A stretch of 64,000 bases of DNA, taken from Psammoneis japonica. Taxonomy: Eukaryota. The number at the start of each line of letters is the position of its first letter. Positions within the stretch are counted from its first letter, which is position 1. This document shows positions 1-64,000 of the stretch, one piece after another. A model generated the notes under the pieces. It was given only the letters and a program-made list of their open reading frames with translations, made no database searches and was not told the origin of the DNA. The stretch covers positions 372,001 to 436,000 of the forward strand of contig QPGO01000041.1 in NCBI GenBank assembly GCA_008632985.1. The letters are read 5' to 3'. A program made the translations under genes and the position numbers.

Positions 1-2750
1 CATTTCATGTGGCTTCTCTGCCACTTTTGGTGCTTTGAATGTCCCAGGAGGAGAGCATCCATTGCAAGGAGTGATCTCCTCAGTCAAAGTGGAGCTTCAT
101 CACAAGCAAGAAGCAATTTACAAAAATGGGCTGGCATGGAAAGGGCCTGTCAAAAACACTGTTTCAAAATTTCAATTTGTGGAAATCATGCCCTGCAATG
201 AAACTGCAGAGAGAGGATTGAGCAACACAATGTTCAGAATTTTGAAATCAATTGGAAGTTTGACAGGGGATGAAAATGGTCAAATTGTCACTCTGCAAGA
301 ATTGCCAAAAACTGCCGCCTCATGGTGTGCAGCAACCAACTCACCATTGAGCATGTCTCCACTCTTGTTGACCCAACAAGCTCATGAAGTGGGCCATTGA
401 AAGCAATGACCCCCCAGGTTGGCAAGTGCTTTTCTCAGAGCTGCAGAGTCCCTGTGTCCCGTTGTTGGTGATCTGCATGTGGAGATGCATGTTGTTGCTG
501 GCATGTGCTCACTGTTTTATGGCAGATTCCTCTGACCAATCCAAGTGGCACTTGGTTGAATGTGCATCCAATGAAACACAATTCCCTGCCACAAAACATC
601 TTCAAAAATGCTGGCCTTGGTTCACAACCAGCTCACCTGACTCATCTGTTGTAAATTGAGTGAAACTGTGACCAAAGAGAAAGGATGTTGTCAGTGGACA
701 GTGGTTAGAAAGATGAAGAGAACACTGGCTCAATGAGACCCATGGCAAGACAAATCCTCATCAAAGACCTGTCTCCAACAAGCCAGCTCCTGTTGATGTG
801 GCAATGCCACTGCCAGCCTGGAATCATTCACAGAAAAGAAGAGAAAGTCATGTGTCAGACAAGAAGCTGGACTTGCCATGAAATTTTTTGATTGGGGCAA
901 AAGCCACAAGGAGCACAAATGGGCAATGGGAATTGGCAATCCTTGCCCATGCAAGATTCTCAGAAAGCACCTTCTTCCATTTTTTGCCAGTTTCAGCAAA
1001 CCAAACTACATTGATTTATTTGCTGCATCCATGGATGCCATCAGTCCAATTCAAGCTTGGTGGGGGGAAAGCACAAGAGGTCTGAACTGGTGTGCATCAT
1101 GCACAATGCACGCAATTCAGGGAGTGGGGTTAAACAGAAGAATTGCAGTGCACCTTTTGCATGACTGTTGCCAAATTGTGGATGAAAAGGGAAGGATGAC
1201 ATTGGAAGAAGACAATTTCCTCTGGAATGATGCACCTGTTGCCATTTTCAAGTTTGGCATGGAAGCAAAGAAGAGTCAAAATTCACAGAATTCCACCTCA
1301 GAGTCAAACGCAATCAGTCGTCTTTTTGGAGATCTGGCCAGGAAACTGGCAGCATGATCTCAAAAACATGTGCAACATGAAGAAAAGAAAACATGGTAAG
1401 ATTGAATTGGAGGGTGGTGTTGACAGTTCCAGAGAAGATGCCACAGATGATGATTGGGACCCAGCAGGTGCTGACAATCAAGACAGCATTGCAAAGATGT
1501 GCAAGTGCATTTGCATCCAGTGGTGAAGAAAGGAGAAAGTGTTGCTGCAAATGGACTCCACAAGCTCAAGACCTTGAAATTCAACAAAAACAAGCAAGTG
1601 CACAAGCACAAGAGATCATGTGAAAGGTTGGCAAAGACAGGAGAGCTGGGTGCTGGATGTAAAAAGCACACAGAGAGCCACTCAAGTGCCAAATCTTCCA
1701 CTGCCTTCTCAGCCCTTGAAATTGCTTGAAGACTGTTCAGGAAATGAGGAGAGTGAGGCCCTTGCATTTCAAACAATCCAGTTGCTGCTCCCAGATGGAA
1801 AGGAGCCACCAAGACATTTTCAAGTTGAGGGAACGGCCCGGCGGAGGGGCACATGTCCAAAGTGGGAACAGGTGTGGTGCTGCCAATGACATTCTCATTT
1901 TGCTGAAGTCATCATGACAGAAAAACAAGCCGGGGAAATCCATGGGAGGAACAAACAAGCAAGGAAGAAATCCAACAAGCAGAAAAAGGATGAAGCCAGC
2001 ATTGAAGAAGAATTCCTGGTGACTTGAAAGGATGAGATGGTTCACACTGTTGGGTCTGAGAAGCAAAAGAACAGGGAGGCGTGCACATGGTTCTGCAACA
2101 ACATCCTCAAATGCATGAAGAGCACTGCGATGTGGAGAAGGATGGTGGAGTCTGGCAGCACCAAGGCCACAGATCTGGCTGCGGCAAGCAACAAGGCACT
2201 GGCCCTGTTGATGATGGAAAACTGCTGGAAGATTTGGGAGCACAAGACCACGCAGGAGGGAAATGAAGAAGGGAGCGAAGAGGGGAAACCGGCACCATTG
2301 CACACAGACCCGTCACAACAGTGTGACTCTTGGAAGGATCAAGGAATGCTGTGCTTCAATGCTCTTCTTGGGGAGGCAAAGGAGTGGGCATTTTGACATG
2401 TGGCACACTGACGGAAAGAAAAAGGAGAGCAAAGGCAAAGGAAAAAAGGGAAGAAACACCAAAAAACCAGCGGATTTGGATGCAAGAACGCAAGCAACAA
2501 TGGAGCTTTCTAGTGACTGCAAGGAGGATGACAATGTGACAGATGCACCAGCTGACAAAAGAGATGAGAAGGAAGACAAAACTGGCCAGGAACACAGCGA
2601 TGGAAGCAAAGAAAGCAAAACTCCAGTGCCAGCCAATTGGAGATGTAGAACAACTGGGACCACAGCATTGACTTGGTGTTCATTGAAAATCAATGTTAAA
2701 AAGCAAAAGCAATGTGCCATTGTTGATTGAAAAGAGTGGACTGAATTCAT
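1..2750 (+). mobile_element. Decayed, probably transposon-derived coding remnant
   Basis: Fragmented protein-like ORFs, e.g. 2037-2396 'ASNKALALLMMENCWKIW...PLHT...SWKDQGMLCFNAL', reminiscent of TE-associated accessory ORFs. Family not identifiable by eye. Confidence 0.3.
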
Positions 2751-3383
2751 TGCAAGCATCACTTTAAATGCAGAAACTGCTGGCATGTGATGTGAAACAA
2801 ACCAATGACATCAATTGTCAGCTTCTGCAGTGGAGGAAGGCACACACAGAATGTGAAAAGAGGGGGGCTTTTTGAAAGTTAAAGTTGATTTCTTGCAGTT
2901 AAAAAGGTGTCTCCACAGCTGATTTAATTGACTGTCACAGATTAAAATTTGTTGCCACAACTAACAAGGTTTAAAACCACAAAAACATTGACTGTGAAAG
3001 GAACAAAAATCACGGTGACAAGGCATGTGATGATCACCACATTGCGGCCTCTGATGTTTCAGCAATCATGCCAAAACACATTGACAGACACAACTTTGTT
3101 CCACCACACAACAACACAGAATCTGTTTCAGATGCTTGTGGCCATGCAAAACCAACAGACTGGTGACTGCTGAGAGAAGCATGGCTCTGGCTAAATGCCA
3201 ATGACATTGTTGGCTAATTTGCTGCTTTACAAGAAGGGCAATTTTGGCAAAAATTGTTGGTTGCAGCATTTCAATCATGGCAAACTGCTCTGAAAATGAC
3301 AACTGTGGCATTTGAAGGTCAGAACAACACAGGCAAAGTGAAAGGAAATTGCAAAATCACCAGCCGTTTTTAAAAATGCCGGT

Positions 3384-5625
3384 TTGCACCAGTGCAGAAG
3401 AACAGCATTTCAAGAGAAAGTCCAACATTTCCTTTTCATCAAGCTCCACATTTTTCTCTACCATGACAGACTCTTCCAGGCAATCTTGAAACCGCTTTGG
3501 ATGCCAAGTCCCATTGAAGTGATCAAGAATCAACATGACGGCTGCAGTCTTCAAGTCTGTGCTGCTCGGGAAGCAACAGTCATGTCCATTTGTCATGTGA
3601 GAGAGACCATCCAGTGCTCGGAACAAGAGCTTGTATCTTCCCACTTCCAATGACATGCAGAGGGAGAAAGTGCCACCAATGCCAACTGCTTGCAGTGTTC
3701 CACCCCTGCTGAACACATTGACTCACTTGGGTGGCCCCATGCGGAGCAGTGGCAGATGCTCCATGCCTCTGTGGACCTGCTGCCTGCTGATCCTCCCATC
3801 ATGGCAGGGTTGTGCCGCCAGAAGCAAGACATGCAGATCCATTGAAGGGACCAAGAATCTTGGCTTCAAAACCATGACAGATTCTCATCATGAATCGATC
3901 CCACGAGTGGTCTGCGGAGCAAATGTAATCGTCAGCATTTTGATCACTGCCGTTGCCATGAATTGTGATGAGATTCGTTTGCATTGTGACACAGCCAGCA
4001 CAGGTCACGTCAGTCCCCAGAAATCCTCCTGGAGACGCGCTCATTGGCGACAGAGCAGACAATGTTGGAATCAATTCCAGCTGCGGAGAAAAACAAGACA
4101 ATGCTTGTCCAGGGGAGACAATTTTTCGTTCCTCCTCGGAAAGGCTCTTTAGGAATGAGCGCACTTGGTTCTCTTCCACCAACCTCAGGCGATTCGGGTT
4201 CATCATAAAAGCACTGACAAGTTCTTTGGTTTCCCATTCCATGCTCAAATGTTGGTCCCAATTAATCGCAAAGTCCTCTGGAATGTCATGCGAGCCCATT
4301 TTCGCTTTTAGTGTCATCACCTCATCAACAGCAAGCATCGGTTGGATGCCCTCCAGCCCATTGAGCGTCAGCAGGAAATTCGCCGCCGCTTCGTTCGGCG
4401 TCAAAATGACAACAACTGTGTTTCTTTCACGGGTTTGAGTTCTGATGGTCCGCGCAAGGTCTTCATCTATTTGATTCTTTCCATTCGGCATGAATTCATC
4501 AAGAAACAGACAGGACGCAGGTTTTCCTGGACGGCTGGCCAATTTTTCGGCAATCAGATCAATCAATCCAGAAGGGGGGTGTGCACAGTCGTGAAGATCA
4601 AGGAGATTCAACACATTTTCAAGGTGAGGTGTGCCTGAATCGGCTGGACTGAAGCAAGTGCCATTGTTGACCCCCCTCTTGATGTGTTTTTTGATGTGGG
4701 CCACACAGGCTGTTGTCTTTCCCATGCCAGGAGGGACGTGGGTGACGCAGACGGTTCCTGGACATGTGCATCGCTCTTGAATGCATTGCAAAATTGGTGA
4801 GCTGGTGCAATCGGGACGTTTTTTGCAGTGGTTCACGTCACAGGGAAACAAGAAGCAGTTTTCAATGCCCTTCATGACCTTCTGCTTTGCACCCGGGTTG
4901 TTGTTCTTCCATTTGGCATGAAGTGCTTGATCAACTCCTTCTTGCGTGAGTTTCATCAGCACCATTGACCCGAGCACTTCGCCTGCACACATGAGGGTGG
5001 CTGTTGCAGCAGTCCCCAAAAATGAATGTTCACAGAGCTGAATCGACAAGTTGTGTCGCAATCTCAGACGGCTGTGTTCGTTTTCTTTTTCATTTTGTTC
5101 ACATCTCACATCTGCCATCGTGCACATTTTAAATTCAATGGAGCCATTGAGATCTGAGCATTCATTTGCCATTGTCATGACACACATGTTTTTTAACAAC
5201 AAATGTTTGTGAAGATTGTTTCAAGCGTGCTTGCGTCAATTTGAAATTTTCGTGGTCCGCGCACTCGATGCATGGGATCTGGAATTTGGCCCCGCAGCAC
5301 AGCCGTCCGCGCCATCACCCCCCCCTTCACCCTGAGCCAGATGACAAAGACACCTTCTACATTGATGCACTTTGCAGATCATTGGACAACAGAGCACTCT
5401 TTTTTGTGGGTGGGGAAGAGATTGTCTCAAAGCAACTGCAGCCAACGTTCTTGTTGACAAGAGTTCTTTGCCCCAAATCAGAACAAGAGCATTTCAAAAG
5501 AAAGCCCAAGATTGCTTGTTCATCAAGCTCCACATTGTTGACCATGACAGGGTCTTCCAGGCAATCTCAGATCCACTTTGGTTGTCAAGGAACTCTGTTG
5601 AAGCTGTGGTCTTCCAAGTCCAAGA
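3384..5625. repeat. Diverged direct repeat pair (about 3384-3560 and 5468-5625) flanking the ATPase pseudogene
   Basis: Shared 'ttcatcaagctccacatt...ccatgacag..tcttccaggcaatct'. Minus-strand peptides NVELDEKEMLDFLLKC vs NVELDEQAILGFLLKC. Confidence 0.8.
3799..5202 (-). pseudogene. P-loop AAA+/STAND-like ATPase, hypermutated paralog of 48665-49609
   Basis: Walker A PPGMGKTT, Walker B LFLDEF, VVVILTPN. Only one Tyr in 467 aa. Lies in a TpA-depleted block. Confidence 0.7.
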
Positions 5626-5904
5626 TGAACATCAAAGCCTGTGTGCGAGGGGTTGATGAAACACAACACCCTGCAGCCAGAGCTGATGTTTGCAAGCATG
5701 CAATCCTTGCCAACTTGTTGTGCAAGTTTCCCTTCACCACCAGTCAAGTGCAAAAGCAATGTGTGCTCTGAAAATCAGCAGCACAGTCACTCCATTGCGG
5801 CCTGTTCCAGCTCCAGGTGCTCCGAGTGGGTTCGATTCCCATCATTTGCCCATTTTCAGGTTTGGCGCAATTAATTTTTTTCCAAATCCGTTTTTTGCCA
5901 AATC

Positions 5905-5955
5905 GAAGGGTGAGTGCACACTTTACATGCATTTTCGGGTGTGCACTCACCTTTC
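5905..5955. repeat. Hairpin/inverted repeat in a probable element terminus
   Basis: Perfect 13-bp arms ggtgagtgcacac (5909-5921) and gtgtgcactcacc (5939-5951), extendable to 17 bp with one G-T pair. Confidence 0.8.
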
Positions 5956-7001
5956 AATTTTTGAAACGATCAAAATTGAAGGAGTTCAATGAGCCAAACT
6001 GCGCAGAAATTCGGCCTCTCGTGTGATGAAAAGCAGATCACCTGGAGCTGGAACAGGCTTTGCCCTGTGCTTCAGACTGAAAGATGAGCCATTTTTCACC
6101 ACACTGGTTGCCATTGAATGGTGAAACAAAACAGCTTTGGAGGGACATGAGCTGGTCAGTGTTGAGGTCAAGAAAACAGGAACAGAGTCATTTGTCTGGT
6201 TGGTCTCAAAGGGTCTCCCAGGATGTGATTTTAAGAGCTGGCATTGACTTGCTGTCATGCATCATGGGGGGTCTCAAGATTGACAACATTCTGCATGTTG
6301 CAACAGCAGAGGTCATGATTGGCATCACAGAATGCCATGACCAGGTCTTCTTCTTTGGGCCACACAAAAAGTCTCGCCATCATGAGATCTTTGGCATCAA
6401 AATCTGCCTGAGTCAAGTGCAGCACCTTGTGGCCAAGTGTTCCCAAGTCAAAGGTCTCAGAAGCACATGACATGGCTTGGCTTGCAATTTCAACAGCATC
6501 ACCCACTTTGTTGGCATTGTCAACAAACCCTTGGTTGCTTGCGCGCACACACCAAGTCACGGAGTGTGGCGCCAACAAGCTTTTGTTCCTCTGACAAGAG
6601 TTTGTTCATTCTTTCTTCCCTTGTGACAGAACAGAAAAAGTCAATGGGACAAAGTCAAGGTGCCTGGTTGTTGCTTCCAACCCAAGTCAATGGAAAGAGC
6701 TTGGAAGCGACAATGAGTCCAGCAGGCACATCGTGGATCTACAACACGTCATCACCGGCAAAAGATTTGCAATCTCTCATCTCCAAACCCAGCCCAAGCA
6801 GCCTGTTGCAGGGCTCATCCATGGATGAAAAAAGAGAAAGTGCGCTCATTGTGAGACAACCACACATCCGCCATTTGCTTGGCCGCTTGCAAGGCTGCCA
6901 CACCATGATCTCTTTGTTGCTGGCTGCACAAAGAGGTGAGTGAGTTTTGTGGCAGGCGTCAATGAAATCATGACCAGAGGTGCACAGCTGTGAAAATGCT
7001 G

Positions 7002-7446
7002 TGCAACATGCAGCTGCTGATGAGAGTCAATGCATCACGGCGACGTGTTGCAGCCTTTAAATGTCAAAGGGCATGACAAAAACAACCTTTTGTCTGCATG
7101 CACACTGCACTGTGAATTCACAGCGGAGTGGTTCATCGCAACCATCAGGCAGGAGGCCAGGGGTTCGAAACCCTGAGTGGGAGTTGTCTGCAGCAATGTT
7201 GATCACTGTCGAACGCGTAAAACTCTGTGCAGTTCTGCATGTTCCTTCGCACATGCCCACACTGTTCCGCCAAAACCGTGCAGTGTCAGCACACATCAGT
7301 GAAGAGCCGCATGGACGCATGACACATGGGGAGGAATGCAACACACAGCTGCTGATGAGAGTCAATGCATCATGGCGACGTGTCACAGCCTTTAAATGTC
7401 ACAAAGGGCATGACAAAAACAACCTTTTGTCTGCATGCATGCTGCA
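7002..7446 (+). repeat. About 110-bp direct repeat (7002-7109 and 7337-7446)
   Basis: Shared 'cagctgctgatgagagtcaatgcatca...gggcatgacaaaaacaaccttttgtctgcatgca'. Confidence 0.9.
7114..7183 (+). pseudogene. tRNA-derived sequence (tRNA pseudogene or SINE head)
   Basis: A-box-like cagcggagtgg (TRGCNNAGTGG with TA>CA) and B-box ggttcgaaacc with a T-arm-like stem. No clean acceptor stem. Confidence 0.4.
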
Positions 7447-7777
7447 GCTGGCGTGTTTGTTCCCATCAAAAATTGCTTGTGACACTCCATTGAATGAATC
7501 TGTGCTGGTGAATGATTGTTGGCTGCAACAAACAATGAGCCAGAAGGGTCTGCCAAAATGTTGCCAGCAAGCGTGCAGACAGATGTTGCCACAGCAGCTC
7601 CCTCACCAGCCTGGGGGGACGAGACAGCCGAAGCTCACAAGGAGATGACACATCTGATCAGATCACCCAGAAGACTGGCTGAGGTGAGCTTTTGTGCTGG
7701 ATTGCCATGGTGGTGAGTTTTGGTGTGTCAAACTGTTCACCCGCTTGTTTGGAAAAAACAGAAAAGATGCTGCTGCT

Positions 7778-8990
7778 CTGCTTGGCAGGCACAAAGCAGC
7801 AAAGCAGGCACATGCAAGAGCGGCTGCATCCTGAAAAAATTGTCCCTGATGAATTGACAGATGCAATTTTTCACACTGCAGCTGCGCGCTCATCAGCCAC
7901 TCATTTTTGCCATGTGTTGTGTGCACTGGTGCCAAGAGCAGAGCTGTCAGAGTGCAGACAACGCTGCTCTGGTGTGTGATCTCCCCCCCCTCTCATTGCT
8001 TGTGGCGCATGTGCAGAGACATGAACTCCTCACTGGAGAGCACACACTTGTTGTGCCAAGGGGGGCAATTTTGCAAGCACAAGCTGTGGCACATCTTCTT
8101 CAAATTGCTTTTGATCAGCTGATGTTGGCTTGTTTTGACGNCACGCAATGGCGTCGACTTCGGACCATTTTTCACGGTTTAAAAGGCATAAACGATTGAT
8201 ACACTTGAATCAGTCGAATATATTGAGGAAATATACATGGTAATAGAAAAGAAATGGTCCTTAGAGGCAAATTGTGAGTGAATAGAGGCTCAATTGTTGT
8301 TGCTGACAGATTTAGCATTATTGTGCCGCGCTGCAGCCTTCAACAAGCATTTTCACTATTGTTGTTGATGACACAGACTATATCAAATACGGAGATCCTG
8401 GTCATGACATTCAATTTTCCATAAGGCTGAAAAAAGTGGGCCGTCATGGTCACTGAAAGCCATGGCCGGTTTGGCTGTTTGTTTGTTCGAGTTTATTCTG
8501 TTTATTTTACTTAGAAGCCATTGATATGATCAATTTTATTAAATATGTACGGTGTTCAATAAAGCATTAAAAAATTATTTTTTCTGCGAAAAGGGGCATG
8601 TGCGCGCCACCTAAGTCTGGAACAAGTCCTGCTTGGCAGGCACAAAGCAGCAAAGCAGGCACATGCAAGAGCGGCTGCATCCTGAAAAAATTGTCCCTGA
8701 TGAATTGACAGATGCAATTTTTCACACTGCAGCTGCGCACTCATCAGCCACTCATTTTTGCCATGTGTTGTGTGCACTGGTGCCAAGAGCAGAGCTGTCA
8801 GAGTGCAGACAACGCTGCTCTGGTGTGTGATCTCCCCCCCTCTCATTGCTTGTGGCGCGTGTGCAGAGACATGAACTCCTCACTGGAGAGCACACACTTG
8901 TTGTGCCAAGGGGGGCAATTTTGCAAGCACAAGCTGTGGCACATCTTCTTCAAATTGCTTTTGATCAGCTGATGTTGGCTTGTTTTGACA
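7778..8990 (+). repeat. Near-identical 360-bp duplication (7778-8140 and 8629-8990) across a scaffold N
   Basis: Copies differ by 3 substitutions and 1 homopolymer indel. The first copy ends exactly at the N at 8141, so this is probably a haplotype or contig overlap. Confidence 0.85.
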
Positions 8991-9399
8991 ATGAGTTTTG
9001 TGCTCTTTTTGGCACCAAGCAGTGCTGCCGGAGAGCCACGCAGCTTCGTTGTCACATGGATTGGCAATGCCATCAGAAAGTGGCGATTTATGATGAATGT
9101 GCAATTTTGCATTTTGAAGAGCATGTTGAGAGAAGCCGCGATGAATGACGAAATTGAAAATGATGTTTTTGTGTCCCCCAGGCATTCCCCACGGCATTCA
9201 CAAGGTTTCGAGGTTTCGGGTCTCCGATCCACCCCTGACCAGGGGTGAACAAGAAATGACTGTGACGTGGCCGTTTCTCATCACAACATTCTTCGAGTTG
9301 ATGACGACTGATGACTTGTGACAACGCGAACTTGCGAACTTGTGTGCTTGCTTGTGAACGCACTTTATCGTTGTGTTGCTGTGAAAAGAGTTTCGAAAA

Positions 9400-11469
9400 A
9401 TGGAGGGCACTGTAATGGAAATTGGACGTGTCGTCGGTGTGAAAAGGAACGAGTGTCATATCAAACCACAGGATTGTTTGTTTGGTAGAGGAAATCGTTG
9501 TCGCGACCATGTCGGATCTCGACGCTTTCATGAAGTCTGTCGCGATAATCTGACAGACTACTACTCGACAAATACGCATGAGGAAAAGACGATCATAGCC
9601 TACCGTGTCGTCAACGCAATTCATGCTCTGGATGGACGATTTCTCAAGCAACAGGCGAAAAGTAATGAATTCGCTGAAATGGATACTGAAACAGCGATCC
9701 ATAAGACAAAGCAGACACTTCGGGACATGGGAAAGAAAAGACCTCTGCGGCGCTTGTTACTCCAGAACCATCACAGCTTCAGGACTTGGTGTGTCAAACG
9801 TTTGATCAGCAGCAAACGAAGAACAGTCTCCTACCAGATGCTGCTATGGTTCCTCGGCACACTGTCACGCCACCGATTGAAGCATCTGTAAAAGAAAAAC
9901 ATGGTTTTGATTGGTTACTTCCAGGTCTTGACCCGCAGCTATCGAACCAAACTATTTCTCCCCCCTTTGTTGCCCATGACAGTGGCACTTCTGATCAGCC
10001 TACTTTGTTTGCAGCATCGAAAGTGCGTGTAGCAACAAATACAGGCGAGGCTGCACAAAATGACCTGGCACCAGTGTCTTTACGCAAGCATCCTGGTTCT
10101 GATGTTTGTGAAGGGAAACCCATGCTATCCAGATTATTCGGACTTCAGAAGCATCTCACATCACCGACACGTCGTCAGTAGTCCCCGGCGAGAAGAAACC
10201 AGAAGATGTATCCGGTAAACCTCCCGAAAGCACTGGAGGCGATAAGTACTCCCCAGACGAGAAAGAGGCGGCGAAACAGTTGTACTCGTTGCTCTGTTCA
10301 GACGAGGCTCCAAGTTCACCGAGGAGGATGTGGAGAAAGAAAGGAAACAAATGACTGAAGAAGAAAGCTTGTCAGTTCTTCAAGATATGCTTGGAAACCT
10401 TCATATCGCAAAGCCTGTTCGGAAGCGCGTTAAACGAACTGTGCCGCCATCTGCATTGACCACATCTCTGTTGAATGATATGAAAGTCCAGTTGGATCTC
10501 ATTCCTGAAGAAGACAAACTCGCGCTACTGGAGGCACAAGTCAAGGCACACGATCGTGCCTACGAGTTTAGCGATGAACGGCTGGAGCGCTTTCTACACT
10601 CGGAAAGTATGGATTCACAGGTAAGCATTGTAAACCAACTGGTTGTTTTGGATTCACAAGTGAAAGGCAAATGAAACGTAGTCTTACATGCAACTTTCTT
10701 TATCACTCTCTCAGAAAGCGGCGAGGCGCTTAGTGACGTATTGGGAAGAAAGGCGCAAGCTCTTTGGTGCGGACAAGTATTTGTGTCGCATGACCTTGTC
10801 CGAGGCGTTGCGTGACGATTTAGGCGTGCTCCGGGAAGGAATCTGCCATCTTTTGCCAGGCTTGGATTCTTCCGGTCGGCATCTCATATACATAGACTTT
10901 GCCCGTCGCAGTGAAAAAAGACAAGGGCACACATTGGAAGGCACGGTACGTATTGAAATACCCACAGCACCGGTTGCCGTCAGTCATTGAGACAAAACCG
11001 AACGTTTCTTACACTACACACCTGTTACTTTCTGTAGATTCGAGCGTTTTGGTACATGATTGAGGTGATCGCTCGTGAAAATTTCAACTTTATTCTGGTC
11101 AATTGGTTAAACGAAGCAACGCTTTGGGATTTCGACCGGGAGTTGGACAAGAGACAGATTTACCTCATTGACAATTGCTTCCCCATTCATTTGTGTGCCG
11201 TGCACGTATGCTGTCCTATTATGCTCGTTGAACTGTTTATCAAAGCTACTTATTATGCCTTGTTGGACAAGAGCCATCGCCAGCGCACACTAGTGCATAG
11301 TGTTCCCGACAAGAAGATTGTCGGTGTGTTGGCTGACTTTGGGATTAGCAAAGAAGTTCTGCCGACTGAAATGGGAGGAGATTTCCGCCTTGACGCAATT
11401 GGCTGGCTCTCAAGCATGATCGCATTGGAAGAATTGGAAAAAGGACACAGAACGGAACATCGTATATAA
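9400..11469 (+). CDS. DUF6824 plus CRAL-TRIO (Sec14-like) domain protein
   Basis: N-terminal DCLFGRG..HVGSRRF..GRFLK..KTKQTLRD (DUF6824). C-terminal AARRLVTYWEER, DSSGR, FPIHLCAVHVC, LPTEMGG (CRAL-TRIO). GT-AG introns 10621-10714 and 10946-11037. Apparent frameshifts between 9750 and 10330. Confidence 0.75.
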
Positions 11470-12050
11470 CGTCTTGCTTAGTTGCAAAGACATTTGAATC
11501 AAGTGCTTACTACTGTGCTGTTTAGGTTTGCCTTGTTCGCTAGCTCCCCCAGAATCCCTGTTTTGAAGTGCAGATCCAGCAAGTTCACCTTCATAGTCGT
11601 CATCACACTTCTCAACCACCGCACGAGAACACTGACAGCATACTGTAGTACTCAAAGAGCAAGACACGAAGGACTTGCCATCCAGTTTCTGAAGGCAGTA
11701 GTCACCAAGACCGCATGATGCAGCTGTTTGAAACAGACGAGGAGGCGTAATCGTAACTACTAGAGGTAAGCTTAGCAGATGGCCCATTACGTTAGCAGAT
11801 TAGAGATGAAGAGTAATGAGCCGATACATAAACACAAAAGTAGCATTTACATCCGTTCTGCACGACAGCCGGTGCGTAAAACAATCCATTAAAACACTAG
11901 TGCTCTACTGATTTATTCTTGGGGAATGCTGTGTAAGGTCAACGCCCATAACCGCGTCGCCCGTGGACAATGGTACGGAGGCATACTACTTGCAACTGGA
12001 AGCCTGAAGCGGTGGAGAAGGCGGCCCATCCGAACATCATGACCAAACTT

Positions 12051-14884
12051 TTAAACGAAACCTTGTGGAACAAACCGGCTTGGTGTCAAACTCTGCAGAG
12101 CAACCTTGTGTTCTGTAATCCTTCCAAGCAATATTTCCATGCTTCCAACAAAGACCTGAGCTTTACTTCCTTTTATGTCCGTGTTTTCATCTTTGCTGTC
12201 CAATACTTTCCCGTCTCTGAGTGCGTCAAGAATGGAATCCAAGCGGGAACGGCATGGTTCCTCAACTCCTCCCAAGAAAACTCCGTTCTCCTTGATTTCC
12301 TCAATAGCGCTATCCATCCAAAGTGTCACCAATGATGATGTTATTGTCATTTGAATGAATTGATATTGAAACTGGTTGTCGATTTTGTAGATTGGCAAGA
12401 ATGATCCACGCTTGGCATCTTCCAACAGATACTTAGCATTGGAATGAACAGACCCAAATCTCTTGGCAAAATCTTTTTGTACCCTTTCAAGCTTTTCTAC
12501 TGCGTCTTCGTTGGCGATAAGAGTATCAACAAAGTCAACCGACGATGATTTGATTTGATCGAGCATACTATTCAAATATTTGGGATCCGAGCCTTTTAGT
12601 GTTGGCGGAATGACTGCCAAAAGTGCAGCCATGAGAATGCCGGTAATGTTGGACACGATACGCGTCACCACAAGCTTGTCTCCATCCCCCACCCCGGCAA
12701 GAAACTCCATGACAATGACAGACTGCGTCAACACAAAGTAAAAACCTCCATATCCAAAGTCCTTGGATGGGCCTAAGAGTGAGAGTTCGCTTCGTCTATC
12801 AAGCGTGAGCAAAATGGCAGGAAACGCAGTGACTGTGAGCCAAGCAACGCCCCCATAGGCATTAGTGTCGCAAGCTCGAATCAAGGCCCAAGCTGAAAAC
12901 GCGCCAACCAGAGTACCGGCCAAGCGAAAGACACATTTTTTCACAGTTCCTTCTGTCGTTGCCATTGTTGCGAAACAATAGGCAATCTGAAGAATGAATA
13001 GGCACAACAATAGATTAGATTAACCAACAGCCCGCCAATTGGCGCCGCTTCATCTTTACTTACTAAATGCCATCCCGAAAAAGACGTTGGTGGACCGCCA
13101 CTGATAAGTTGGACGGGTCCTTCTTGCTCTTCATCAATAAGTTCAAACTCAGTCCAAGCATCCCAGTAAACAGTCATGCAAGTTAGGGCCGTGAAGCCGA
13201 TAGTAAACTTAACATAGTGCATGAAGATTCCTATGTCGGTTTTGTAAACTCCCTTGTAGACGAGAAGAGGGATTAAAGGAATCTGTATCAATCTTGCCAG
13301 AAACCCAACTGTTGGTAGCAACCAAAGAAGAGTATTCTTCGCCACGTTCGCAAGGCCGTCCTTGAAAGTCAGAGTGCTAGTCGACTTTGCGCCATGAAAA
13401 GCTACAAGCCATTCAGTCGCCGCAGTAGTGAGTTTCTCGCAAGATTTCTGAAATCCAAGCGAGTCATGCAAAGACGGTGGATTCTCTTGATCTGACGACT
13501 GTTCCTTGTCGTCCGGAATCGCGGGAGTTTGAATCATCCTAGTTTCCAACGCCACCGCGTTCTTCTCGAAACATTGTTTTGAAGCTCGAATGCGATCAAG
13601 CATTCCAACGGGATATTTGACTTTTTTAGACCGCAGAATCAAAGCTCGAACCGCGACACGTTCCACCTGACAGGTCACCTCCTTTAGAGCTTCCCAAGTG
13701 CACCGTGGCACTCCACAGCGATAGTCAAGCATTCTTGGTTCAAAGGCAGTCACGACGGCTATTTTTCCGCCCAACAGGATGTTCACACTCTCCTCCAGAC
13801 GGCTTTGTACCATGATATCCTCGTCAGCACTATCGGTCGAAGAGTCGTTGTGACCCGGACGCCAGCGGTTGTTGAGCCAAACAACATCCCGAAGGGTCCG
13901 TGGCAGTGCTCGTACAGACAGCGCGTACCGAATGGTTCGCACTGGGGGCAACAGGGGCGCAACAAATAGCCCAGCCAGACAGGACCAACAGGCAATAATC
14001 CAAAAATTTGGAATAAGCGCGAACGGGTTGTTCACTCCTGTGGTCATCCAAAAGCGGTTTATGAGCCAAATGCCGCCCTCGACAGAGATGATAATTGCGT
14101 CGTCATCTCTGTTGTACGTCAAACAGACTTCTTGTCCACGAAAGAAGCCCTCGTCAACCGGTGCACACACTTGTCCCGTCTTGACAATCTGTTGAAGCAA
14201 GCTGAGAATTGATCTGATGGAATTTAGTAATTCTGGCAAGGTAGGAATCGACGTCGGTGGTTCAATTTTGCCTCCGACAATCTCAACCAGTGCTTCTCTG
14301 TCAATCTGAATAATGACACCTTGTTGCACAACATCTAACATGCCCAAACCAAGAAGACCAAACATGACAGCCAGGACTCCTGTGAACGCGTACGAATAGG
14401 GTGCGGTCGGCCCAAAGCGCAATCCAGTAATCCAAAAGCACCAGACGGCGGAAAGGCCCACAAAGAGTCCATTGCTGACTGTACCAGCACATAAAAAGGC
14501 AGTGACACTTCCCAACCCGAAAAGTAGCACAGTCAAACACATTATGAGTGGACCAGGCGTGGCAACAGGTGCAATGGCGGGAAGTCGCATGGCGACAATA
14601 GGCGCCAAGAGCCCAATCAACCATGCCAGCGACTGAGGAATCGCATTCACGCTTCCCTCAACGCCAGCATAAGCGAGAGAATACGCAACAAAAGCAGCAG
14701 CCGTCATGCGAAGCGCGATTTCAATGTACAACGGAATGCAATTCCATGGATCCGGTTTCAGTTGGGGTGGTGGGGTGGTCGACAAACAAGAATTATCATC
14801 GACATGATCTTTCTCGTCTTGTTCGGCGGGCTCATCCGTTGTTGCCTGCTCAGGTGTTTCAGTCTCGTCTTTGCGACTTTCCAT
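12051..14884 (-). CDS. Multi-pass membrane protein, FUSC/ALMT (aromatic acid exporter)-like
   Basis: Exons 14884-13064 and 12986-12051 join in frame over GT-AG intron 13063-12987. Two TM clusters. Motif TTEGTVKKCVFRLAGTLVGA is typical of FUSC_2/ALMT. Confidence 0.75.
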
Positions 14885-15059
14885 GACTCTCTTCGTTTCA
14901 CTGAAGCTTACTTTTTCGTGTTTGAGTTTAGAGATATCTTTTTTAGTAGCAAGGTGGTGTCATGATGTTGTTCATAGGTGTCATGATGTTGTCACGAAAT
15001 GTCGCGCCCTCAATTTGGAATTTCAAACTGTTTTTTTCTCGAGAATAAATAAATTCCTG

Positions 15060-18000
15060 ATTCCTCATGTCTGTCTGTTTGCCACAATGCAGTGTTGGCA
15101 GAACCGTGCTCCGGGAGAAAGCCAGAATCTTCTTGGTGATCAACAGCCCCCCACAGGAGTGTGACCAGCCAACACACAGATCCTTGGAAGTACTGGAAAA
15201 TGACCTCACAGTTGTTGGTGACCACGCTGGCAGCTGCTGCCAACAGGCTGTCCAGAGGCTGCTCCCCCATTGCCCAAAAAGTTGCCAACAAGGGAAAGCA
15301 GAAGAGGAGCAACTGCAAAGAAGGTCAGATGGCCTTGGCTGCAGACTCTGCATGGCTGGGGAGGTGCAATCCAGTCAATGTCTGCAGCTGAGCCCTTGTT
15401 CCTCTTGGCGCTGGCCCTGGTCTGTTCTCCAGCTCAAGCAGGAACGGATTCACGCGGTTTTGCGCATTTGGCAAAATTGCATTTTTTGAACTCCTCCTTC
15501 AATTTTGATGTTTTTGAACAAAGCAAGGGTGCCTCACATGAACAATGTTGTGTTTCATGTGGCGTGCCATTTTTTTTCTTCTTCGAAAACTCCAGTTTTG
15601 GTGGAGGAGGAGTTTGCAAAAGATGCACCTTTTTGGCCGTCTGACTTTTCCACGTGCAAAAGACCCAAACCACCCACATTTTTTGTGGAATTTGGAGTTC
15701 CAGTGCAAACTCTTATCACAAAATTATTTTGTTGCACACCCCACTGAATTTGAGGAAAACATCAAAAGAATGTGTGGCGCGAAGAAGTGTGGCTGTGCCA
15801 TGCCTTTTTTGTCTTGTGCTCATTGCAGCCAACAAGCATGGAACAACATGCGCGGCATGTGCAACAAACAACATGGCATCACAACAGTTGCAGCCACAAG
15901 ATTGTGTGACAAAAATCCACTTCTGAAGGTGGGTGCAAGTTTTTCTCTGCTTGTCATCACTGCACAAGAACAACTGCATCACCAGCAAAAGAAACATCAC
16001 AGTTGACTTCATCATTTTCTTGTTTGCCTGCTGATTGACATGGCAAAACAGACTGTGAATGACCCCAATTCAGAGGAAGACATTCAATGCCTCAGCAGCT
16101 CCTTTTGGAACATGCGGGCATGTGATGAGTGTCAGGCTTTTGTGAAATCGGAGAGTGGCAACGTGTGCCAGAAGCTCAGCTGTTTTCTCCACAAACGTTG
16201 TGAATGGCTTGGGCAGACACATTTGGATGAAATGGAACCTGCACACTCTGACACTGCTGTGGCAGTTGCAAGGACCACAAAGTCTCCACTGGTTTGTGTG
16301 GATAAAAGAAAGTGTGCGAGTCAACACGTGGCCCAGATCACAAGCTTCACAGGACCTTTGCTGCTGCACCCGCATCTAAGAGTCTCAAGTTTGACGCAGA
16401 CAGCAGCAACCACACCTTTGAAGAGCATTGGCCGATCTAGCTGCAACCATTGCAAACTCACCATGCCTGCCAAACAAGATGAAGATGGCTGTCTACAACA
16501 CATTGGGCTTGGGCTTTGACACAGCCGGCCTTTCAGCACAAAACCTGGGTGCATTGAATGACCTTCAGGTCAGTGTGGCATGTGACATCGCGACGGCTCT
16601 CAGTGATGCTCCTTGCCTGCATTTCAGTGGTGCCAGTGCTCTGGGCTGGGGCTTTGCTAATTTCCTTGTTGACGGTGCAAATGATGGATGGGTGCCCACT
16701 CACTCAAGCTGTGGCACAAGCACTGCTGAGCCAATTGACAGTTGTTCAACCACCATTGAATGCAGCAGTTTGTGCTCCCCTGTCAGAGGTCCAAGTGGGT
16801 TTTTGTCTGATCACTGTCCAACTCTCATGTTGAGTGCAGCACATGACCATGAAATCATTCAAGATGAGCCCAAAGGTTGGTTCACTTGTGTCTCAACAAT
16901 TTCAATGCTGGACTGTATGATGTTGCCTTTGCCACTTTTGCGCAAATCATCGAAGGGGCAGATTTCAATTTGTTGCAGATTTTGATGCTTGGTCTATGTC
17001 AGCAGTTGTCTGTGATGCTTCAAACATTTAAAATCGTTAGCTGACAATGTGCTTGTTGCCTTGGCAAGCAGCTCACAGCTTTGGCAGGGTGCCCACAGTC
17101 GAGCACCTCTTGTGGCTGAGTGCAATGCCTCACTCGCCTTGCGCAGTGTAAATTTCACCATGACAAATCAAGCATTGTCAATCCTTGGTGCATTTTCACA
17201 TGATGTGGATTTGAAGCCCATGTCGTTTTACTTGAATTCAAAGAGCTTGGTGCAAAAGAGCAAGCATTGTGGAGGCAATGAGAACCTTTCTTCCTTTTGA
17301 TGCTTCACAATGACAAAGCAGCAGCATCTTCTTGCTTTCGCACATGAGACGTGAGATGCATGAGAGGCAATTCCTCAACCCTGATCCCTTTTGAAAATCT
17401 TTTTGCCAAACCTTTGCAATTTGAACAAGCCACACTGCAGACATTGCACTGCTTTGAATTGTTGGTGGTTTTGGGGACTGCAGCACATTGACATTCTTGT
17501 GCATCAACTGAAAAGTGGGGAGGAGAAAGGAAAATGTTGGTGATTGGCCAACAGAGAACAGCTTGGGAGATGCAATGCCATCAGCTTCTTCCATCTTGTT
17601 TTGTGCTTGTTGTGAAAGAGTGTGCCCCTCAAAGGCACACTTCTTCAGCCCAGTGCTCTTTTCTTTTGAGATCAACCTCATCATTTTCCTCTTGTCTTGC
17701 TCCACCTGTTCAAAAAGCATTTCAATCAGGACTTGGCACAATTTTTGACAATCATTGGCAGCTGCAAGTCAAACAAGAATTTTGTGGCCAAGGCTGCACT
17801 TTGCACCATTCAGACATTTGGGCCCCAATGAAAAGAATGATCTCACAAGCTCTGGAGTTGCTTTGAGCTCTTCTGTCAGAATGTGGTGAGGCCAAGCACA
17901 ACACTCAATTTGAACCATTGAAGTGCTGTGTCATCTTTTGGTTCACAACTCACTTTTCAAGTGCACTTTGACATTTTTGCACAGCTTGGATTGAGCTGAA

Positions 18001-18870
18001 ACACTCTCCATTGTGAGGTTTTGCTCCTGCCATTGTCACATGCACCCCCAAAGTCTTGTCAGGCTGACTCTCAAGGAATTCAGGCAGATGATGCACCAGG
18101 GAGTCACACACAGATGATGATGTGCTGCAGCGCCCCCCTCGCGCATTTTGTGTGAAATTTTCCTGCAAAAAAGTTTTTTCATGCAGACTTCACATGACAA
18201 ACATGGGCGTGTGCACCCCACACCGTGAGCTGTCTGAAGCCTGCACGCAAACTCCTTCGGAGTTTCTGTGGAGAGCAACCTGCACACAAAGCACACTTGG
18301 TGCAGCTGACACACAGACTTGCAGCAGAGAGTGGAGCTGAAATTTGGGTGTTTGAAGCAGTGGCTCTCAGATGGCAAACCTTGCACATGAGCAACTTTTT
18401 GAGCAAGTGGCAGCTGCGCACCATCTTTGGACAACAGCAGGTTGTCAGCAAGGCATGTGCACCTGTGCAGGTGGCAAAAATGGGGAACTTCCAACAGCAT
18501 CACACACAGACACTCAATGTCAGCTGGGAGAGCAAACAACAGCATGCTTTGGCGCCAGGTGACAAAACAAAAACTGCACAAAATTGATGTGCCAGGGCCA
18601 ATTTGCAAAAATGACCAAAAAAAGGGCAAAGAAGAAGGTGGGGATGAAGATTGAGCACATGGGCTCAGATTCCCAAATTGCTGATCAGTTCATCAAAGGG
18701 CTTGCCTCAGATTTGTTTGAATCTGGTCCAAAGGAGCCTCTCCGTCATCCCGGCGCCGCGCCGGTGGGTGCGCCTCATGACGTCACATGCACGTCATCAC
18801 ATATTTTCAAAAATCGCCAGTTCGATCAAGAGATGTTGTTGCATCCTCTGCTTTGTGCAGTCATTGGCTT
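15060..18870. other. TpA/CpG-depleted block of TE and gene fragments
   Basis: Near absence of TA, abundant TG/CA, fragmented Cys/His-rich ORFs. Confidence 0.85.
18636..18732 (+). mobile_element. Ty1/Copia RNase H C-terminal fragment
   Basis: KIEHMGSDSQIADQFIKGLASDLFE matches the Copia I.Y..T..Q.AD.FTK.L....F motif, with Y>H. Confidence 0.7.
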
Positions 18871-19085
18871 TTAGCACAACAGTTTTGTTATCAACACTGC
18901 TGCATCTACTCTACAACCATGAGCTACCCTTGAGGACTACATCTATATTGAGTCCCGACGCATGCTGAACTGGCACCCTGAAATACGGTATGTGTGGACC
19001 AAGGGCAAAGAATACAACATGCTCTTTTGCAATCGTCGACTTTTTTTTTTAAATTACACTTTCATACTTGCAACACGCACCTTTC

Positions 19086-20587
19086 TTAAGCATCCGCCTT
19101 AATTTGCACACTGCTGGGATCAAGGGAGGCACACTCTTCGGCACGCTTCTTGTTCCAAAAGGAAGCGGGGAGGATCTTTTGCGGGTTGCACCTGTCCTTG
19201 TATTTCTTGACAATTTCCGTCACTTCCTCGAACAGACCAGTATCGAGGCTAATGGGATCCAATCCAAGGTTGCAGAATTTTCTGTTGGCGACATCCAACT
19301 CGTTCTCCGCGGCCTCCTGACGAGGGTTTGGGATCATGTTGACTTCGACTCCCGTTTGCTCGGCGACAAGGGAAGCCACGTCACGGACACGGCGGGTCTC
19401 TGCCACCTGGTTGAAAATTTCAACTCGGTCTCCCTTTTCCGGGGGGTTGTTGATGGCAATTTCAATGCATCGTGCCGTGTCGGTGATGTGAATAAAGGCA
19501 CGGGTTTGTCCACCAGTGCCGTAGACTGTAAGAGGGACGCCCATTGCTCCCTGCATGAGGAAACGGTTAAGAACAGTACCGTAATCTCCATCGTAATCAA
19601 ATCGGTTGACGAGGCGTTCATCCAAAACCGTTTGGGGTGTGTTTGTTCCCCACACAATTCCCTGATGAAGGTCGGTGATGCGGAGTTGGTCGTTCTTTGG
19701 TAGAACTGCCAGAGGAGAGCATCAAGACACTTGGTTGCGTGGTAGACAGACCCAGGGTACGCAGGGTGCAAAATGTTGGCGTCCCGACCGCCTGGAAGCA
19801 CCACATCAATGTATCCTTCCGGGATTTCTCCTCCAGATGTACCGTATCCATAAACACCCATGGTTCCAAGGTGTACAATGTGAGCATCGACATCGGAATC
19901 AATGACGGCACAGCACAGATTGTTGGATCCACCGACGTTGTTGTCAACTGTGTATCGCTTGGTCTTGGAACTCTTCATAGAGTAGGGTGCTGCCCGCTGC
20001 TCGGCAAAATGAACAATGGAATCAGGTTGCTCTGTCTTGATGAGATCAACCAACAAATCATAATCCTTAGCAACATCCAAGTTAACAAATTTCATTTCTT
20101 TGCCGCTGACTTCCTTCCAAGCTTGAAGACGAATCTAAGACAGCATAAGAGAAAAAAGTCAGTAACAAATAATATCAGCCTGTATCAGCTAACAAGTAAA
20201 TGTTCTTTTGAAAAATGCATACCTCTGGACTCTGAATTGGGGTGAGCGAGTCGCATCCGAGCTCGGTATCAATGTTCCTTCGGCTAAGGTTATCAACAAT
20301 CACAACGTCATGGCCTTGATCACTGAGGTAAAGCGAAGTCGGCCAGCCGCAAAATCCGTCTCCTCCAAGCACAAGGACCTTTTTCTTTTCTGCCGTGCCG
20401 TTGGCACCTTTTCCATCCACATCACCATCCTCGAGCCCCTTTAGTAACGTCGGCGTATTAGTACGAGCAGTCGATGTACCAAACGAAGCTGGTGCTGTGA
20501 AAGCAGACACCAACGGAACAAGTGCAAACAGAACGACCCTTTATTTTTTTTTTTTGTTTTTTTTTTGATATACAGAACGACCTTCAT
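19086..20587 (-). CDS. SQD1: UDP-sulfoquinovose synthase, plastid-targeted
   Basis: VLVLGGDGFCGWPTSL, HFAEQRAAPYSM, HLGTMGVYGY, GTVLNRFLMQ, NPRQEAAENEL. Signal peptide ends SAF. Intron 20222-20135. One-nt frameshift near 19697. 44-nt insertion at the 5' end. Confidence 0.95.
20528..20582 (-). mobile_element. Poly(A) insertion flanked by an 11-bp duplication (TPRT-like footprint)
   Basis: acagaacgacc at 20528-20538 and 20572-20582 flanks an A-rich tract (minus strand) in the first codons of SQD1. Confidence 0.6.
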
Positions 20588-20690
20588 GTTGATTACACGT
20601 GTGCCGCTTATTCTCCCAATGATTGAACGAGTGGGAAGTGTTTGTTGATTTNNNNNNNNNNNNNNNNNNNNNNNNNNNNNNNNNNNNNNN

Positions 20691-20775
20691 CACCATCACA
20701 TTTCGTGCCGTCTGTTATCCCCCCTCCATCACGTTTCGTGTGCCGTCTGTTTTCTCCCCTCCATCACGTTTCGTC
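20691..20775 (+). repeat. About 35-bp tandem repeat beside an assembly gap
   Basis: ccatcac(a/g)tttcgt(gt)gccgtctgtt...cccct repeated about 2.4 times right after the N run. Confidence 0.8.
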
Positions 20776-21197
20776 TTCGAGGTATCTATGATATTTGTGC
20801 ATGAATATTTATAAATGATAAGTTCGTCCCGTCAGAAGCCCTACGTTGACTGCCGTAAAACGCAGTACAAATTTTAACGGTGTTCGTACCACGCATGGCA
20901 ACAGGCTCGTGCGTAGATTTGTACCGGAGCTTGTACATCCTGACAGACTTATAAATCCTTGGTCCGAATCTCGCGCCATTTTTTGAATCAATTGACTCAA
21001 ATGATCAACTTCAACTTCGGACACGCTCCATTTTAGCATGATGAAAATAGCTCGCGATCATCCCTTCTCTCCCCGCACTCAGCACAGCCAGACAGACGGC
21101 TGCAGAGCGAACGCGGCGGCGCGCGGCTGGCGCGGGCGCTGATTTGCTGATTAGGAGATTGCGAAACCTGAAAGCACCATGAGATGAGATTATTCGA

Positions 21198-23033
21198 GTG
21201 ACTTTGAACACCTCTGCTACTAGTCGTTTTTTCATTCTCCTTCACATGTCCATTAATACGGTTAGGTTCTTTAGACTGTATACTGAAGGAGTCGTTATCT
21301 ACAGTTTGGGCTTACTCTTGGTAAACGGGTTGACGTCCTTCCAGCTTCCGGCCCATCACAAATTTTATAAAAGTTCAGCAGTGTTTCAGTTTTTGCAAAT
21401 GTCAACCGAAACCAGTGAATGTACCCATAATATGGCTTCTGCAAAGAGCAAAAATGAAAGGATTGAAGCTAAAAAGGCACCGATCTACATTACGATTGGA
21501 CCGCCCTGTGCAGGAAAAACTACTTTTCTGCAGAAACTGAAAAACAAACACGAAGCGATGAAGGATATTGCATTAGACCATGAGTTGGATGTCTACGTGA
21601 CTGTTCCAACAAGGCTTTTCCTATTGCAGGGAAATTCAACACTTTCGGATGAAGATCAAGTCGTTTGGAATAGACGTATACAAGGCAAAACAGTTCAACA
21701 ACGCATTGAGGACTCATCAAATGCGGAATGCCGATTTATCCTGCAGCGCTTGGCAGGACAGCTTTCGGCGGATGAATTTCAAAAGCAGATTCAGTCTCTC
21801 TATGACGATCATTTTCGTCGCCAACAAGAGCGGAAGGGTCGCACCATGATTGGTTTCAACATTGAGACGAACCTAACTGCGGAAGCACCAATCACAAAAC
21901 ACCAACAGGAGCAACAAGAGCGAAACCTCCAGCGACAGCGTGATTTGAAAATGATTGGTGATACAATTGTAAAAGCTGTTGAGGAGCAGGTAGAACTGTC
22001 AAAAGAAAAACATAATTTCGCTGTGCCAGAGACCGTCGAATTGTTTGTTGTGGAGAGCTTGTTTCGACCTCATCCCCAAACCAATCAGACCGGCGTGGAA
22101 CATGCCGAAGCTCAATTTGGTAGGTATGCTACACAGAATGATACAATGGCCATTGCATGGGGCAACACCAATACGAGACCGCGGGAATACAAGACTGCGT
22201 TGCAAGTAGCGGCGTCCTGCCATCGTCCCGTCTACTTTGTGGTGCACTCCAGTACACAACTCGAGAGAAGAATCAAAGATGGACTCCTTTTGCCACATCA
22301 GCCACTCTTGTCTTTGATCACCCGCAACCTTCAAAGGATGCTTCGTACAGGCAAATTTATTCCAGCGTTATCCATTTTTGATTCCTCCAGTCGTATTGAC
22401 AACTTGCTTTCAAACGCCTTGAACGAGTTGGAAAGACCGTATCGAGAAGCGCAAAAGGAAGAGGAACCTGCAGCTACAGTGAGTGGCCAAGACGATGAGA
22501 AAACTTCAATAGTTAATGGCACGTCTGCCATGGATGAACCACTGTCATTCAGTAGCCTGCAGCTCAACACTGTGCTTTGTAAGATGGTTCACTTTCAAAT
22601 GAACCCGGACCGCACAGTCAGCCAACTTGAGACATCTCCAACAAAACGGCCATTTGATTCGGGAAACGGTTCTCGCTCTGTGCGGGGAAGATTTGGAGGA
22701 AGCAGCAATGGTCCTTCACATAAACAGAGAGGGCAACATGTACCAAATGATGGGTGGTATCAAGGCAACAGGGACAATCGTAGCTTTGGTGTTCCTCGAC
22801 GGGGTCAATACAATCCAAGGTTTCGCGGTCGCCGCGATCAACGACAATACCAGCGGTCCGATTACAATGCCGGTCGTGGTCATTCCGTTAACAATACAAG
22901 ATATCGACAAGACCGCTCGTTGCACTCACAACAGCAGAGGCCAACGCAACGTGATGAAACGAGACGATCATCAACTCATGCGAGAGCAAGTGATCCGCCA
23001 AGAGACGAGAATTCGACACGTACTCGTAGATAA
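21198..23033 (+). CDS. P-loop (AAA_33/kinase-like) protein with an R/G/Q-rich disordered tail
   Basis: 611-codon ORF, IYITIGPPCAGKTTF Walker A, AWGNTNTRPREY. True start probably Met at 21246 or later. Confidence 0.7.
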   Translation: MTLNTSATSRFFILLHMSINTVRFFRLYTEGVVIYSLGLLLVNGLTSFQLPAHHKFYKSSAVFQFLQMSTETSECTHNMASAKSKNERIEAKKAPIYITIGPPCAGKTTFLQKLKNKHEAMKDIALDHELDVYVTVPTRLFLLQGNSTLSDEDQVVWNRRIQGKTVQQRIEDSSNAECRFILQRLAGQLSADEFQKQIQSLYDDHFRRQQERKGRTMIGFNIETNLTAEAPITKHQQEQQERNLQRQRDLKMIGDTIVKAVEEQVELSKEKHNFAVPETVELFVVESLFRPHPQTNQTGVEHAEAQFGRYATQNDTMAIAWGNTNTRPREYKTALQVAASCHRPVYFVVHSSTQLERRIKDGLLLPHQPLLSLITRNLQRMLRTGKFIPALSIFDSSSRIDNLLSNALNELERPYREAQKEEEPAATVSGQDDEKTSIVNGTSAMDEPLSFSSLQLNTVLCKMVHFQMNPDRTVSQLETSPTKRPFDSGNGSRSVRGRFGGSSNGPSHKQRGQHVPNDGWYQGNRDNRSFGVPRRGQYNPRFRGRRDQRQYQRSDYNAGRGHSVNNTRYRQDRSLHSQQQRPTQRDETRRSSTHARASDPPRDENSTRTRR

Positions 23034-23617
23034 GGTAAGAGAGACTTCTTCTTTTCGATATCAGGTCTAGAGTAGAGTGCAGGTGTGGCGCAGTGCAATG
23101 AATTCGTGAAAACTATTTTCTCTATCTCTACACTGTACACACGGTGTATTAGCTACTCTCCCTATAGTAGATAGAGAGTACTGTAGAGAATCTAAACTAC
23201 CTTTGGCTGGATAAGAAGTGCTGATTCAATTCATTCTCATAAGTACTGCATGTAATATTGGGTATTACTTTTATATTATTTATGTTTGTCAATTGTTATT
23301 TGTACAGTACTGATAGAGTAGAAATGTCTTGATAAAGTTTTTTCGTTTTGTTCAATAAGTAATATTTGTCGATTAAAAAACGAGGGGTTAATGTAGTTTA
23401 GTGGGGCGATATAAGGGAGGGCTATAGACAATTCCACATCATTTTGTGAATTCGCTTCTCATAAAATAGTGCACATCCGATCGCATCTGAAAAGGCCAAA
23501 GGATTTGACTCTGTCGTCTTCTCGATAAAACGATGAGGTGACGCATTTTTAAGTGCGAAAACCGGATACGAAACACCTTCTCGTGGCATCAACGGTGCAC
23601 CAACTCTCTCTCTAGAA

Positions 23618-26600
23618 ATGCCGCTTCTTTCTTGTTTAATTCTCGCCGCAATACTGTCAGCAGATGCACGGGAGCAAAGAGCGCTAAAGGAAGTAACAAT
23701 TTCTAGAGGGAAAGAGTAGAAAATACCTCATCAGAGTGCAGGGTCAAATCTTGTCCTCTTAATCTTGGTGAAATTGATGTCGTTAATTTGGAACTAGAAC
23801 CAGGGATCTCTCGTAGGTTTATCCGAGACGTGAAAGAAACAACAGATTACATGTTTCATGGAGAAAGTGAAGAGGGCATTGAAACAATAAATCTCTTGAC
23901 ACGAGAATTGGAGACAGAGGGCGACGCACCCAACGCTACACTCTTCTTTGGCTCTGCCTCAGACAACGAGAGGCTCTATCAAATTACCCCTGACGAATTT
24001 GGGAACACAAAAATAACAGAAACATTGTGGACCGACTATGCAGATGAGTCAGAGCCTCTTTATACACCAAATTACAGACGCCTTCGGAGAGAGGAGTCGA
24101 GGAGGCCTGACATACATCGGAAAATCTCGTCAGTTGTGCGGTCGTCGCAACGATTTGAAAGCATTGAGAATGGCAGCCGGCGAAAACTAGTTGTGGACGA
24201 CAATGGTGGAATTATTGACGTCATGGTTGTATGGACCCGGGAAGCTGGTAAGTGATCATTATCCAAGAGGTTGAATTCCTGTAGCGTATATCAATTGCGT
24301 GCTCACCTTGATGCTCTGATATTTGCTAAAAATTAGAATGCGCAAGGGTTGGTAAACCAGCAAACTGCCAAGTCACAAAAGCCACGACCGATGGAATGAT
24401 AGGTCTCATTGAATTGGCTGTAGAGGAGACAAATATTGCTTTCAAGGGATCCAATGTTGACACACAACTTCGCCTTGTTCACGCATACCGTGACGAAGAC
24501 TACCGTGAGTCACCAGTTGCTAGTTCGCACAGAACGGCGCTCGAGGATATTACATACGTTGACGATCAAAACTTCGAGGACGTCCACGATAAGCGTGATG
24601 AGTATGGAGCAGATATTGTGGCTCTTATTGTTGCTGGTCGACCAGAAATTTTTCGTGTGGGCGGGCATGGGTCGGCCCGTACGTTTCAAGGGTAAGTCGC
24701 CTTCAAGGTTATTGGCGGGAGCGTCAAAGCACTCGTCTGGGTGTTTGATAGAATGCAGTATCGTCTAAACCACGATTGGAGACACGACTGAATCCACGAC
24801 TGGGTAAGTGTTTTGTGAGCTCGATCGATGCAATTCTCCTCGAAACTAACTTCCTCGTTGCTCCCCCCTCGGCTAAGAATACATAATACATGCCATGCGA
24901 AAAAATACCATCAGCATCATTTCGCAACCTCTGCTCAATTTCTAACCCTAAAATCTTGCTCTTTGTAAAGATGTTTTCCGTCTCAAGATGGGATTGCAGC
25001 ACAGGTTATTTCAGTTTTGGGCACGAGATTGCGCACTGCATGGTATGAAGCTACATTGACAGCATGTTTTGAGTCACAAAGGATTGCACAATATCTAAAT
25101 TGTTGGTATTTTTTACTACTGTTTCTCAGGGAGCTCTACACGATCGAGGCTCTATGAGTGGAATAAGTCCGAGTGTCTGCTCCGACGATGGGTACAATTT
25201 TGCGTATCAGGACCCGAAGGCCAGGTTTCGCACTATTCTTGCTTATGATTGCACAGTACCCAATGTGGTAATAAGTCTGGCGGTACACGTCAGTGTCCCC
25301 GCATTCAACGCTTTTCAAGTCGGAACACGCTTGTGAGTTCAGCGTAAGGCAACTTCCAAGTTCCCATATTCCTGTGACTTACCCTCTTGTCATTGTTGCT
25401 GTGTTTCGTCTGCTTATGAAATAAAACAGTACAAGTATGCAGGATCGATCCCTGTACCCCTTGGAGATGCCAAGCATGATAATGTCCGTCAAATGAACAG
25501 TGTGCTAGGAGAAGTTGCTCGGTATAGGCAAGCTGTTATAGATTTGCCAGAAATGTCGCAAATTGGAAAGAGGCAGACACTCCTCTCGACCGTAAAGGGA
25601 GGGGCAACGGGAGCTGGTAAGAATGATTTCAAAGCCGTCGTTGTTGATATTGGATGTTCTCATCACTCAAATTGTGCATTTGTCAAACTCCAGGTAACAT
25701 GTTCAAAATCAATGTCACCAAGACCATTGAAATAGTCAGTCTTGCAATACATACGCATTCCTTCCTTGCCAATCTGCGAGTGCTAGTTTACACTCGGATT
25801 GGGGGTTACGAACACGCAACAAGAGATCCATCGAAGTGGAGCAAGATCCAAGATACACGAGTGACAGCACTCGGTCGTGGATCACTTACCCCTCTCCCAC
25901 CGTTTAATGTTCCAGTGAGGGTGATGAAAGACACCACACAGTCCTTTTACGTCACTGTGGTTAGAGTGGACATGCTGGAATATACACCAGGTACGGTTGA
26001 GGACGCCTTTTTGCATCGGATGGCGTTGTCAACCTTTTTGAAGGAAGCGGTCTCGATCTCACCTTTTATGGATCAAAGGCACCAAACATATGGAACGGCA
26101 AAATCAACTATTATCTACTCAAAGACGGCAGTAAACCAGAACCTCCTCCTCCGTCTCCATCTAGAACTCCCCGCATTGCAGCTCCTGCCCCTACACTTTC
26201 CAAAAGTCGTATTCCAGATGGGGCAAAGAATGCCTTTCAAGAGTTGGTCCTACCGACGGACGGAACAAAGGGCCAAAACGGAATCATGTTTCAAGTAAAT
26301 GCAACCAAAACAATTGAGATTCTTGGCTTTAACATTCATACCCGAGAGGCTGCTTCCGACGTCCGCGTCATGATTTATACAAGGCGAAACAATTACGTGA
26401 TGCAAAAAGATCGCTGGAAAAAGATTCAAGACGTTCGAATCAAACGTCGGGTCGCAAAAAAGCGACAAAGGTCCCCTTGTTGAAATTTCCGTGCGAATTG
26501 CTGCCAAGCGAACCCAATCCTTTTACATTACGCTGGAAGCACAACACAAGATGCGATTTTCGGTTGGAACCAGGAAAGGGGCAATCTGCGCCAAAAATAG

Positions 26601-26718
26601 AGTTTTGAATTTGATCGCGGGCAAGGCAGTTCGATATCCATTTCAGGGAGGCCCCTCCACGACGGCTTGCTTGGACGGAAGTATCAAGTACAAAGTCATG
26701 GGTGGCAGAAAAGCCTGA
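23618..26718 (+). CDS. Secreted reprolysin-like (M12B/peptidyl-Asp type) zinc metalloprotease with two C-terminal beta-rich repeats
   Basis: Signal-like start. IDVMVVWT, LAVEETN..F..S, RDEYGADIVAL, FSVSRWDCSTGYFSFGHEIAH (HExxH at 25022-25036) then GALHDR, FRTILAY. Several GT-AG introns (e.g. 24248-24336, 25043-25129) and frameshifts. Confidence 0.8.
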
Positions 26719-26927
26719 TGAGTGGTACCCATAAATCAGTGGCCGTAGGAAAAGTATCGGTCATGATGCCTGTCTAGCTGCATGTGGTAAACGCTAGCCT
26801 TGTCGACAACTAATGTCGTGTCAAGCACAATTTAAAAAAGCTAGAAGAAAACATGCAGTGTGACGTTAAAAGTTATGATTTCATAGAATGATTTTCCAAC
26901 AGACAAAAAAGCAGGCTTGTTCTTTTT

Positions 26928-28223
26928 TTACAAATCCATCAAGAGCGGCATGTACAAGGCATCGTTACGGGCAAAGTCTTGCCTATCAATGTCTTTACAC
27001 AGGGACGCCACTTGAGAGACTTTGCATTCTTCCGTCGTGACTACAAAATCCGCCGCCATGCGATCGACAATTGGGTTTTGTAAAATGGAATGAATCGAAA
27101 CTCCATGCTTTTCCGCCAGTTCACCCATTTTTCGAATAATCCCCAAGGAATCCATGTAGGGGATACGAATGTAAAAGGGCGAACAAAAGTCGTGATCCAA
27201 GTCTATAGACGACTCGAGCGGGAAGGGATTGGTCACGGCTTGGTTTTGCGTCATGCGCAACACATCCGCCACGACGGAATTGGCCGTCGGGAAGCGTCCC
27301 GCACCGGGACCGGTATAACTGCACGTGCCCATGTTGGCCGACTTGATGGCCACCGCATTGCCACTGCCCTTGGCAGAAGCCAAGAGATGCGTCAGCGGGA
27401 CCATTTTGGGTGACACATAGACCGAGAGCGATCCATCGTGTTCGCCATACTTGGACATGCGAGCGGCCGTGCCGACGAGTTTAATGGTGCATCCCAACAA
27501 TTTGGCATACTCAAAGTCTACTGTCGATATGGAGGTAATGCCTCGGCAGGGTATTTGCTCCACATTTTCAATCGACGTGCCAAAGGCCAGTTTGGCCAAG
27601 ATGCAAATCTTGGCACGAACATCGTGTCCCTCGACATCGGCGGTTGGATCGGCTTCGGCATAGCCCAACTCTTGCGCTTCAGCCAGCACTTCTTCATAAT
27701 CAGCACCGCTTTCCATTTTGCCCAGCATGTAATTGGTAGTACCATTACAGATGCCCTCGACTTGATGAATCACATCACCCGTATAGCATGTCTGAAGGGT
27801 TTGAATGATAGGAATTCCCCCACACACGGCTGCTTCATAGGCAAATTTACCCTTACTCTGCTTGACTGCGTTTTGAATTTCCGTTAAATGCTCTGCAATC
27901 AACGCCTTGTTGGCCGTCACAACCGATTTGTTTTGTTTCAATGCTTCCAACACAACCGTCTTGGCCAACGTCGTTCCACCCATGACTTCCACGACGACAT
28001 CAATGGAATCATCCTTGAGAATGGAATTCACGTCGGTGACAAATTTCGATTGGGCATAGTCCAAGTGAAAACTCCGAGGTTTGCTCAAGTCACGGACACA
28101 AACCTTGGTCACGACACACGACGCGCTCTTGCGGCCCATGAGAATTTCATACACCCCACCACCCACCGTGCCGCCGCCGACGAGACCGATACGAAGAGGA
28201 CGACCGAGTGCTGAAGAAGACAT
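26928..28223 (-). CDS. hom: Homoserine dehydrogenase with C-terminal ACT domain
   Basis: GLVGGGTVGGG, VVTANKALIA, YEAAVCGGIPII, GICNGTTNYML, AQELGYAEADPTADVEGHD, GPGAGRFPTANSV. Confidence 0.95.
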   Translation of the reverse strand: MSSSALGRPLRIGLVGGGTVGGGVYEILMGRKSASCVVTKVCVRDLSKPRSFHLDYAQSKFVTDVNSILKDDSIDVVVEVMGGTTLAKTVVLEALKQNKSVVTANKALIAEHLTEIQNAVKQSKGKFAYEAAVCGGIPIIQTLQTCYTGDVIHQVEGICNGTTNYMLGKMESGADYEEVLAEAQELGYAEADPTADVEGHDVRAKICILAKLAFGTSIENVEQIPCRGITSISTVDFEYAKLLGCTIKLVGTAARMSKYGEHDGSLSVYVSPKMVPLTHLLASAKGSGNAVAIKSANMGTCSYTGPGAGRFPTANSVVADVLRMTQNQAVTNPFPLESSIDLDHDFCSPFYIRIPYMDSLGIIRKMGELAEKHGVSIHSILQNPIVDRMAADFVVTTEECKVSQVASLCKDIDRQDFARNDALYMPLLMDL

Positions 28224-28529
28224 GATGAGAACGTGATGAGAGTGATTGATGTGGTGTCAACAGGATTCGGCAGAAGTGTGAGGGTAGTATGATATAGGTA
28301 GGTAGTGAGGGTTCTGTCGTGATTGCCACCATGTACGCGATTTTGTACGGGAATTCTACGTAGCGGGTTACACGCGGATCTTGCGTGGGAGAAAGACAGA
28401 CGGTAATCAATTGCACGCTCGCCCTGCTGTATGAACCTCGCATCGATCGCGCGCGAACTAATCTCTGGCGGGGGTTTGTTTCGAGAGAACAACCCATTTT
28501 GGACGGCTCAGTCAATGTGATGTTCATTT

Positions 28530-31500
28530 ATTGGCATGCAAAATCTTCCCTTTGTGGAGCCTGCCCTTTGCTCCAAATGCAAGTTGAACACAAGATTTGC
28601 AGTCTTTTTCAGTGCGCTTGCCAGAGTTGTTTTGTCGTTCGTGTGCGCAATGAATGTGCGAGTGCGCATGTGCCACGCGAATGACAACAGACGATTTGTG
28701 CACCTCTGGTGTTTGCCTTGTGTGCGCAGCAGGGGGCTTTCAAAAGGCCGCATTTTCAGAGCAAGATGCCAGCCAGCAAGATGCCAGAAAGTGACCCCCC
28801 CACAAAAGAAAGGGAGTCTCCATGACCAGCGCTGCTGCAGCTTTGTGTGCAGCCTGACATCAAAGATGAGGCGGCTGCGGGAAAAGAAAAAATGAGCGGG
28901 AAAACTCTGGAGCCAATTTGCACTGGCCAAAGTGCTGGTGGTGGGCTGCTCTGCAGCTCTTTGCAATTTGGGAATCTGCAAGCCAGTGCCTGCCAGGCAG
29001 CCCAAAAGATTTTTTTGGAGTGCGCCCCCCCCAGCATCTGCCCGAGGGCAGGAGGCAGCATGGGAGAAAGACATTGGAGAAGAAAAAAAAGCCAAAATCC
29101 TTTGTTGTTGCTGGGTGTTGGACTCACAAGTCCCAAATCTCCAGGCTTGCTTTGAGTCTCTGCCAGTCTGGTGATTGTGGAGTTGCAGCACTCTGTGGAA
29201 TGAAGCGCACAGATTGACAGAATGTTTCAGCACAAATTCCGTGCCACCTCGCCCACCCCCGCCGCCGCCATGCACCGTTTGCTTGCCCCGTCAGTTCGGT
29301 GCTCGTCAACAAGTTGTCTTCCCCTCAAAACATGAGATCAAAGAAAATGGCATCCATGCCAGCTCCACGCTCCGCCACGCTGATGACCCACGCCCTTTCC
29401 CCACGCTGCATGATGTTGTTGTGTGGAGCGAGACGGGTGGTGAAAGGTTCTCAAAGAAAAAGTAAAGTCCTCTTCTGCGTTTTGAATTGGAAGTCAGCCA
29501 CCCCAGCTGCACCATCATGGGAGATGCTCCAAATGATGGTGGCATCCGGGCCATTGCCGATTTCCATGATTTCTTTGTGAAACAGAGCAACGATGGAATT
29601 GTCCTAAATCTGGATCTGTCTCACAATTGGATTTAGGAATCCAAAAAGGTGCTAGAGGAGACATCATCCTCCAGATGATGAGTCATGAGCGCAAAGAATG
29701 GAAAAGGCGAAAGCTGCAGATCTGTTTACATTGCAGTCGCAAATCCGTTGTCATGCCAGAGGAGCTGACGTTGGAGGAATTTTTGACTCTCCGTGTTGCC
29801 GCTCCATGTCTCCTGGAAGACTCAAATGCGTTTCATTCCGCAGTTCGTTTTCTGATTCTCGTGCAAATCGGACACTGTTGTCCACAAGAATTGAAGTGTG
29901 GAATGAATTTGAGCAGCCGTTGAGAATTTTCGTGTCCATGGAGAGATAAAAATACCTGGCTTTCAATGTCAGAATCTGCGCAAGTCAACTGATGTTGGAA
30001 ATTGTTGGATGGAGAGTGATGAAGAGAAGCATTTGGTTGATAAAGTGTTTGAACCGCTGATGGAGGCTGGTCTCGTCGGCAATGTCATCCGAGGTTCCAT
30101 GTTTTGCCAGGGTGAACCCAACTCTTCAGCAACGGGATCTGGCAACAAAACGAAAATGGTGGGAGAGATCAAGGCAACGCATGGCTTGCCCCTGCCAATG
30201 ACAGCGCAGGAATTGGCTGCGCAATGCAATGAAGCGAGAGCACTCATTGATGAATTTTGTAAAGAAAGGTCAGATGACCAGCGACGCCCCATGGGCTGGT
30301 CGCATGTGGGACACCCCATCTCACAGATTCTTGGATGCATGGTCCTCAACAATTGTCACCATGGTGTGCTGACTGGTGGAACAAGAACGCATTTTATTTT
30401 GCTGTCTGGGGATGCCGAGTCTGGCAAAGAGAAAGTCCGCATCAGTGACGCGTGGTTCATTGGGCAAGAAGGGCACCTCCATGTGTGGGCCTTCTTCTAC
30501 TCCATTGTGCGCGATGGCGTGCAACCAGACCTCGACAAGAGTGGGCTTGCTCAGGAGTGGCTTGAAGGGATGCAGGACAAACTGAAGAAGAGACCTCCTC
30601 CTCCGACCAATCAAGGGGCATCTAAACGAAAATTTCTTTTGCCGTTTGGTCGTTGGGTTTGGGGGGGAAGTCGAGACAGTTCAAAATCTTGGTCCTCGGC
30701 TACAAAGATCATCCCTGCGGTGACTCTCAGTGATTTTGAAGTGACTGGACCAATTGGATGTGGTCGTCGTGGGACCGCATTTAGTGGGAAGTGGAGTGGG
30801 GAAGTAATTGCACTTAAACTCTTTGACACTCACAAGAACAATGGCAGGGACGCTTGTGAGCGCGAGGTTAAGGCCCATGAGCATTTGAAAAAGGCATGGG
30901 GTCGACTTGTTCCGACACCAAAATTCATTGCCGAAGCTTTTGGTGTGATCTATTTTGGAATGCAAATGGCTGAGGAACCCCCACAACGGGCTCGTCTTGA
31001 AGATTGGGATGAAGTTTTGTGGGAGCTAGAGGAGACGCATGGTTTTCGTCATTTGGATGTGGGCGGTGATGAACGCGGGCCGAATTTTCGAAATCACATG
31101 ATGCTGCCTTACAAGTCCAAAATGGAGGAACATGAATTGCTGTGATTGGCACGATCTAAGCCATGTTTAAATTAGCAACAATGTCTTGAGCAGACCACAA
31201 ATCTAGCTGCTAGAGGGCAACTTCGAAGCGTGCGCAACGACATGATGATGTTGTGTGTTCGTGGTCACCACACAACGATTGCTTGACAACAAAATGTGGA
31301 GTCTCTTGTCTTGTGCAAACAATGAAGGGGTCCATGGGCAACCAACAAATGACAGTCTGACGTCCAAAAAGAGGATGCGACCTGTGCATTCCAAACTGTG
31401 AGTGAGGCAGACTCAAACTGCAGCAATCGTCTGTCTTTGTGCACATGGAGTGAAAGGAGAGTGCATTTTCTTTGTCTCCGATTTGACTCCATTGCCTTTG

Positions 31501-32731
31501 TTCTACAAGGAAAAAAGCCTCTGAACTTGCTCCCTTTTGATCCTCAGTTGACGGCAATTAGATTTTTGTTTTGTTTTGCCCTGGCACAAAAGTCCACTTT
31601 GCCAAAACACCAGAGAGCTCTGGCAGTTGTGACGGACCACTTGCAGCAATCATGGTGCTGCATGCACAAGGAAGCTCTGATGAGATTCTCAAAACAGGAT
31701 TTGTTGCCACACTGCCACAAAATGAGAATTTTTCTTCCCAAGCCAGCACACTGTCAAGGTGGGTCAGCAGTGCGCCGGCCCACAAACTCAGAAGGTGGGT
31801 GATGTGCAGTGTGCCAAGTTGCTTTTGTGTGTTCTGAGTGACTGCAATGAAAAGAACCCACTGCCCCCAGCTGGTGCTCTGAAGCAATGGAAGAAACATG
31901 TGGCAAGGACAAAAATGGAAAATGACACACTGCTCCTCTCCTCATTCCAACTGAACAAACAAGTCATCCAACCTGTCACAAAAGCATGTGCAGCAGCCAC
32001 CAAAAAAGCTGGTGGCCACATGCCCAACTGTCGTTTGGCACCAAAAAAGTTGAGCCTCGTTTTCCCGAGGCTGGTCACTCAAGAACAAGTGTGGCAGTGT
32101 GCTGCTGTGTGCAAGAATGCCAGCCAGCCAACTCCCCCTCTGTCCAACAAGTCCCAAGGCTTTGTGCACCTCAACTGCAGCAGGAACAGCACAAAACATT
32201 GATGATCTCATTGCCCTGAAAGTCAACAGCAGCGTGGCTGGGGGCAGCCACTCTCTGACAAAACACCAGCAGCCCGCATCTTTTTTGTTGCCTTGTGGTG
32301 CAAAACCTCTGACAACTGCAATTGGCCTTTTAATGGAAACATGATCCAGACAATGTCACAACGTCCAATCAAGTTTTCCCATGCCGTCCGCAGCACAAAT
32401 GGCTCTGCTCAGTTAAAAATGATGTGCTCTCCTCCTTGGTCGTGGGCGGAGGATGCTGGACCGATCAACAGGAATCTTTCGAAAATGACCCGTGACATAA
32501 AAAGCACAAAACAATTGTGGGGACGCCTGTAGAATCTGCACGTTTTTGCACTGAAACTGACATGTTCACACAATTTGTGCAAACAGACTTGCTTGACTGT
32601 CATCGGGTCAGGCGTTTTTGCAAATGTGCAGAGTATTGAAGAAAAATGCGCCTGATCAGGAAACGGTCAAGTCCATTTTTCGCAAAGGCTAAAATTCACT
32701 AAGGACAGACAGACAGACTTTTAATAATTAG
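28530..32731. other. TpA-depleted block (CpG partly retained)
   Basis: Very few TA in 28550-29450 and 31213-32400. Contains the kinase pseudogene. Confidence 0.8.
29300..31160 (+). pseudogene. Protein kinase-like gene preceded by a possible PD-(D/E)xK nuclease-like region (Crinkler-type layout)
   Basis: IGCGRRGTAF, VIALKLFD, EREVKA, GFRHLDV kinase motifs. Upstream VGEIK. Stops and frameshifts 5' of 30009. Confidence 0.6.
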
Positions 32732-33054
32732 CTTGGTGCTGTTCTAGAGTAGAGAGTAGTACACATTTCTACGTAAATGACTCTATGTAGGTACAGCGCG
32801 ATCGAAAGATTGCCATTGTGCCCTGAGCCGTGTACGGTATGTTCGGGGGCGGCGGCGGGCGGGCATCGACGAACCTATTCTACTAGGAACCCTAGGCCTA
32901 CCATGAGCGGGCACGGCGGCCGCGCGCGCTCGCGGTGTGTGGCCAATTTGAAATCTGAAATGCACCGATCCAATCACCGCACACGCAATGCATTTCATTT
33001 TCATTGCACCGACCGAAGAGCCGTCGTCGGCAACAGCAGTGCACTCACTACCAC

Positions 33055-33835
33055 CATGATGTCATACTCGGCTCGCAAGCGCACCGCATCGACTTCGCAC
33101 CCTCGAGCCACCATGCCGAAAAAGGCAAGGAGCTCCGGTCCTCAATCATGGTGGATCGGCAGGCATCAAAAGCCTTTGCTCATTGACTGTCCCACTTGGA
33201 GAAGGACCAAGCCAAGGGCAGAGGAGCCCGCTGGAACCCTGTCTTGAAAAAGTGGTGCATTTCTGCCGACGTGTCCATCAAAGGTTTCGAAAAATGGCTG
33301 CCGAGAAACTCAAGTCTGCCCTTTGAGCTGCATGTCAAGGGCTGCATCGAAGGAGACACTCTCTCCTTGAAGTCAAATGTTGAAAAGTGGCATTGTTGGG
33401 GCTGTGGAAAGAAAGAGCATCACTCATGCAAAGATGGCAGGTCTCGTAAGAGTGATTGTTCAGAGTGCGATCGCCAAACCATCAGCATCTCCGAGCCTCC
33501 AACACTTGGGATGAACACGTCTTTGAGGTTGATGACAACCAGGGAAAGACTTTTTGGATGCCGAATTTTGCAGCGACGATTGTCTCGAGAAAGTCTTTCC
33601 CGTTCTCTTGCGAGGTTTCGAATGGTGGAAGTCCAACAAGAAACGCGACGCTGCTCTGGTTGTCCATTCCTGGTACGACGAGACAAAGAGTGTGTGGGCC
33701 AACAAGGTGTGGGAATGTCATGATTATGAACTTGCACTTGAAGCAATGGGATGGGAAGAAATCGGCTGGGCAGCGGGCCATTGGGCTCTAGGAGGTGCTC
33801 CACTTAAAAAAGACTCGGAGCAGATTAATGGTTGA
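33055..33835 (+). pseudogene. DUF5710-domain gene, frameshifted and TpA-poor
   Basis: EKDQAKGRGARWNPVLKKWCI fits DUF5710 (EKD.AK..GArWd...K.WY, with Y>C). CxxC motifs follow. Confidence 0.6.
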
Positions 33836-34223
33836 CCCCCCCTGGTGTTGCTTGTGTGTCTCAAGTGTCAAGAGATACTCAAGGAGTCTCTTTCATGTAA
33901 ATTTGTACTGTCACCTTTTTTTTAAGTTTTAGCATGTACGTTTAATTTTAAGGTACGTTTAATTTTAAGCAAACTCGCCTCCGATCACTTGCCAGCTCAG
34001 TACGTTTCAGACATTGCTGCAATATGGTGCTGCTCAAAGCTTTCTTGCAGAAACAAAATGGACAAAAAGACAGCCTATAAACCTACTTTACGCAACTAGG
34101 GCCCGACGTTCACTCCCTACGATTACGTGGCTACTCGGTCGTGCGCACAATCCGTACACCGACTCAACATCTTGACTCAACTCTCTCGCGCCACACCTCT
34201 AAGCAAAGACAAGGGCGCTTGTT

Positions 34224-34710
34224 CTAGTTATACTTGACTTGATCTCCAAACATGGTCATAAAATTCAAAGGTATAACAGATTCCCAGTCGACCTGAGCAT
34301 TCTGAAAGACATTGTTGGAGTCGACAATCTCGTGGACCAGCAAGCGGTCAGCCTCCTCGTCACGTTTCGCAATGATCGACTTCAATGTTTCCTCCAAAAC
34401 GTGCAACCTGCGAAGGGCTCTACTACACATTGCCACAGCCATTTGCGGGAAGCTTTACGCCAGAGGCTCCAATCCGGAGCTCTGCAATGATGTTCTCCAA
34501 ATCCTCGTTCATCCTATCACGAAAGGAGCTGCCCGTGAAAGGCTCACACTCGATTCGGGCATACGCATCTTCGAACCGGCAGAAATGGTTCCCTTTCAAG
34601 TCTTGCTTTGTCAAGCAGAGTTCAGCTACAGTGTTGTGATTTCAACTTGCTCTCACAAAAGTACACCCTTGCTTAACTCTAGCGAGAGGTGAAGCTCGAT
34701 CCGTCGACAT
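34224..34710 (-). CDS. Small hypothetical protein (frameshifted)
   Basis: Overlapping ORFs 34423-34614 and 34224-34442 with normal composition. Confidence 0.3.
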
Positions 34711-35076
34711 GCAAGCCAAAGCACTGAAGCGAGCCACAAATCATCTAGAGAGGGTAACTTCGAAGCGTGCGCGACGACCTGATGTCATGTCTTGGTGGTC
34801 ACCACACAATGATTACTACTGTAGATCGCAAAATGCCTTGAGTCTCTTGTCAATGAAGGGATCCATGCTGGGCAACCTATTATCAATGATCTAACATCCT
34901 ATTACCGGTACAACAGGATCGCGACGCGGGCATTCCAACTCGTGAATGAATCCGACTCAAGCCAGTCACGGGTTGGCATTTCGTGCGCGTAATCATGCGC
35001 GCGTGCCGATTTTGATCGTTGCACTGACCCTCGATCATTTTTGAATTTCACGCCGTTATCACAATATTGATATACG

Positions 35077-36426
35077 ATGACGACTCCCAAAGCAGCATCA
35101 ATGTTACACCTCCTCACTATGAAAGACGAACGTCAAGATGGTGATAACCCCGAAGAGCAAGAGAAGGCGGCTGGCGAGATTTACAAGCATTTGCGTGATG
35201 GAATCATCGAAGACCATCAGACTCTTGTCGACGTCGGATTACTAGAAGCAACCGTCGACGCGATGCATCAGGTAAATCAAAACGACCTCTTTGCTTTCAA
35301 GCTATTTGGGATCCTCGCTGAGTGCATGAGAAGAGAGGAGAGTTCTTCCAGTACAGATCGTATTCTTCAAAACGGCGGTGTCGAAGGCGTCCTTTTGGTC
35401 GCGGATTCTTTTCCATCCCACGAGTTTCTGCAGCAAACTGCACTAGGGCTTCTCTTTCTCTTCGTCAGTAAAAGCTCCAGAGGGATAGGCACCAACATTG
35501 CTGTGACAGTGATTGAGAGTACGGTCAAGCCCATGGAACGTCATACAGACTCCTCAGCAGTTTTCATTGCTGGATGCAATGCCATTCGCTACGCATTGAT
35601 TGCGCTTGATTTCCTTCTAGATGATGACAGGCTCCGTAAGCAATGCATCGATTGCATCTGTTACGGAATTCCAAAGCATTGGGACAATTCCGATTCTACG
35701 GAAGCTGGTTCGTTGGTGCTTCAATGCTTGGTAGGTTTGGCGGACGCCATGGCAATCATGTCCAAGCTTCAGCGTCCACGATTATTGTTTCAACTCGAAG
35801 TCCTTCGCAATTCTAGGGACTCTGCCAAGGCCGAAAAGGCGGCCTATGAACTTGTCACTGCTGCTTCTGCTGGAGTGCCGAGGGTTCTTGTTGACGGTGG
35901 TTTGTTCGAAGCAACCATTGCCGCCATGAATCGGCCTGGAAAGTCTCTAATCTTGTATTACCGTCTCTCCTACGTGCTTTATACTTGCGGTGATCAAGGA
36001 GAACGATACATGGAGCGAATCCTCCAGATGGGCGGCCTTGAGGCTGCTATTGGTCTGATGCGTTCCCGTCCGAATGACGAACGTGTTCACTTGTGCACGT
36101 TGATGCTGTTCGCTCCATGGGCAAGCCAAAAACAAGGTGAAGTAGCGACCTGCATTGTCGACAATACGGTCAAGGCAATGGAAGCCCACAAGGACTCGGC
36201 GATGCTCTACAAGCTGGGCTGTGTGGTGTTTCAAAGTTCTTGGCCTTCGCTTTCCACAATGGCCGCTGACAATGCCTCACTCTTTGAAAGAGTTGTAGAG
36301 TGCATTGAGGATGGAATGATCAATCATCTTAACGATGCGAGTGCACTGCAGCATGGGCGAGAGCTTCTTTTTAGATTGGTTGGTGAAGAGAACGTTCCTG
36401 AAGTGATTGATTTGACAGAATACTAG
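35077..36426 (+). CDS. Armadillo-like helical repeat protein (two ~220-aa units)
   Basis: 449-aa ORF. Repeated LVD.GL.EAT..AM ... IL..GG.E ... T.K.ME.H.DS units. Confidence 0.75.
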   Translation: MTTPKAASMLHLLTMKDERQDGDNPEEQEKAAGEIYKHLRDGIIEDHQTLVDVGLLEATVDAMHQVNQNDLFAFKLFGILAECMRREESSSSTDRILQNGGVEGVLLVADSFPSHEFLQQTALGLLFLFVSKSSRGIGTNIAVTVIESTVKPMERHTDSSAVFIAGCNAIRYALIALDFLLDDDRLRKQCIDCICYGIPKHWDNSDSTEAGSLVLQCLVGLADAMAIMSKLQRPRLLFQLEVLRNSRDSAKAEKAAYELVTAASAGVPRVLVDGGLFEATIAAMNRPGKSLILYYRLSYVLYTCGDQGERYMERILQMGGLEAAIGLMRSRPNDERVHLCTLMLFAPWASQKQGEVATCIVDNTVKAMEAHKDSAMLYKLGCVVFQSSWPSLSTMAADNASLFERVVECIEDGMINHLNDASALQHGRELLFRLVGEENVPEVIDLTEY

Positions 36427-37574
36427 TGTACCGTCTTTGCGATGGCCTTACTGCTTGAGGGTCTACTAGTTTCCATACTTTTTCGCACACACGCTTTATC
36501 ACACTGGCGCGCTTGTGTACGAACCGAAGCGAAGTGCAATACCACGTTGAGTCTATCGCATTACCAGGTATCGCTTTCCAGATAACGTACGGTACCTATG
36601 TTGTAGTCCGTAAGATATTAGAAGACCGTTGTGTCTATCAAAGTAGATACAGTATTTCAAATTCACTAGTAGAACCGAAAATCGGAAAGAGAGAGAGTGA
36701 TTTTGACTGCGGCGACAATAATTCATGGACAGAGAACAAGATTGTATGCATACCTTGAATCCCCGCCCCGAGTGGCTACGGAACGTTCTTTCTTGATGTA
36801 GGCGGGAACAGAATGATGCGTTGTATTTTAGCGAGAGAACCATCGTCAAATGTAGAACTGATCAAGGCTTTGCCCTCTTATTGTTGCAGTCAATCTGATC
36901 TGTATGGCATGCTATTTGAATGTCAGCTCAGAATTCTCCGCCTTGAATGCTCAACCTTTCCTTGTTACGATATTTTGGATCGATTTCCAATCAAAACATG
37001 GCGCATCTGCAAGCCTCGCAGGCAATCTTCCAACTCGATTAACCTTCTGCGATCACGCCCTCCAGAGTGTACACAGTGCCAGGCGCCATGATGTGAGATC
37101 GCTGATCGTCGCGGTTTTTGCTCACATTATTTCATTCGCATTGAACCCACCCGCCTACCGGTATCTTATCTATCTCATCCCTCATTTTTTCGTCTGGCCG
37201 TCCCGTCAATGCGCGATGTTTTGTGTCATCATTATTCATCACGCGCACTCCACACGCTCACAATCATGATGACATGTGAATGCATTCCGCAAAAGAGCGT
37301 CAAATGCGCCATGCACTACCCATAATTCACTTTGACATATCACTGTAATGATTCGCGTTGACCAAAGCAGTAGTGGCTTTTCAAACGCCATTTCGTTGCT
37401 TGCGGCGGCGGCACTGATGAGTTGATGAGTGAGCGAGCCTGCGCGAAGATTGTGCGCGCGGATGTGGCTTGAGACTCGTGAATGAATCGATCGTTGAGAG
37501 TCACGAGCTTCCTGGATGGCGCGGCGCGGCGATCCATCACTTTTTTTTTTGCAGCAACGATCGGCGCGACGACA

Positions 37575-39531
37575 ATGACGACGACTCCTCCAACCGCAAA
37601 CACTGCGACTCAACTCCTTTCTGCGTTGGATGAGCTCCGTAATCCGACGAGCCTCAAGAATACGCAAGTGCGGCGAAGGAAATATGCAAAGCGATCGTCA
37701 GCGGTAGCATTCCGGAGACTCTTGTCGATGCCGGGTTAGTCGAAGCAGTCGTCAATGCCATGAAGCGGGATGGATATGCTCCACGCTTTTATGTTAGACT
37801 CTGTTGGATCCTTTCTGACTGTATGGATGGTGGGGAGGGATCCACGTACGTCGACCAAGCTTTAGAAAACGGTGCTCTCCAAGCAGTCATTGATCTCATG
37901 GAAAGGTTTTCCACGAGCGAGGACATGCAGGCTGCTGCTTTGGGTCTTTTCAATATTTTTAGCGAGAAAAGCACAATCCAAACGAAGAAAGATATTGTGA
38001 CTACCATTGTCGAAAATACAATCAAGGTCATGGAAAATTACAAAGATTCGCCCGCCATCTTTTCCGTGGCATGCGACGTGATGCACACCGCGTTCGAAGC
38101 ACGTGGCTACGGTATGGAAGACGAAAAGCTCGTTGAGAAGTTTGAGGGCCTTATTTCGTACGGAATGTCGAAATATTCAAGTGACGCGATTATACAGGAA
38201 AGCGGTGGATTCTTGCTTTTGTGTTTGACAGCCCTACCACACCTCGTTTCTCAGATAGAAAAGATCCGGTCTCCGTCTTGCGATGAAAGCGAAATGCAGA
38301 CAGCGCTCGAAGAGATCATGGACGCAGTTTCGGCGGGGTTGTCACAGCCTCTTGTCAACGCTGGAGTGATTGAGACTGTTGTTGGTGCCATGAAAAAGGA
38401 AGGACACACTTCTGAAGCCTACCAGCTACTTTGCGGAGTACTTGCAAGGTTAATGAGCCGCGACAACGGCAAGGCGTACGCTAAACAGATTCTCGATGAG
38501 GGAGGTCTTGAAGGCATGTTTTGCATCGCGGATCGCTTGGCAACGGACGAGATGGTCCAGCGAGCCATGATGGGGCTTTTTCTTTGTTGTCTGAAACGTG
38601 TCGATACATCACGAGGCCAAGAAATCGCACCTGCCATGATCCCCATAGCCGCTACTTTTCACGTCGCATAACTGGATCCTCCGCCGACGATACCAAGCTC
38701 TTTGACGAGTGTGTCAACTGCATCTTGTGCGTTGTTTCGCAGCGCTGCCGTGAAGAAGGTGCCGCGGAAATGGGTAGACTTCTTCTCGAGGGCTTGGTAG
38801 GCTCGGATGTTGCCAAAGATATGATTTCGGATATCATACAAGGACACCTCCTTTCTCAATTGGGTGTACTACGCAATCCATCACGTGATGCGGTAGAGGC
38901 GCTAAAGGCAGCCAAAGTCCTTTCCAGCGCTGTCTCTGAGAAGAACGAGAAGTTTACTTTAGCCCTTGTTGACGCTGGCTTATTCGATACAATCATCAGC
39001 GCCATTAATGAGTCAAGGCTGACGCCAGGGTTCCTTTGCGCTCTCTGTTCCATTTTGGTTGCTTGTATGTATCAGAGTGAGGCGCGAGAAAAGTATACCG
39101 ACGAAATCCTGCAAAAGGGTGGCCTTGAAAGCACCGTTGCCTTGATGCGTTTGTTTCCCAGCAGCGAGCGAGTTCAGATTGCTGCTATTGAGATGCTCTA
39201 TTGTTTTGCCAGCAAGAAGCACGCTGACATTGCGCCCACCATTCTCGAGCATACGGTAAATGCAACGGAATCCGTCAAGGACTCGGCACACCTTTACTCA
39301 ACGGCGTGCCTTGTGCTTGAGAATGCATTGAAATCGATTGGATGGTGCGTCGAAGACGAGGAGCTTTTTCACAGAGTCGTAAAGTGTGTTTGGGACGGAG
39401 TGTCAAGGCATCCTCATGACGAGGAAGCGCAGGAGACGGGTCGAGCGATGCTTCATTGCCTTGTTGATGGAGAGACGGCCGGTGAAATGATTGCCAAATC
39501 TGAACGACTTCAACGTGCCAATGCGGCCTAA
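37575..39531 (+). CDS. Armadillo-like repeat protein, tandem paralog of 35077-36426
   Basis: Same repeat unit about three times (LVDAGL.., GGLE.., T.K.ME.YKDS). Frameshifts near 37680 and 38650. Confidence 0.7.
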
Positions 39532-40216
39532 AGCAGTGCTGCTTGAAAACGCTTCTTGTCATGCACTTCACTGAAGAGATTACTTGGCGTGGGACGACGG
39601 GACTATCCTTTTATTTGTACAGCTCTAGTTTGCTCGAAACGCCGTGTTTGAGAGTCGTAACTGGCGGTCCCACTTCCCAGGACGACAGTCGCAATCGAGC
39701 TATAGAAGGAGCGGGTTGTTCTGCCCACAATGAGTCGTGAATACTAGTATATTCAGTCTACATAGTATTTTTCTGAACGGTACTATTCTCTCTAGCTAGA
39801 GGAGTTCCGTATGAATATGTCATAGCTTCCACTATCCATCCAATAGAGTACGGTAGGAGCGAAGGTAGCTGCAAACTAGCCGAGTCAACCAGATATGCCG
39901 TAAGCCAGCCTAGAGCTAGCATGTAGCATTCTCGTCTGAGAGATGGAGTTGCGGCTGGAGGGCTGCAAGTCAAAAGAACGCAACAAACCAGAGACCGATG
40001 CTAATAGTAGCTACTCTCTAGTAGCACTGACGACCGATGATATGATTCGACAAAACTGCCCATTTGGACGCTTTCATTTTCGACTTTTATAAAAAATATT
40101 CATGCCCGAATAAAATTAGATATACAACAAATTCAAAAATTTCGAAAACTGCCCATTTGGACTGTTTTTTGCGTTTGCATTCATCCTCGATTTTTATCTT
40201 TTTGTGCGAAGACGCA

Positions 40217-41832
40217 ATGACGCCGACAGTTCGTCCTCGTTGCTGCGCTGCCATGCTCTTGTTTCAACTACTGTTGTTTTTCGTGGCTGTTGCTGCTTCA
40301 GAAGATGTTCCTGAAGGAAATGGCATTGATGGGTGCCTCAAAGGTGACGACACGGACGAGTGTACCGCTTTCCAGCAAGAAGACGACGACGAGATTCTTC
40401 AAGGAGATGAAGGGACAGAAATATCGGAGGAAGTGTTGTGGGATGATTATGACCCAGAGCAATGCCAGCGACTGGCTGACAAGGGGAGATGCAACGAAGA
40501 TCCATCATTAATGTTGCATCACTGTAGCCGAACGTGCTTGCTGCATACAGAAGATCTCTTAGCATACGGATACTACAAACGAAACATCAGCGACGAAGTG
40601 AAAGAAGAATGTGAAGATACATATTGGTCCGAGCTTGGCGATACATGCGAGGAAGATGCCGCCGATAGCGAAAGGAAACCATGCATTTATGATCCCGAAA
40701 GCATGGCAGAGTGTGCGAAAACTTGCATGTACTGCATGCCCACGGGCTTTGAGCAAGTTGAATTTGACATTGGTGTGCCCCAAGTACTCGGAGAGGATGA
40801 TACCTTGATTGATGCTACCATTTCAGTACTGGACGAAACACTTCGTTACATGTCAGAACAAGTCATGAGGGACGACAAATATTCTCTTGTGCGCAGAGCT
40901 TGTCGTAATGAATATGAGCTCTGTTCCTATTGGGCAGCTCAGGGCTTTTGTTCAAACGAAGAAGATAGGTACGATGAACTTGAAATGCTAGTGACATGTG
41001 GACCGGCCTGTCAATCATGCGAGATGCAAGATTTGCGTGTCCAATGCCCAATACCCGAGGACGCCGTGAATATATTGAAAGAGGGTGACTTGAATCGTTT
41101 GTTCGAACGTATTGTCGAGACGAGCGCAGACAAGAACAACAGTTATGAAGTAACGGTTCATTCGCGACCTGATCCGCATCCTTCCACTAGCAATGATACA
41201 ATTATTGGTGGGCCTTGGGTTGTTAGCATTAGAAATTTTCTCACGGATGAAGAATGTGATCACTTGATTGAGATGGGTCGTCAAAGGGGATACGAGCAGT
41301 CTAGGTTACAGGCAGAGAAGGCTGAAGATCCAGAAGATTATGACCCGGAAAACCTTGCGTATCGAACATCCACCAACACGTGGTGTGAGGACGAATGCTA
41401 CACACACCCCGTTCTCGTCGTGTTATACAAAAAATTGTGGACCTCACAGGAGTGCCCGATTCTCACTCAGAGTACTTGCAGTTACTCAAGTACGAGCCGA
41501 ATCAGTTTTATTTGAATCACCACGATGGTACTCACACTGACAAATGGCTGCCTCAGGGGCCCAGGATCATCACGGTGTTTGTGTACTTGAATAACGTGGA
41601 AGAGGGTGGCGAAACGTCCCTTACGAAACTCAAAGAAGGTCAGCCACCCTTGATTGTCCAGCCTGAGCGTGGAAAGGCCTTGATATGGCCCAGCGTTTTG
41701 AACGATAAACCTGATACAATCGACAGTAGGACGTTTCACAGCGCTTTGCAAGTGATAAAGGGCCACAAATACGGCGCAAACTCATGGCTGAGACTACGCG
41801 ACTACAAGAATGCACCGACATGTTTTTATTAA
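40217..41832 (+). CDS. P4H: Prolyl 4-hydroxylase (2OG-Fe(II)) with ShK domains, secreted
   Basis: Signal peptide. ShK-like C..WA..G.C...M...C...C..C. NFLTDEECDHLI, RTSTNTW, HHD, YLNNVEEGGET, H..L.V..G.KY..N.W. Frameshift near 41410. Confidence 0.9.
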
Positions 41833-41899
41833 CCCGTTAGAAAATGAAATACAGTAAAAGAAGAGCTCATGATCGTTGTGCTCTAGAGTCATAACCGAG

Positions 41900-43485
41900 A
41901 ACTACAACTAGACAAACCCGGCTGGTGGTGGTAGTGACAGACGAAAGTAAACAAAAAAGCGATTCGCGATACACCCAAAACCCGAAATCAAGCCTCCGCC
42001 ATGTGTTCCGCTTCTCGTTAACGCGTGCCATTTGACGCCTAGGCCTAAAGCATCCATTCACTCGTCACTGTGCCCACCTTTAATGCTTCTCAAGCTTCAA
42101 AGTTGAGATGACCAAAAGTAAACTGCGGAATGATGACTCAGAGGGAGCGAGCTCGGAAGGGAAACAACAGGACGGTGCCATTCACATGAACTCCTGAATC
42201 CCAGTTCCAACTCTCGCCACGTTTTCATCTTCAATTTTCTTCCAATTCACCAGGCTGGCAACAATGCGTCGATTTGGTGTGCTGTCTTGATCCTTCATAA
42301 TTCGTCAAGCTTGAGGAACTCGGAGGAAAAGAAGGCCTGGGATCACTTGATGAAGATTTGGGTAGACTTGTCGGGGGGCATTGGACTCTCCTTAAACCGA
42401 CCTACAGTACGAATGGAGGAGCACTCGCCTAAAGGAAACATCTAGAGCATGGCTGAAGCGGAAGAGAGCCTCTTCGATTTTTTTGTGCGGTCCGCTATGC
42501 ATTGTGTTCAGTTGTCCGTGGCTCGGTAGGAAGAAGACTTGGCTTTAGTCAGGGGTTACAGAAAGAGCGCAACAAGAAGCGGCGCCTTGGTGACCTTGAT
42601 GGCAACGACAAGAACATGATTGCGACCATGACAGCAATATGGGAGAAAGGATTCTTGGGTATGGAAAGGACCTGTAGCTTTTTGTTTGGTGGCTTGGTGA
42701 CAATCGGCATTCTAGAATATGTTTGTGTCTCTCCCTTGTCGTGGTCCGCGAAACAATTCTAACAATTGTAACCACTCGGAATACACAGATAATCGCCATT
42801 CTGTTTCAATTCGAAGCAACTTTAAAAAGCACTTCATACATTTCTCTTTTTTACGGGACTCTTGTCGAGCGAATACTCTTCTTTTGCGATTCCTGACTGG
42901 TCGTCGCTGATCAAACGAATGGATTTCAACAACTTGTTGCTCTGATGACGTCGGAGATTTGCCTGCGCCGTCGCCACGCTGCGACGCGGTTGTAATCTTT
43001 TGTTTTCTCTGTTTTTGCAATGGCTCGAGTCGACTGCTTGTGCTTTTTGGATGATTATTTGCTCTGACTATTTGTGGTTTGCGCAATTCTTTAACTTTGT
43101 TGCTTCGGGCGTGTTTCGGAGCCCCTTTCTTGACAATACAATCTCCAGTTTTCTGATCCATTCTTATTTGCTCCGAGAAACTCAGACCACTACCAATATT
43201 ATGTTCTCCCAACACTCCAGTGACATATTTTTCATACCACTCTGGATCCTCCTGTTGCACCTTGCGGTGAATATTTCCCAGCAGGGTCGTTTCGGCATTG
43301 TCGTCTTGATCGTTGCTGTAGAAAATCTTGGAGCGATGCCTTTTCTTGTAACAACATTTTCTTATGGAGTGATTATTGTTTGAGGCATATGCAAAGCCAC
43401 ATGTCGTCGCGTGTATGGTGATGGATGAAGCACGGTCTTGCAATGTTAACATGACGAGAGCTACTAGCGAAGGATCGAAATTCAT
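41900..43485 (-). CDS. Hypothetical protein, 3' structure uncertain
   Basis: 257-aa ORF with a signal-like start and EDPEWYEKYV. Further coding-like fragments downstream. Confidence 0.4.
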
Positions 43486-45119
43486 GGCTCAACCTCCAGC
43501 CCGTACGGACGAAACCTGCTTTTACAATTCAACAACAGATTCTCCATGGGAAAGCTAACGACATGTCGTTAGGCCTAGACTTTGGTGATGTGGGATCATG
43601 CAGAGCGTGTATTGTTGAGCATAGCAGAAGTCTATTACAAGTTGTGTAATGTGTGTTGTTGTGTTGGAAGTTGGAAGCGATTATCGGGTAATTTTTGATG
43701 GTTGTGATTGGTGCGATCTTTCGCGCGCACATGCAAACTGAAAACGGCTGCTATGAGACCCAGCAGGCCTTAAGTAACTTGAAAATGGCATGGCAGGCGC
43801 GCTCCGGATGAGGGTACAGACCATCACCGCGGTGACAACACGGAGAAATTGTCAAAAACCCGCCGGAGCCGACGATGACATTGACGCGGTAGATAAGGTG
43901 TCTAAACATTCGTCGTTTCTTGGACCATTACAACAGAAGCTCTATTAGACCCTCATCGATATACCGTTGTAATCATCCATTCGGAGACGTACAGTTTGGC
44001 GAGAAATATTGAAACATACCGTTTCGCTTTGTCGTGACGCCATGTTGCATGCAGACGACGCATCAACTCACCATTTGCCGGATTTTCGGCACCCACTGAG
44101 TTAAAGTCCGAGTTTATTAAAAGACAAGTAAGTTGAAAATCAAAATGGTGTTATCAATGTATCCGAGGCTCACCACTTGTTGTCTCAATCAACTTTCTTG
44201 CGGATGCAGCCAACTCTCACTGTCTTACCTAGCATGAGCACATCGACGAATCCAAAATCGTCGTCACATCGTCAAACCCATTTGATCAATGGTATTGACC
44301 AGGCGATTATTTTTGAAGACTTTGATAAAGCAGCTGTAATGCATTCAGCCAAGTATTCTTGAATGGGAGAGAGTCGGACGGATGAGAGTGAAAATGAAGA
44401 ATGAAGTTGGCGTACGGTTCAAGAAAAAAGCAGTCAAATATGGTTGGCAAAATATTCTGATGCTGTTATTCTATAGAATGATAAATAATAGTGAATAGAG
44501 CTTCTCCCTGGCTTGTATATACTCTAGATTGATCGCAAAGACACAAATGTCAAATCTGAAATAGAAAAGTGCGGCTTGTAAATGAGTATTCGTGGATTGC
44601 TTCACCCATTTATAGCATGAAAGAGGTCAGATATAGTTGTCACGAGGTCAAAGACAAATTAGAAAGTAGAACATTGCCATAAAATCGGTTTGTGATGATG
44701 TTATCATCTAATCTCGGTGTCGAGAACACCTCATCGTACAGCGAGTCACGTGTTTTCAATCCCGTATGACCCACTCGACTCAAAATTTTGGTAGAATTAG
44801 CTAGACTTTGACCCCAGCTAGAGCCACAAATTACACAAGATATGAGCATTATCAGTCTCATACTCTTTAAACAGATACCTTGCGAGAATGTAATAGGTAT
44901 GTATTGTTCGTGGTATCTGGTATTTCAAAACAGAACTAACTTTTCGTGGAGCACCTTTATCACACGGGCAAGTGCGAGAGTCAACATTCAGTGATTGGTT
45001 AGCAACTAACGTTCACCCCCATTCTAGGCCTCCAAAAGTGTGCTGAACTACGTATCTGCATAATGTTAGTCGATCGAGGTGGGTATTTGGTTAAAAACGG
45101 GGGGTTAATTTTTACACGT

Positions 45120-46469
45120 GGCACCACGAAGCTGGGACGGAAAGCTGCGGCACTCGGCACTGGGCATTCCGGCAGGCGAGCTTTCGTGATGTGGCACAGC
45201 AGGGCCCGGCTGCAGCATGATTGACAAGCACACAAACCATCAGCAACCGCAGCAAGTGCTGCAAGCAAGTGCCAAGCAACACGAACCTTGCGAAAACACG
45301 CACAAAGAAATGAACCATGGTGACAACCCCCTGCACTTGTCACGCATGATCACTGTGTCCTCTGTCGGTGCCCAGTGCACACCATTTGTGATGCACAAGA
45401 AGGCGTTTGTCAGCCAACTTGACACCCCGGTTTGCCCCCGCTTCCAATGTTTGAGAGCTTCAAAGGTGAGAAAACAAAGGGCAGATTCCTGGAGGACACA
45501 ATGACTCAGGGGGGACTCAGGAGGAGGGAGGAGAGTGTGGAGAGAGTCGTTCCTTGCTCAGACGATGAAGTTCAGTCTTGCACATTTTGGTTTGAAATTT
45601 GTCAGTGTTCATTGTCACACCAGCTCACACCATGGCTGACAACAACCCTGTCAAAAACACACCCCCAGGGCAGGCACTGGGGCTCCAATGTCACCATGAA
45701 CATCGCCAATGTGGCTGCATGTTGGGGAGATGAGCATTGTTTTGCTCGAGTCATTGCACAAATTTTGCTGTCACCCATCTGACCTGCTGACTCTGCTGCG
45801 AGGCTTCTCACACCCAACCTTGAAGCCCTCAGCATGAGTGCAACAGAATGTGCTCTCTTTGACCTTGGGTTTCTCTTTGGTGCATTTGTGCACAAATTTG
45901 CCACAGACACATCTGTCCTCACTCCTCGAGGTGTGCTGGACTCAAGGTCAAAGAGGCCATTCAGCGAGCAAAGGCTGACAAAAAACTGGCAACAGCCAGG
46001 TGTGAAGATGCTTTGGCTGCATCCAAGGGCTTGCAGAGAAAGCACAGTGACATGCCAGCAACTTTGACAGCAGCAACAAAAACATTTGGAAGGGACATGA
46101 GATGGTGACAACAACAGCAACATGGGATTGAGACTCCTGGGCAATGCTGATGGAGATCTGAAGGCTTTGTTTCATTCGCCCATGACCACCAACAAAGAGT
46201 CAAGACTTGTTGCCTGTGGGCCCCAGCTCTTTCTGAAAAAGGAGTGTGACAACTCTCTTTCTGCAGTTTGCTGATGATTGAAGTGCTGTCACAAATGTCG
46301 TGACCTTGTGAGCACTTTGACTTGCACGCTGTTTAGAAAATCATGAAGCAAGCCAAGAAGGGAAGGTTTTGCTTGATTCAAGAGTTCTGTGGATGACTGA
46401 CTCAATGCACCCATCCCATCCACCCCCTGTTTGGCGCTGCAGAAGGTGATGGCAATTTGATTGTGTGGC

Positions 46470-46517
<48 letters not shown>

Positions 46518-47750
46518 CCATGAAAGGTGTCCAAGATTGTCTTTCATGGAGCACAGCACCACAAATGCCTTTTCTTGCTTTCACAGCATGGATGTCCAAG
46601 CAACACACAATGCTCAACTTCCTCAATGCGGGTCATCAGCAACTCATTCACCATCTTTTCCAGAGACTGTGCTTCTTCTCTGCTGTCATGCTGAGCTCAA
46701 AAGATGACATGCAGTGCACCCACTTTGCACAGCTCTTCCAGCAAGGTGTGGTCACAGTGTTGCATCATGCATGAGCCCCATCCTGGCCAGTGCTGCACAC
46801 CCAAACAAAGTGTGCTTCATGCACAAACCCTGCTGATGTTTGTCCAGGCAGGGAAAAAGCAGGGAGGACAAGGCTGCCTGTGTGGTGGCCATGCACCAAA
46901 CTGAACAAGAGCCAAGTGATCATCTTCATGATGGAAGCCAAGAGTGAGTGGCAACTCTTTGTGCCTCAAGGCAGTGAACACAGATTTCTCCATGTGTGAG
47001 ACCAGGAGCTGCTTGACAAAGCAATCGGCCCAATTTCATGTGCAGCTTGACAACATTTCTTGGGCAAATGCAGAAGTGGGGATGGGTTGCACAAATCATT
47101 CTTGTGCAACCATGATGATCCCACAGTGATGACATGCAGAGAAGCTGCAGCCAATGAATCTCCACAGGCAACACAACAGCATGTGGGCACATTTGATGGC
47201 TTCCACCTTGTCCACATTCATGAACTGGGGTGGAGCATGTGAATCTGTGAGGTGGTCTTCATCAGCATCTACAAACTGAGAAAGAGAGCCTGACAAGGAA
47301 GAAGCCATGCTGGGTGAGCCACCGGCATTGTTCACAGTTTGGCCAAGCCCACCTTTGCCAGGCAGAGGAATGCCACCAGGATGTTGGGGCAAATTCAGCA
47401 GTGAGGGACTGCAAGAATGGACTTTGTCTTCATGTCCTGCAGGAACCCAAATGTCTTTGCCTTTTGAACAAGTCACAGCATCTTCCCATGGACTGCCCCC
47501 CCCTTTGTCCTTGTTGTCCTCACAATCCTTTTCACCTTGAGTCCTGGCAGCACATTTGTCATGTGTGCAATGAAGAGAAGAGTCATGTTTTGTAAGTTGC
47601 TTGCGATTTGTGCCAGTGATGACAGGGGTTTGATGCTCCACTTGCAGAGCCTTCAAGGACAGTTGGTGGCCGTTTCTGTCCCAGGCGCCTTCGGAACCTG
47701 CACGTTGGGAATCTCATCCTTTTCAAAATCATCTTCTGTCAAAGCTGCAG
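45120..47750. other. TpA/CpG-depleted block
   Basis: Almost no TA or CG over about 2.5 kb. Cys/His-rich spurious ORFs. Confidence 0.85.
46473..46515 (+). repeat. (GA)n microsatellite
   Basis: Uninterrupted GA run. Confidence 0.95.
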
Positions 47751-48066
47751 GTGCTTTATCCTCCATTTTGCTGGTTGTTTCTTTTGTTTTTTCGAGATTG
47801 CGTACATCATCGGTTGACACTTTCATTACTTTTTGTGAAATGTTGTAATGAGAAGGCAATCCAGTCGAAGGCTTTGGAATTGAAGAAATGCCATAATGGA
47901 AATCAGATGTTAGTATGGCTTACGAAACAAAAAGATAACTCCCCACACGATGAATCGATCGAAATCCCCCTTGTTTCTGCACAGCACTACATAGAATAGA
48001 CTTTTGATTTTATGATCTTCTTAATCTTTCTATGGTATACCAGGTAATGGCTGACTTCCTCAAACT

Positions 48067-48565
48067 TCAAAAGTGTCGGTCGAATCGTCGCTGGCCGCCC
48101 ATTCCAAATCCGACCACGAGGAAACAATCGTAGCCAACTTCACTCACGTCTGATGTGTAAGCAATGTCATATGCCAGTTCGTTTTCCAACCGCTGGCGTT
48201 GAAAAAGAGTATACAAAACTTGCTCCACCACATCACTGATTCCACCTCGTTTCTTGATTTTCTTGTGAATCGTAAGAGCCACGAGTAGTCCAACAAGGCA
48301 ATACGACGATAGACCAAATCTGTGACGAGGCGAGTGCATACGATTACCCTGACTCTGTTCATCACTTTCGGCAGGAAGGGCTCGACCCGACTTTTCATCA
48401 TCGTTTCTCTTCTACGCTGAAGCAACTTTCGAAAGCACCACTGTGCTTTGCGATTCTTTTGTCATTGTCATTACGATTGAGCCTGTCTGCTGAGGCAAAG
48501 AGTTCTCTGTTGAAGGTTTTCGTGGAACAAGAAAAATCGCATTTGGGAATTGATCCAAGGACGAC
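48067..48565 (-). pseudogene. 5'-truncated, frameshifted copy of the 52843-53547 gene
   Basis: Shares SSLDQFP.AI.LVPRK and EQVLYTL.QR.RLENELAYDIAYTSDVSEVGY, split over several frames. Confidence 0.8.
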
Positions 48566-48664
48566 GCTATGCAGTCTAAGACGTCTCGTCGTTTTATCAA
48601 CGAGAGACGATCTGTTATCGGTGATCATCATCGTCTCTTTGCGTTGTTGCCATGCAGTTTTGCT

Positions 48665-49609
48665 TTAAAGCAGGTCGTTAGCACTTGCTGGTGGTCCCAA
48701 ACGATTGTCAAGATTTTGGATCGCTTTCTGGATGGCCATCGTTGGCGTTGGTGTTCCAGCAAGCCAAGGCAATACTTTGTCTACGACTTCACCATCGAAC
48801 TTCCCTGGAAATCGCTGCAAAATCAGGATAGTTAATCGCTCATCTGTCCAGGTTACGGGTATCCAGGGGACGGGGTCCGGTGGGATAGCCGCAGCGGCTT
48901 CCCATCGACTGGGCCGTGTCAACCCCGGTAGGGGACCAATCTTTTGCCATTTGTTCATGGCACACAAAGCATCGGCGATTTTCTTATTCTGGGTGACGAA
49001 TATCGCAGTGAAACCAAAATGGTTGTTGTAAATCTGTCGGAAAAGTGCCTCAGCAATTTTCATATTAATGCAATCAGGACCTTCGTCGTTAAATTCATCC
49101 AAGATAAGCACAGCATGAGGCCTGTCCAAGGCTGTTGGTGATGGTCTCAACGCCGCGACAAGGCTAGCAACCCAATCCCATCCTGCCTTCTTCGCTCCCA
49201 GAAGCGTGGCGACGTGACTAAAGTAATCATGGTCGACAGCTTGACCAGATATCATCAAAGCGGGTCCGTTGTTCTTTTTCATTACGTTCTCGACGAAAAT
49301 ACGGCATGCAGAGGTCTTCCCAGTGGAGGGTTCTGCGTACAAGACATGCGTCATGCCAGTTGAGTGAGCAGAGTAGCTCTTTTCGAGGATTTCGAGGAGT
49401 GGAGAGCGCACGAAAGGGATGTCTTGCAGCTCAGGTAACACCTTGCGTTGATTCGCCATACGAACGATGGAGTCTTTCAACCCTGCGTCAACCGTTGCTT
49501 TAGAAATTGCGGTAACGCTTTCTTTCAGAGTATTGAGAGCAAAATCCATGGGGCAGACTGCTTTCGTTTGCCGGCTGCGCTGTCGTTTGGTTGTTGTTGT
49601 TGTTGACAA
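48665..49609 (-). CDS. Small intronless AAA+/STAND-like P-loop ATPase
   Basis: Intact 314-aa ORF. Walker A AEPSTGKTS, Walker B LILDEFN, TAIFVTQN. Confidence 0.8.
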   Translation of the reverse strand: MSTTTTTKRQRSRQTKAVCPMDFALNTLKESVTAISKATVDAGLKDSIVRMANQRKVLPELQDIPFVRSPLLEILEKSYSAHSTGMTHVLYAEPSTGKTSACRIFVENVMKKNNGPALMISGQAVDHDYFSHVATLLGAKKAGWDWVASLVAALRPSPTALDRPHAVLILDEFNDEGPDCINMKIAEALFRQIYNNHFGFTAIFVTQNKKIADALCAMNKWQKIGPLPGLTRPSRWEAAAAIPPDPVPWIPVTWTDERLTILILQRFPGKFDGEVVDKVLPWLAGTPTPTMAIQKAIQNLDNRLGPPASANDLL

Positions 49610-49694
49610 CGTATTTGTGACTGTTATATTAGTTATTACAATACACTGGTAAGGTTATGGCGATGCTGATGAGCGAATGTACTTGCGTACCATA

Positions 49695-50015
49695 CTACAA
49701 ATTGCAAAACAATTGCGCGATACACGTGCCCGAAGCTCGAATATCGTTGCCCGAAGCAACATTCTTCCTTCGCGCAGATGTCCTTTCTACATAGCATATG
49801 GTATTGAAAATCTAATTGTAGTCGCATGAGTCGTTGAAGTAATTTCATCAATGACCTCTGTGGTACTGTGCTACGTGATCTACACAAATCGGACATTCTC
49901 GAATGCTGGTATATTATTTTCTACGGTCTCTACGTGCGCGAAGCTCGAATTTCGTGCCCGAAGCAACAATCACCCTTCGGGCACGTGTATCGCGCAATTG
50001 TTCAGCAATTCGTAG
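49695..50015. mobile_element. MITE with ~41-bp TIRs and TA target duplication (Tc1/mariner-type)
   Basis: ctacaaattgcaaaacaattgcgcgatacacgtgcccgaag (49695-49735) matches the reverse complement of 49975-50015 with 3 mismatches. TA on both sides. Internal direct repeat gaagctcgaat.tcgt.gcccgaagcaaca. Confidence 0.85.
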
Positions 50016-50043
50016 TACCGCCCGTAGTCTCTACAGAGTAGGT

Positions 50044-52650
50044 TCATTCGCTCGTATGGTACGTACGTAGGGCCCTACGCACATACAGCGGAGTCGTGGG
50101 TCGTCTGTCCACCGACCCAATCTTGAAATTCTTTTCACGCCACGTCGCCCCGAGTTTCAAGCTCGTTGCAGTGAGGACCACAGGCGGTCTGTGGATGTTG
50201 GAACAACCATAGATTACTTCAGCAGCACATGGTTGATTGTTGTGAAGATGGTCACCCCTGAAGCTTGTGCCAGTCTCTGGTGCAAGTGCACCGGAGAACC
50301 TCACTTTGGTGCACTCAGCAGATTCAGTCGTTGTTCTGTGGTGGCTCACAATTTGGTCGCTGGTGGTTTTGTGAAGACTGTTGACTGAACTCTTGTTGCT
50401 GATCATCAGCAGATGCTCTCTGCTTTGCATTCTGTCTGAGGTGTTGGTCTGGAGCAAGTGGACATCTCCAGCCAGTGCACGAGGAAGACACTCGGAGCAG
50501 CTTTGTGGATGCGCGAGCGCTTCGGCTGGTGGCGTGCACCGTTGATGTGCATTTTGACTAAATGTTTCTACATGTGCAAACTTTTTATGAACTCCAATTT
50601 GATAATTGGCCATGTGTGAAGATTGAAAGATCAATTTCCCAGCTTTCCAGTGATCATGTGTTGTTGCTGGGGTTCCGACCAATTGTCCTGCGAAGGGGCC
50701 GCCAGCCAAAAAGTCCCTGAATTGCTCCTGACCACTTGCATCTCCCTCCTCAGTCAGTTCATCAACTTCAAAAGTTGCAATGCCATCCATGTTGACAAGA
50801 ACAGGAGCATCAATTGGCGTGTGGAGACCCCTTGGTTGATGGGGTCATCTTCTGTGGTGAGTGAGCCAAGTTTGCCATCAACTCCTGGACACAGCGGAGT
50901 GCATTTCAAGCTTCTTCACTTTGTTGCTGCAATCATTTGGCTCAGCCTTGCACTGGTGTCCCAGATCTTTCTCTTCCCACTGCCTCTTGCTCAGTTGGCT
51001 CTGACAATCTGACTTTGTTGGGTCGGTTGGTGCTGCTGTCTTGGGTGCACACTGCAGGATGATGTTGTCCCCCCCCCTCCTCTTGGCAATTTGAGTGATG
51101 TCTCGGAGTCTCTTGGTTTGGAACCACAAGCTGTGCCTGACATTCCCCCAGTTTCCTCCAAAGAAATTGAGAAATTCTGATCAGTGCTGTCTCCCATGAA
51201 CTCATTGAGCAGCACTCCCACACCTGTCCCAACAGTCAACAACTCTTTCAAGAAGGCCGCTTGGGAGAGGAATTTGTTAAAATGCATCTTTCCAATTGAG
51301 TCTGATCTCAGTTAGATCAACCCTTTGGCAAGGACAACATTCATCATTTGTTCACTTCTGAAGCCACTTTTCATCATGTCTTGCTTCCCCTTTGGAAGTC
51401 TGGTTTCTTGCACGACTTGGCTTGTGGGAGAGAGTGTTTTTCCATCCACTGGCCAAGTTGAAAATTGGCACGACCTCTGCTGCACAGTGCCAGATGCCTT
51501 GCATCTTCAGGTTCTTCTTTGCGAATGTGGTGGTGTTGACTTCAACACCCCACATGGATGCCCTGTGTGTTGGGCATCCAAGGAAGATCTCAACAGGGAT
51601 TGCACATGCCAGACCATGGCTTGTCTTCTCCATTTTGATTGCAACATGGCATCCTTAGTGCGATGGGTTGGCCGTTTGCACATTGGTGCACATCTCGTGA
51701 CATGACAAAAGTGTGTCCTTTTTGGATGGCAAGGTTGATTGTAAAGTCATCTCTGCTGTCAAACAGATCTTCCAAAATGGTGTTCCGGCCCATTGTGCTG
51801 GTCACAAGGTGGAGGAAAACTTTAAAGCTTGCATCTGCTGCAGAAATCACCCATTGGTTGAGGTTGATCCAGCCAAGATGCACAAGGCACTGACCAAAGA
51901 TTCTAAGTGCAGCTTTGTTCTCATTTTTGACAGGCGAATCACATTTCATTTGTGTTGAATTGTCGCTTGTCGCCTCAGACTCTCGTGGATGTTAACAAGT
52001 TCTTGTTCAAGAGCCATCACCTGGTTTTGGACAGCACATTCCATCCTTTTCCATCTTCCATGGGCATCAATGATTTTTGTCTCTGTGGTTTGAGCCCCCT
52101 CACTCCAAAGCTGCTGCCCAGATTGACTTTGTGCACTGGGTCCATAACTTGCAGATGTTGCACCCAGTGCACGACATCTTCCCAGTTGATGATGATGCTG
52201 CTGAAGCATGTTGCACGATGAAACACAATCCAAATTTTGTTGGCATGTGCACCTCCATCCAGTGTGGGTTTGGAGTTGCTCAGACTGGTTGCAACTTTGG
52301 GGACACCCCCAATCCACACAACTGGGATGATGGGGGTTGGTTGCAGTGTTGCTGACAGCTTGCCCAACATGCTTTCCACATTCCAACAATTGTTGAGATC
52401 ATGTGTCCATTCCTGCCGGTGCTCCAATTTCCACTGGCGCTGAAAGTAAAATTGGTTGCTGAGCGTGTTGTGGAGGCAGAGGGTGATGGGGACGATGGTT
52501 CGCAAGTGTTGTTAATGTCGGGAAGCTCATCCTTTTCAAAATCTTCTTCTGTCAAAGCTGCAGGTGCTTGATCCTCCATTTTGTTCTTTGTTTCTTTTGT
52601 TTTGTCAACATAACTGTCTTTAACATTTTGTGAAATCTTCCAATGGGAAG
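50044..52650 (-). pseudogene. Large decayed gene of unknown family; body TpA/CpG-depleted
   Basis: Begins with KMEDQAPAALTEEDFEKDELP in normal-composition DNA. Continues as fragmented ORFs (52017-52505, 51590-51949, 50044-50790) in depleted DNA. Confidence 0.5.
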
Positions 52651-52842
52651 GCAATCTAGTCGAAGGCTTTGGAATTGAAGAAATGCCATTATAGAAATTA
52701 GGTATTAGGATGGCTTGCGAAACAAAAAGAAAGCTCCCTACACGATGAATCGATCGAAATCGCTCTGGCTTCTGCACAGCATATAATAGACTTTGGATTT
52801 TGTTATATCTTTCTATGGTATACCAGGTAATGGCTGACGTCC

Positions 52843-53547
52843 TCAAACTTCAAAAGTGTCGGTCGCGTCGTCGCTGGCCGCCCATTCCAAATCCGACCAC
52901 GAGGAAACAACCGAGCCGTAACCAACTTCACTCACGTCTGATGTATAAGCAATGTCATAGGCCAGTTCATTTTCCAACCGCTTGCGTTGCAAAAGAGTAT
53001 ACAATACTTGCTCCACCACATCATCACCGACTCCACCTCGTTTCTGGATTTTCTTGTGAATCATCGTCAGAACCACGAGCAGTCCAACAAGGCAATACGA
53101 CGATAGACCAAATCTGTGATGAGATGAGTTTGAATTTTGCGTGCGATTACCCTGATTCTGTTCATCGCTTTCGGCAAGAAGGGCTCGACCCGACTTTCCA
53201 TCATCGTTTCTCTTCTTCGCAACTTCCGAATGCGCCATTGAGTTTCGCGATTCTTTTGTGATTGCCTTTACGATCAAGCCTATCTGCTGAGGCAAAGAGT
53301 TCTCTGTTGAAGATTTTCGTGGAACAAGAAGAATCGCTTTGGGGAATTGATCCAAGGACGGCGCCTTGCTGCTTTGAAGGCGTAACGCCATTGTGCTCAT
53401 TCTTCGATTCTTTCGTCTTGCTGAGCTTCTTTTTGCGCTAGCCACGAATGGGGGCGGTGACGATGTTAGCATCAAGATCAAACCAAAAATGCCAAGTGCG
53501 CTTCCGACCATTTTAATGATTGGTGGTTGATTTCTCAGATTCGTCAT
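52843..53547 (-). CDS. Small membrane protein of unknown function
   Basis: 234-aa ORF with an N-terminal hydrophobic segment and one further TM. Normal composition. Confidence 0.65.
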   Translation of the reverse strand: MTNLRNQPPIIKMVGSALGIFGLILMLTSSPPPFVASAKRSSARRKNRRMSTMALRLQSSKAPSLDQFPKAILLVPRKSSTENSLPQQIGLIVKAITKESRNSMAHSEVAKKRNDDGKSGRALLAESDEQNQGNRTQNSNSSHHRFGLSSYCLVGLLVVLTMIHKKIQKRGGVGDDVVEQVLYTLLQRKRLENELAYDIAYTSDVSEVGYGSVVSSWSDLEWAASDDATDTFEV

Positions 53548-53799
53548 GATTTGTGGTGTTATCGTTGACTACTCGACCAAGTTGCGTGCAAGGGGAGAGA
53601 TTTAATTGTCGGCTTTACCGTATCGCTTTTTCTCTCGCTGGAAATCGACAGTGATAAGGCATGATTGCAGCTGTTTAGGATGACTGTGCGAAAAGGTTTT
53701 TTACTCTGTTTCAATCGAACATTGCCATCGTGCCGGAAACCTGTCATGGGTACACTCCCCCGGAGTTTATTTTTTATGCGGGCTTGTCTGGAAACATGG

Positions 53800-54255
53800 G
53801 TTATGAGCACATTTCACGGAGCGCGCGGTGCGCCCTGCAACTGGCGGCATTCCCGCACCCCATTCTTCGACTCTGCCCAGGCCTGGCACCCCCAAGATGC
53901 CTCTCCTCCGTTCCACTCTGCCGCCACTGCAGCCATCTCCGTGCCTCCCTCTGCTGTTCCCTTCCATTCTGTCTGGGCTCTTCAAAACTCAATGTTTTAA
54001 ACCAAGTCCAAGTCCAGCTGCAAAACGGCACTTCATTGCACACGGCATTGAAAAAGCTCAGAGGCGGAGACAATGCGATGCGATGGCGGAAGACATGCCT
54101 GTTGTGGATGAATCATCTGGTGATGAGCTGCCACTTCCACCTGCAGCTCCTCCCATGCCACTGAGCTTGTCTTTTCTCTGCTGAGAGCTTCTTGTTCAAT
54201 GGCAAAAACCAAACAAGAGCTCTGCCAGACAAGATCATGAGACACTCTCTCTGTG

Positions 54256-54290
<35 letters not shown>

Positions 54291-55690
54291 TGCATGCCAT
54301 GACAGGTCAGTCCAGGCACTGAGCAGTTGAAAGTTTTTTGGGTTCGACTGATCTTCCATTCTCCTCTGTGCTTTCCAAAATGTGGGCCCCGCTTTTTTGT
54401 CTGGGAGATTCCTCCTTTTGTTGAAAAATTGTCCCCTTGAAAACCCCAAGCCTGGCTGCAGTCTTCAAGTTGAAAGTTGACTGGCTGCCATCAAAAACAG
54501 AGAAAACCATGGGGTCATGCACCACACAGCATGTGGACAATTTGCCAAGAGCATTGCAGGGGGGGCTTCATTGTGGCTGTTTGTGGTTCAGGCAAGAGCA
54601 CGGCATGACATCTGTGCGCGCAAAGAGGCAGCGATGATTCTTCACCCTCCACACACATGGTGCAGGCAGTGATTTCATTTTTGTTCTCTTCTTGGCTTTT
54701 GTTTTTGCACAACTGTCCATCACTTGTTCCTGCTTTTGCCTCAGGAATCTCCGCATGTGCATGGGATGCTCACTGTTGCCAAAAAATGGCTGCAGCAACA
54801 AATGCGCCCAAGAGTGGATTCAGAGCATTGGGCAAAAATGTGTCGCTGACTTTCTCACTCACAATGTTGCCACTCATGCAAGTGTGCACTCATGCCAGCA
54901 AGGTGGGCTGGCAACCATGGCACTTGAGGTGATCAACAGAAGCGTGAGAATGTGAAAGGGGCGCAGGGGTGGCAACAGCAAGTCGAGATGGCAGCATCAA
55001 TGCAAATTGGCTTCCTCCAACAAGAGGCTCTTGAGAGCCAACCAAACAAAAAATTGACCATCTTTGCATGCCTTAACTTGTGCAGCATGTGCACAGTGCT
55101 TTCAGACACTTCTTTTGAAACTGTGAGAGAGAACATTTTGGTGCGTGCCCTGTGGAAGATGGGTGCCTGCACACAACAAAAAATCAACCAAGGAGCATGA
55201 GAGAAACACAAAAAAGGGTTGCATTGGGTGCAGATGGAAAAGATGACAAACAGTTTTTTTTCACAATTCCACTTGACAAAGGAAAAATGATGACTGGACA
55301 TGTGCAGAGTCCCACTGCACGTGAGCCCTTGTTTTGCGGCTTGACACATCATGGCAATGTGGTGGTTGGACAGATGGTGAGAAAGACTCCTGAACACTGC
55401 TTGAACAAACTGCTGCACATGCAACAACAATCTGGGGGATTTTTTTGGAGAGCTGTCTTCCAAACAATGCACTGCACTGTCCATCTGTGCATTTGGGTCT
55501 CGTCCAGTGCACAACTTCTGCCTGTGTTTCAGAAAACACAAACGACAAAACATGCAAACCTTGGGATTCTGTGCAGCGTTCACCAAAACCCCAAACACAC
55601 TGATTGACAGATTGTTTCAGCACAAATTAAACAGCACTGCATGCCAAAGATGCTCCCCAATCGGAAATGAGACTGTCGAAGAAAGTCATG
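53800..55690 (+). mobile_element. TpA/CpG-depleted element remnant, possibly a MULE-like transposase
   Basis: Strong depletion. RAVFQTMHCTVHL resembles the MULE (Y)CxxH motif. (CT)n tract at about 54244-54289. Confidence 0.35.
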
Positions 55691-56445
55691 GTAGATAGAA
55701 TTTGCACTGAAATAGTCTGTGTCAATTAGTGCGGTGGGTTTAGTCTACTTGGGGTAGGGCCCTACCCGCGTGCGGCGTGCTGGGAAGACCCCAAAACGCA
55801 CTGACGATCAGACCGCCTTCGTTTTCAGATTTATTCTCCGGGGTATAGACTCCGAACCGGGGTACAGATGCCATGTTCTGCGTGGGTGGCGTCAAACTCG
55901 CAGCAGAGAATATCGCCGCTGAACGTCATTGATGAGTAAAAACAACGAAATTTATCTGTTTTTCATAAAATTAAACCTTTTGCATCGATCTTCAGTAATA
56001 AATCTATTATCGTGTCTACTACTCTAGCTAGCTAGAGGTAACCCTGCTGGACCAACCGGAAACTAACGAGCGATCTGACCGTATTACTGAGACGTTTTGT
56101 GAAGAAAATGGATGAAAAGTAGCAAGCGCGAAATTTGCCAAACTTGGTGTTTTGCCTACCCAGATGCAATCCTTTATTTCATTGCGGTCGATTCAGAGTC
56201 ACTTCTTAGAAGTGCTACTAACACGATGATTCCCCAAGCAAATCTTTGCCCGTCGCAACAAGTTATGACTCGCATTACGGCTACCATATTTGGTCTCGGG
56301 CTACGGAATGGATGAAAATGGAAAAGTTCTTTTTACAGTGCATCATCATACTATCTCGATCGTTCAATTTTCGTGGGGGTTTTCCTCTATTCGATGCCAT
56401 TTCTTGCTCCGTCTGCTGTCTGTCACTCCCTAAAGTCTCACACTT

Positions 56446-57549
56446 TCATATGAACTTGTCAATAAGTTTCAATAGTCTTCGAAATAGCCACACTCTTGGC
56501 TGGACGGCAACTTTCCTTGCTGGTGCGTCAAAGGCTTGGAGCCAAGGGTCCAGATCCTCCTGCAAACCGACTAGTCCGTCGAGGGAATACACATGAATCT
56601 TGTTCAACCCTGCTTGCTTGGCTGCACCAATCTGAGAACGGACTTCCTCAATGTCAGTGATTGGGTCTCCCACGACGATCCCAGCATCTCCAACGACTCC
56701 AATATCAATTGCGGCTCTGTCTCCAAAGTACCGCACCGCATCTCTTCCATAGGTATGCACAAGATAGGGAGTGAGGCCATCTCCCAGCAATAACTCGGCA
56801 ACTGTGGTATACGCCAAGAAGGAAACCTCGTCCCACGGAATTCCGTCCACGGGTGTATTGAACATATCCTGGATTGTGGAATCGCGTTTGAAAGTCTTCT
56901 CTTTGAGATCATCCAATACAAAGGGAGCGGTTGTCACCATTACTTGAAAATCTATCGAGTGAAGTTCATCCACCAGTAATTTGAATTTCTCCTTTGCAAT
57001 GTCATAGGCATCCATGTCTCTGTTACCCTGTAGCACTGCAAAGAATCCCGCGAGATCTCCTTCATCCACCAACATTTGTAGGGTCTCGGAAGTTTGAAAA
57101 TCAGTTTCCATGTCGACTACGATCCATGTAATGGGCAACTCTAATTCTTGAATCCAACTGGCCAGTTCGAGGGCTTTTTGTGAAAAGAGATCCACATTCT
57201 TTTCATTGGGCCAATACCCGTCCTCTTCCCTCAAAGTGAGCCACAACCGAACTTCGATTCCTGCCGTGCAAGCCAATTCCTGCAAAAGGGTGGCATACTC
57301 TGTATCACCAATGTTGACACTGGGAATTCTCTGATAAATCGAAATGCCATTTCGTTGCAAGGCCGGGATTTGTGAACGAACCTCCTCGGGTGACAGAAAT
57401 TCGCTCCAAACCGCAAATGGCGAAGGATTCAGGGGGAGACAATCTTGTTGTGCGGTGGGTTCCGCACAACAACAAGTCGACAACAAGGACAAAACAAGCA
57501 ACAAAAGCATCTTCCTCTTTCGAAAGGAACAAGAGGCTTTCATCTTCAC
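56446..57549 (-). CDS. Secreted protein with a probable TIM-barrel (glycoside-hydrolase-like) fold
   Basis: Intronless 367 aa, signal peptide, alternating beta/alpha pattern (VRLWL, GYWPNE.N, WIVVDME, WDEVSFLAYT, IHVYSLDG). Confidence 0.65.
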   Translation of the reverse strand: MKMKASCSFRKRKMLLLLVLSLLSTCCCAEPTAQQDCLPLNPSPFAVWSEFLSPEEVRSQIPALQRNGISIYQRIPSVNIGDTEYATLLQELACTAGIEVRLWLTLREEDGYWPNEKNVDLFSQKALELASWIQELELPITWIVVDMETDFQTSETLQMLVDEGDLAGFFAVLQGNRDMDAYDIAKEKFKLLVDELHSIDFQVMVTTAPFVLDDLKEKTFKRDSTIQDMFNTPVDGIPWDEVSFLAYTTVAELLLGDGLTPYLVHTYGRDAVRYFGDRAAIDIGVVGDAGIVVGDPITDIEEVRSQIGAAKQAGLNKIHVYSLDGLVGLQEDLDPWLQAFDAPARKVAVQPRVWLFRRLLKLIDKFI

Positions 57550-57966
57550 AGTCCTCTTGTGTTCTCGATTAGCTGAGCACTGTAACTCTTTCAGGCCTCA
57601 ACACACTCCAATCAACCTCTGTGTTCTCTGTGGTGCGTGTGCGGAATTTTGATTTGGGCTTCGGCATGCAATTTTGAAACGAAAAATTCTGTCCGTCGCG
57701 CAGTTCGATTGTTCACTCTTGGATGAGTCGTGTGGTCGCGGATCACGGTTCAACCGACCGAGCTTGGCTTTCGAAGCGCGCAGCGCGCAACATTTCCCGC
57801 CATTTCTTCTGTCCATCGCTCGTGTTTCCGTGCCCTCCACTCGTCTTTTTGACTCTTTTCAAACGCGACGCAACAAGGAGACTCTCTACTCTACGAAGAG
57901 ACAAAGAGAACAAAACCTTTACTCTTTAGCATCCACAACCCTCGGGTACTGTAAGTAGGAATTGCC

Positions 57967-60248
57967 ATGCCACGAAATCAAGGAACATCCCGAAAAGGGA
58001 AACCAAAAAAGGGTGAACGTGCCGCGGGTATGGGCCGAGCTTTGACAAAGTGAGTCGATCACGATTTTCCCGTTTCGTTATTCATTTGATGAAAACGCTT
58101 TTTTTTCTAACTGCTTCTTTTGTAATTTTTCCACTCTAGATCCCAACAAGCTCGATACCGCCCCAAACAAAATGGTAGCTCCCGTGGTGCAGGCATGGCC
58201 ATGGCACCGGGAACATACTCGATTGGAGTTTCTTCGGAAGAAAACAACAATACCAAGAGTTTGTTGGAAATGGATGATTTAACGGATTTCTTGGCACAAG
58301 CCAACATGGCTGGACGGGAATTTGAATCGGAACGAGAACGGCACATTGTGTTGGATCCAACGAGTCAAGAGTATAATCCACAGCAACCGCGAGTACGTGG
58401 CAAGACAGTAGTCAACCGAAAAAAAGGCCGGAATTTACCTTTGCCGAATTGTCGGTACCACGTCGTCCAGCGTGGGATGAATCGACATCAGCAGACGAGT
58501 TGGATCAAATGGAACGAGAATCTTTTTTAGAATGGCGTCGTGCGATTGCCTTGCGAGAAGAAGAACTTCTCTCGGCCAAAGGTTCAAACGTTTCCGTCAC
58601 GCCCTTTGAGAAAAATCTGGAAGTTTGGAGACAATTGTGGCGTGTCTTGGAACGATCGAGTTGTTTGATTCAAATTGTTGACGGACGGAATCCCCTTTTT
58701 TATCTTCGAAAGATTTACGAACCTATGCCTCACAAGAGCTAGGAAAACCCATGATTTTACTAATCAACAAGTCGGACTATCTTTCGGAAAAGCAGCGACA
58801 CGCTTGGCATGTCTATTTGAAAGAGCAAGGATGGGATCATGTCTTTTTCTCTGCACATGAAGAACAGCAGAAACTAGATGAAGAAGCTGCAGCAGACGAA
58901 AACGCAGTGCCTGGCTACTGTTCAATATGATGATAATGATGAAAAAGTGGACAGTAACAAGAATGAGGCACCCAAGAGGAAGATAACAATGTTGAATCCG
59001 ACTCGCCCGAGACAACCTCGCCTCGTGATGATCCTGTCGGTGTCGTACATCCCTTGACCCGACTAGACTTATGGATTGGCTACATGACTTTGCCGTCCGC
59101 TATGACTGTAAACCAGACGAACGCTACAATGATCGCATTCAGTTTGGAATGGTGGGTTTTCCCAATGTGGGTAAAAGTAGCGTCATTAACGTTCTCATGG
59201 GCAGCTCCAAGCACACGCATGGCTTGGTGCGGGTCGGAGTCGCGTCGCAACCCGGCAAGACAAAGCACTTTCAAACCCTCCTCTTACCATCACCGTCGCC
59301 TCCAATCATGTTGTGCGATTGTCCCGGTTTGGTCTTTCCAAGCTTTGTCTCGTCCACGGCGGATTTGATTGCTGCCGGAGTGTATCCCATTGCGCAAATG
59401 CGGGATCATTGGCCCGTTGTAGAGTTGATTTGTCAACGGATACCTCGAGAGGTATTGAATGCGCATTATGGCATTACCTTGCCAACGCCGTCTCTGCAAG
59501 ATTTGAAGGAACGGGGTCTCGCAGTAGACGGAGGGGTGCTTCCACCGCCCACGGCAGAAGAGTTGTTGGCCACGTATTGCATTGCAAGAAGCATGTTGGC
59601 GGCATCCAGTGGTGTCCCGGATTACCAACGAGCGCACGGATTGTGATTAAGGATTATGCCGACGGCAAACTGCTCTACTGCCACCCACCGCCACTACTCG
59701 GCACCTCCAACGACGCTGTCGAAGAACTGGATGATGATGCCTATCACATAGAAACTCTATACACTGCATTACGCCAAACAAAAAAGCTTCGAAGCAAGCT
59801 GACGCCTCTCTTGAAAGAGCAGCAGCGTCCAAATGACTCTGTTGTTGACGAGACTCGCGAGACGGATAGGCTGCAGGCGGAAAAAGATGCAAACGTTGAT
59901 TCGGGTGATTTGGATTTAGTTGGAATTGAAGACGATTTGGACCTGTTGGATGTCGTTGGTGGGTTTGCCACGTCCGACGACACGAAGAGCAACAACAAGG
60001 CAGGTAACAAGCGAGGAAAAAAGCACAAGACCATGCACAAACATGGTAGAAAAGGGCGAAAGGACCGCAACAAAGACCCGTATGGTTGCCACTCTGACTC
60101 ACCAAACGATATGCTAATGGAGAGTTCAGGTGCTGCATCGTCAGGGGCAATTGTGAACGCTGGAAAGTATGGAAGGCGTGGTTATACGCGACCCAACTAT
60201 GTTGGAGTGAAGAATGCTGTTCAGTATTCATCTAGCGCTGCCAAATAA
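57967..60248 (+). CDS. LSG1: Large subunit GTPase 1 (60S maturation)
   Basis: PRRPAWD, ERESFLEWRR, TPFEKNLEVWRQLWRVLERS, QIVDGRNPLF, GMVGFPNVGKSSVIN, PGKTKHFQT, LCDCPGLVFPSF, GKLLYCHPPP. Intron 58050-58139. Several frameshifts. Confidence 0.95.
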
Positions 60249-60390
60249 GCATTTCACGGGATCAGACACTCGATGATCTTTTTGATTCGGCACTTCAGCC
60301 ATACTGGTATAATACGAACAGCATGAACGTAGGTACTAGCTAGCGTGTTACCATATTGTGACTGAAGAGTCGTGTTATGAATGGTTTTTT

Positions 60391-62322
60391 TTATGCGTGT
60401 TGTCTTAAGCCAAAGAGGTGACTTCTTGGCATTCGGCGGCGTTTTCGTATTAGGAGGTCCTCTTCACCGTATGGAATAGCTGTTAGGCCGACAACTGACG
60501 GAGCTGTTTCGTCGTCACTTTCAAAGTCAGTATCGCTCGGTTCGGAGAGTAATTCAAGGTCTTTGTCTTTGTTGCCTTCGATTGCAGCAGGCAGATAGGA
60601 ACGATCTAAAGAGCCATAAGGGATATCCAGCTCATCTTCAACCAAACGACCATCGTCAAACTCCTCCGCATGCATTTCTTCGTCATCAAACGACTCTTCC
60701 TTCTCTTCTTCATCCTCCTCTTCCACAATTGTCGCAGGCAAAGCGACGGTCCCGACAAAGTCCTCGTCCGTCTGATCGCGCACACCGGGCCACGCCTCAA
60801 TGAGATCTTCTCTTTCACCAAGAACCTTTTCCGGTGTCTTGACAATCGGGATATACTTCAAGACAGAACGAAAGTACCCATAGCAGCGGTATAACACCAT
60901 GATCTTTCGATACATTGGCATGAGACACATGGTGGCCCAGGTAACCTTCAAGTCATCCCGATTGCGCCACACCCAAAAGTTCACCAAAATGTACTTGACG
61001 ACTTGAAGCATGTACAGTACCAACAACAACAAAATGACCCATGTCGTATCCGAGGAGTAAATGATGCGTGCCAAGTATGAAATGTAAATCAAGGCCCCAA
61101 ACAATGTCCAGCCTCCTCTCAAGATGGAGAGTCTAAACAGCAAATTAAACACCAATCCCTTCCGAAACCCCAGCTTTCGGTATTCCTTCCATCCAAATGT
61201 AAAAAAGAGTTTAAAGTGCGTCAGTATTCTTCGGGGAGAGTTCATATCCCATCGACGGGCTCGTTGATTGAACAAATCCGGACTGCCATAACCAGCCACC
61301 ACGGCTGCTTCTGTCTCGCCCTCTTGCTTTTTGCACGTACAACGTCGCCACAGTTTTACAGTCCAAAGCCACCAATCCTTGGGACACAGATCCGGCGGTA
61401 CCTCCGTTCGAACAATTGGTCCCGAATCTTGTTTCATTTTGTACCCGTGCATTAGGTTGAGACGTCCAGCCCAGCCATCTTCCCCGATTGGCAAACCCGG
61501 ATGGATTGAGTAAATTTCTTGAAATCGCTGCTTTCGCCATAATCCCACGGCGCCGTGTGCAAACATTATTGTGGAATGCTGACTGATAAAACAGCGATAG
61601 GTATCTGCCAGTTTGAATTCAAAGTCTTGAAATCGTTGAACCAAATTCATGGTCTCGGGTGTGTTGTCTGGGCCGCATCCACCAATCGAATAGGCCACGC
61701 AACTAACCTTGTCGTCATCAAAGTACGACGAGTCGAATCGCATGGCCCGAGGAATCAAAACGTCATCGTCAATCAGCAACATGTATTCGACGTGATCCGG
61801 CAGCAATCTACTTCCCATCATGAGAGCGACAGCCTTGTGGCCTACGGGCACCCATCTGTATTGAACATGCGGAGACACCTTGCGTACTTCTTCAAGACAA
61901 TTGTCCATGGGTGTCTCTTGTCTTCCATTGTCCATGACTACAATATTCTCGGGTGGAAAGTGATGCAAGGCCAATTCCAGCGTAGCACCAATCACTTCGG
62001 CGCTCTTGTGACACGGAATGACAAGGCCAATCTTGTTGAGAAACTCTCGATTGTCATCATCGGGTGTCTCGTCCACCTGTTCCGGTTTGAATCGGACACA
62101 CAGCGCCACCATGAGCGAGACATAAAACTCAAACCCCACGACAATGATAAAGCGCGGAGTCGAGCTGCCGGCCAAGTACGGTTCCCATAACCATTCAAAT
62201 GGCGTTCTGCACGCTCCCGAGGGCAAGCAAAACGGCCATGACATGATGGCAAGCATGATAGCGTAAAAGGTGTAGCAAAGCACAACCCGTTTCCAATCTG
62301 CCTTGTCCCACGTTAAGCGCAT
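60391..62322 (-). CDS. Processive glycosyltransferase family 2 (chitin/hyaluronan/cellulose-synthase-like)
   Basis: Intact 643 aa. IPCHKS, DNG, GHKAVAL, IDDD, QDFEF, GED, QRARRW. N- and C-terminal TM segments. Confidence 0.85.
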   Translation of the reverse strand: MRLTWDKADWKRVVLCYTFYAIMLAIMSWPFCLPSGACRTPFEWLWEPYLAGSSTPRFIIVVGFEFYVSLMVALCVRFKPEQVDETPDDDNREFLNKIGLVIPCHKSAEVIGATLELALHHFPPENIVVMDNGRQETPMDNCLEEVRKVSPHVQYRWVPVGHKAVALMMGSRLLPDHVEYMLLIDDDVLIPRAMRFDSSYFDDDKVSCVAYSIGGCGPDNTPETMNLVQRFQDFEFKLADTYRCFISQHSTIMFAHGAVGLWRKQRFQEIYSIHPGLPIGEDGWAGRLNLMHGYKMKQDSGPIVRTEVPPDLCPKDWWLWTVKLWRRCTCKKQEGETEAAVVAGYGSPDLFNQRARRWDMNSPRRILTHFKLFFTFGWKEYRKLGFRKGLVFNLLFRLSILRGGWTLFGALIYISYLARIIYSSDTTWVILLLLVLYMLQVVKYILVNFWVWRNRDDLKVTWATMCLMPMYRKIMVLYRCYGYFRSVLKYIPIVKTPEKVLGEREDLIEAWPGVRDQTDEDFVGTVALPATIVEEEDEEEKEESFDDEEMHAEEFDDGRLVEDELDIPYGSLDRSYLPAAIEGNKDKDLELLSEPSDTDFESDDETAPSVVGLTAIPYGEEDLLIRKRRRMPRSHLFGLRQHA

Positions 62323-62899
62323 CTCGACTCGTCTTGCTTATTGCGTTAATATGACATGAGCGAGTCGTCGCCAATGGCGCTGTGGTCAAAAACGGTCGTT
62401 TCTCTGAATATGATGAATTGAAACAGACTGCAATATGGGCGTGTCGTTCCCAATCAATATAACGCTGCTGCGTGTCTCTCTGTCTCTTTATCTCTCTATG
62501 TTGTCGGCGATCGAAATGGACAGCGATGCGTTTCGTCAAAATGGACAGAAGTATGGTTTAGCGTCGTGGCACGATGCTGAGAGTTTCCACGACCAGCTAC
62601 AGTACGTACGGTGGTTGGCGTTTGCAGTCACATTTTGTCGAAACCCGTTTCGGGATGGGTCATTATGGTATGGTGGTTACGCGTCGCCGCGGTCTGTCTG
62701 TACGACTGTTTCTACGCCATCTTGGATCGGCATTACATCAGTCATTGATCAAATAATGACCGGACGAACATTGACGTACTGTATTTGAAATATTTTTGTT
62801 TTAAAAGACGAATAAGATTTATGCAAGTATTCATATTCATGAGTATAAATCTTTGTATGATGTGAATGTGTCTTTCAACATATGCATGGGTCATTGTTC

Positions 62900-64000
62900 A
62901 GTCCCGCACGACAGCTCATCACTCATTTTCTTCGCGAACCGACGCGACCACCAACGACTGAACTTTCGTTCTGCCCATTCTCGCGGGACACCTTTGATTT
63001 TTGATGAGACTGCGCACCAGGGCATCTCCAGGCGCAGGGAGGCGGGGGTCTATCTGTGCGATTCTTCCCACACAATTTTTGTGCACCAGTCTTTGTGAAC
63101 CAGACCAAATGACCACAAGAACATCATTTGAAACTGACAAAAATTGAAGAGAAAGTGGGTGAAAGAAAACAACAACTCCTCACTGCTGTTTGTGTGGCAG
63201 ATGAGGCACCGGGATGACGAAGTGTGCATTTGTGCCCATGGGCAAAAAGTGCCCTGCCATGCAAAAGGCACACGGAAAACTGTGCCCTGCTGGGTGGTTT
63301 GCTTCTTCGCAGAGCGTGCCCGGCAAGCGATGAGTGCCAGCCACGTGCACAATCCCGCGTGCTCTGGAGGCCCTTTGACAGCAATTCCCTCCAACTCGAG
63401 TTTGTTTTCAAATCATCAAGAAAACACACAAGCAACCATGAGCCATGAGCTGCTCTCCTGCCCACTCCCACCCCTTCCACCAGCCACAACACAAAACACC
63501 TGCCAGTGCAGAAGAGTTGCTTGCATCGCACAGCAAAGAAGGCAATGACATTTTTGGCCTGATGGCTTCTCAAAAAGCACCTGCTGCTGGTGCAAGCAAC
63601 AAAAGGCTGCTGTTGTTACCAAGGCAGATGCACTGGCCGTCAGGTGGTGAAGGACATTTTTTGTGCTTCAGTTTCTTGGAGTGCATTTGTTTTGCCTGAA
63701 TTTGCCCTCAGTCATGTCATTTTGTTGAAGTCTGACTCTGTCATGCATTTTCAAATTAAATGCACTGGCACTCTTCAAAGGCAAACCTCTGGAAGGAGCA
63801 TTCAGCATTTTTGTTGCTCGTCAATCACCTGCATTGAGTGCCAACAAAACAAGTCATCCAAGGACAAAGCGTGGCGTGACTGCTGCAACGAATCAGTGAG
63901 CTCCAAGAATGATGCCATCAAGTTGGGAGTGGTGATGGAAAACATCATTTTGCTGTTGTTCCACAAAAGAAAATTGTGAAAAGATGCAGCTGGTGAGTGC
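62900..64000. other. Start of another TpA-depleted block
   Basis: TA nearly absent. CpG thins out with distance from the boundary. Confidence 0.8.

What the first reader, a model, noticed from the sequence alone, without database searches (positions are those of the whole stretch)
1..64000. Candidate repeat-targeted TpA>TpG/CpA hypermutation system (reverse of RIP)
Seen: about nine blocks holding TE remnants and pseudogenes are almost free of TpA and usually of CpG (2 TA and 2 CG in nt 1-600 by hand), while interleaved genes have both at ordinary levels. Established: CpG loss follows from 5mC deamination, and fungal RIP converts CpA to TpA, so it raises TA. Neither process removes TA. Inference: a second, region-restricted process mutates A to G in the TpA context on both strands. 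Candidates are (a) polymerase-eta-type error-prone repair (WA>WG, TA hotspot) recruited to methylated or silenced DNA, (b) a TadA/ADAT-like DNA adenosine deaminase, since TadA favours TA, or (c) a modified adenine at TpA. I know of no described genome-defence pathway with this signature.
Basis: partly seen in the sequence, partly recalled or inferred. Interest (0 to 1): 0.92.

Follow-up and report, generated by a model that had tools for sequence, protein, structure and literature searches.

The report
TpA-erasing hypermutation blocks in a diatom
About 40% of this diatom-like genome window consists of sharply bounded blocks in which nearly every TpA, and many CpGs, has been mutated to TpG or CpA, a mutation pattern so far reported only once, in an unrelated alga.

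Summary
Eleven sharply bounded segments (25,940 of 64,000 bp) have TpA o/e 0.02-0.10, against 0.59 outside them. CpG is usually depleted too (0.23-1.17), and the TpG+CpA surplus of 1,645 nearly matches the missing TpA (975) plus CpG (828). None of 100 Markov simulations came near this.

The pattern is mutational, not native. Two long ORFs inside blocks are dead members of ordinary, TA-normal protein families. At 16 family-conserved Tyr (TAY) positions they carry Cys (TGY) or His (CAY) at 14, and one lost its stop codon to CAA. An old internal duplicate differs only by TG<>CA and CG<>TG. Both DNA strands are hit equally. AA, AT and TT are untouched, which argues against a Pol-eta WA signature.

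Contigs built independently from a public run reproduce the blocks. That run is from one sample and may be the assembly's own source.

"Repeat-targeted" and "TE remnants" are not supported. In the 20 kb laid on reads, six of eight fully depleted depth bins are single-copy and two are about 2-5x. Adjacent multicopy repeats, including a MITE-like element, keep normal TpA. No TE or viral domain was found.

The signature matches the TpA>TpG/CpA hypermutation measured in Bigelowiella natans (2026 preprint). So this is a new lineage for a just-described kind, here coupled to CpG decay. The enzyme is unknown, and adenine deamination is inferred.

The parts
1..8179 (.). LOW block 1: TA o/e 0.07 (41 TA), CG o/e 0.33
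   Evidence: HMM segmentation
3802..5220 (-). 473-codon open frame: a dead, hypermutated member of a P-loop + C-terminal CaaX protein family. The homologous part is about 3982-4998. The family stop codon is replaced by CAA, so the frame runs on.
   Evidence: 80 relatives at E<=1e-3, best 2.3e-60. Tyr-consensus columns read C,C,H,H,H,R. CAA follows CVTM. tblastn places the match.
7002..7446 (.). Internal duplicate inside block 1 (7002-7109 and 7337-7446). The copies differ only by 3 TG<>CA double mismatches, 1 CG<>TG and one 2-bp indel.
8616..9365 (.). LOW segment: TA o/e 0.02, CG 0.53
15054..18871 (.). LOW block: TA o/e 0.06, CG 0.27. Holds the longest TA-free run, 17229-18802.
28462..30781 (.). 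LOW block: TA o/e 0.10, CG 0.60
29913..31142 (+). 410-codon open frame: a hypermutated member of a rare, unnamed family whose C-terminal part I read as kinase-like (no Pfam hit supports that). 4 relatives at about 37-51% identity. 9 of 10 Tyr-consensus columns are now C or H, with R>H and A>V changes of CpG type.
31222..32633 (.). LOW block: TA o/e 0.06, CG 0.38
32904..33673 (.). LOW segment with little CpG loss: TA o/e 0.07, CG 0.89. Holds the ORF 33187-33699 with a DUF5710 match.
45119..47802 (.). LOW block: TA o/e 0.02 (4 TA in 2684 bp), CG 0.23. Single-copy depth in run X1.
50094..52610 (.). LOW block: TA o/e 0.10, CG 0.32. Depth about 88-115 in run X1.
53804..55627 (.). LOW block: TA o/e 0.02, CG 0.32
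57339..57886 (.). Short LOW segment with normal CpG: TA o/e 0.06, CG 1.17. It overlaps the 5' end of the apparently intact ORF 56446-57597(-).
62883..64000 (.). LOW block running off the window: TA o/e 0.04, CG 0.47. Partly at about 5x depth (63344-64000).
44001..45118 (.). Contrast, not part of the blocks: a high-copy repeat (depth about 4400 against about 60) with normal TA o/e 0.73 and CG 0.97. It abuts the LOW block at a boundary sharp to a few bases.
49680..50086 (.). Contrast: a MITE-like element with 43-nt terminal inverted repeats (93% complementary). It is multicopy (its depth bin reads 3249) with TA o/e 1.12 and CG 1.58, and lies next to the LOW block that starts at 50094.

Best explanation
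The blocks are stretches of a diatom-type nuclear genome: former genes plus unidentified DNA. Where depth could be checked, they are mostly single-copy. They went through a saturating, domain-restricted mutation process that turns TpA into TpG or CpA (A:T>G:C transitions at 5'-TpA, hitting either strand at random). A slower CpG>TpG/CpA decay, of the kind expected from 5-methylcytosine, acts on the same domains.

Shown here:
- the direction of change;
- the dinucleotide specificity;
- the two-strand symmetry;
- saturation in every block whatever its CpG loss;
- sharp boundaries;
- independence from copy number.

Inferred:
(i) The targeted domains are CpG-methylated, silenced chromatin. Diatoms are known to have binary methylated blocks.
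(ii) The TpA step is enzymatic adenine deamination (A>I, read as G) by a TadA/ADAT2-like deaminase recruited to such chromatin, as proposed for Bigelowiella natans.
(iii) The result is permanent inactivation of whatever lies in the domain.

My odds: about 0.9 for the mutational, TpA-specific, region-restricted core. About 0.5 for targeting by silent or methylated chromatin. About 0.4 for an adenine deaminase as the agent.
For: Mass balance. The blocks lack 975 TA and 828 CG relative to the flanking density and have 1,645 extra TG+CA. GC content hardly differs (0.486 against 0.467).

Specificity. AA 1.27, AT 0.84 and TT 1.28 in the blocks are not depleted the way TA is at 0.06.

Polarity.
- At 16 columns where at least half of the relatives have Tyr, the two block ORFs have Cys or His in 14 (5 C, 9 H), Tyr in 1 and Arg in 1. 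At 13 Cys/His-consensus columns they never have Tyr.
- The codon-level test gives TA-type changes 16 forward against 3 reverse in the block copies, and 14 against 10 summed over 11 control rows.
- The block copy is the only one of 80 family sequences with C/H at all 4 Tyr columns.
- The relatives have 2-4% Tyr; the three longest block ORFs together have 0.3%.
- The family's stop codon after the CaaX box reads CAA.

Internal duplicate. 7002-7109 against 7337-7446 has 3 TG<>CA doubles and 1 CG<>TG and no other substitution. In a normal 884-bp paralog pair, 21 of 77 events are of these types.

Both strands. TG 2735 against CA 2711. Tyr>Cys 5 against Tyr>His 9.

Two separable rates. TA o/e is at most 0.10 in all 11 segments while CG o/e ranges from 0.23 to 1.17. 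CG<0.5 occurs in 33 of 43 TA-poor 500-bp bins and in 0 of 74 normal bins. All 4 recent differences seen inside blocks are CpG<>TpG/CpA: 2 between the 99% duplicates and 2 between the window and X1 contigs.

Precedent. Mutation-accumulation lines of B. natans gave 230 of 231 mutations in two viral regions as A>G/T>C. The paper says all of these fall on TpA, and it reports TpA-depleted, CpA+TpG-enriched clusters (preprint Results).

Diatom methylation. It is mostly at CpG and, in Cyclotella cryptica, forms binary blocks up to 30 kb (passages of PMC5124317).
Against: - No methylation, expression or chromatin data could be examined. No RNA run was listed.
- No genome is held, so no deaminase candidate could be sought, and genome-wide copy number is known only for 44001-64000.
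- The reads laid are Logan contigs from one sample with unrecorded library type, possibly the assembly's own source. An independent platform was not truly tested.
- Only two block ORFs could be polarised. About three quarters of their differences from the family consensus are ordinary divergence (24 of 107 are strict TA- or CG-type).
- The ancestral dinucleotide of the TG<>CA doubles could be TA or CG.
- Two short LOW segments keep normal CpG, so a methylation link is not obligatory.
- One LOW segment overlaps the 5' end of an apparently intact gene, so a block is not always dead DNA.
- No TpA mutation in progress was seen. With TpA gone, the process may be extinct here.
Confidence: 0.7

Rival explanations
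1. The TpA loss comes from a modified base rather than a deaminase. One option is a thymine modification (5-hydroxymethyluracil or a J-like base made by a TET/JBP enzyme). Another is N6-methyladenine at TpA. Either would be laid down in silent chromatin and would mispair or be mis-repaired, giving T>C or A>G.
For: The data cannot tell whether the A or the T of TpA is the mutated base, because the dinucleotide is its own complement. The sharp domain limits and the co-location with CpG loss fit any chromatin-directed base modifier. Preferential hmU at TpA in dinoflagellates is recalled, not checked here.
Against: No such modification is known to me in diatoms (recalled; not searched specifically). 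Replicative polymerases read hmU and 6mA largely correctly (established knowledge). Near-complete conversion (TA o/e 0.02-0.10) needs a strongly mutagenic lesion.
Confidence: 0.12
2. A repeat-induced (RIP-like) trigger. The blocks were duplicated when mutated, and homology sensing, not chromatin state, directs the process. The partners have since been lost or have diverged.
For: One block ORF belongs to a multigene family with other members in the window. Part of the last block is at about 5x depth, and other copies there carry TA or CG where the window has CA.
Against: Six of the eight fully depleted depth bins are at single-copy depth, about 55-115 against about 60 at 80% likeness or more. 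Repeats at 8-70x depth beside them have TA o/e 0.50-1.12 and CG 0.97-1.81. An 884-bp pair at 84% identity is unmutated. The blocks are not similar to each other at DNA or protein level. Full conversion of two copies would leave them over 90% alike, so lost similarity cannot be blamed on the process itself (my arithmetic).
Confidence: 0.08
3. Error-prone repair by a Pol-eta-type polymerase (WA>WG) recruited to methylated DNA.
For: TA is the hottest WA motif for Pol eta, and A>G dominates its errors (established knowledge of somatic hypermutation).
Against: AA/TT is not depleted but slightly higher in blocks (1.27/1.28 against 1.14/1.17). AG/CT rises only from 0.92/0.91 to 1.01/0.98. Pol eta also makes A>T and A>C, which would not give the near-quantitative TG+CA mass balance.
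Confidence: 0.04
4. Sequencing or assembly artefact. Modified bases in these regions are miscalled, so the true DNA still has TA and CG.
For: The two differences between the window and X1 contigs inside a block are both CpG in the reads against TpG/CpA in the window. This could be consensus error at 5mC. All runs found are from one sample.
Against: De Bruijn contigs built independently from run X1 at word depth about 60 reproduce more than 9 kb of blocks with 0-2 differences. A strand-symmetric miscall at a palindromic site would give conflicting calls from the two strands, not a clean TG or CA, and would create CG as often as it removes it, yet CG is depleted (inference). The same assembly keeps TA in repeats that abut the blocks.
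Confidence: 0.03
5. Native composition or selection. The blocks are foreign or special DNA that always avoided TA and CG, for example virus-like dinucleotide avoidance.
For: Many viruses and transcripts suppress both CpG and UpA (established knowledge; papers seen only in the listings).
Against: TA o/e of 0.02-0.10 bars Tyr codons. Family-conserved Tyr is replaced by Cys/His at 14 of 16 columns and a stop codon is lost. So the sequences were once TA-normal and are now dead. No viral relatives were found: one family had none in IMG/VR, the other only two 28-32-residue Walker-B matches, and PHROGs gave none.
Confidence: 0.02
6. RNA-level A-to-I hyperediting (ADAR-like) followed by reverse transcription and insertion, giving edited retrocopies.
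For: ADARs prefer U before the edited A. This is noted in the B. natans preprint's Discussion.
Against: Editing of a sense RNA would give only Tyr>Cys (A>G on the coding strand). Tyr>His (T>C) is at least as common, 9 against 5. TG equals CA in the blocks. There are no poly-A tails or reverse-transcriptase remnants.
Confidence: 0.01

Closest known systems
TpA-specific hypermutation of integrated giant-virus and virophage DNA in Bigelowiella natans (Mettrop et al., bioRxiv 10.64898/2026.01.13.699255; abstract, Results and Discussion read)
   Same: The product spectrum is the same: TpA>TpG and TpA>CpA, A:T>G:C only, on both strands. Both are restricted to regions. Both leave a long-term footprint of TpA-depleted, CpA+TpG-enriched clusters and CDS. 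[quoted passage not shown] Its low-TpA CDS have TpA frequency 0.0018; here it is 0.0041. Targeted sequences are mostly unannotatable in both.
   Different: - Lineage: a diatom-type stramenopile here, a rhizarian there.
- No mutation rate was measured here.
- The targets identified here are dead copies of host-type gene families, with no viral or TE domain found.
- Depletion is near-complete in every block here. The B. natans giant-virus region still has Rho_TpA 0.45.
- The blocks here also lose CpG. The preprint's main text never mentions CpG.
- The flanking-base bias seen here (TTAA spared, RTAY erased) is not reported in the preprint's main text. Its supplements are closed.
Repeat-induced point mutation (RIP) of Pezizomycotina fungi
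   Same: Both are region-limited, saturating transition hypermutation that kills coding capacity. Both show a dinucleotide-specific footprint and an association with DNA methylation.
   Different: The chemistry and direction are opposite: RIP turns CpA into TpA and raises TA and AT content. RIP needs duplicated DNA. Here the multicopy repeats are untouched and most depth bins inside the blocks are single-copy. GC content is unchanged here.
CpG decay by deamination of 5-methylcytosine in methylated domains (vertebrates, plants; CpG-methylated repeat blocks of diatoms such as Cyclotella cryptica, PMC5124317, passages read)
   Same: CpG>TpG/CpA with a matching TG/CA surplus, confined to blocks that alternate with CpG-normal, gene-rich DNA. 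All four recent differences seen in the blocks are of this type.
   Different: It explains only the CpG half, and it cannot remove TpA. Methylation itself was not observed here.
TadA/ADAT2-ADAT3 tRNA adenosine deaminases and their DNA-editing relatives (ABE editors; amphioxus BjADAT2 as cited in the preprint)
   Same: They deaminate A that follows U/T (U33-A34 in tRNA), giving A>G. This fits the TpA requirement.
   Different: No gene was examined here. The natural enzymes act on tRNA loops. Recruitment to chromatin domains and action on both strands of genomic DNA are unproven in any alga.

Membership tests
TpA>TpG/CpA regional hypermutation (B. natans type) | Changes are almost only A:T>G:C transitions | tested here: met
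   Indirect but polarised. 14 of 16 Tyr-consensus columns are now Cys/His, and 0 of 13 go the other way. TA-type codon changes are 16 forward against 3 reverse. The TA deficit is recovered as a TG+CA surplus.
TpA>TpG/CpA regional hypermutation (B. natans type) | Mutated sites are TpA only; other A/T dinucleotides are spared | tested here: met
   In blocks TA o/e is 0.06, while AA is 1.27, AT 0.84 and TT 1.28.
TpA>TpG/CpA regional hypermutation (B. natans type) | Both products, TpG and CpA, arise (both strands hit) | tested here: met
   TG 2735 against CA 2711 in blocks. Tyr>Cys 5 and Tyr>His 9. No strand runs: runs/expected 0.995.
TpA>TpG/CpA regional hypermutation (B. natans type) | Confined to discrete regions, seen as clusters of TpA-poor, CpA+TpG-rich windows | tested here: met
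   11 segments with sharp edges. Bimodal TA o/e. 0 of 100 simulations reach the clustering.
TpA>TpG/CpA regional hypermutation (B. natans type) | De novo mutation rate in the region raised by orders of magnitude | not testable with these tools
   This needs mutation-accumulation lines or population data. Only contigs of one sample were available.
TpA>TpG/CpA regional hypermutation (B. natans type) | Targets are integrated viral or other foreign DNA | tested here: not met
   No viral or TE Pfam domain in the 277 block ORFs scanned. No real relatives in IMG/VR or PHROGs. One target is a paralog of an intact gene in the same window. Most block DNA remains unidentified, so a foreign origin for part of it is not excluded.
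Fungal RIP | C>T at CpA, raising TpA and AT content | tested here: not met
   TpA is removed, CpA is raised, and GC is unchanged.
Fungal RIP | Acts on duplicated sequences (roughly over 400 bp at 80% identity or more) | tested here: not met
   The multicopy repeats and an 84% paralog pair are unmutated. Six of the eight fully depleted depth bins are single-copy.
5mC-driven CpG decay | CpG deficit with TpG/CpA excess in the same regions | tested here: met
   CG o/e 0.39 against 1.01. CG<0.5 in 33 of 43 TA-poor bins and 0 of 74 normal bins. R>H, A>V and R>C changes in the block ORFs.
5mC-driven CpG decay | The regions are cytosine-methylated | not testable with these tools
   No bisulfite, EM-seq or signal-level data were available.
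Pol-eta WA>WG mutagenesis | Both TA and AA lose A (the WA motif), with some A>T and A>C | tested here: not met
   AA/TT is not depleted. The mass balance leaves little room for transversions.
ADAR-type RNA hyperediting fixed by retrocopying | A>G on one (sense) strand only | tested here: not met
   Tyr>His is as common as Tyr>Cys. TG equals CA.
TadA/ADAT-like DNA adenine deaminase system | A deaminase gene with the HxE...PCxxC motif plus evidence that it acts on DNA | not testable with these tools
   No genome is held. No deaminase domain among the 90 normal-region or boundary ORFs of the window that were scanned.

The most novel reading that the evidence does not exclude
Diatoms, and perhaps the wider SAR group given the rhizarian Bigelowiella, may have an enzymatic genome-defence arm that reads silent, CpG-methylated chromatin. 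It would irreversibly erase TpA there by deaminating adenine in DNA on both strands, with a 5'-T-A-Y preference that spares TTAA. That would make it a mirror image of fungal RIP that needs no repeats. It would kill any silenced DNA, host gene copies included, and would let CpG o/e serve as a clock for the age of each silenced block.
Probability: 0.3. Interest if true: 0.88.

Novelty: new member of a known kind. Interest (0 to 1): 0.72.

Why it matters
- If TpA-erasing hypermutation exists in diatoms as well as in a chlorarachniophyte, it is not a curiosity of one alga. It would be a widespread eukaryotic way of disabling DNA, chemically opposite to RIP and to APOBEC editing.
- Diatoms include genetically tractable species with known CpG-methylated blocks. 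The enzyme and its targeting rule could therefore be found by knock-outs and mutation-accumulation lines, provided tractable species carry the signature.
- The coupling to CpG loss seen here points to silent chromatin, not foreignness or repetition, as the address label.
- A natural DNA adenine deaminase would interest base-editing work.
- For annotation: TA-free blocks give long spurious ORFs, because only TGA stops remain. They hide pseudogenes from domain searches, so gene callers and repeat maskers will mislabel them.

Tried and rejected
- Whole genome: none is held. No genome-wide scan, TE consensus or deaminase search was possible.
- Earlier scan notes: three look-ups returned nothing.
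Organism and source names for the family relatives could not be obtained.
- Pfam on 133 block ORFs of 90 aa or more gave one hit, DUF5710. Unmutated relatives P0201, P0202, P0123, P0126 and P0129 have no Pfam family and, for the four tested, no PHROG.
- Viral origin. Alignment A2 had no stretch conserved enough to scan with. A3 gave 95 pattern matches but no relative. A4 gave two 28-32-residue Walker-B matches at E 2e-4 and 3e-4, which I do not count as relatives.
- The DUF5710 ORF 33187-33699 had no homolog in the length range 94-300 aa. The TA-only block could therefore not be polarised.
- Blocks compared with each other and with the normal DNA gave no informative paralogs, apart from one 159-bp stretch at 73% with two TA(normal)<>CA/TG(block) sites.
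- The 84% paralog pair 47704-48567 / 52517-53364 turned out to be two TA-normal genes, useful only as a control.
- Tetranucleotide mass balance, meant to tell which flanking base matters, was too noisy for a firm result. 4 of 5 informative classes favour an effect of the base 3' of the adenine, T-A-Y > T-A-G > T-A-A.
- Strand-run test: no clustering of TG against CA (pooled z -0.39). Power is low because only about 30% of TG/CA is derived.
- Expression: no RNA holder was listed for 44001-54000. Run X3 laid nothing.
- Literature: five searches found no paper on TpA-depleted blocks in diatoms or stramenopiles, and only the B. natans preprint for the signature. The library lacks most subscription journals, and the preprint's supplements are closed. 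Its per-site contexts could not be compared.

Full report
OBSERVATION

The window (47.5% G+C, 40 N) has TA o/e 0.38 and CG 0.74 overall, but the shortage is not spread evenly. A two-state HMM on the event "T is followed by A" cuts the window into 11 TA-poor (LOW) segments totalling 25,940 bp and 10 normal segments totalling 38,060 bp.

Every LOW segment has TA o/e 0.02-0.10. Examples are 4 TA in 2,684 bp at 45119-47802 and 2 TA in 1,824 bp at 53804-55627. Normal segments have 0.39-1.17. The longest TA-free runs are 1,573, 1,221 and 1,076 bp.

I ran 100 first-order Markov simulations that keep the window's own dinucleotide content. The longest run never passed 439 bp. No 1-kb bin had 7 or fewer TA, against 14 observed. 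The variance/mean of TA per kb never passed 1.48, against 11.1 observed. TA o/e in 500-bp bins is bimodal, with few bins between 0.15 and 0.35.

WHAT ELSE CHANGES IN THE BLOCKS

Pooled o/e values in LOW against normal DNA:
- TA 0.06 against 0.59
- CG 0.39 against 1.01
- CA 1.67 against 1.18
- TG 1.69 against 1.18
- AA 1.27, AT 0.84 and TT 1.28, so these are not depleted
- G+C 0.486 against 0.467

In counts, the blocks are short of 975 TA and 828 CG relative to the density outside. They hold 1,645 extra TG+CA, which is 91% of the two deficits. TG (2,735) equals CA (2,711).

TA o/e correlates with CG o/e (Spearman +0.73) and inversely with CA/TG (-0.77) across 127 bins. CG o/e below 0.5 occurs in 33 of 43 TA-poor bins and in 0 of 74 normal bins.

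The two losses are separable. TA is gone in all 11 segments, whereas CG o/e ranges from 0.23 to 1.17. Segments 32904-33673 (0.89) and 57339-57886 (1.17) have hardly lost any CpG.

THE ORGANISM

No genome is held. An uninterrupted 442-codon homoserine dehydrogenase gene (26928-28256, minus strand) has its 120 best relatives at 55-78% identity. The best full-length relative is at 73%. All 15 that carry an organism name are diatoms.

The normal segments hold ordinary, intron-poor genes: homoserine dehydrogenase, a GT2 glycosyltransferase, an epimerase, a GTPase, a 2OG-Fe(II) oxygenase, CRAL/TRIO, FUSC_2 and DUF6824. Among the 90 normal-region or boundary ORFs scanned there is no transposon protein and no deaminase domain. 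I therefore treat the source as a diatom or a close relative not itself in the protein database.

ARE THE BLOCKS REAL DNA?

One public sample holds the stretch (runs X1-X3; library not on record). Logan's contigs of X1 are built independently from that run's reads, at word depth about 60. They cover 45119-46463, 46525-47892, 50372-52687 and 54318-58896 with 1, 1, 0 and 2 differing letters.

So the depletion is in those reads, not a product of the given assembly. Because the sample may be the assembly's own source, this is not a test on an independent platform.

WHAT THE BLOCKS CONTAIN

No TE or viral domain was found.
- Of 133 stop-to-stop ORFs of 90 aa or more in the blocks, one hit Pfam (DUF5710, 33187-33699).
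- Of 144 of the 168 ORFs of 55-89 aa, one gave a sub-threshold TILa match.

The blocks do not resemble one another at DNA or protein level.

Without TA only TGA can stop a frame. From the TGA frequency I expect a mean frame of about 37 codons, so frames of about 200 codons are unremarkable. Frames of 473 codons (3802-5220, minus strand) and 410 codons (29913-31142, plus strand) are not.

The first long frame. It has 80 relatives at E<=1e-3 among 1.84 billion cluster representatives (best 2.3e-60, 61% identity). These are about 340-residue proteins with a GKT[TS]AC P-loop, an LILDDF Walker B motif and a C-terminal Cys-aliphatic-aliphatic-Met/Leu end. I read that end as a CaaX box; the label is mine. 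An intact, TA-normal paralog lies at 48665-49654 in the same window.

The second long frame. It has 4 relatives at 37-51% identity, with no Pfam family. I read its C-terminal part as kinase-like.

DIRECTION OF CHANGE

Tyr is encoded only by TAY, Cys only by TGY and His only by CAY.
- At the 16 alignment columns where at least half of the relatives have Tyr, the block copies carry Cys or His in 14 (5 Cys, 9 His), Tyr in 1 and Arg in 1. At the 13 columns where the family consensus is Cys or His, they never carry Tyr.
- Relatives have 2-4% Tyr. The three longest block ORFs together have 0.3%.
- Among the 80 sequences of the first family, the block copy is the only one with Cys/His at all four Tyr-consensus columns of the larger alignment.
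- After the family's C-terminal Cys-x-x-Met, where relatives end, the block copy reads CAA and runs on for 60 more codons. This is what TAA>CAA would give.
- A codon-level test used within-codon context only. TA-type changes from family consensus to block copy number 16, against 3 in the reverse direction. CG-type changes number 8 against 2. Eleven control rows (normal family members treated the same way) sum to 14 against 10 for the TA type.
- Only 24 of the 107 consensus differences are of these two types. The rest is ordinary divergence.

A SECOND, DNA-LEVEL WITNESS

Inside block 1 an old duplicate (7002-7109 and 7337-7446) differs at three adjacent-pair sites, all TG in one copy against CA in the other. 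It also differs at one CG<>TG site and one 2-bp indel, and at nothing else. In the TA-normal 884-bp paralog pair used as control, 21 of 77 substitution events are of these types, and 1 of 5 double mismatches is TG<>CA.

TG against CA at the same site is what two copies show after an ancestral TA (or CG) was converted independently on opposite strands.

At 63865, in a part of the last block at about 5x depth, other copies in the run read TA where the window has CA. At 63827 they read CG where the window has CA.

WHICH PROCESS IS STILL RUNNING

The four most recent differences seen inside blocks are all CpG<>TpG/CpA. Two are between the 99% duplicates 7778-8139 and 8629-8989. Two are between the window and X1 contigs, at 45667 and 46772.

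No TpA change in progress was seen, but almost no TpA is left to change. TA loss is complete whatever the CpG loss. So I infer that the TpA process is fast and saturating, and that CpG decay is slow and continuing. This is inference, not measurement.

STRAND AND CONTEXT

Both strands are hit. TG equals CA, and Tyr>His (T>C on the coding strand) is at least as frequent as Tyr>Cys. This excludes editing of a sense RNA followed by retrocopying.

The order of TG and CA along the blocks shows no runs (runs/expected 0.995, z -0.39). Power is low.

The 107 surviving TAs are not random. 26 lie in TTAA, 4.9 times their share among TAs of the normal DNA. ATAT and GTAC each keep 1 (0.13 and 0.12 times). 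Scaled by length, about half of the expected TTAA sites survive, against 1-2% of RTAY. This is my arithmetic.

A one-parameter-per-base model fits these values roughly. Product asymmetries in 4 of 5 informative tetranucleotide classes point to the base 3' of the adenine (T-A-Y > T-A-G > T-A-A) rather than the base 5' of the T. The mass balance at this level is noisy. I offer this as a lead only.

NOT REPEAT-DIRECTED

In the 20 kb laid on reads, single-copy genes sit at depth about 60.
- Of the eight depth bins with TA o/e 0.13 or less, six read 55-115, one reads 131 and one reads 300. Bins that straddle a block edge read higher.
- The high depths lie in TA-normal DNA that abuts the blocks. 44001-45118 has depth about 4,400, TA o/e 0.73 and CG 0.97. 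49337-50093 has a depth-bin value of 3,249 and TA o/e 0.92. The flanks 53339-53803, 55628-56006 and 62677-62882 fall in depth bins reading 485-796 and have TA o/e 0.50-0.81.
- The element at 49680-50086 has 43-nt terminal inverted repeats (93% complementary) and looks like a MITE.
- The 84%-identical pair 47704-48567 / 52517-53364 is also unmutated.

Two fully converted copies of one element would still be more than 90% alike. The single-copy depth of the blocks is therefore not a by-product of the mutation. Depth was available only for 44001-64000.

COMPARISON WITH WHAT IS KNOWN

Five full-text searches found one relevant work, the bioRxiv preprint 10.64898/2026.01.13.699255. I read its abstract, Results and Discussion and searched its text.

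In mutation-accumulation lines of Bigelowiella natans, 231 of 302 nuclear mutations fell in an integrated giant-virus region and a virophage region. 230 of those 231 were A>G or T>C, and the paper says all of them fall on TpA. Rates there were about 6e-7 per site per generation, roughly 1000-fold above background.

The authors also found 324 CDS with TpA frequency 0.0018 and 124 clusters of TpA-poor, CpA+TpG-rich windows. They proposed an ADAT2-like DNA adenine deaminase.

The blocks here meet their window criteria easily: Rho_TpA 0.06 where they require 0.43 or less, and Rho_CpA+TpG about 1.68 where they require 1.52 or more. The preprint's main text mentions neither CpG nor diatoms.

For diatoms, passages of PMC5124317 state that methylation is predominantly at CpG. 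In Cyclotella cryptica it forms a binary pattern of hypermethylated repeat-rich regions up to 30 kb and unmethylated gene-rich regions. That is the geometry seen here, but I have no methylation data for this window.

MECHANISM

Shown:
- a TpA-specific, two-strand, region-limited, saturating A:T>G:C process;
- CpG>TpG/CpA decay in the same domains.

Inferred: the domains are silent, CpG-methylated chromatin, and the TpA step is enzymatic deamination of adenine in DNA.

Rivals:
- A Pol-eta WA>WG process is disfavoured, because AA is not depleted.
- A modified thymine or adenine that mispairs cannot be excluded, since TpA is its own complement.
- Native TA avoidance is contradicted by the Tyr and stop-codon evidence.
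- An artefact is unlikely given the independent contigs, and because a strand-symmetric miscall would not yield clean TG or CA.

VERDICT

Its "repeat-targeted", "TE remnant" and "undescribed" parts are not. This is a new lineage, and a more extreme, CpG-coupled form, of a hypermutation type first reported in 2026.

Noticed in passing
window 7778-8989: Two 362-bp copies at 99% identity (7778-8139 and 8629-8989) flank a single N at 8141 and a 436-bp TA-normal, 37% G+C island (8180-8615). This looks like an unresolved assembly join or a heterozygous insertion, not biology of the blocks.
   Followed up: partly
window 49680-50086: MITE-like element with 43-nt terminal inverted repeats (49693-49735 / 49975-50017, 93% complementary). 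Its depth bin in run X1 reads about 3,250 against about 60 for single-copy DNA. TA and CG are normal.
   Followed up: partly
window 44001-45118: AT-rich (40% G+C) repeat at about 70x single-copy depth, with many variant contigs and internal joints in the run. It has no ORF with a Pfam hit and ends within a few bases of the LOW block. Its element type is unknown.
   Followed up: partly
window 3802-5220, 48665-49654, 52846-53568: An unnamed protein family of about 340 aa, with a GKT[TS]AC P-loop, LILDDF and a C-terminal CaaX-like end. It has only 80 representatives in 1.84 billion clusters and no Pfam family, but several loci in this window. 47704-48567 and 52517-53364 are 84%-identical duplicates, each next to a LOW block.
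   Followed up: partly
window 35071-39528: A cluster of three paralogous ORFs (35071-36423, 37643-38668, 38512-39528; 33-37% identity) with weak ARM-repeat (LRRK2 ARM) matches.
   Followed up: no
window 56446-57886: The short LOW segment 57339-57886 (TA o/e 0.06 but CG 1.17) covers the upstream region and the first 86 codons or so of an apparently intact 383-codon ORF. That stretch includes a signal-peptide-like start. A hypermutated stretch may therefore be part of a working gene.
   Followed up: partly
LOW segments, whole window: The surviving TAs are concentrated in TTAA (26 of 107), and 81 of 107 lie in NTAA/TTAN. RTAY sites are almost extinct. This suggests a flanking-base rule for the mutator.
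   Followed up: partly
window 20652-20690: A 39-N gap inside a TA-normal region.
   Followed up: no
window 29913-31142 and relatives P0201-P0204: A conserved protein family, which I read as kinase-like, has only four relatives in 5.8 billion clusters and no Pfam model. The relatives have a further N-terminal region of about 130 aa that is absent from the block ORF.
   Followed up: no

Follow-up and report, generated by a model that had tools for sequence, protein, structure and literature searches.

An open reading frame (ORF) on the minus strand at 3799-5202 of the stretch analysed here (the window, 64 kb in full) encodes a protein with almost no tyrosine and an abundance of cysteine and histidine. 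It raises the question of whether this is a genuine Cys/His-rich protein or a gene that mutation has made to look like one. A preliminary description took the second view. It set the ORF against a supposedly intact ATPase paralog at 48665-49609, counting one Tyr in 467 residues against four in 314, and pointed to two aligned motifs with His in place of Tyr. It proposed that TA dinucleotides had been turned into CA and TG, changing TAY codons to CAY or TGY and erasing TAA and TAG stops so that mutated genes stay open. Both Tyr counts are as stated there (Table 1), and BLASTP does put THVPPGMGKTTAC opposite LYAEPSTGKTSAC and TPHLENV opposite HDYFSHV. The two proteins align over 167 residues with 25% identity (E 2e-8), and two His-for-Tyr columns at this level of identity are weak by themselves; we therefore sought closer relatives. 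The account that we consider probable is that transitions at both TpA and CpG have converted the gene, which would now be a relic.

Table 1. Features of the window referred to in the text (o/e, observed over expected dinucleotide frequency)
Feature	Position	Strand	Remarks
ORF under study	3799..5202	-	467 aa; Y1 H16 C24; TTG start to TGA stop
Family-matching core	3982..4992	-	M71 to M407, 337 codons
In-frame 5′ extension	4993..5202	-	codons 1-70; without counterpart in relatives
Span with the eight codons at P0001 Tyr positions	4510..4809	-	all TGY/CAY
Walker A, GMGKTT	4711..4728	-	G161 and K162 invariant in family alignment
Walker B-like, LFLDEF	4492..4509	-	L234, D235 and F237 nearly invariant
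CVTM	3982..3993	-	aligned to relatives' C-terminal Cys-x-x-x (CaaX-like) box
CAA (Gln) where relatives' stop stands	3979..3981	-	putative former TAA
Putative read-through tail	3799..3978	-	59 codons + TGA; without counterpart in relatives
Direct repeat flanking ORF, copy 1	3383..3508	+	126 bp; 79% identical to 5467-5589
Direct repeat flanking ORF, copy 2	5467..5589	+	
TA/CG-depleted block containing the ORF	1..8200		TA o/e 0.08, CG 0.33, CA 1.71, TG 1.70; G+C 0.47
Second gene with Tyr>His/Cys signature	29913..31142	+	in depleted block; TA o/e 0.19
Comparator of the preliminary description	48665..49609	-	sister-subfamily member without Cys box; 314 aa; Y4 H6 C4; TA o/e 0.58

Assignment of the ORF to a P-loop NTPase family

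A search of 5.8 billion proteins with the ORF product gave a sole match, P0001 (378 aa), with 63% identity over 325 aa (E 8e-129). Using P0001 as the HMMER query against 1.84 billion representatives, we gathered 92 family members. Judged by its similarity to P0001 and its retained Walker A and B motifs, the ORF is a member of a family of ~340-aa eukaryotic P-loop (AAA+-like) NTPases that usually end in a Cys box. Cys-x-x-x stands at the C-terminal end in 24 of the 48 representatives of at least 250 aa (e.g. CSVM, CRIL, and CVIL), a terminus that we take to be CaaX-like. The core of the ORF that matches the family contains no in-frame stop and no frameshift.

The relation of this family to known ATPases appears in a series of weak matches. 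The cut-off of Pfam AAA_22 (PF13401) is 27 bits, and both window ORFs stay under it, the one studied here with 19.3 (E 0.0014) and the one at 48665-49609 with 22.8. A structural model of the member P0003, made from 32 aligned members (pLDDT 87.5, pTM 0.83), predicts an alpha/beta P-loop core, a helical domain behind it, and a disordered C-terminal Cys region. Foldseek comparison of this model with the PDB returned weak AAA+ matches, the best being Aeropyrum ORC2 (1w5s_B, E 4.9e-3, TM 0.32), with further weak matches to proteasome Rpt subunits, RFC, DnaA, MuB, and Msp1. An Atlas look-up pointed to AAA ATPase and ATPase_2 clusters, which serve as leads only, and a family-profile search of solved-structure sequences yielded nothing beyond P-loop fragments of guanylate kinase (E at best 0.045). 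The family thus shares Walker A and B with AAA+ / AAA_22-type P-loop NTPases (ORC/Cdc6-like), all matches being weak; to our knowledge, none of those families is characterised by Cys-x-x-x at the C-terminus. No relatives were found in metagenome_contigs, whether scanned with P0001 or with the family alignment, and the 64-kb window holds no close copy of the ORF.

The ORF at 48665-49609 lies within the wider family and clusters with a sister group in which the Cys box is absent; P0066, P0072, P0077, P0088, and P0093 are among its members. It is a distant sister-subfamily member rather than the intact paralog for which it had been taken.

Loss of conserved tyrosines and probable loss of the native stop

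Wherever P0001 has Tyr in the aligned core (8 of 8), the window protein has Cys, in 5 cases, or His, in 3, at residues 132 C, 140 C, 152 C, 155 H, 173 H, 193 H, 206 C, and 231 C, compared with 104 differences at 310 non-Tyr columns (Fisher p = 2e-4). The replacements are encoded by TGY or CAY in all eight cases, a single transition away from TAY, and Phe is never among them. For an analysis of conserved columns we aligned 23 of the 92 family members with both window ORFs, which gave 67 columns with a conservation of 70% or more, three of them with a Tyr consensus. Tyr stands in 22/22, 19/23, and 21/23 of the relatives at these three columns; the corresponding residues of the window protein are Cys, His, and His. 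Because nearly all relatives have Tyr there, the direction of change is fixed and Tyr is ancestral. The TAY to CAY/TGY signature claimed from the distant comparator thus holds in the closer comparison as well; at the protein level, the homologs keep Tyr at these columns rather than sharing the His or Cys.

Amino acid and dinucleotide composition agree with this picture. The 337-aa core has no Tyr and 7.7% His+Cys, set against a family median of 2.67% Tyr and a maximum of 7.64% His+Cys over the 92 representatives. TA occurs 5 times in the core against ~34 expected from the window's normal genes, and the sole Tyr of the ORF sits in the putative read-through tail.

Read backwards, fungal RIP likewise leaves an exchange between His/Cys and Tyr, and the polarity could be reversed if the relatives had gained Tyr by RIP-like CpA>TpA changes and the window copy were the original. 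The Tyr are found in 19-22 of 22-23 divergent relatives, a distant subfamily included, and it is the window copy that is the outlier against a normal Tyr content in the family. Reverse polarity is contradicted by this outgroup comparison, and we give it practically no credence.

At its 3′ end the ORF has GCVTM aligned to the Cys box, followed by CAA and a further 59 codons to TGA, and the box is not C-terminal. A TAA>CAA change directly behind the box is the simplest reading of this tail and would be the stop-to-Gln change that had been expected of the TpA process.

The TpA process covers the Tyr and stop changes but is incomplete as an account of the gene. Among the 112 differences from P0001, converting CA/TG back to TA reverts 13 and converting CA/TG back to CG reverts 10, so that CpG>TpG/CpA accounts for about as many differences as the process named in the preliminary description. 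The other 89 are ordinary differences, from which we conclude that the gene is not a recent P0001 copy and has a long independent history as a gene. The window protein is off consensus at 14 of the 67 conserved columns (3 Tyr, 2 CG-type, and 9 other), and other family members are off consensus at 3-20.

Sharply bounded blocks depleted of TA and CG

Over the whole window, the o/e values are 0.38 for TA, 0.74 for CG, 1.38 for CA, and 1.39 for TG. The depletion lies in blocks of 0.9-8.2 kb that occupy 27,000 of the 64,000 bases (42%). Within them TA o/e is 0.04-0.12, CG 0.23-0.63 (a single 900-bp block reaches 0.83), and CA/TG 1.3-1.9, compared with TA o/e of 0.4-0.8 and CG ~1 in the remainder of the window. 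Block edges are sharp, within 100-200 bp. The block containing the ORF is already open at the window start, its left edge lying outside the view. Two stretches of 400 and 600 bp also passed the block cut-off, and depletion is weaker there.

Expressed as a percentage of dinucleotides, the blocks differ from the rest by -3.60 for TA, -3.28 for CG, +3.00 for CA, and +3.29 for TG, a TA+CG loss of 6.9% against a CA+TG gain of 6.3%, and G+C is 0.484 in the blocks and 0.468 in the rest. This dinucleotide balance, together with the unchanged G+C, is explained by two transition processes converging on CA/TG. One would be TpA>TpG/CpA, that is A>G at TpA on either strand, and the other CpG>TpG/CpA, that is C>T at CpG on either strand, both of them context-specific and nearly complete in the blocks. 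Acting on the gene, the TpA process would turn each TAY (Tyr) into TGY (Cys) or CAY (His). It would also make CAA out of the TAA that once ended the frame after the Cys box, with the gain of a 60-residue tail, and under the CpG process some codons for Arg would come to encode Cys, His, or Gln. The first process may be driven by an enzyme that deaminates adenine at TpA, on the model put forward for Bigelowiella natans, and the second by CpG methylation of the blocks. We found no strand-coordinated CA/TG runs in any of 8 blocks (runs-test z -1.5 to +1.0). The interleaving is random, so that at saturation no trace of a processive one-strand mechanism can be seen.

The block around the ORF also contains stretches of very high summed word depth in DNA run X1, at 1891-2970, 5671-6210, and 6751-7560 (~3,400, 12,700, and 82,900, values that are summed depth and not copy number). 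The ORF lies in one of several sharply bounded blocks that appear to hold highly repeated DNA. These depths and the sharp block edges could also be expected of a foreign or mobile element that natively avoids TA and CG, with the ATPase a captured and recoded gene. Recoding of this kind would favour Phe or synonymous routes and keep the stop, whereas here all eight Tyr went to Cys or His and the stop was lost. A codon-phase count for TA removal by synonymous routes dealt in small numbers; at phase 2-3, for instance, there were 44 TG where 33 would be expected. Pfam matches on 133 block ORFs were limited to DUF5710 (33187-33720) and one weak DUF1450, with a TE or viral domain in 0 of 133, and neither this gene family nor that of the second gene described below has relatives in viral_contigs. 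On a foreign origin of the blocks the evidence is divided, the stretches of very high word depth standing against these negative searches, and we regard adaptive avoidance of TA and CG as very unlikely.

Other searches for sequence features gave little. No Rfam families were found in the 64-kb window and no tandem repeats in 1-9500. A segment at 47704-48567 is duplicated at 52517-53364 with 85% identity; it lies mostly in normal-composition DNA and was set aside as uninformative about the process.

A second gene in another block

The Tyr signature is also present in an ORF at 29913-31142 in a different depleted block. It has four homologs with 37-51% identity, and at the 9 columns with Tyr in at least three of the four, the window protein has His at 5, Cys at 3, and Tyr at 1. 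Of 128 columns invariant in the four homologs it differs at 27, through 7 TA-type, 5 CG-type, and 15 other changes. The comparison suggests that this ORF may be under relaxed constraint. Some of the 15 other changes are radical. No homologs were found for the block ORF at 28511-29290.

Agreement of the window with sequencing data

Logan contigs of DNA run X1 with a word depth of 50-70 cover 1-1938, 2926-4262, 4802-5827, and 6003-7029 and have 1, 4, 4, and 3 letters other than those of the window in these four stretches, or 12 over 5.3 kb. X1 is possibly the very sample behind the window assembly, and the agreement speaks for accurate reads rather than giving independent support. A sequencing or assembly artefact, such as systematic miscalls at modified bases, would suit the fact that both lost dinucleotides are palindromic and typical targets of DNA modification, and the data compared may be the assembly's own. 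A match of 31-mer contigs to 5.3 kb of block at this depth nevertheless needs accurate reads. The changes are moreover coherent at the codon level in two genes, and the unchanged G+C rules out bisulfite-like conversion. We see only a slim chance of an artefact.

Among the 14 differences listed for low-depth stretches, 11 are CpG<->TpG/CpA, 2 are of other kinds, and 1 is TpG in the window and TpA in the contig, a count that has to be read with the few TA targets left in the blocks. Four of the differences listed fall in the ORF under study, and the 2 in its core are both non-synonymous (L339P and E356K). The ORF has a word depth of 55-117, in line with neighbouring low-depth stretches. Additionally, an X1 contig that is ~80% identical overlaps 4230-4912 and has TA in its loose ends; it indicates a paralog in the X1 sample.

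Open frame and probable loss of function

Neither transition process would be able to create TAA or TAG, and an in-frame stop could arise solely through CGA>TGA. As this is the only route to a stop, a gene mutated in this way stays open and looks Cys/His-rich. The preliminary description had ascribed the open frames to the erasure of stops. TAA+TAG per codon, counted in six frames, does fall from 0.0177 in the rest of the window to 0.0035 in the blocks, but the drop in total stops is small, from 0.0375 to 0.0279, since TGA goes up from 0.0197 to 0.0244, and the restriction of stop creation to CGA is the main reason that genes stay open. A random frame of 337 codons would remain open with p = 7e-5. 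We attribute the open ORF to its past as a gene and to the inability of TpA>CpA/TpG to make stops, with CpG>TpG making them at CGA alone. The core would be expected to contain about 4 such codons and retains 2; since so few are expected, the open frame is no evidence of selection.

By the usual marks of a pseudogene, the core has neither a frameshift nor a premature stop, and it has lost conserved residues (3 of 3 consensus Tyr) and, in all likelihood, its native stop. From these sequence features we judge that the gene is probably a non-functional relic, although the protein is well kept apart from the TA- and CG-type changes (9 of 67 conserved columns off consensus). The surroundings of the gene, depleted of CpG and including stretches where word depth is very high, also favour a relic. 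It could instead still function in a domain with extreme TpA/CpG bias, tolerating Cys and His for Tyr as well as the 60-residue tail. The intact Walker A and B motifs, the 337 codons free of frameshifts and stops, the predominance of ordinary differences from P0001 (89 of 112), and the 53 of 67 conserved columns that are kept, which is inside the family range, all point this way. Depletion of CG is also milder in the ORF (o/e 0.66) than in many flanking ORFs (0.1-0.4), for which selection is one possible cause. What speaks against continued function is the loss of the three best-conserved Tyr, a Cys box that now has the tail after it, and replacements that are transition products and never the conservative Phe. 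Both listed core differences from X1 are non-synonymous (n = 2), and an open frame is expected without selection. We consider a functional gene unlikely, though it is the rival to which we give most weight, and prefer conversion by TpA and CpG transitions followed by loss of function.

Relation to known mutation processes

In fungal RIP, CpA/TpG is converted to TpA, with a fall in G+C and new TAA/TAG stops as the result. The window resembles RIP in its context-specific transitions, its sharply bounded and repeat-containing blocks, and the damage to genes inside them. In direction it is the opposite, as TpA is lost, G+C is unchanged, and TAA/TAG are erased. A further difference is that the ORF is at the word depth of its unique neighbours with no close copy in the window. 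RIP itself was rejected as the process, with TpA depleted and not in excess, G+C at 0.484 against 0.468, and TAA+TAG per codon going from 0.0177 to 0.0035.

The decay of methylated CpG by deamination resembles one half of the pattern. The blocks have a CpG deficit (-3.28% of dinucleotides) with a matching TpG/CpA gain, and polymorphism among the differences listed against X1 is mostly at CpG (11 of 14 are CpG transitions). CpG decay covers only about half of the dinucleotides lost, however, and none of the Tyr and stop changes.

The TpA half matches a process described in the main text of a preprint on the chlorarachniophyte alga Bigelowiella natans. In mutation-accumulation lines, 230 of 231 mutations in integrated NCLDV and virophage regions were A>G or T>C (Mettrop et al., bioRxiv 10.64898/2026.01.13.699255, 2026), and the authors state that all A>G/T>C mutations in those regions were at TpA (bioRxiv 10.64898/2026.01.13.699255). 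The mutation rate of the viral regions was ~1000x the genome baseline, and an ADAT2-like deaminase was proposed as the enzyme (bioRxiv 10.64898/2026.01.13.699255). With cut-offs of Rho TpA <= 0.43, CpA+TpG >= 1.52, and clusters of at least 3 kb, the B. natans genome contained 124 TpA-depleted, CpA+TpG-enriched clusters with 96 mostly unannotated genes (bioRxiv 10.64898/2026.01.13.699255). The main text of the preprint makes no mention of CpG, tyrosine, stop codons, pseudogenes, or diatoms (bioRxiv 10.64898/2026.01.13.699255).

The blocks of the window show the same kind of pattern, TpA depletion with CpA+TpG enrichment. As far as the main text of the preprint describes them, the two systems have in common the dinucleotide rule (TpA>TpG and TpA>CpA, on both strands) and the footprint of several-kb clusters with mostly unannotated ORFs. 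They differ in several respects, perhaps also in the kind of host. Depletion is near saturation in the window (TA o/e 0.04-0.12 in blocks that make up 42% of 64 kb) compared with a Rho of 0.45 reported there for the B. natans NCLDV region. CpG is co-depleted in the window, a point on which the B. natans main text is silent. The B. natans targets described in that text are viral, whereas the 133 block ORFs of the window carry no viral or TE domain and its two gene families have no viral_contigs relatives. The window is a further instance of TpA hypermutation as described in that preprint and adds to it the coding consequences and the coupling to CpG loss, with TpA and CpG depletion coinciding in the same sharply bounded blocks, which the B. 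natans main text does not report.

At the level of the gene, the readout of TpA hypermutation is Tyr to Cys/His and stop to Gln in a frame that stays open, a mirror image of fungal RIP. Relics of this kind are liable to be annotated as genuine Cys/His-rich proteins. They may be recognised by a combination of marks, namely the absence of Tyr, a TA o/e below 0.1, and read-through beyond the C-terminus of the family.

If the host is not a chlorarachniophyte, the process is wider spread than reported. We raise tentatively, as a possibility somewhat short of probable, that in such a host TpA-directed A>G DNA editing and CpG decay together form a RIP-like genome defence that saturates much of the genome and destroys cellular-type genes caught in the blocks. 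TpA editing would then be a widespread eukaryotic defence, and Tyr-free, Cys/His-rich 'orphan' ORFs in such genomes would be its relics. A full-text literature search found no reports of TpA>CpA/TpG hypermutation other than the B. natans preprint, and none for diatoms. Two features of the window give a lead towards a diatom-like protist while leaving room for a chlorarachniophyte: its genes are long single ORFs, and one of them, at 26928-28223, encodes a homoserine dehydrogenase whose nearest Atlas cluster is 61% Eukaryota, with diatoms the commonest recorded phylum.

Genes within the depleted blocks and their database relatives

By alignment with its homologs, the ORF at 29913-31142(+) is a second hypermutated gene in the window. 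Relative to P0094-P0097 (378-561 aa, with no recorded Pfam domain), His or Cys replaces Tyr in 8 of the 9 Tyr columns, and 3 conserved columns carry a change from Arg to His. The gene has also lost 9 residues near its C-terminus and is without the ~130 N-terminal residues present in the longer homologs. The sole clear Pfam match within a depleted block, that is, a sharply bounded stretch poor in TA and CG, is DUF5710 at 33187-33720(+) (E 8e-8), in an ORF of 178 aa that contains no Tyr and has an o/e of 0.06 for TA and 0.69 for CG.

Two representatives of the ATPase family, P0023 and P0071, do not end at the C-terminal Cys box: the first reads CCTIS followed by W, and the second CCVK followed by M. 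Tyr content is normal in both. These may be additional stop-loss copies or else gene-model errors.

Dinucleotide composition within and outside the blocks

The 119 TA dinucleotides left in the depleted blocks of the window are a non-random sample. Compared with the normal regions, their contexts show an excess of TTAA (5.8-fold), CTAA (2.9-fold), and TTAG (2.2-fold), whereas ATAC, ATAT, and GTAC occur at ~0.1-fold. Therefore, RTAY looks to be the most sensitive context, and YTAR, TTAA above all, looks to be either the most resistant or the most often re-created. In the normal regions themselves, TA o/e is still just 0.4-0.8 (4.1% of dinucleotides) and CA/TG o/e is 1.1-1.3; a weaker version of the block-type bias is possible throughout the region.

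Repeats and duplications

Repeated features of the window, with summed word depth (not equal to copy number) in the public DNA run X1
Feature	Coordinates	Length	Identity	Summed word depth
High-depth stretch	1891-2970			~3,400
High-depth stretch	5671-6210			~12,700
High-depth stretch	6751-7560			~82,900
Direct repeats, spacing 335 bp	7002-7112 / 7337-7450		91%	
Direct repeat flanking the ATPase ORF	3383-3508 / 5467-5589	126 bp	79%	
Duplication near 8141	7778-8139 / 8629-8989	362 bp	99%	
Duplication near the ATPase relative	47704-48567 / 52517-53364	~860 bp	85%	

Three stretches inside block 1-8200 have high word depth in X1, against 50-70 in nearby DNA. Together with the direct repeats at 335-bp spacing and one contig that "goes back 332", these depths suggest that a repeat of ~335 bp is highly abundant. 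None of the 133 ORFs of the depleted blocks showed a TE domain. The copies on both sides of the ATPase ORF encode, on the minus strand, a common peptide piece, NVELDE..L.FLLKC (18/30 identical). The duplication near 8141 adjoins a single N at that position and could stem from the joining of assembly pieces instead of being a true biological repeat. The other duplication, in DNA of mostly normal composition, begins exactly where two depleted blocks have their edge, and one of its copies directly adjoins the normal ATPase relative at 48665-49609.

Follow-up and report, generated by a model that had tools for sequence, protein, structure and literature searches.

Results

A mosaic of TA-depleted and normal domains

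The window analysed here, a 64-kb stretch of Psammoneis japonica sequence, is diatom nuclear DNA as far as its sequence allows us to judge, and an HMM on TA divides it into ten TA-depleted (D) and nine normal (N) segments. The D segments amount to 26.4 kb, or 41% of the window, and show observed/expected ratios of 0.07 for TA, 0.39 for CG, 1.66 for CA and 1.69 for TG, against 0.59, 1.01, 1.18 and 1.17 respectively in the N segments. GC content is about the same across both types (0.47-0.53 by segment). D domains are up to 8 kb long and take in intergenic DNA. The depletion of TA and that of CG are coupled (r = 0.76 in 400-bp windows), with CG below 0.5 in 38 of the 42 windows of this size where TA falls below 0.1. 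Two short segments, 32900-33673 and 57336-57886, are without TA and have retained their CG.

One D domain, 28460-32633 (32 TA and 135 CG in 4174 bp), begins about 240 bp upstream of a minus-strand homoserine dehydrogenase ORF (26928-28223; 60-73% identity to diatom proteins). It holds a plus-strand relic of a gene family (29544-31145), in which the 410-aa frame P0121 occupies 29913-31142 and the N-terminal part lies in other frames. Directly 3' of this relic, at the left edge of a deep TA-free core (31213-32497; 4 TA against 53.6 expected), lies copy A of a repeat of about 230 bp (31188-31420, plus strand). The P0121 region is partly converted, with ratios of 0.08-0.16 for TA and 0.5-0.8 for CG, and the loss is deeper in the core, whose open frames gave no Pfam match. 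The second copy of the repeat, copy B (34727-34963, plus strand), sits in the N domain at 33674-45113 (483 TA and 647 CG in 11440 bp) together with long ORFs; ARM-like tandem paralogs, with about 30-39% amino-acid identity in tblastx segments, likewise sit in an N domain. The D domain at 1-8179 contains a P-loop NTPase-like ORF, P0122 (473 aa; 3799-5220, minus strand), and a younger plus-strand repeat lies inside a D domain with copies at 7002-7109 and 7337-7446, which share a retained TTTAAA. No reverse transcriptase, integrase or other transposable-element domain was found in 75 D-domain frames of at least 113 aa (139 frames of at least 90 aa exist). At codon positions 3-1, nine N ORFs have ratios of 0.58 for TA and 0.90 for CG, whereas two D ORFs are depleted in TA across all three phases (0.08-0.16), so TA depletion is not genome-wide.

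The domains recur in k-mer contigs from a public run (X1; word depth about 51-57), which cover the D core at 30897-32051 with 12 differing letters and span D/N boundaries at 28001-28706 and 33258-36813, although the public runs used represent one sample, possibly the assembly's own source, with no library type on record, and are not independent proof. Word depth is about 51-54 over 31341-32342 of the deep core, for which the k-mer contigs of the run contain no extra contig. D domains have boundaries that contigs bridge, and the process that shaped them is confined to domains.

Polarity and timing of the change

The direction of change can be read from tyrosine columns in the two relic genes, using as outgroups homologs that may include same-organism paralogs. 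In P0121, nine columns with Tyr in at least three of four homologs have become His (five) or Cys (three), with a single Tyr kept, while 157 of 225 conserved columns are retained, including all seven Trp and all five Met. The six majority-Tyr columns of P0122 now hold Cys (two), His (three) and Arg (one), with Tyr in none, and 81 of 139 consensus columns survive; one Tyr is left in 473 aa (0.2% of residues, compared with 1.3-4.1% in 16 relatives). Changes of Tyr to His (CAY) and of Tyr to Cys (TGY) both occur within single genes. Comparison with these protein relatives shows TA to be the ancestral state in D domains, and CA/TG the derived one. Diverged paralogous contigs were also found for 29.5-31.1 kb; in a 130-bp stretch, a paralogous contig about 79% identical to the window has 3 TA, 12 CG and 16 CA+TG, against 0, 6 and 23 in the window itself.

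The two copies of the young repeat share 101 identical columns and differ by seven transitions and no transversions. Six of these transitions pair up into TG<->CA doublets, three in all, and the seventh is a CG<->TG change, a pattern that implies independent conversion of the same ancestral sites following duplication. All susceptible sites in the pair are converted, three of them differently between the copies. As far as sequence comparison goes, this shows that the process acts after duplication, on each copy independently, and fast relative to background substitution. TG<->CA doublets at 28987-28988 and 29723-29724 also separate the window from run contigs that are about 99% identical to it. 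A control repeat pair lying in N sequence is symmetric, with TA<->CA/TG differences of 5 vs 8 and CG<->CA/TG differences of 6 vs 6.

Strand behaviour and sequence context

At each site, conversion hits either strand independently and at random: CA and TG are intermixed in all seven D domains longer than 1 kb (runs test, |z| <= 1.5), and a multiplicative per-strand model of TA retention fits the data (chi2 12.3, 12 df). It is also context-dependent, with TTAA resisting and RTAY erased. Of the 119 residual TA in D, 30 are TTAA (N, 75 of 1558; Fisher 2e-12) and 6 are RTAY (N, 488 of 1558; Fisher 1e-11). Grouped by the base that precedes T on its 5' side, per-strand retention rises from 0.12 (A) through 0.19 (G) and 0.36 (C) to 0.75 (T), and preference for conversion by the base 3' of the A runs T, C > G >> A. 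The flanks of lost CG are unlike those of TA, in that A and T are lost most, G is protective and GCGC is kept; a single enzyme for both is therefore not implied.

The repeat pair across the domain boundary

Copies B and A had been singled out in the first-pass annotation as a normal repeat and a homolog that had lost every TpA, and as the most direct nucleotide-level evidence for conversion. Our recount agrees with the underlying figures: 31213-31417 of copy A (205 bp) has 0 TA and 8 CG, and 34751-34960 of copy B (210 bp) has 10 TA, with 13 CG. Over its full length copy B has 11 TA and 14 CG, and copy A has two TA in its first 25 bp, in CTAG contexts, and none beyond 31212. At the TA density of the normal domains (4.17%), the probability of 0 TA in 205 bp is 1.7e-4. 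The copies are homologous by blastn (73% identity over 159 bp, E 1.8e-16), by a more sensitive run (31195-31416 vs 34734-34960; 68% over 242 columns, E 2e-24) and in a purine/pyrimidine alphabet (84.7% over 183 columns). They are separated by 17 transversions, which makes the pair old. Among the 11 TAs of copy B, five fall against gaps and six in ungapped columns, where copy A has TG three times, CA once and AA twice; the changes GGGTAAC>GGGCAAC, GATTAC>GATTGC and TCTAAC>TCTGAC, all previously listed, are present in the alignment.

The claim that TAs were lost in the depleted copy is supported, through the Tyr columns of two genes and the control pairs. Taken alone, the A/B pair is weak evidence and cannot prove TA -> CA/TG, having four informative sites and no outgroup; much better evidence comes from the Tyr columns and from the young pair at 7002-7109/7337-7446. 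The earlier suggestion that CpG loss is undirected here does not hold as stated: CG numbers 14 in copy B and 8 in copy A over the aligned range, and CG of B corresponds to CA/TG of A at four sites with the reverse at two, too few to weigh. A proposed third copy near 37475-37510 proved to be a 15-bp exact match of the kind expected by chance (E 0.89). Aligning further copies, as the annotation had advised, yielded no outgroup copy of the repeat in the window or in the k-mer contigs of the public run, and the polarity obtained from protein outgroups agrees with TA as ancestral. Copy B is covered by no second contig at 80% likeness or above, at a word depth (about 55) that corresponds to the single-contig level. 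Its TA and CA/TG content is ordinary for a normal domain, so that a gain of TA in copy B need not be invoked.

Discussion

We consider it probable that the window is a mosaic of N and D domains, that a DNA-level process in the D domains turns TpA into CpA/TpG and also CpG into TpG/CpA, and that copy A lost its TAs in place, its present state being derived. Conversion of TpA to CpA or TpG would replace A:T by G:C on whichever strand is hit, that of CpG to TpG or CpA would be slower or less complete, and CpA/TpG would form the end state. Copy A would then lack TAs because it lies inside a D domain, and copy B would keep them because it lies outside. The pattern points to an enzyme that modifies or deaminates bases in double-stranded DNA, presumably aimed at silenced or repeated chromatin. 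The A of TpA may be deaminated to hypoxanthine; alternatively, the 5-methyl of T in TpA may be oxidised, giving 5hmU/5fU that pairs with G. CpG loss could come from 5mC deamination within the same marked domains.

Several known systems share part of this behaviour. RIP, in Neurospora and other fungi, likewise produces dense, dinucleotide-tied transitions in sharp-edged blocks, kills genes and acts after duplication on each copy, as seen here in the independently converted pair at 7002/7337. RIP works by C>T, however, mostly CpA>TpA, and it raises TA and lowers GC, whereas D domains lose TpA at nearly unchanged GC; this loss is by A:T>G:C, which cytosine deamination cannot make. Where RIP leaves an excess of TA and a deficit of CA/TG, D domains show 0.07 for TA and 1.66-1.69 for CA/TG. 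RIP depends on a RID/DNMT4 enzyme, takes place before meiosis and is directed at duplicated DNA. On a link with duplication the signs here are mixed: diverged paralogous contigs exist at 29.5-31.1 kb, but the deep core is without an extra contig, one copy of the A/B pair is untouched, and the ARM-like tandem paralogs lie in an N domain. By analogy, we infer a functional analogue of fungal RIP with the opposite TpA polarity. The 5mC-driven decay of CpG in vertebrates, plants and diatom methylated repeats also turns CG into TG/CA in domains, spares active-gene islands and removes W-flanked CG most, but leaves TpA alone; in D domains TA falls lower than CG (0.07 vs 0.39), and at 32900-33673 and 57336-57886 it is lost where CG is kept. 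As a full account this decay was rejected: it covers the CG part (0.39), but the TA loss is stronger (0.07). Very-short-patch repair in E. coli, which shapes CTAG/CCAGG frequencies, depletes a TA-containing word through a T>C bias at a short motif, but its effect is weak, extends over the whole genome and depends on Dcm sites, with no near-complete domain-wise erasure. In dinoflagellates, DNA 5-hydroxymethyluracil, a eukaryotic thymine modification, is reported to be enriched at TpA and TpC, and oxidised thymine can pair with G, although no TA-free domains are reported there; the base is not known from diatoms, and the literature matches listed for it in diatoms all concerned dinoflagellates.

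Among alternative explanations, slow steady decay would make D domains long-marked chromatin, with 5mC at CpG and a further mark at TpA, and N domains unmarked islands, on the model of vertebrate CpG loss outside CpG islands, where marked dinucleotides mutate mildly faster. The coupled loss of TA and CG would follow, as would partly converted blocks such as the P0121 region alongside a deeper core; by rough arithmetic the TA:CG log-decay ratio is about 2-4 in each of the two blocks, which would fit two constant rates, and the CG flank pattern (W lost most, GCGC kept) resembles ordinary 5mC deamination, in which W flanks are lost most. We nevertheless think this unlikely: the young pair is fully converted at susceptible sites, yet has 0 changes in 101 other columns, so that TA and CG must change at a rate whose excess over background goes well beyond the roughly tenfold known for CpG mutation, and TG<->CA doublets also split sequences about 99% identical in the run. 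Under reversed polarity, copy B and other normal sequences would owe their TA to C>T changes of the RIP type at CpA, which would yield exactly the three named differences. This is highly improbable, and already contradicted by residues that are Tyr in diverged homologs and His or Cys in D copies; the TA and CA/TG content of copy B is moreover that of all normal DNA including conserved genes, a TA ratio of 0.07 is implausible as an ancestral state for genes, and N-N pairs are without directional change. PMC9998398 does describe diatom DNMT4 enzymes related to fungal RID, with a function that is not established.

The D sequences might instead be retro-copies of transcripts in which an ADAR- or ADAT-like enzyme with a 5' U preference had hyper-edited A to I. 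UA is a favoured ADAR context for A>G, edited retro-copies are known in animals, and D domains do show A>G with 5' T; this is nonetheless very unlikely, since such editing acts on RNA, is strand-coherent and prefers a 3' G, whereas here CA and TG are mixed from one site to the next without strand coherence, a single gene carries both Tyr>His and Tyr>Cys, the preference at the base 3' of A does not match, the 75 D frames of at least 113 aa hold no transposable-element domain or other retroelement feature, and the domains reach 8 kb with intergenic DNA included. TTAA and TA are transposon target sites, and selection could have purged TA and CG on account of a nuclease, a TA-targeting transposase or RNA decay; the literature describes selection against UpA and CpG in some RNAs and viruses. 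Selection seems scarcely plausible all the same: its per-site strength in non-coding DNA would probably be too weak for a ratio of 0.07, it would need to override conserved Tyr in two genes and to produce exact TG<->CA doublets with nothing else changed, and the multiplicative per-strand fit is what independent strand hits predict. Errors of base-calling or assembly at modified bases, making TA and CG read as CA/TG, deserve mention since some long-read base-callers are known to misread methylated motifs systematically and the runs have no recorded library type. The chance of such an artefact is close to negligible, given that k-mer contigs of even word depth (about 51-57) contain the D sequence and run across its borders, that the N gaps in the window look like short-read scaffolding, and that many transversions and indels also set D copies apart from their relatives.

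The enzymatic process favoured above might be a previously undescribed genome-defence hypermutation of this diatom, in which a putative DNA enzyme acts at duplicated or silenced chromatin on the palindromic TpA step in either strand until only CpA/TpG is left; we put this forward tentatively, as a serious possibility somewhat short of probable. Thymine-methyl oxidation could then also hit 5mC at CpG, giving one '5-methylpyrimidine-purine' rule. Tyr codons, TAA/TAG stops and TA-rich signals would be erased. The process would be what RIP is in nature, but for A:T>G:C, and would follow a rule of its own, under which RTAY is erased and TTAA spared. Dead genes would stay open, because TA>CA/TG deletes TAA and TAG and cannot create an in-frame stop.

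A search of the full-text literature found no A:T>G:C hypermutation at TpA that acts over whole domains of nuclear DNA, and to our knowledge none has been described. There are practical consequences for annotation: dead genes persist as long open frames, of 410 and 473 aa in this window, that gene finders will call, for which low Tyr with high His and Cys offers a simple flag, and the purine/pyrimidine alphabet recovers homology hidden by conversion (from 73% to 85% for the A/B pair). If real as a process, this would represent a second chemistry for mutational genome defence. It would imply a candidate enzyme able to convert A:T into G:C within double-stranded DNA in a defined context, of interest for base editing, and it would offer a handle on diatom chromatin states and on the role of the DNMT4-like genes.

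Mosaic composition of the window

The window consists of diatom nuclear DNA, its minus-strand ORF at 26928-28223 encoding a homoserine dehydrogenase that shares 60-73% identity with its counterparts in Leptocylindrus, Minutocellus, Seminavis, Cyclotella, Thalassiosira and other genera. The whole-window observed/expected ratios (TA 0.38, CA/TG 1.38-1.39) conceal a mosaic of TA-depleted (D) and normal (N) domains. A two-state HMM on TA delimits 10 D segments, covering 26.4 kb or 41% of the sequence, in which the ratios are 0.07 for TA, 0.39 for CG, 1.66 for CA and 1.69 for TG, compared with 0.59, 1.01, 1.18 and 1.17 in the nine N segments. GC content is about equal in the two classes, and the gain of CA and TG approximates the loss of TA and CG in size. 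The two depletions are coupled (r = 0.76 in 400-bp windows), with CG below 0.5 in 38 of the 42 400-bp windows having TA below 0.1. In two short segments (32900-33673 and 57336-57886) TA is missing although CG is retained.

At a D/N border, the stretch 32343-33010 comprises a TA-poor left part (32343-32633, 3 TA) and a TA-rich island (32634-32899, 21 TA in 266 bp). Public-run contigs give it summed word depths of 3255 and 989, against ~55 elsewhere, with many indel variants; depth here does not equal copy number, and the stretch looks like a high-copy element.

A repeat with one copy in each domain type

D domain 28460-32633 is most depleted in a stretch whose initial 230 bp are copy A (31188-31420), and copy B (34727-34963) lies within N domain 33674-45113. 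Their homology, proposed in the first-pass annotation, is borne out by blastn (73% identity over 159 bp, E 1.8e-16) and by a more sensitive alignment of 31195-31416 with 34734-34960 (68% over 242 columns, E 2e-24), and the copies have four conserved blocks in common. The dinucleotide counts it reported are likewise correct: 31213-31417 (copy A, 205 bp) contains no TA and retains 8 CG, and 34751-34960 (copy B, 210 bp) contains 10 TA. CG occurs 13 times in the latter interval. The three changes it had read by eye, GGGTAAC>GGGCAAC, GATTAC>GATTGC and TCTAAC>TCTGAC, are all found in the alignment. At the TA density of the window's normal DNA, the probability of 205 bp without TA is 1.7e-4, and the longer run 31213-32497 has 4 TA where 53.6 are expected. 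In a global alignment the copies agree at 171 columns and differ by 29 transitions and 17 transversions, with gaps in 36 columns. Of the 11 TAs in copy B, six are aligned without a gap, and at these copy A has TG (3), CA (1) or AA (2).

Other parts of that reading needed revision. Loss of CpG had been called non-directional, but CG is lower in copy A over the alignment range (8 vs 14 in B), and CG in B corresponds to CA/TG in A at four sites against two in reverse, small numbers in either case. A supposed further copy near 37475-37510 is a 15-bp exact match (E 0.89) and is put down to chance. The A/B pair had also been presented as the most direct evidence for conversion; a better internal control is the pair 7002-7109 and 7337-7446 inside a D domain. 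The direction claimed, TA to CA/TG, is supported, chiefly from outside the A/B pair, by conserved tyrosine columns and by repeats within D.

Among the public-run contig matches listed, at a likeness of at least 80%, no additional contig falls on copy B, and those near copy A are diverged paralogs of the neighbouring gene only; paralogous contigs are present for 29.5-31.1 kb, and none of those listed lies on the deep core. Rfam gave no match in 28000-38000 at E up to 1, and the repeat therefore has no known-RNA identity. No further D-N pair was found in the window by purine/pyrimidine-alphabet self-search or tblastx, and the pair 42518-42617 and 45992-46085 scored barely above noise. N-domain DNA also holds a perfect two-copy 17-bp tandem duplication (33936-33969, TA-rich and intergenic) and three neighbouring, unconverted plus-strand ORFs (35077-36426, 37760-38671 and 38521-39531), paralogs at ~30-39% amino-acid identity in tblastx segments, with weak ARM/LRR-like Pfam matches.

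Polarity from genes in D domains

The repeat has no outgroup, and genes inside D domains were therefore used to polarise the change. P0121 (29913-31142), an ORF in the same D domain as copy A, has four diverged homologs that are 37-51% identical. Conserved residues are retained at 157 of 225 columns, among them all seven W and all five M. At the nine columns with Tyr in at least three of the four homologs, it encodes His (CAY) five times, Cys (TGY) three times and Tyr once; three conserved Arg have become His (CAY). Since eight of nine conserved Tyr are lost and the N-terminal third falls in other frames, we read P0121 as a dead gene. P0122, a minus-strand ORF with a P-loop motif in another D domain (3802-5220), has 80 relatives at E up to 0.001. 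Compared with 16 of these, it retains 81 of 139 consensus columns and carries Cys (2), His (3) or Arg (1) at the six majority-Tyr columns; Tyr makes up 0.2% of its residues, compared with 1.3-4.1% in these relatives. In a separate 130-bp comparison, a ~79% identical paralogous contig has TA 3, CG 12 and CA+TG 16; the corresponding counts in the window are 0, 6 and 23. Some outgroup homologs are possibly paralogs from the same organism; a Tyr common to diverged family members polarises the change even so, making TA ancestral and CA/TG derived in D domains.

The P0122 ORF is flanked by a 126-bp direct repeat (3383-3508 and 5467-5589; 79% identity, 10 transitions, 13 transversions), and a distant paralog lies in an N domain (48665-49609, minus strand; 25% identity, E 3e-8). 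Pfam found no match in five P0122-family relatives or in nine homologs, and PHROGs none in four proteins. Among the database hits, Tyr is absent only from short fragments such as P0203 (143 aa), which does not establish other hypermutated relatives. A metagenome scan with the P0121 family returned one 1.3-kb locus at 29% identity.

The frames considered were 139 stop-to-stop frames of at least 90 aa, each situated mostly within D domains. A Pfam search of the 75 D-domain frames of at least 113 aa gave one weak AAA_22 match (P0122) and one DUF5710 match, and no transposon domains. The DUF5710 frame (33187-33720, plus strand, E 7.9e-8) lies in a short segment where TA is lost (3 in 774 bp) and CG kept (48). 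Long D-domain ORFs are no evidence of function, because TA>CA/TG deletes TAA and TAG and makes no in-frame stop. Under the genetic code TAY becomes CAY or TGY and NTA becomes NCA or NTG, codon-boundary changes likewise give no stop, and among CG changes a stop arises solely through CGA>TGA.

Strand symmetry and sequence context

CA and TG are interspersed site by site (runs-test |z| <= 1.5 in all seven D domains over 1 kb), and on this intermixing we reject strand-coherent editing. Both P0121 and P0122 likewise combine Tyr>His, a coding-strand T>C, with Tyr>Cys, a coding-strand A>G. The residual TA in D domains is a non-random sample, TTAA making up 30/119 of it against 75/1558 in N (Fisher 2e-12) and RTAY 6/119 against 488/1558 (1e-11). 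All 16 NTAN words are fitted by a model of independent hits per strand (chi2 12.3, 12 df), in which the base 5' of T (equivalently, the base 3' of A for the other strand) alone sets the chance of escape. Per-strand retention of TA is 0.12 for a flanking A, 0.19 for G, 0.36 for C and 0.75 for T; for CG, the values are 0.53, 0.89, 0.70 and 0.53. Because these preferences differ, a single enzyme for both sites is not implied.

Timing relative to duplication

The pair 7002-7109 and 7337-7446 has 101 identical columns, seven transitions and no transversions. Three TG<->CA doublets account for six of these transitions, the seventh is CG<->TG, and TTTAAA is kept in both copies. A TG<->CA doublet requires two adjacent transitions, so three of them without other change place TA or CG at these sites in the ancestor at duplication. 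Conversion then proceeded separately in each copy, with CA or TG as the random outcome, and was completed while background divergence was zero in the 101 other columns. At 28987-28988 and 29723-29724, near-identical contigs depart from the window by TG<->CA doublets too, beside TG/CG, CA/CG and TA/TG differences. Two CG<->CA changes and a single indel distinguish the copies of the 99% identical direct repeat 7778-8139 and 8629-8989. Between these copies lie one N, at 8141, and a 433-bp island rich in TA (8180-8612); the repeat may reflect duplication of a scaffold or haplotype.

The N-N pair 47702-48577 and 52515-53374 serves as a control, with symmetric differences (TA<->CA/TG 5 vs 8, CG<->CA/TG 6 vs 6). 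The copies are 84% identical, of normal composition, and both start exactly at D-domain ends (45114-47756 and 50085-52610); the D parts to their left have no homology, even in the purine/pyrimidine alphabet.

Alternative explanations

Contigs of the public run X1 cover the D core 30897-32051 (word depth ~51-57, 12 differing letters) and span D/N borders of both kinds (28001-28706 and 33258-36813). This coverage argues against assembly error, and the artefact reading fails its test. X1 is one of three public runs of unrecorded library type that represent one sample, possibly the assembly's own source, and so does not amount to independent replication. The N gaps in the window suggest a short-read scaffold. 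A genome-wide mutation bias is rejected on the evidence of the N domains, where nine long ORFs have TA at 0.58 and CG at 0.90 at codon positions 3-1 and non-coding DNA can be TA-rich (52 TA in 23001-23500, as well as copy B); two D ORFs have TA at 0.08-0.16 in all three codon phases.

The A/B difference could instead reflect fungal-type repeat-induced point mutation (RIP) in copy B, a reading rejected on the Tyr columns of P0121 and P0122 and the symmetric N-N pair. Neither plain CpG decay nor ADAR-type edited retro-copies pass their tests as accounts of the D-domain pattern. The pattern resembles RIP in its domain layout but fails RIP's defining chemistry.

Possible mechanism and significance

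Taken together, our results show a conversion that acts in place and after duplication, is strand-symmetric and context-dependent, and stays within domains. Its targets are TpA and, to a smaller extent, CpG, with CpA/TpG as the end state. We infer that an enzyme attacks the DNA of marked chromatin. RIP works by deaminating cytosine, a reaction that does not yield G:C from A:T; two other routes would fit. The A of TpA may be deaminated to hypoxanthine and read as G. Alternatively, the methyl group of T in TpA might be oxidised; 5hmU and 5fU are able to pair with G, and this route could in principle act likewise on 5mC at CpG. The CpG loss may rather come from ordinary deamination of 5mC, these domains being methylated as well, which fits the W-flank preference of the lost CG, a preference linked to 5mC deamination.

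Domains of TA>CA/TG change have no report in the full-text literature searched, which lies outside subscription journals; the sole text match to 'TpA' (PMC4504042) was the word 'Tpase'. PMC9998398 describes diatom DNMT4 as related to the fungal enzyme RID and as having no known function. We regard domain-targeted DNA hypermutation as the probable explanation of the D domains. That it constitutes a dedicated RIP-like defence with new chemistry is a tentative proposal, with the balance tipping slightly against it. The underlying phenomenon looks new.
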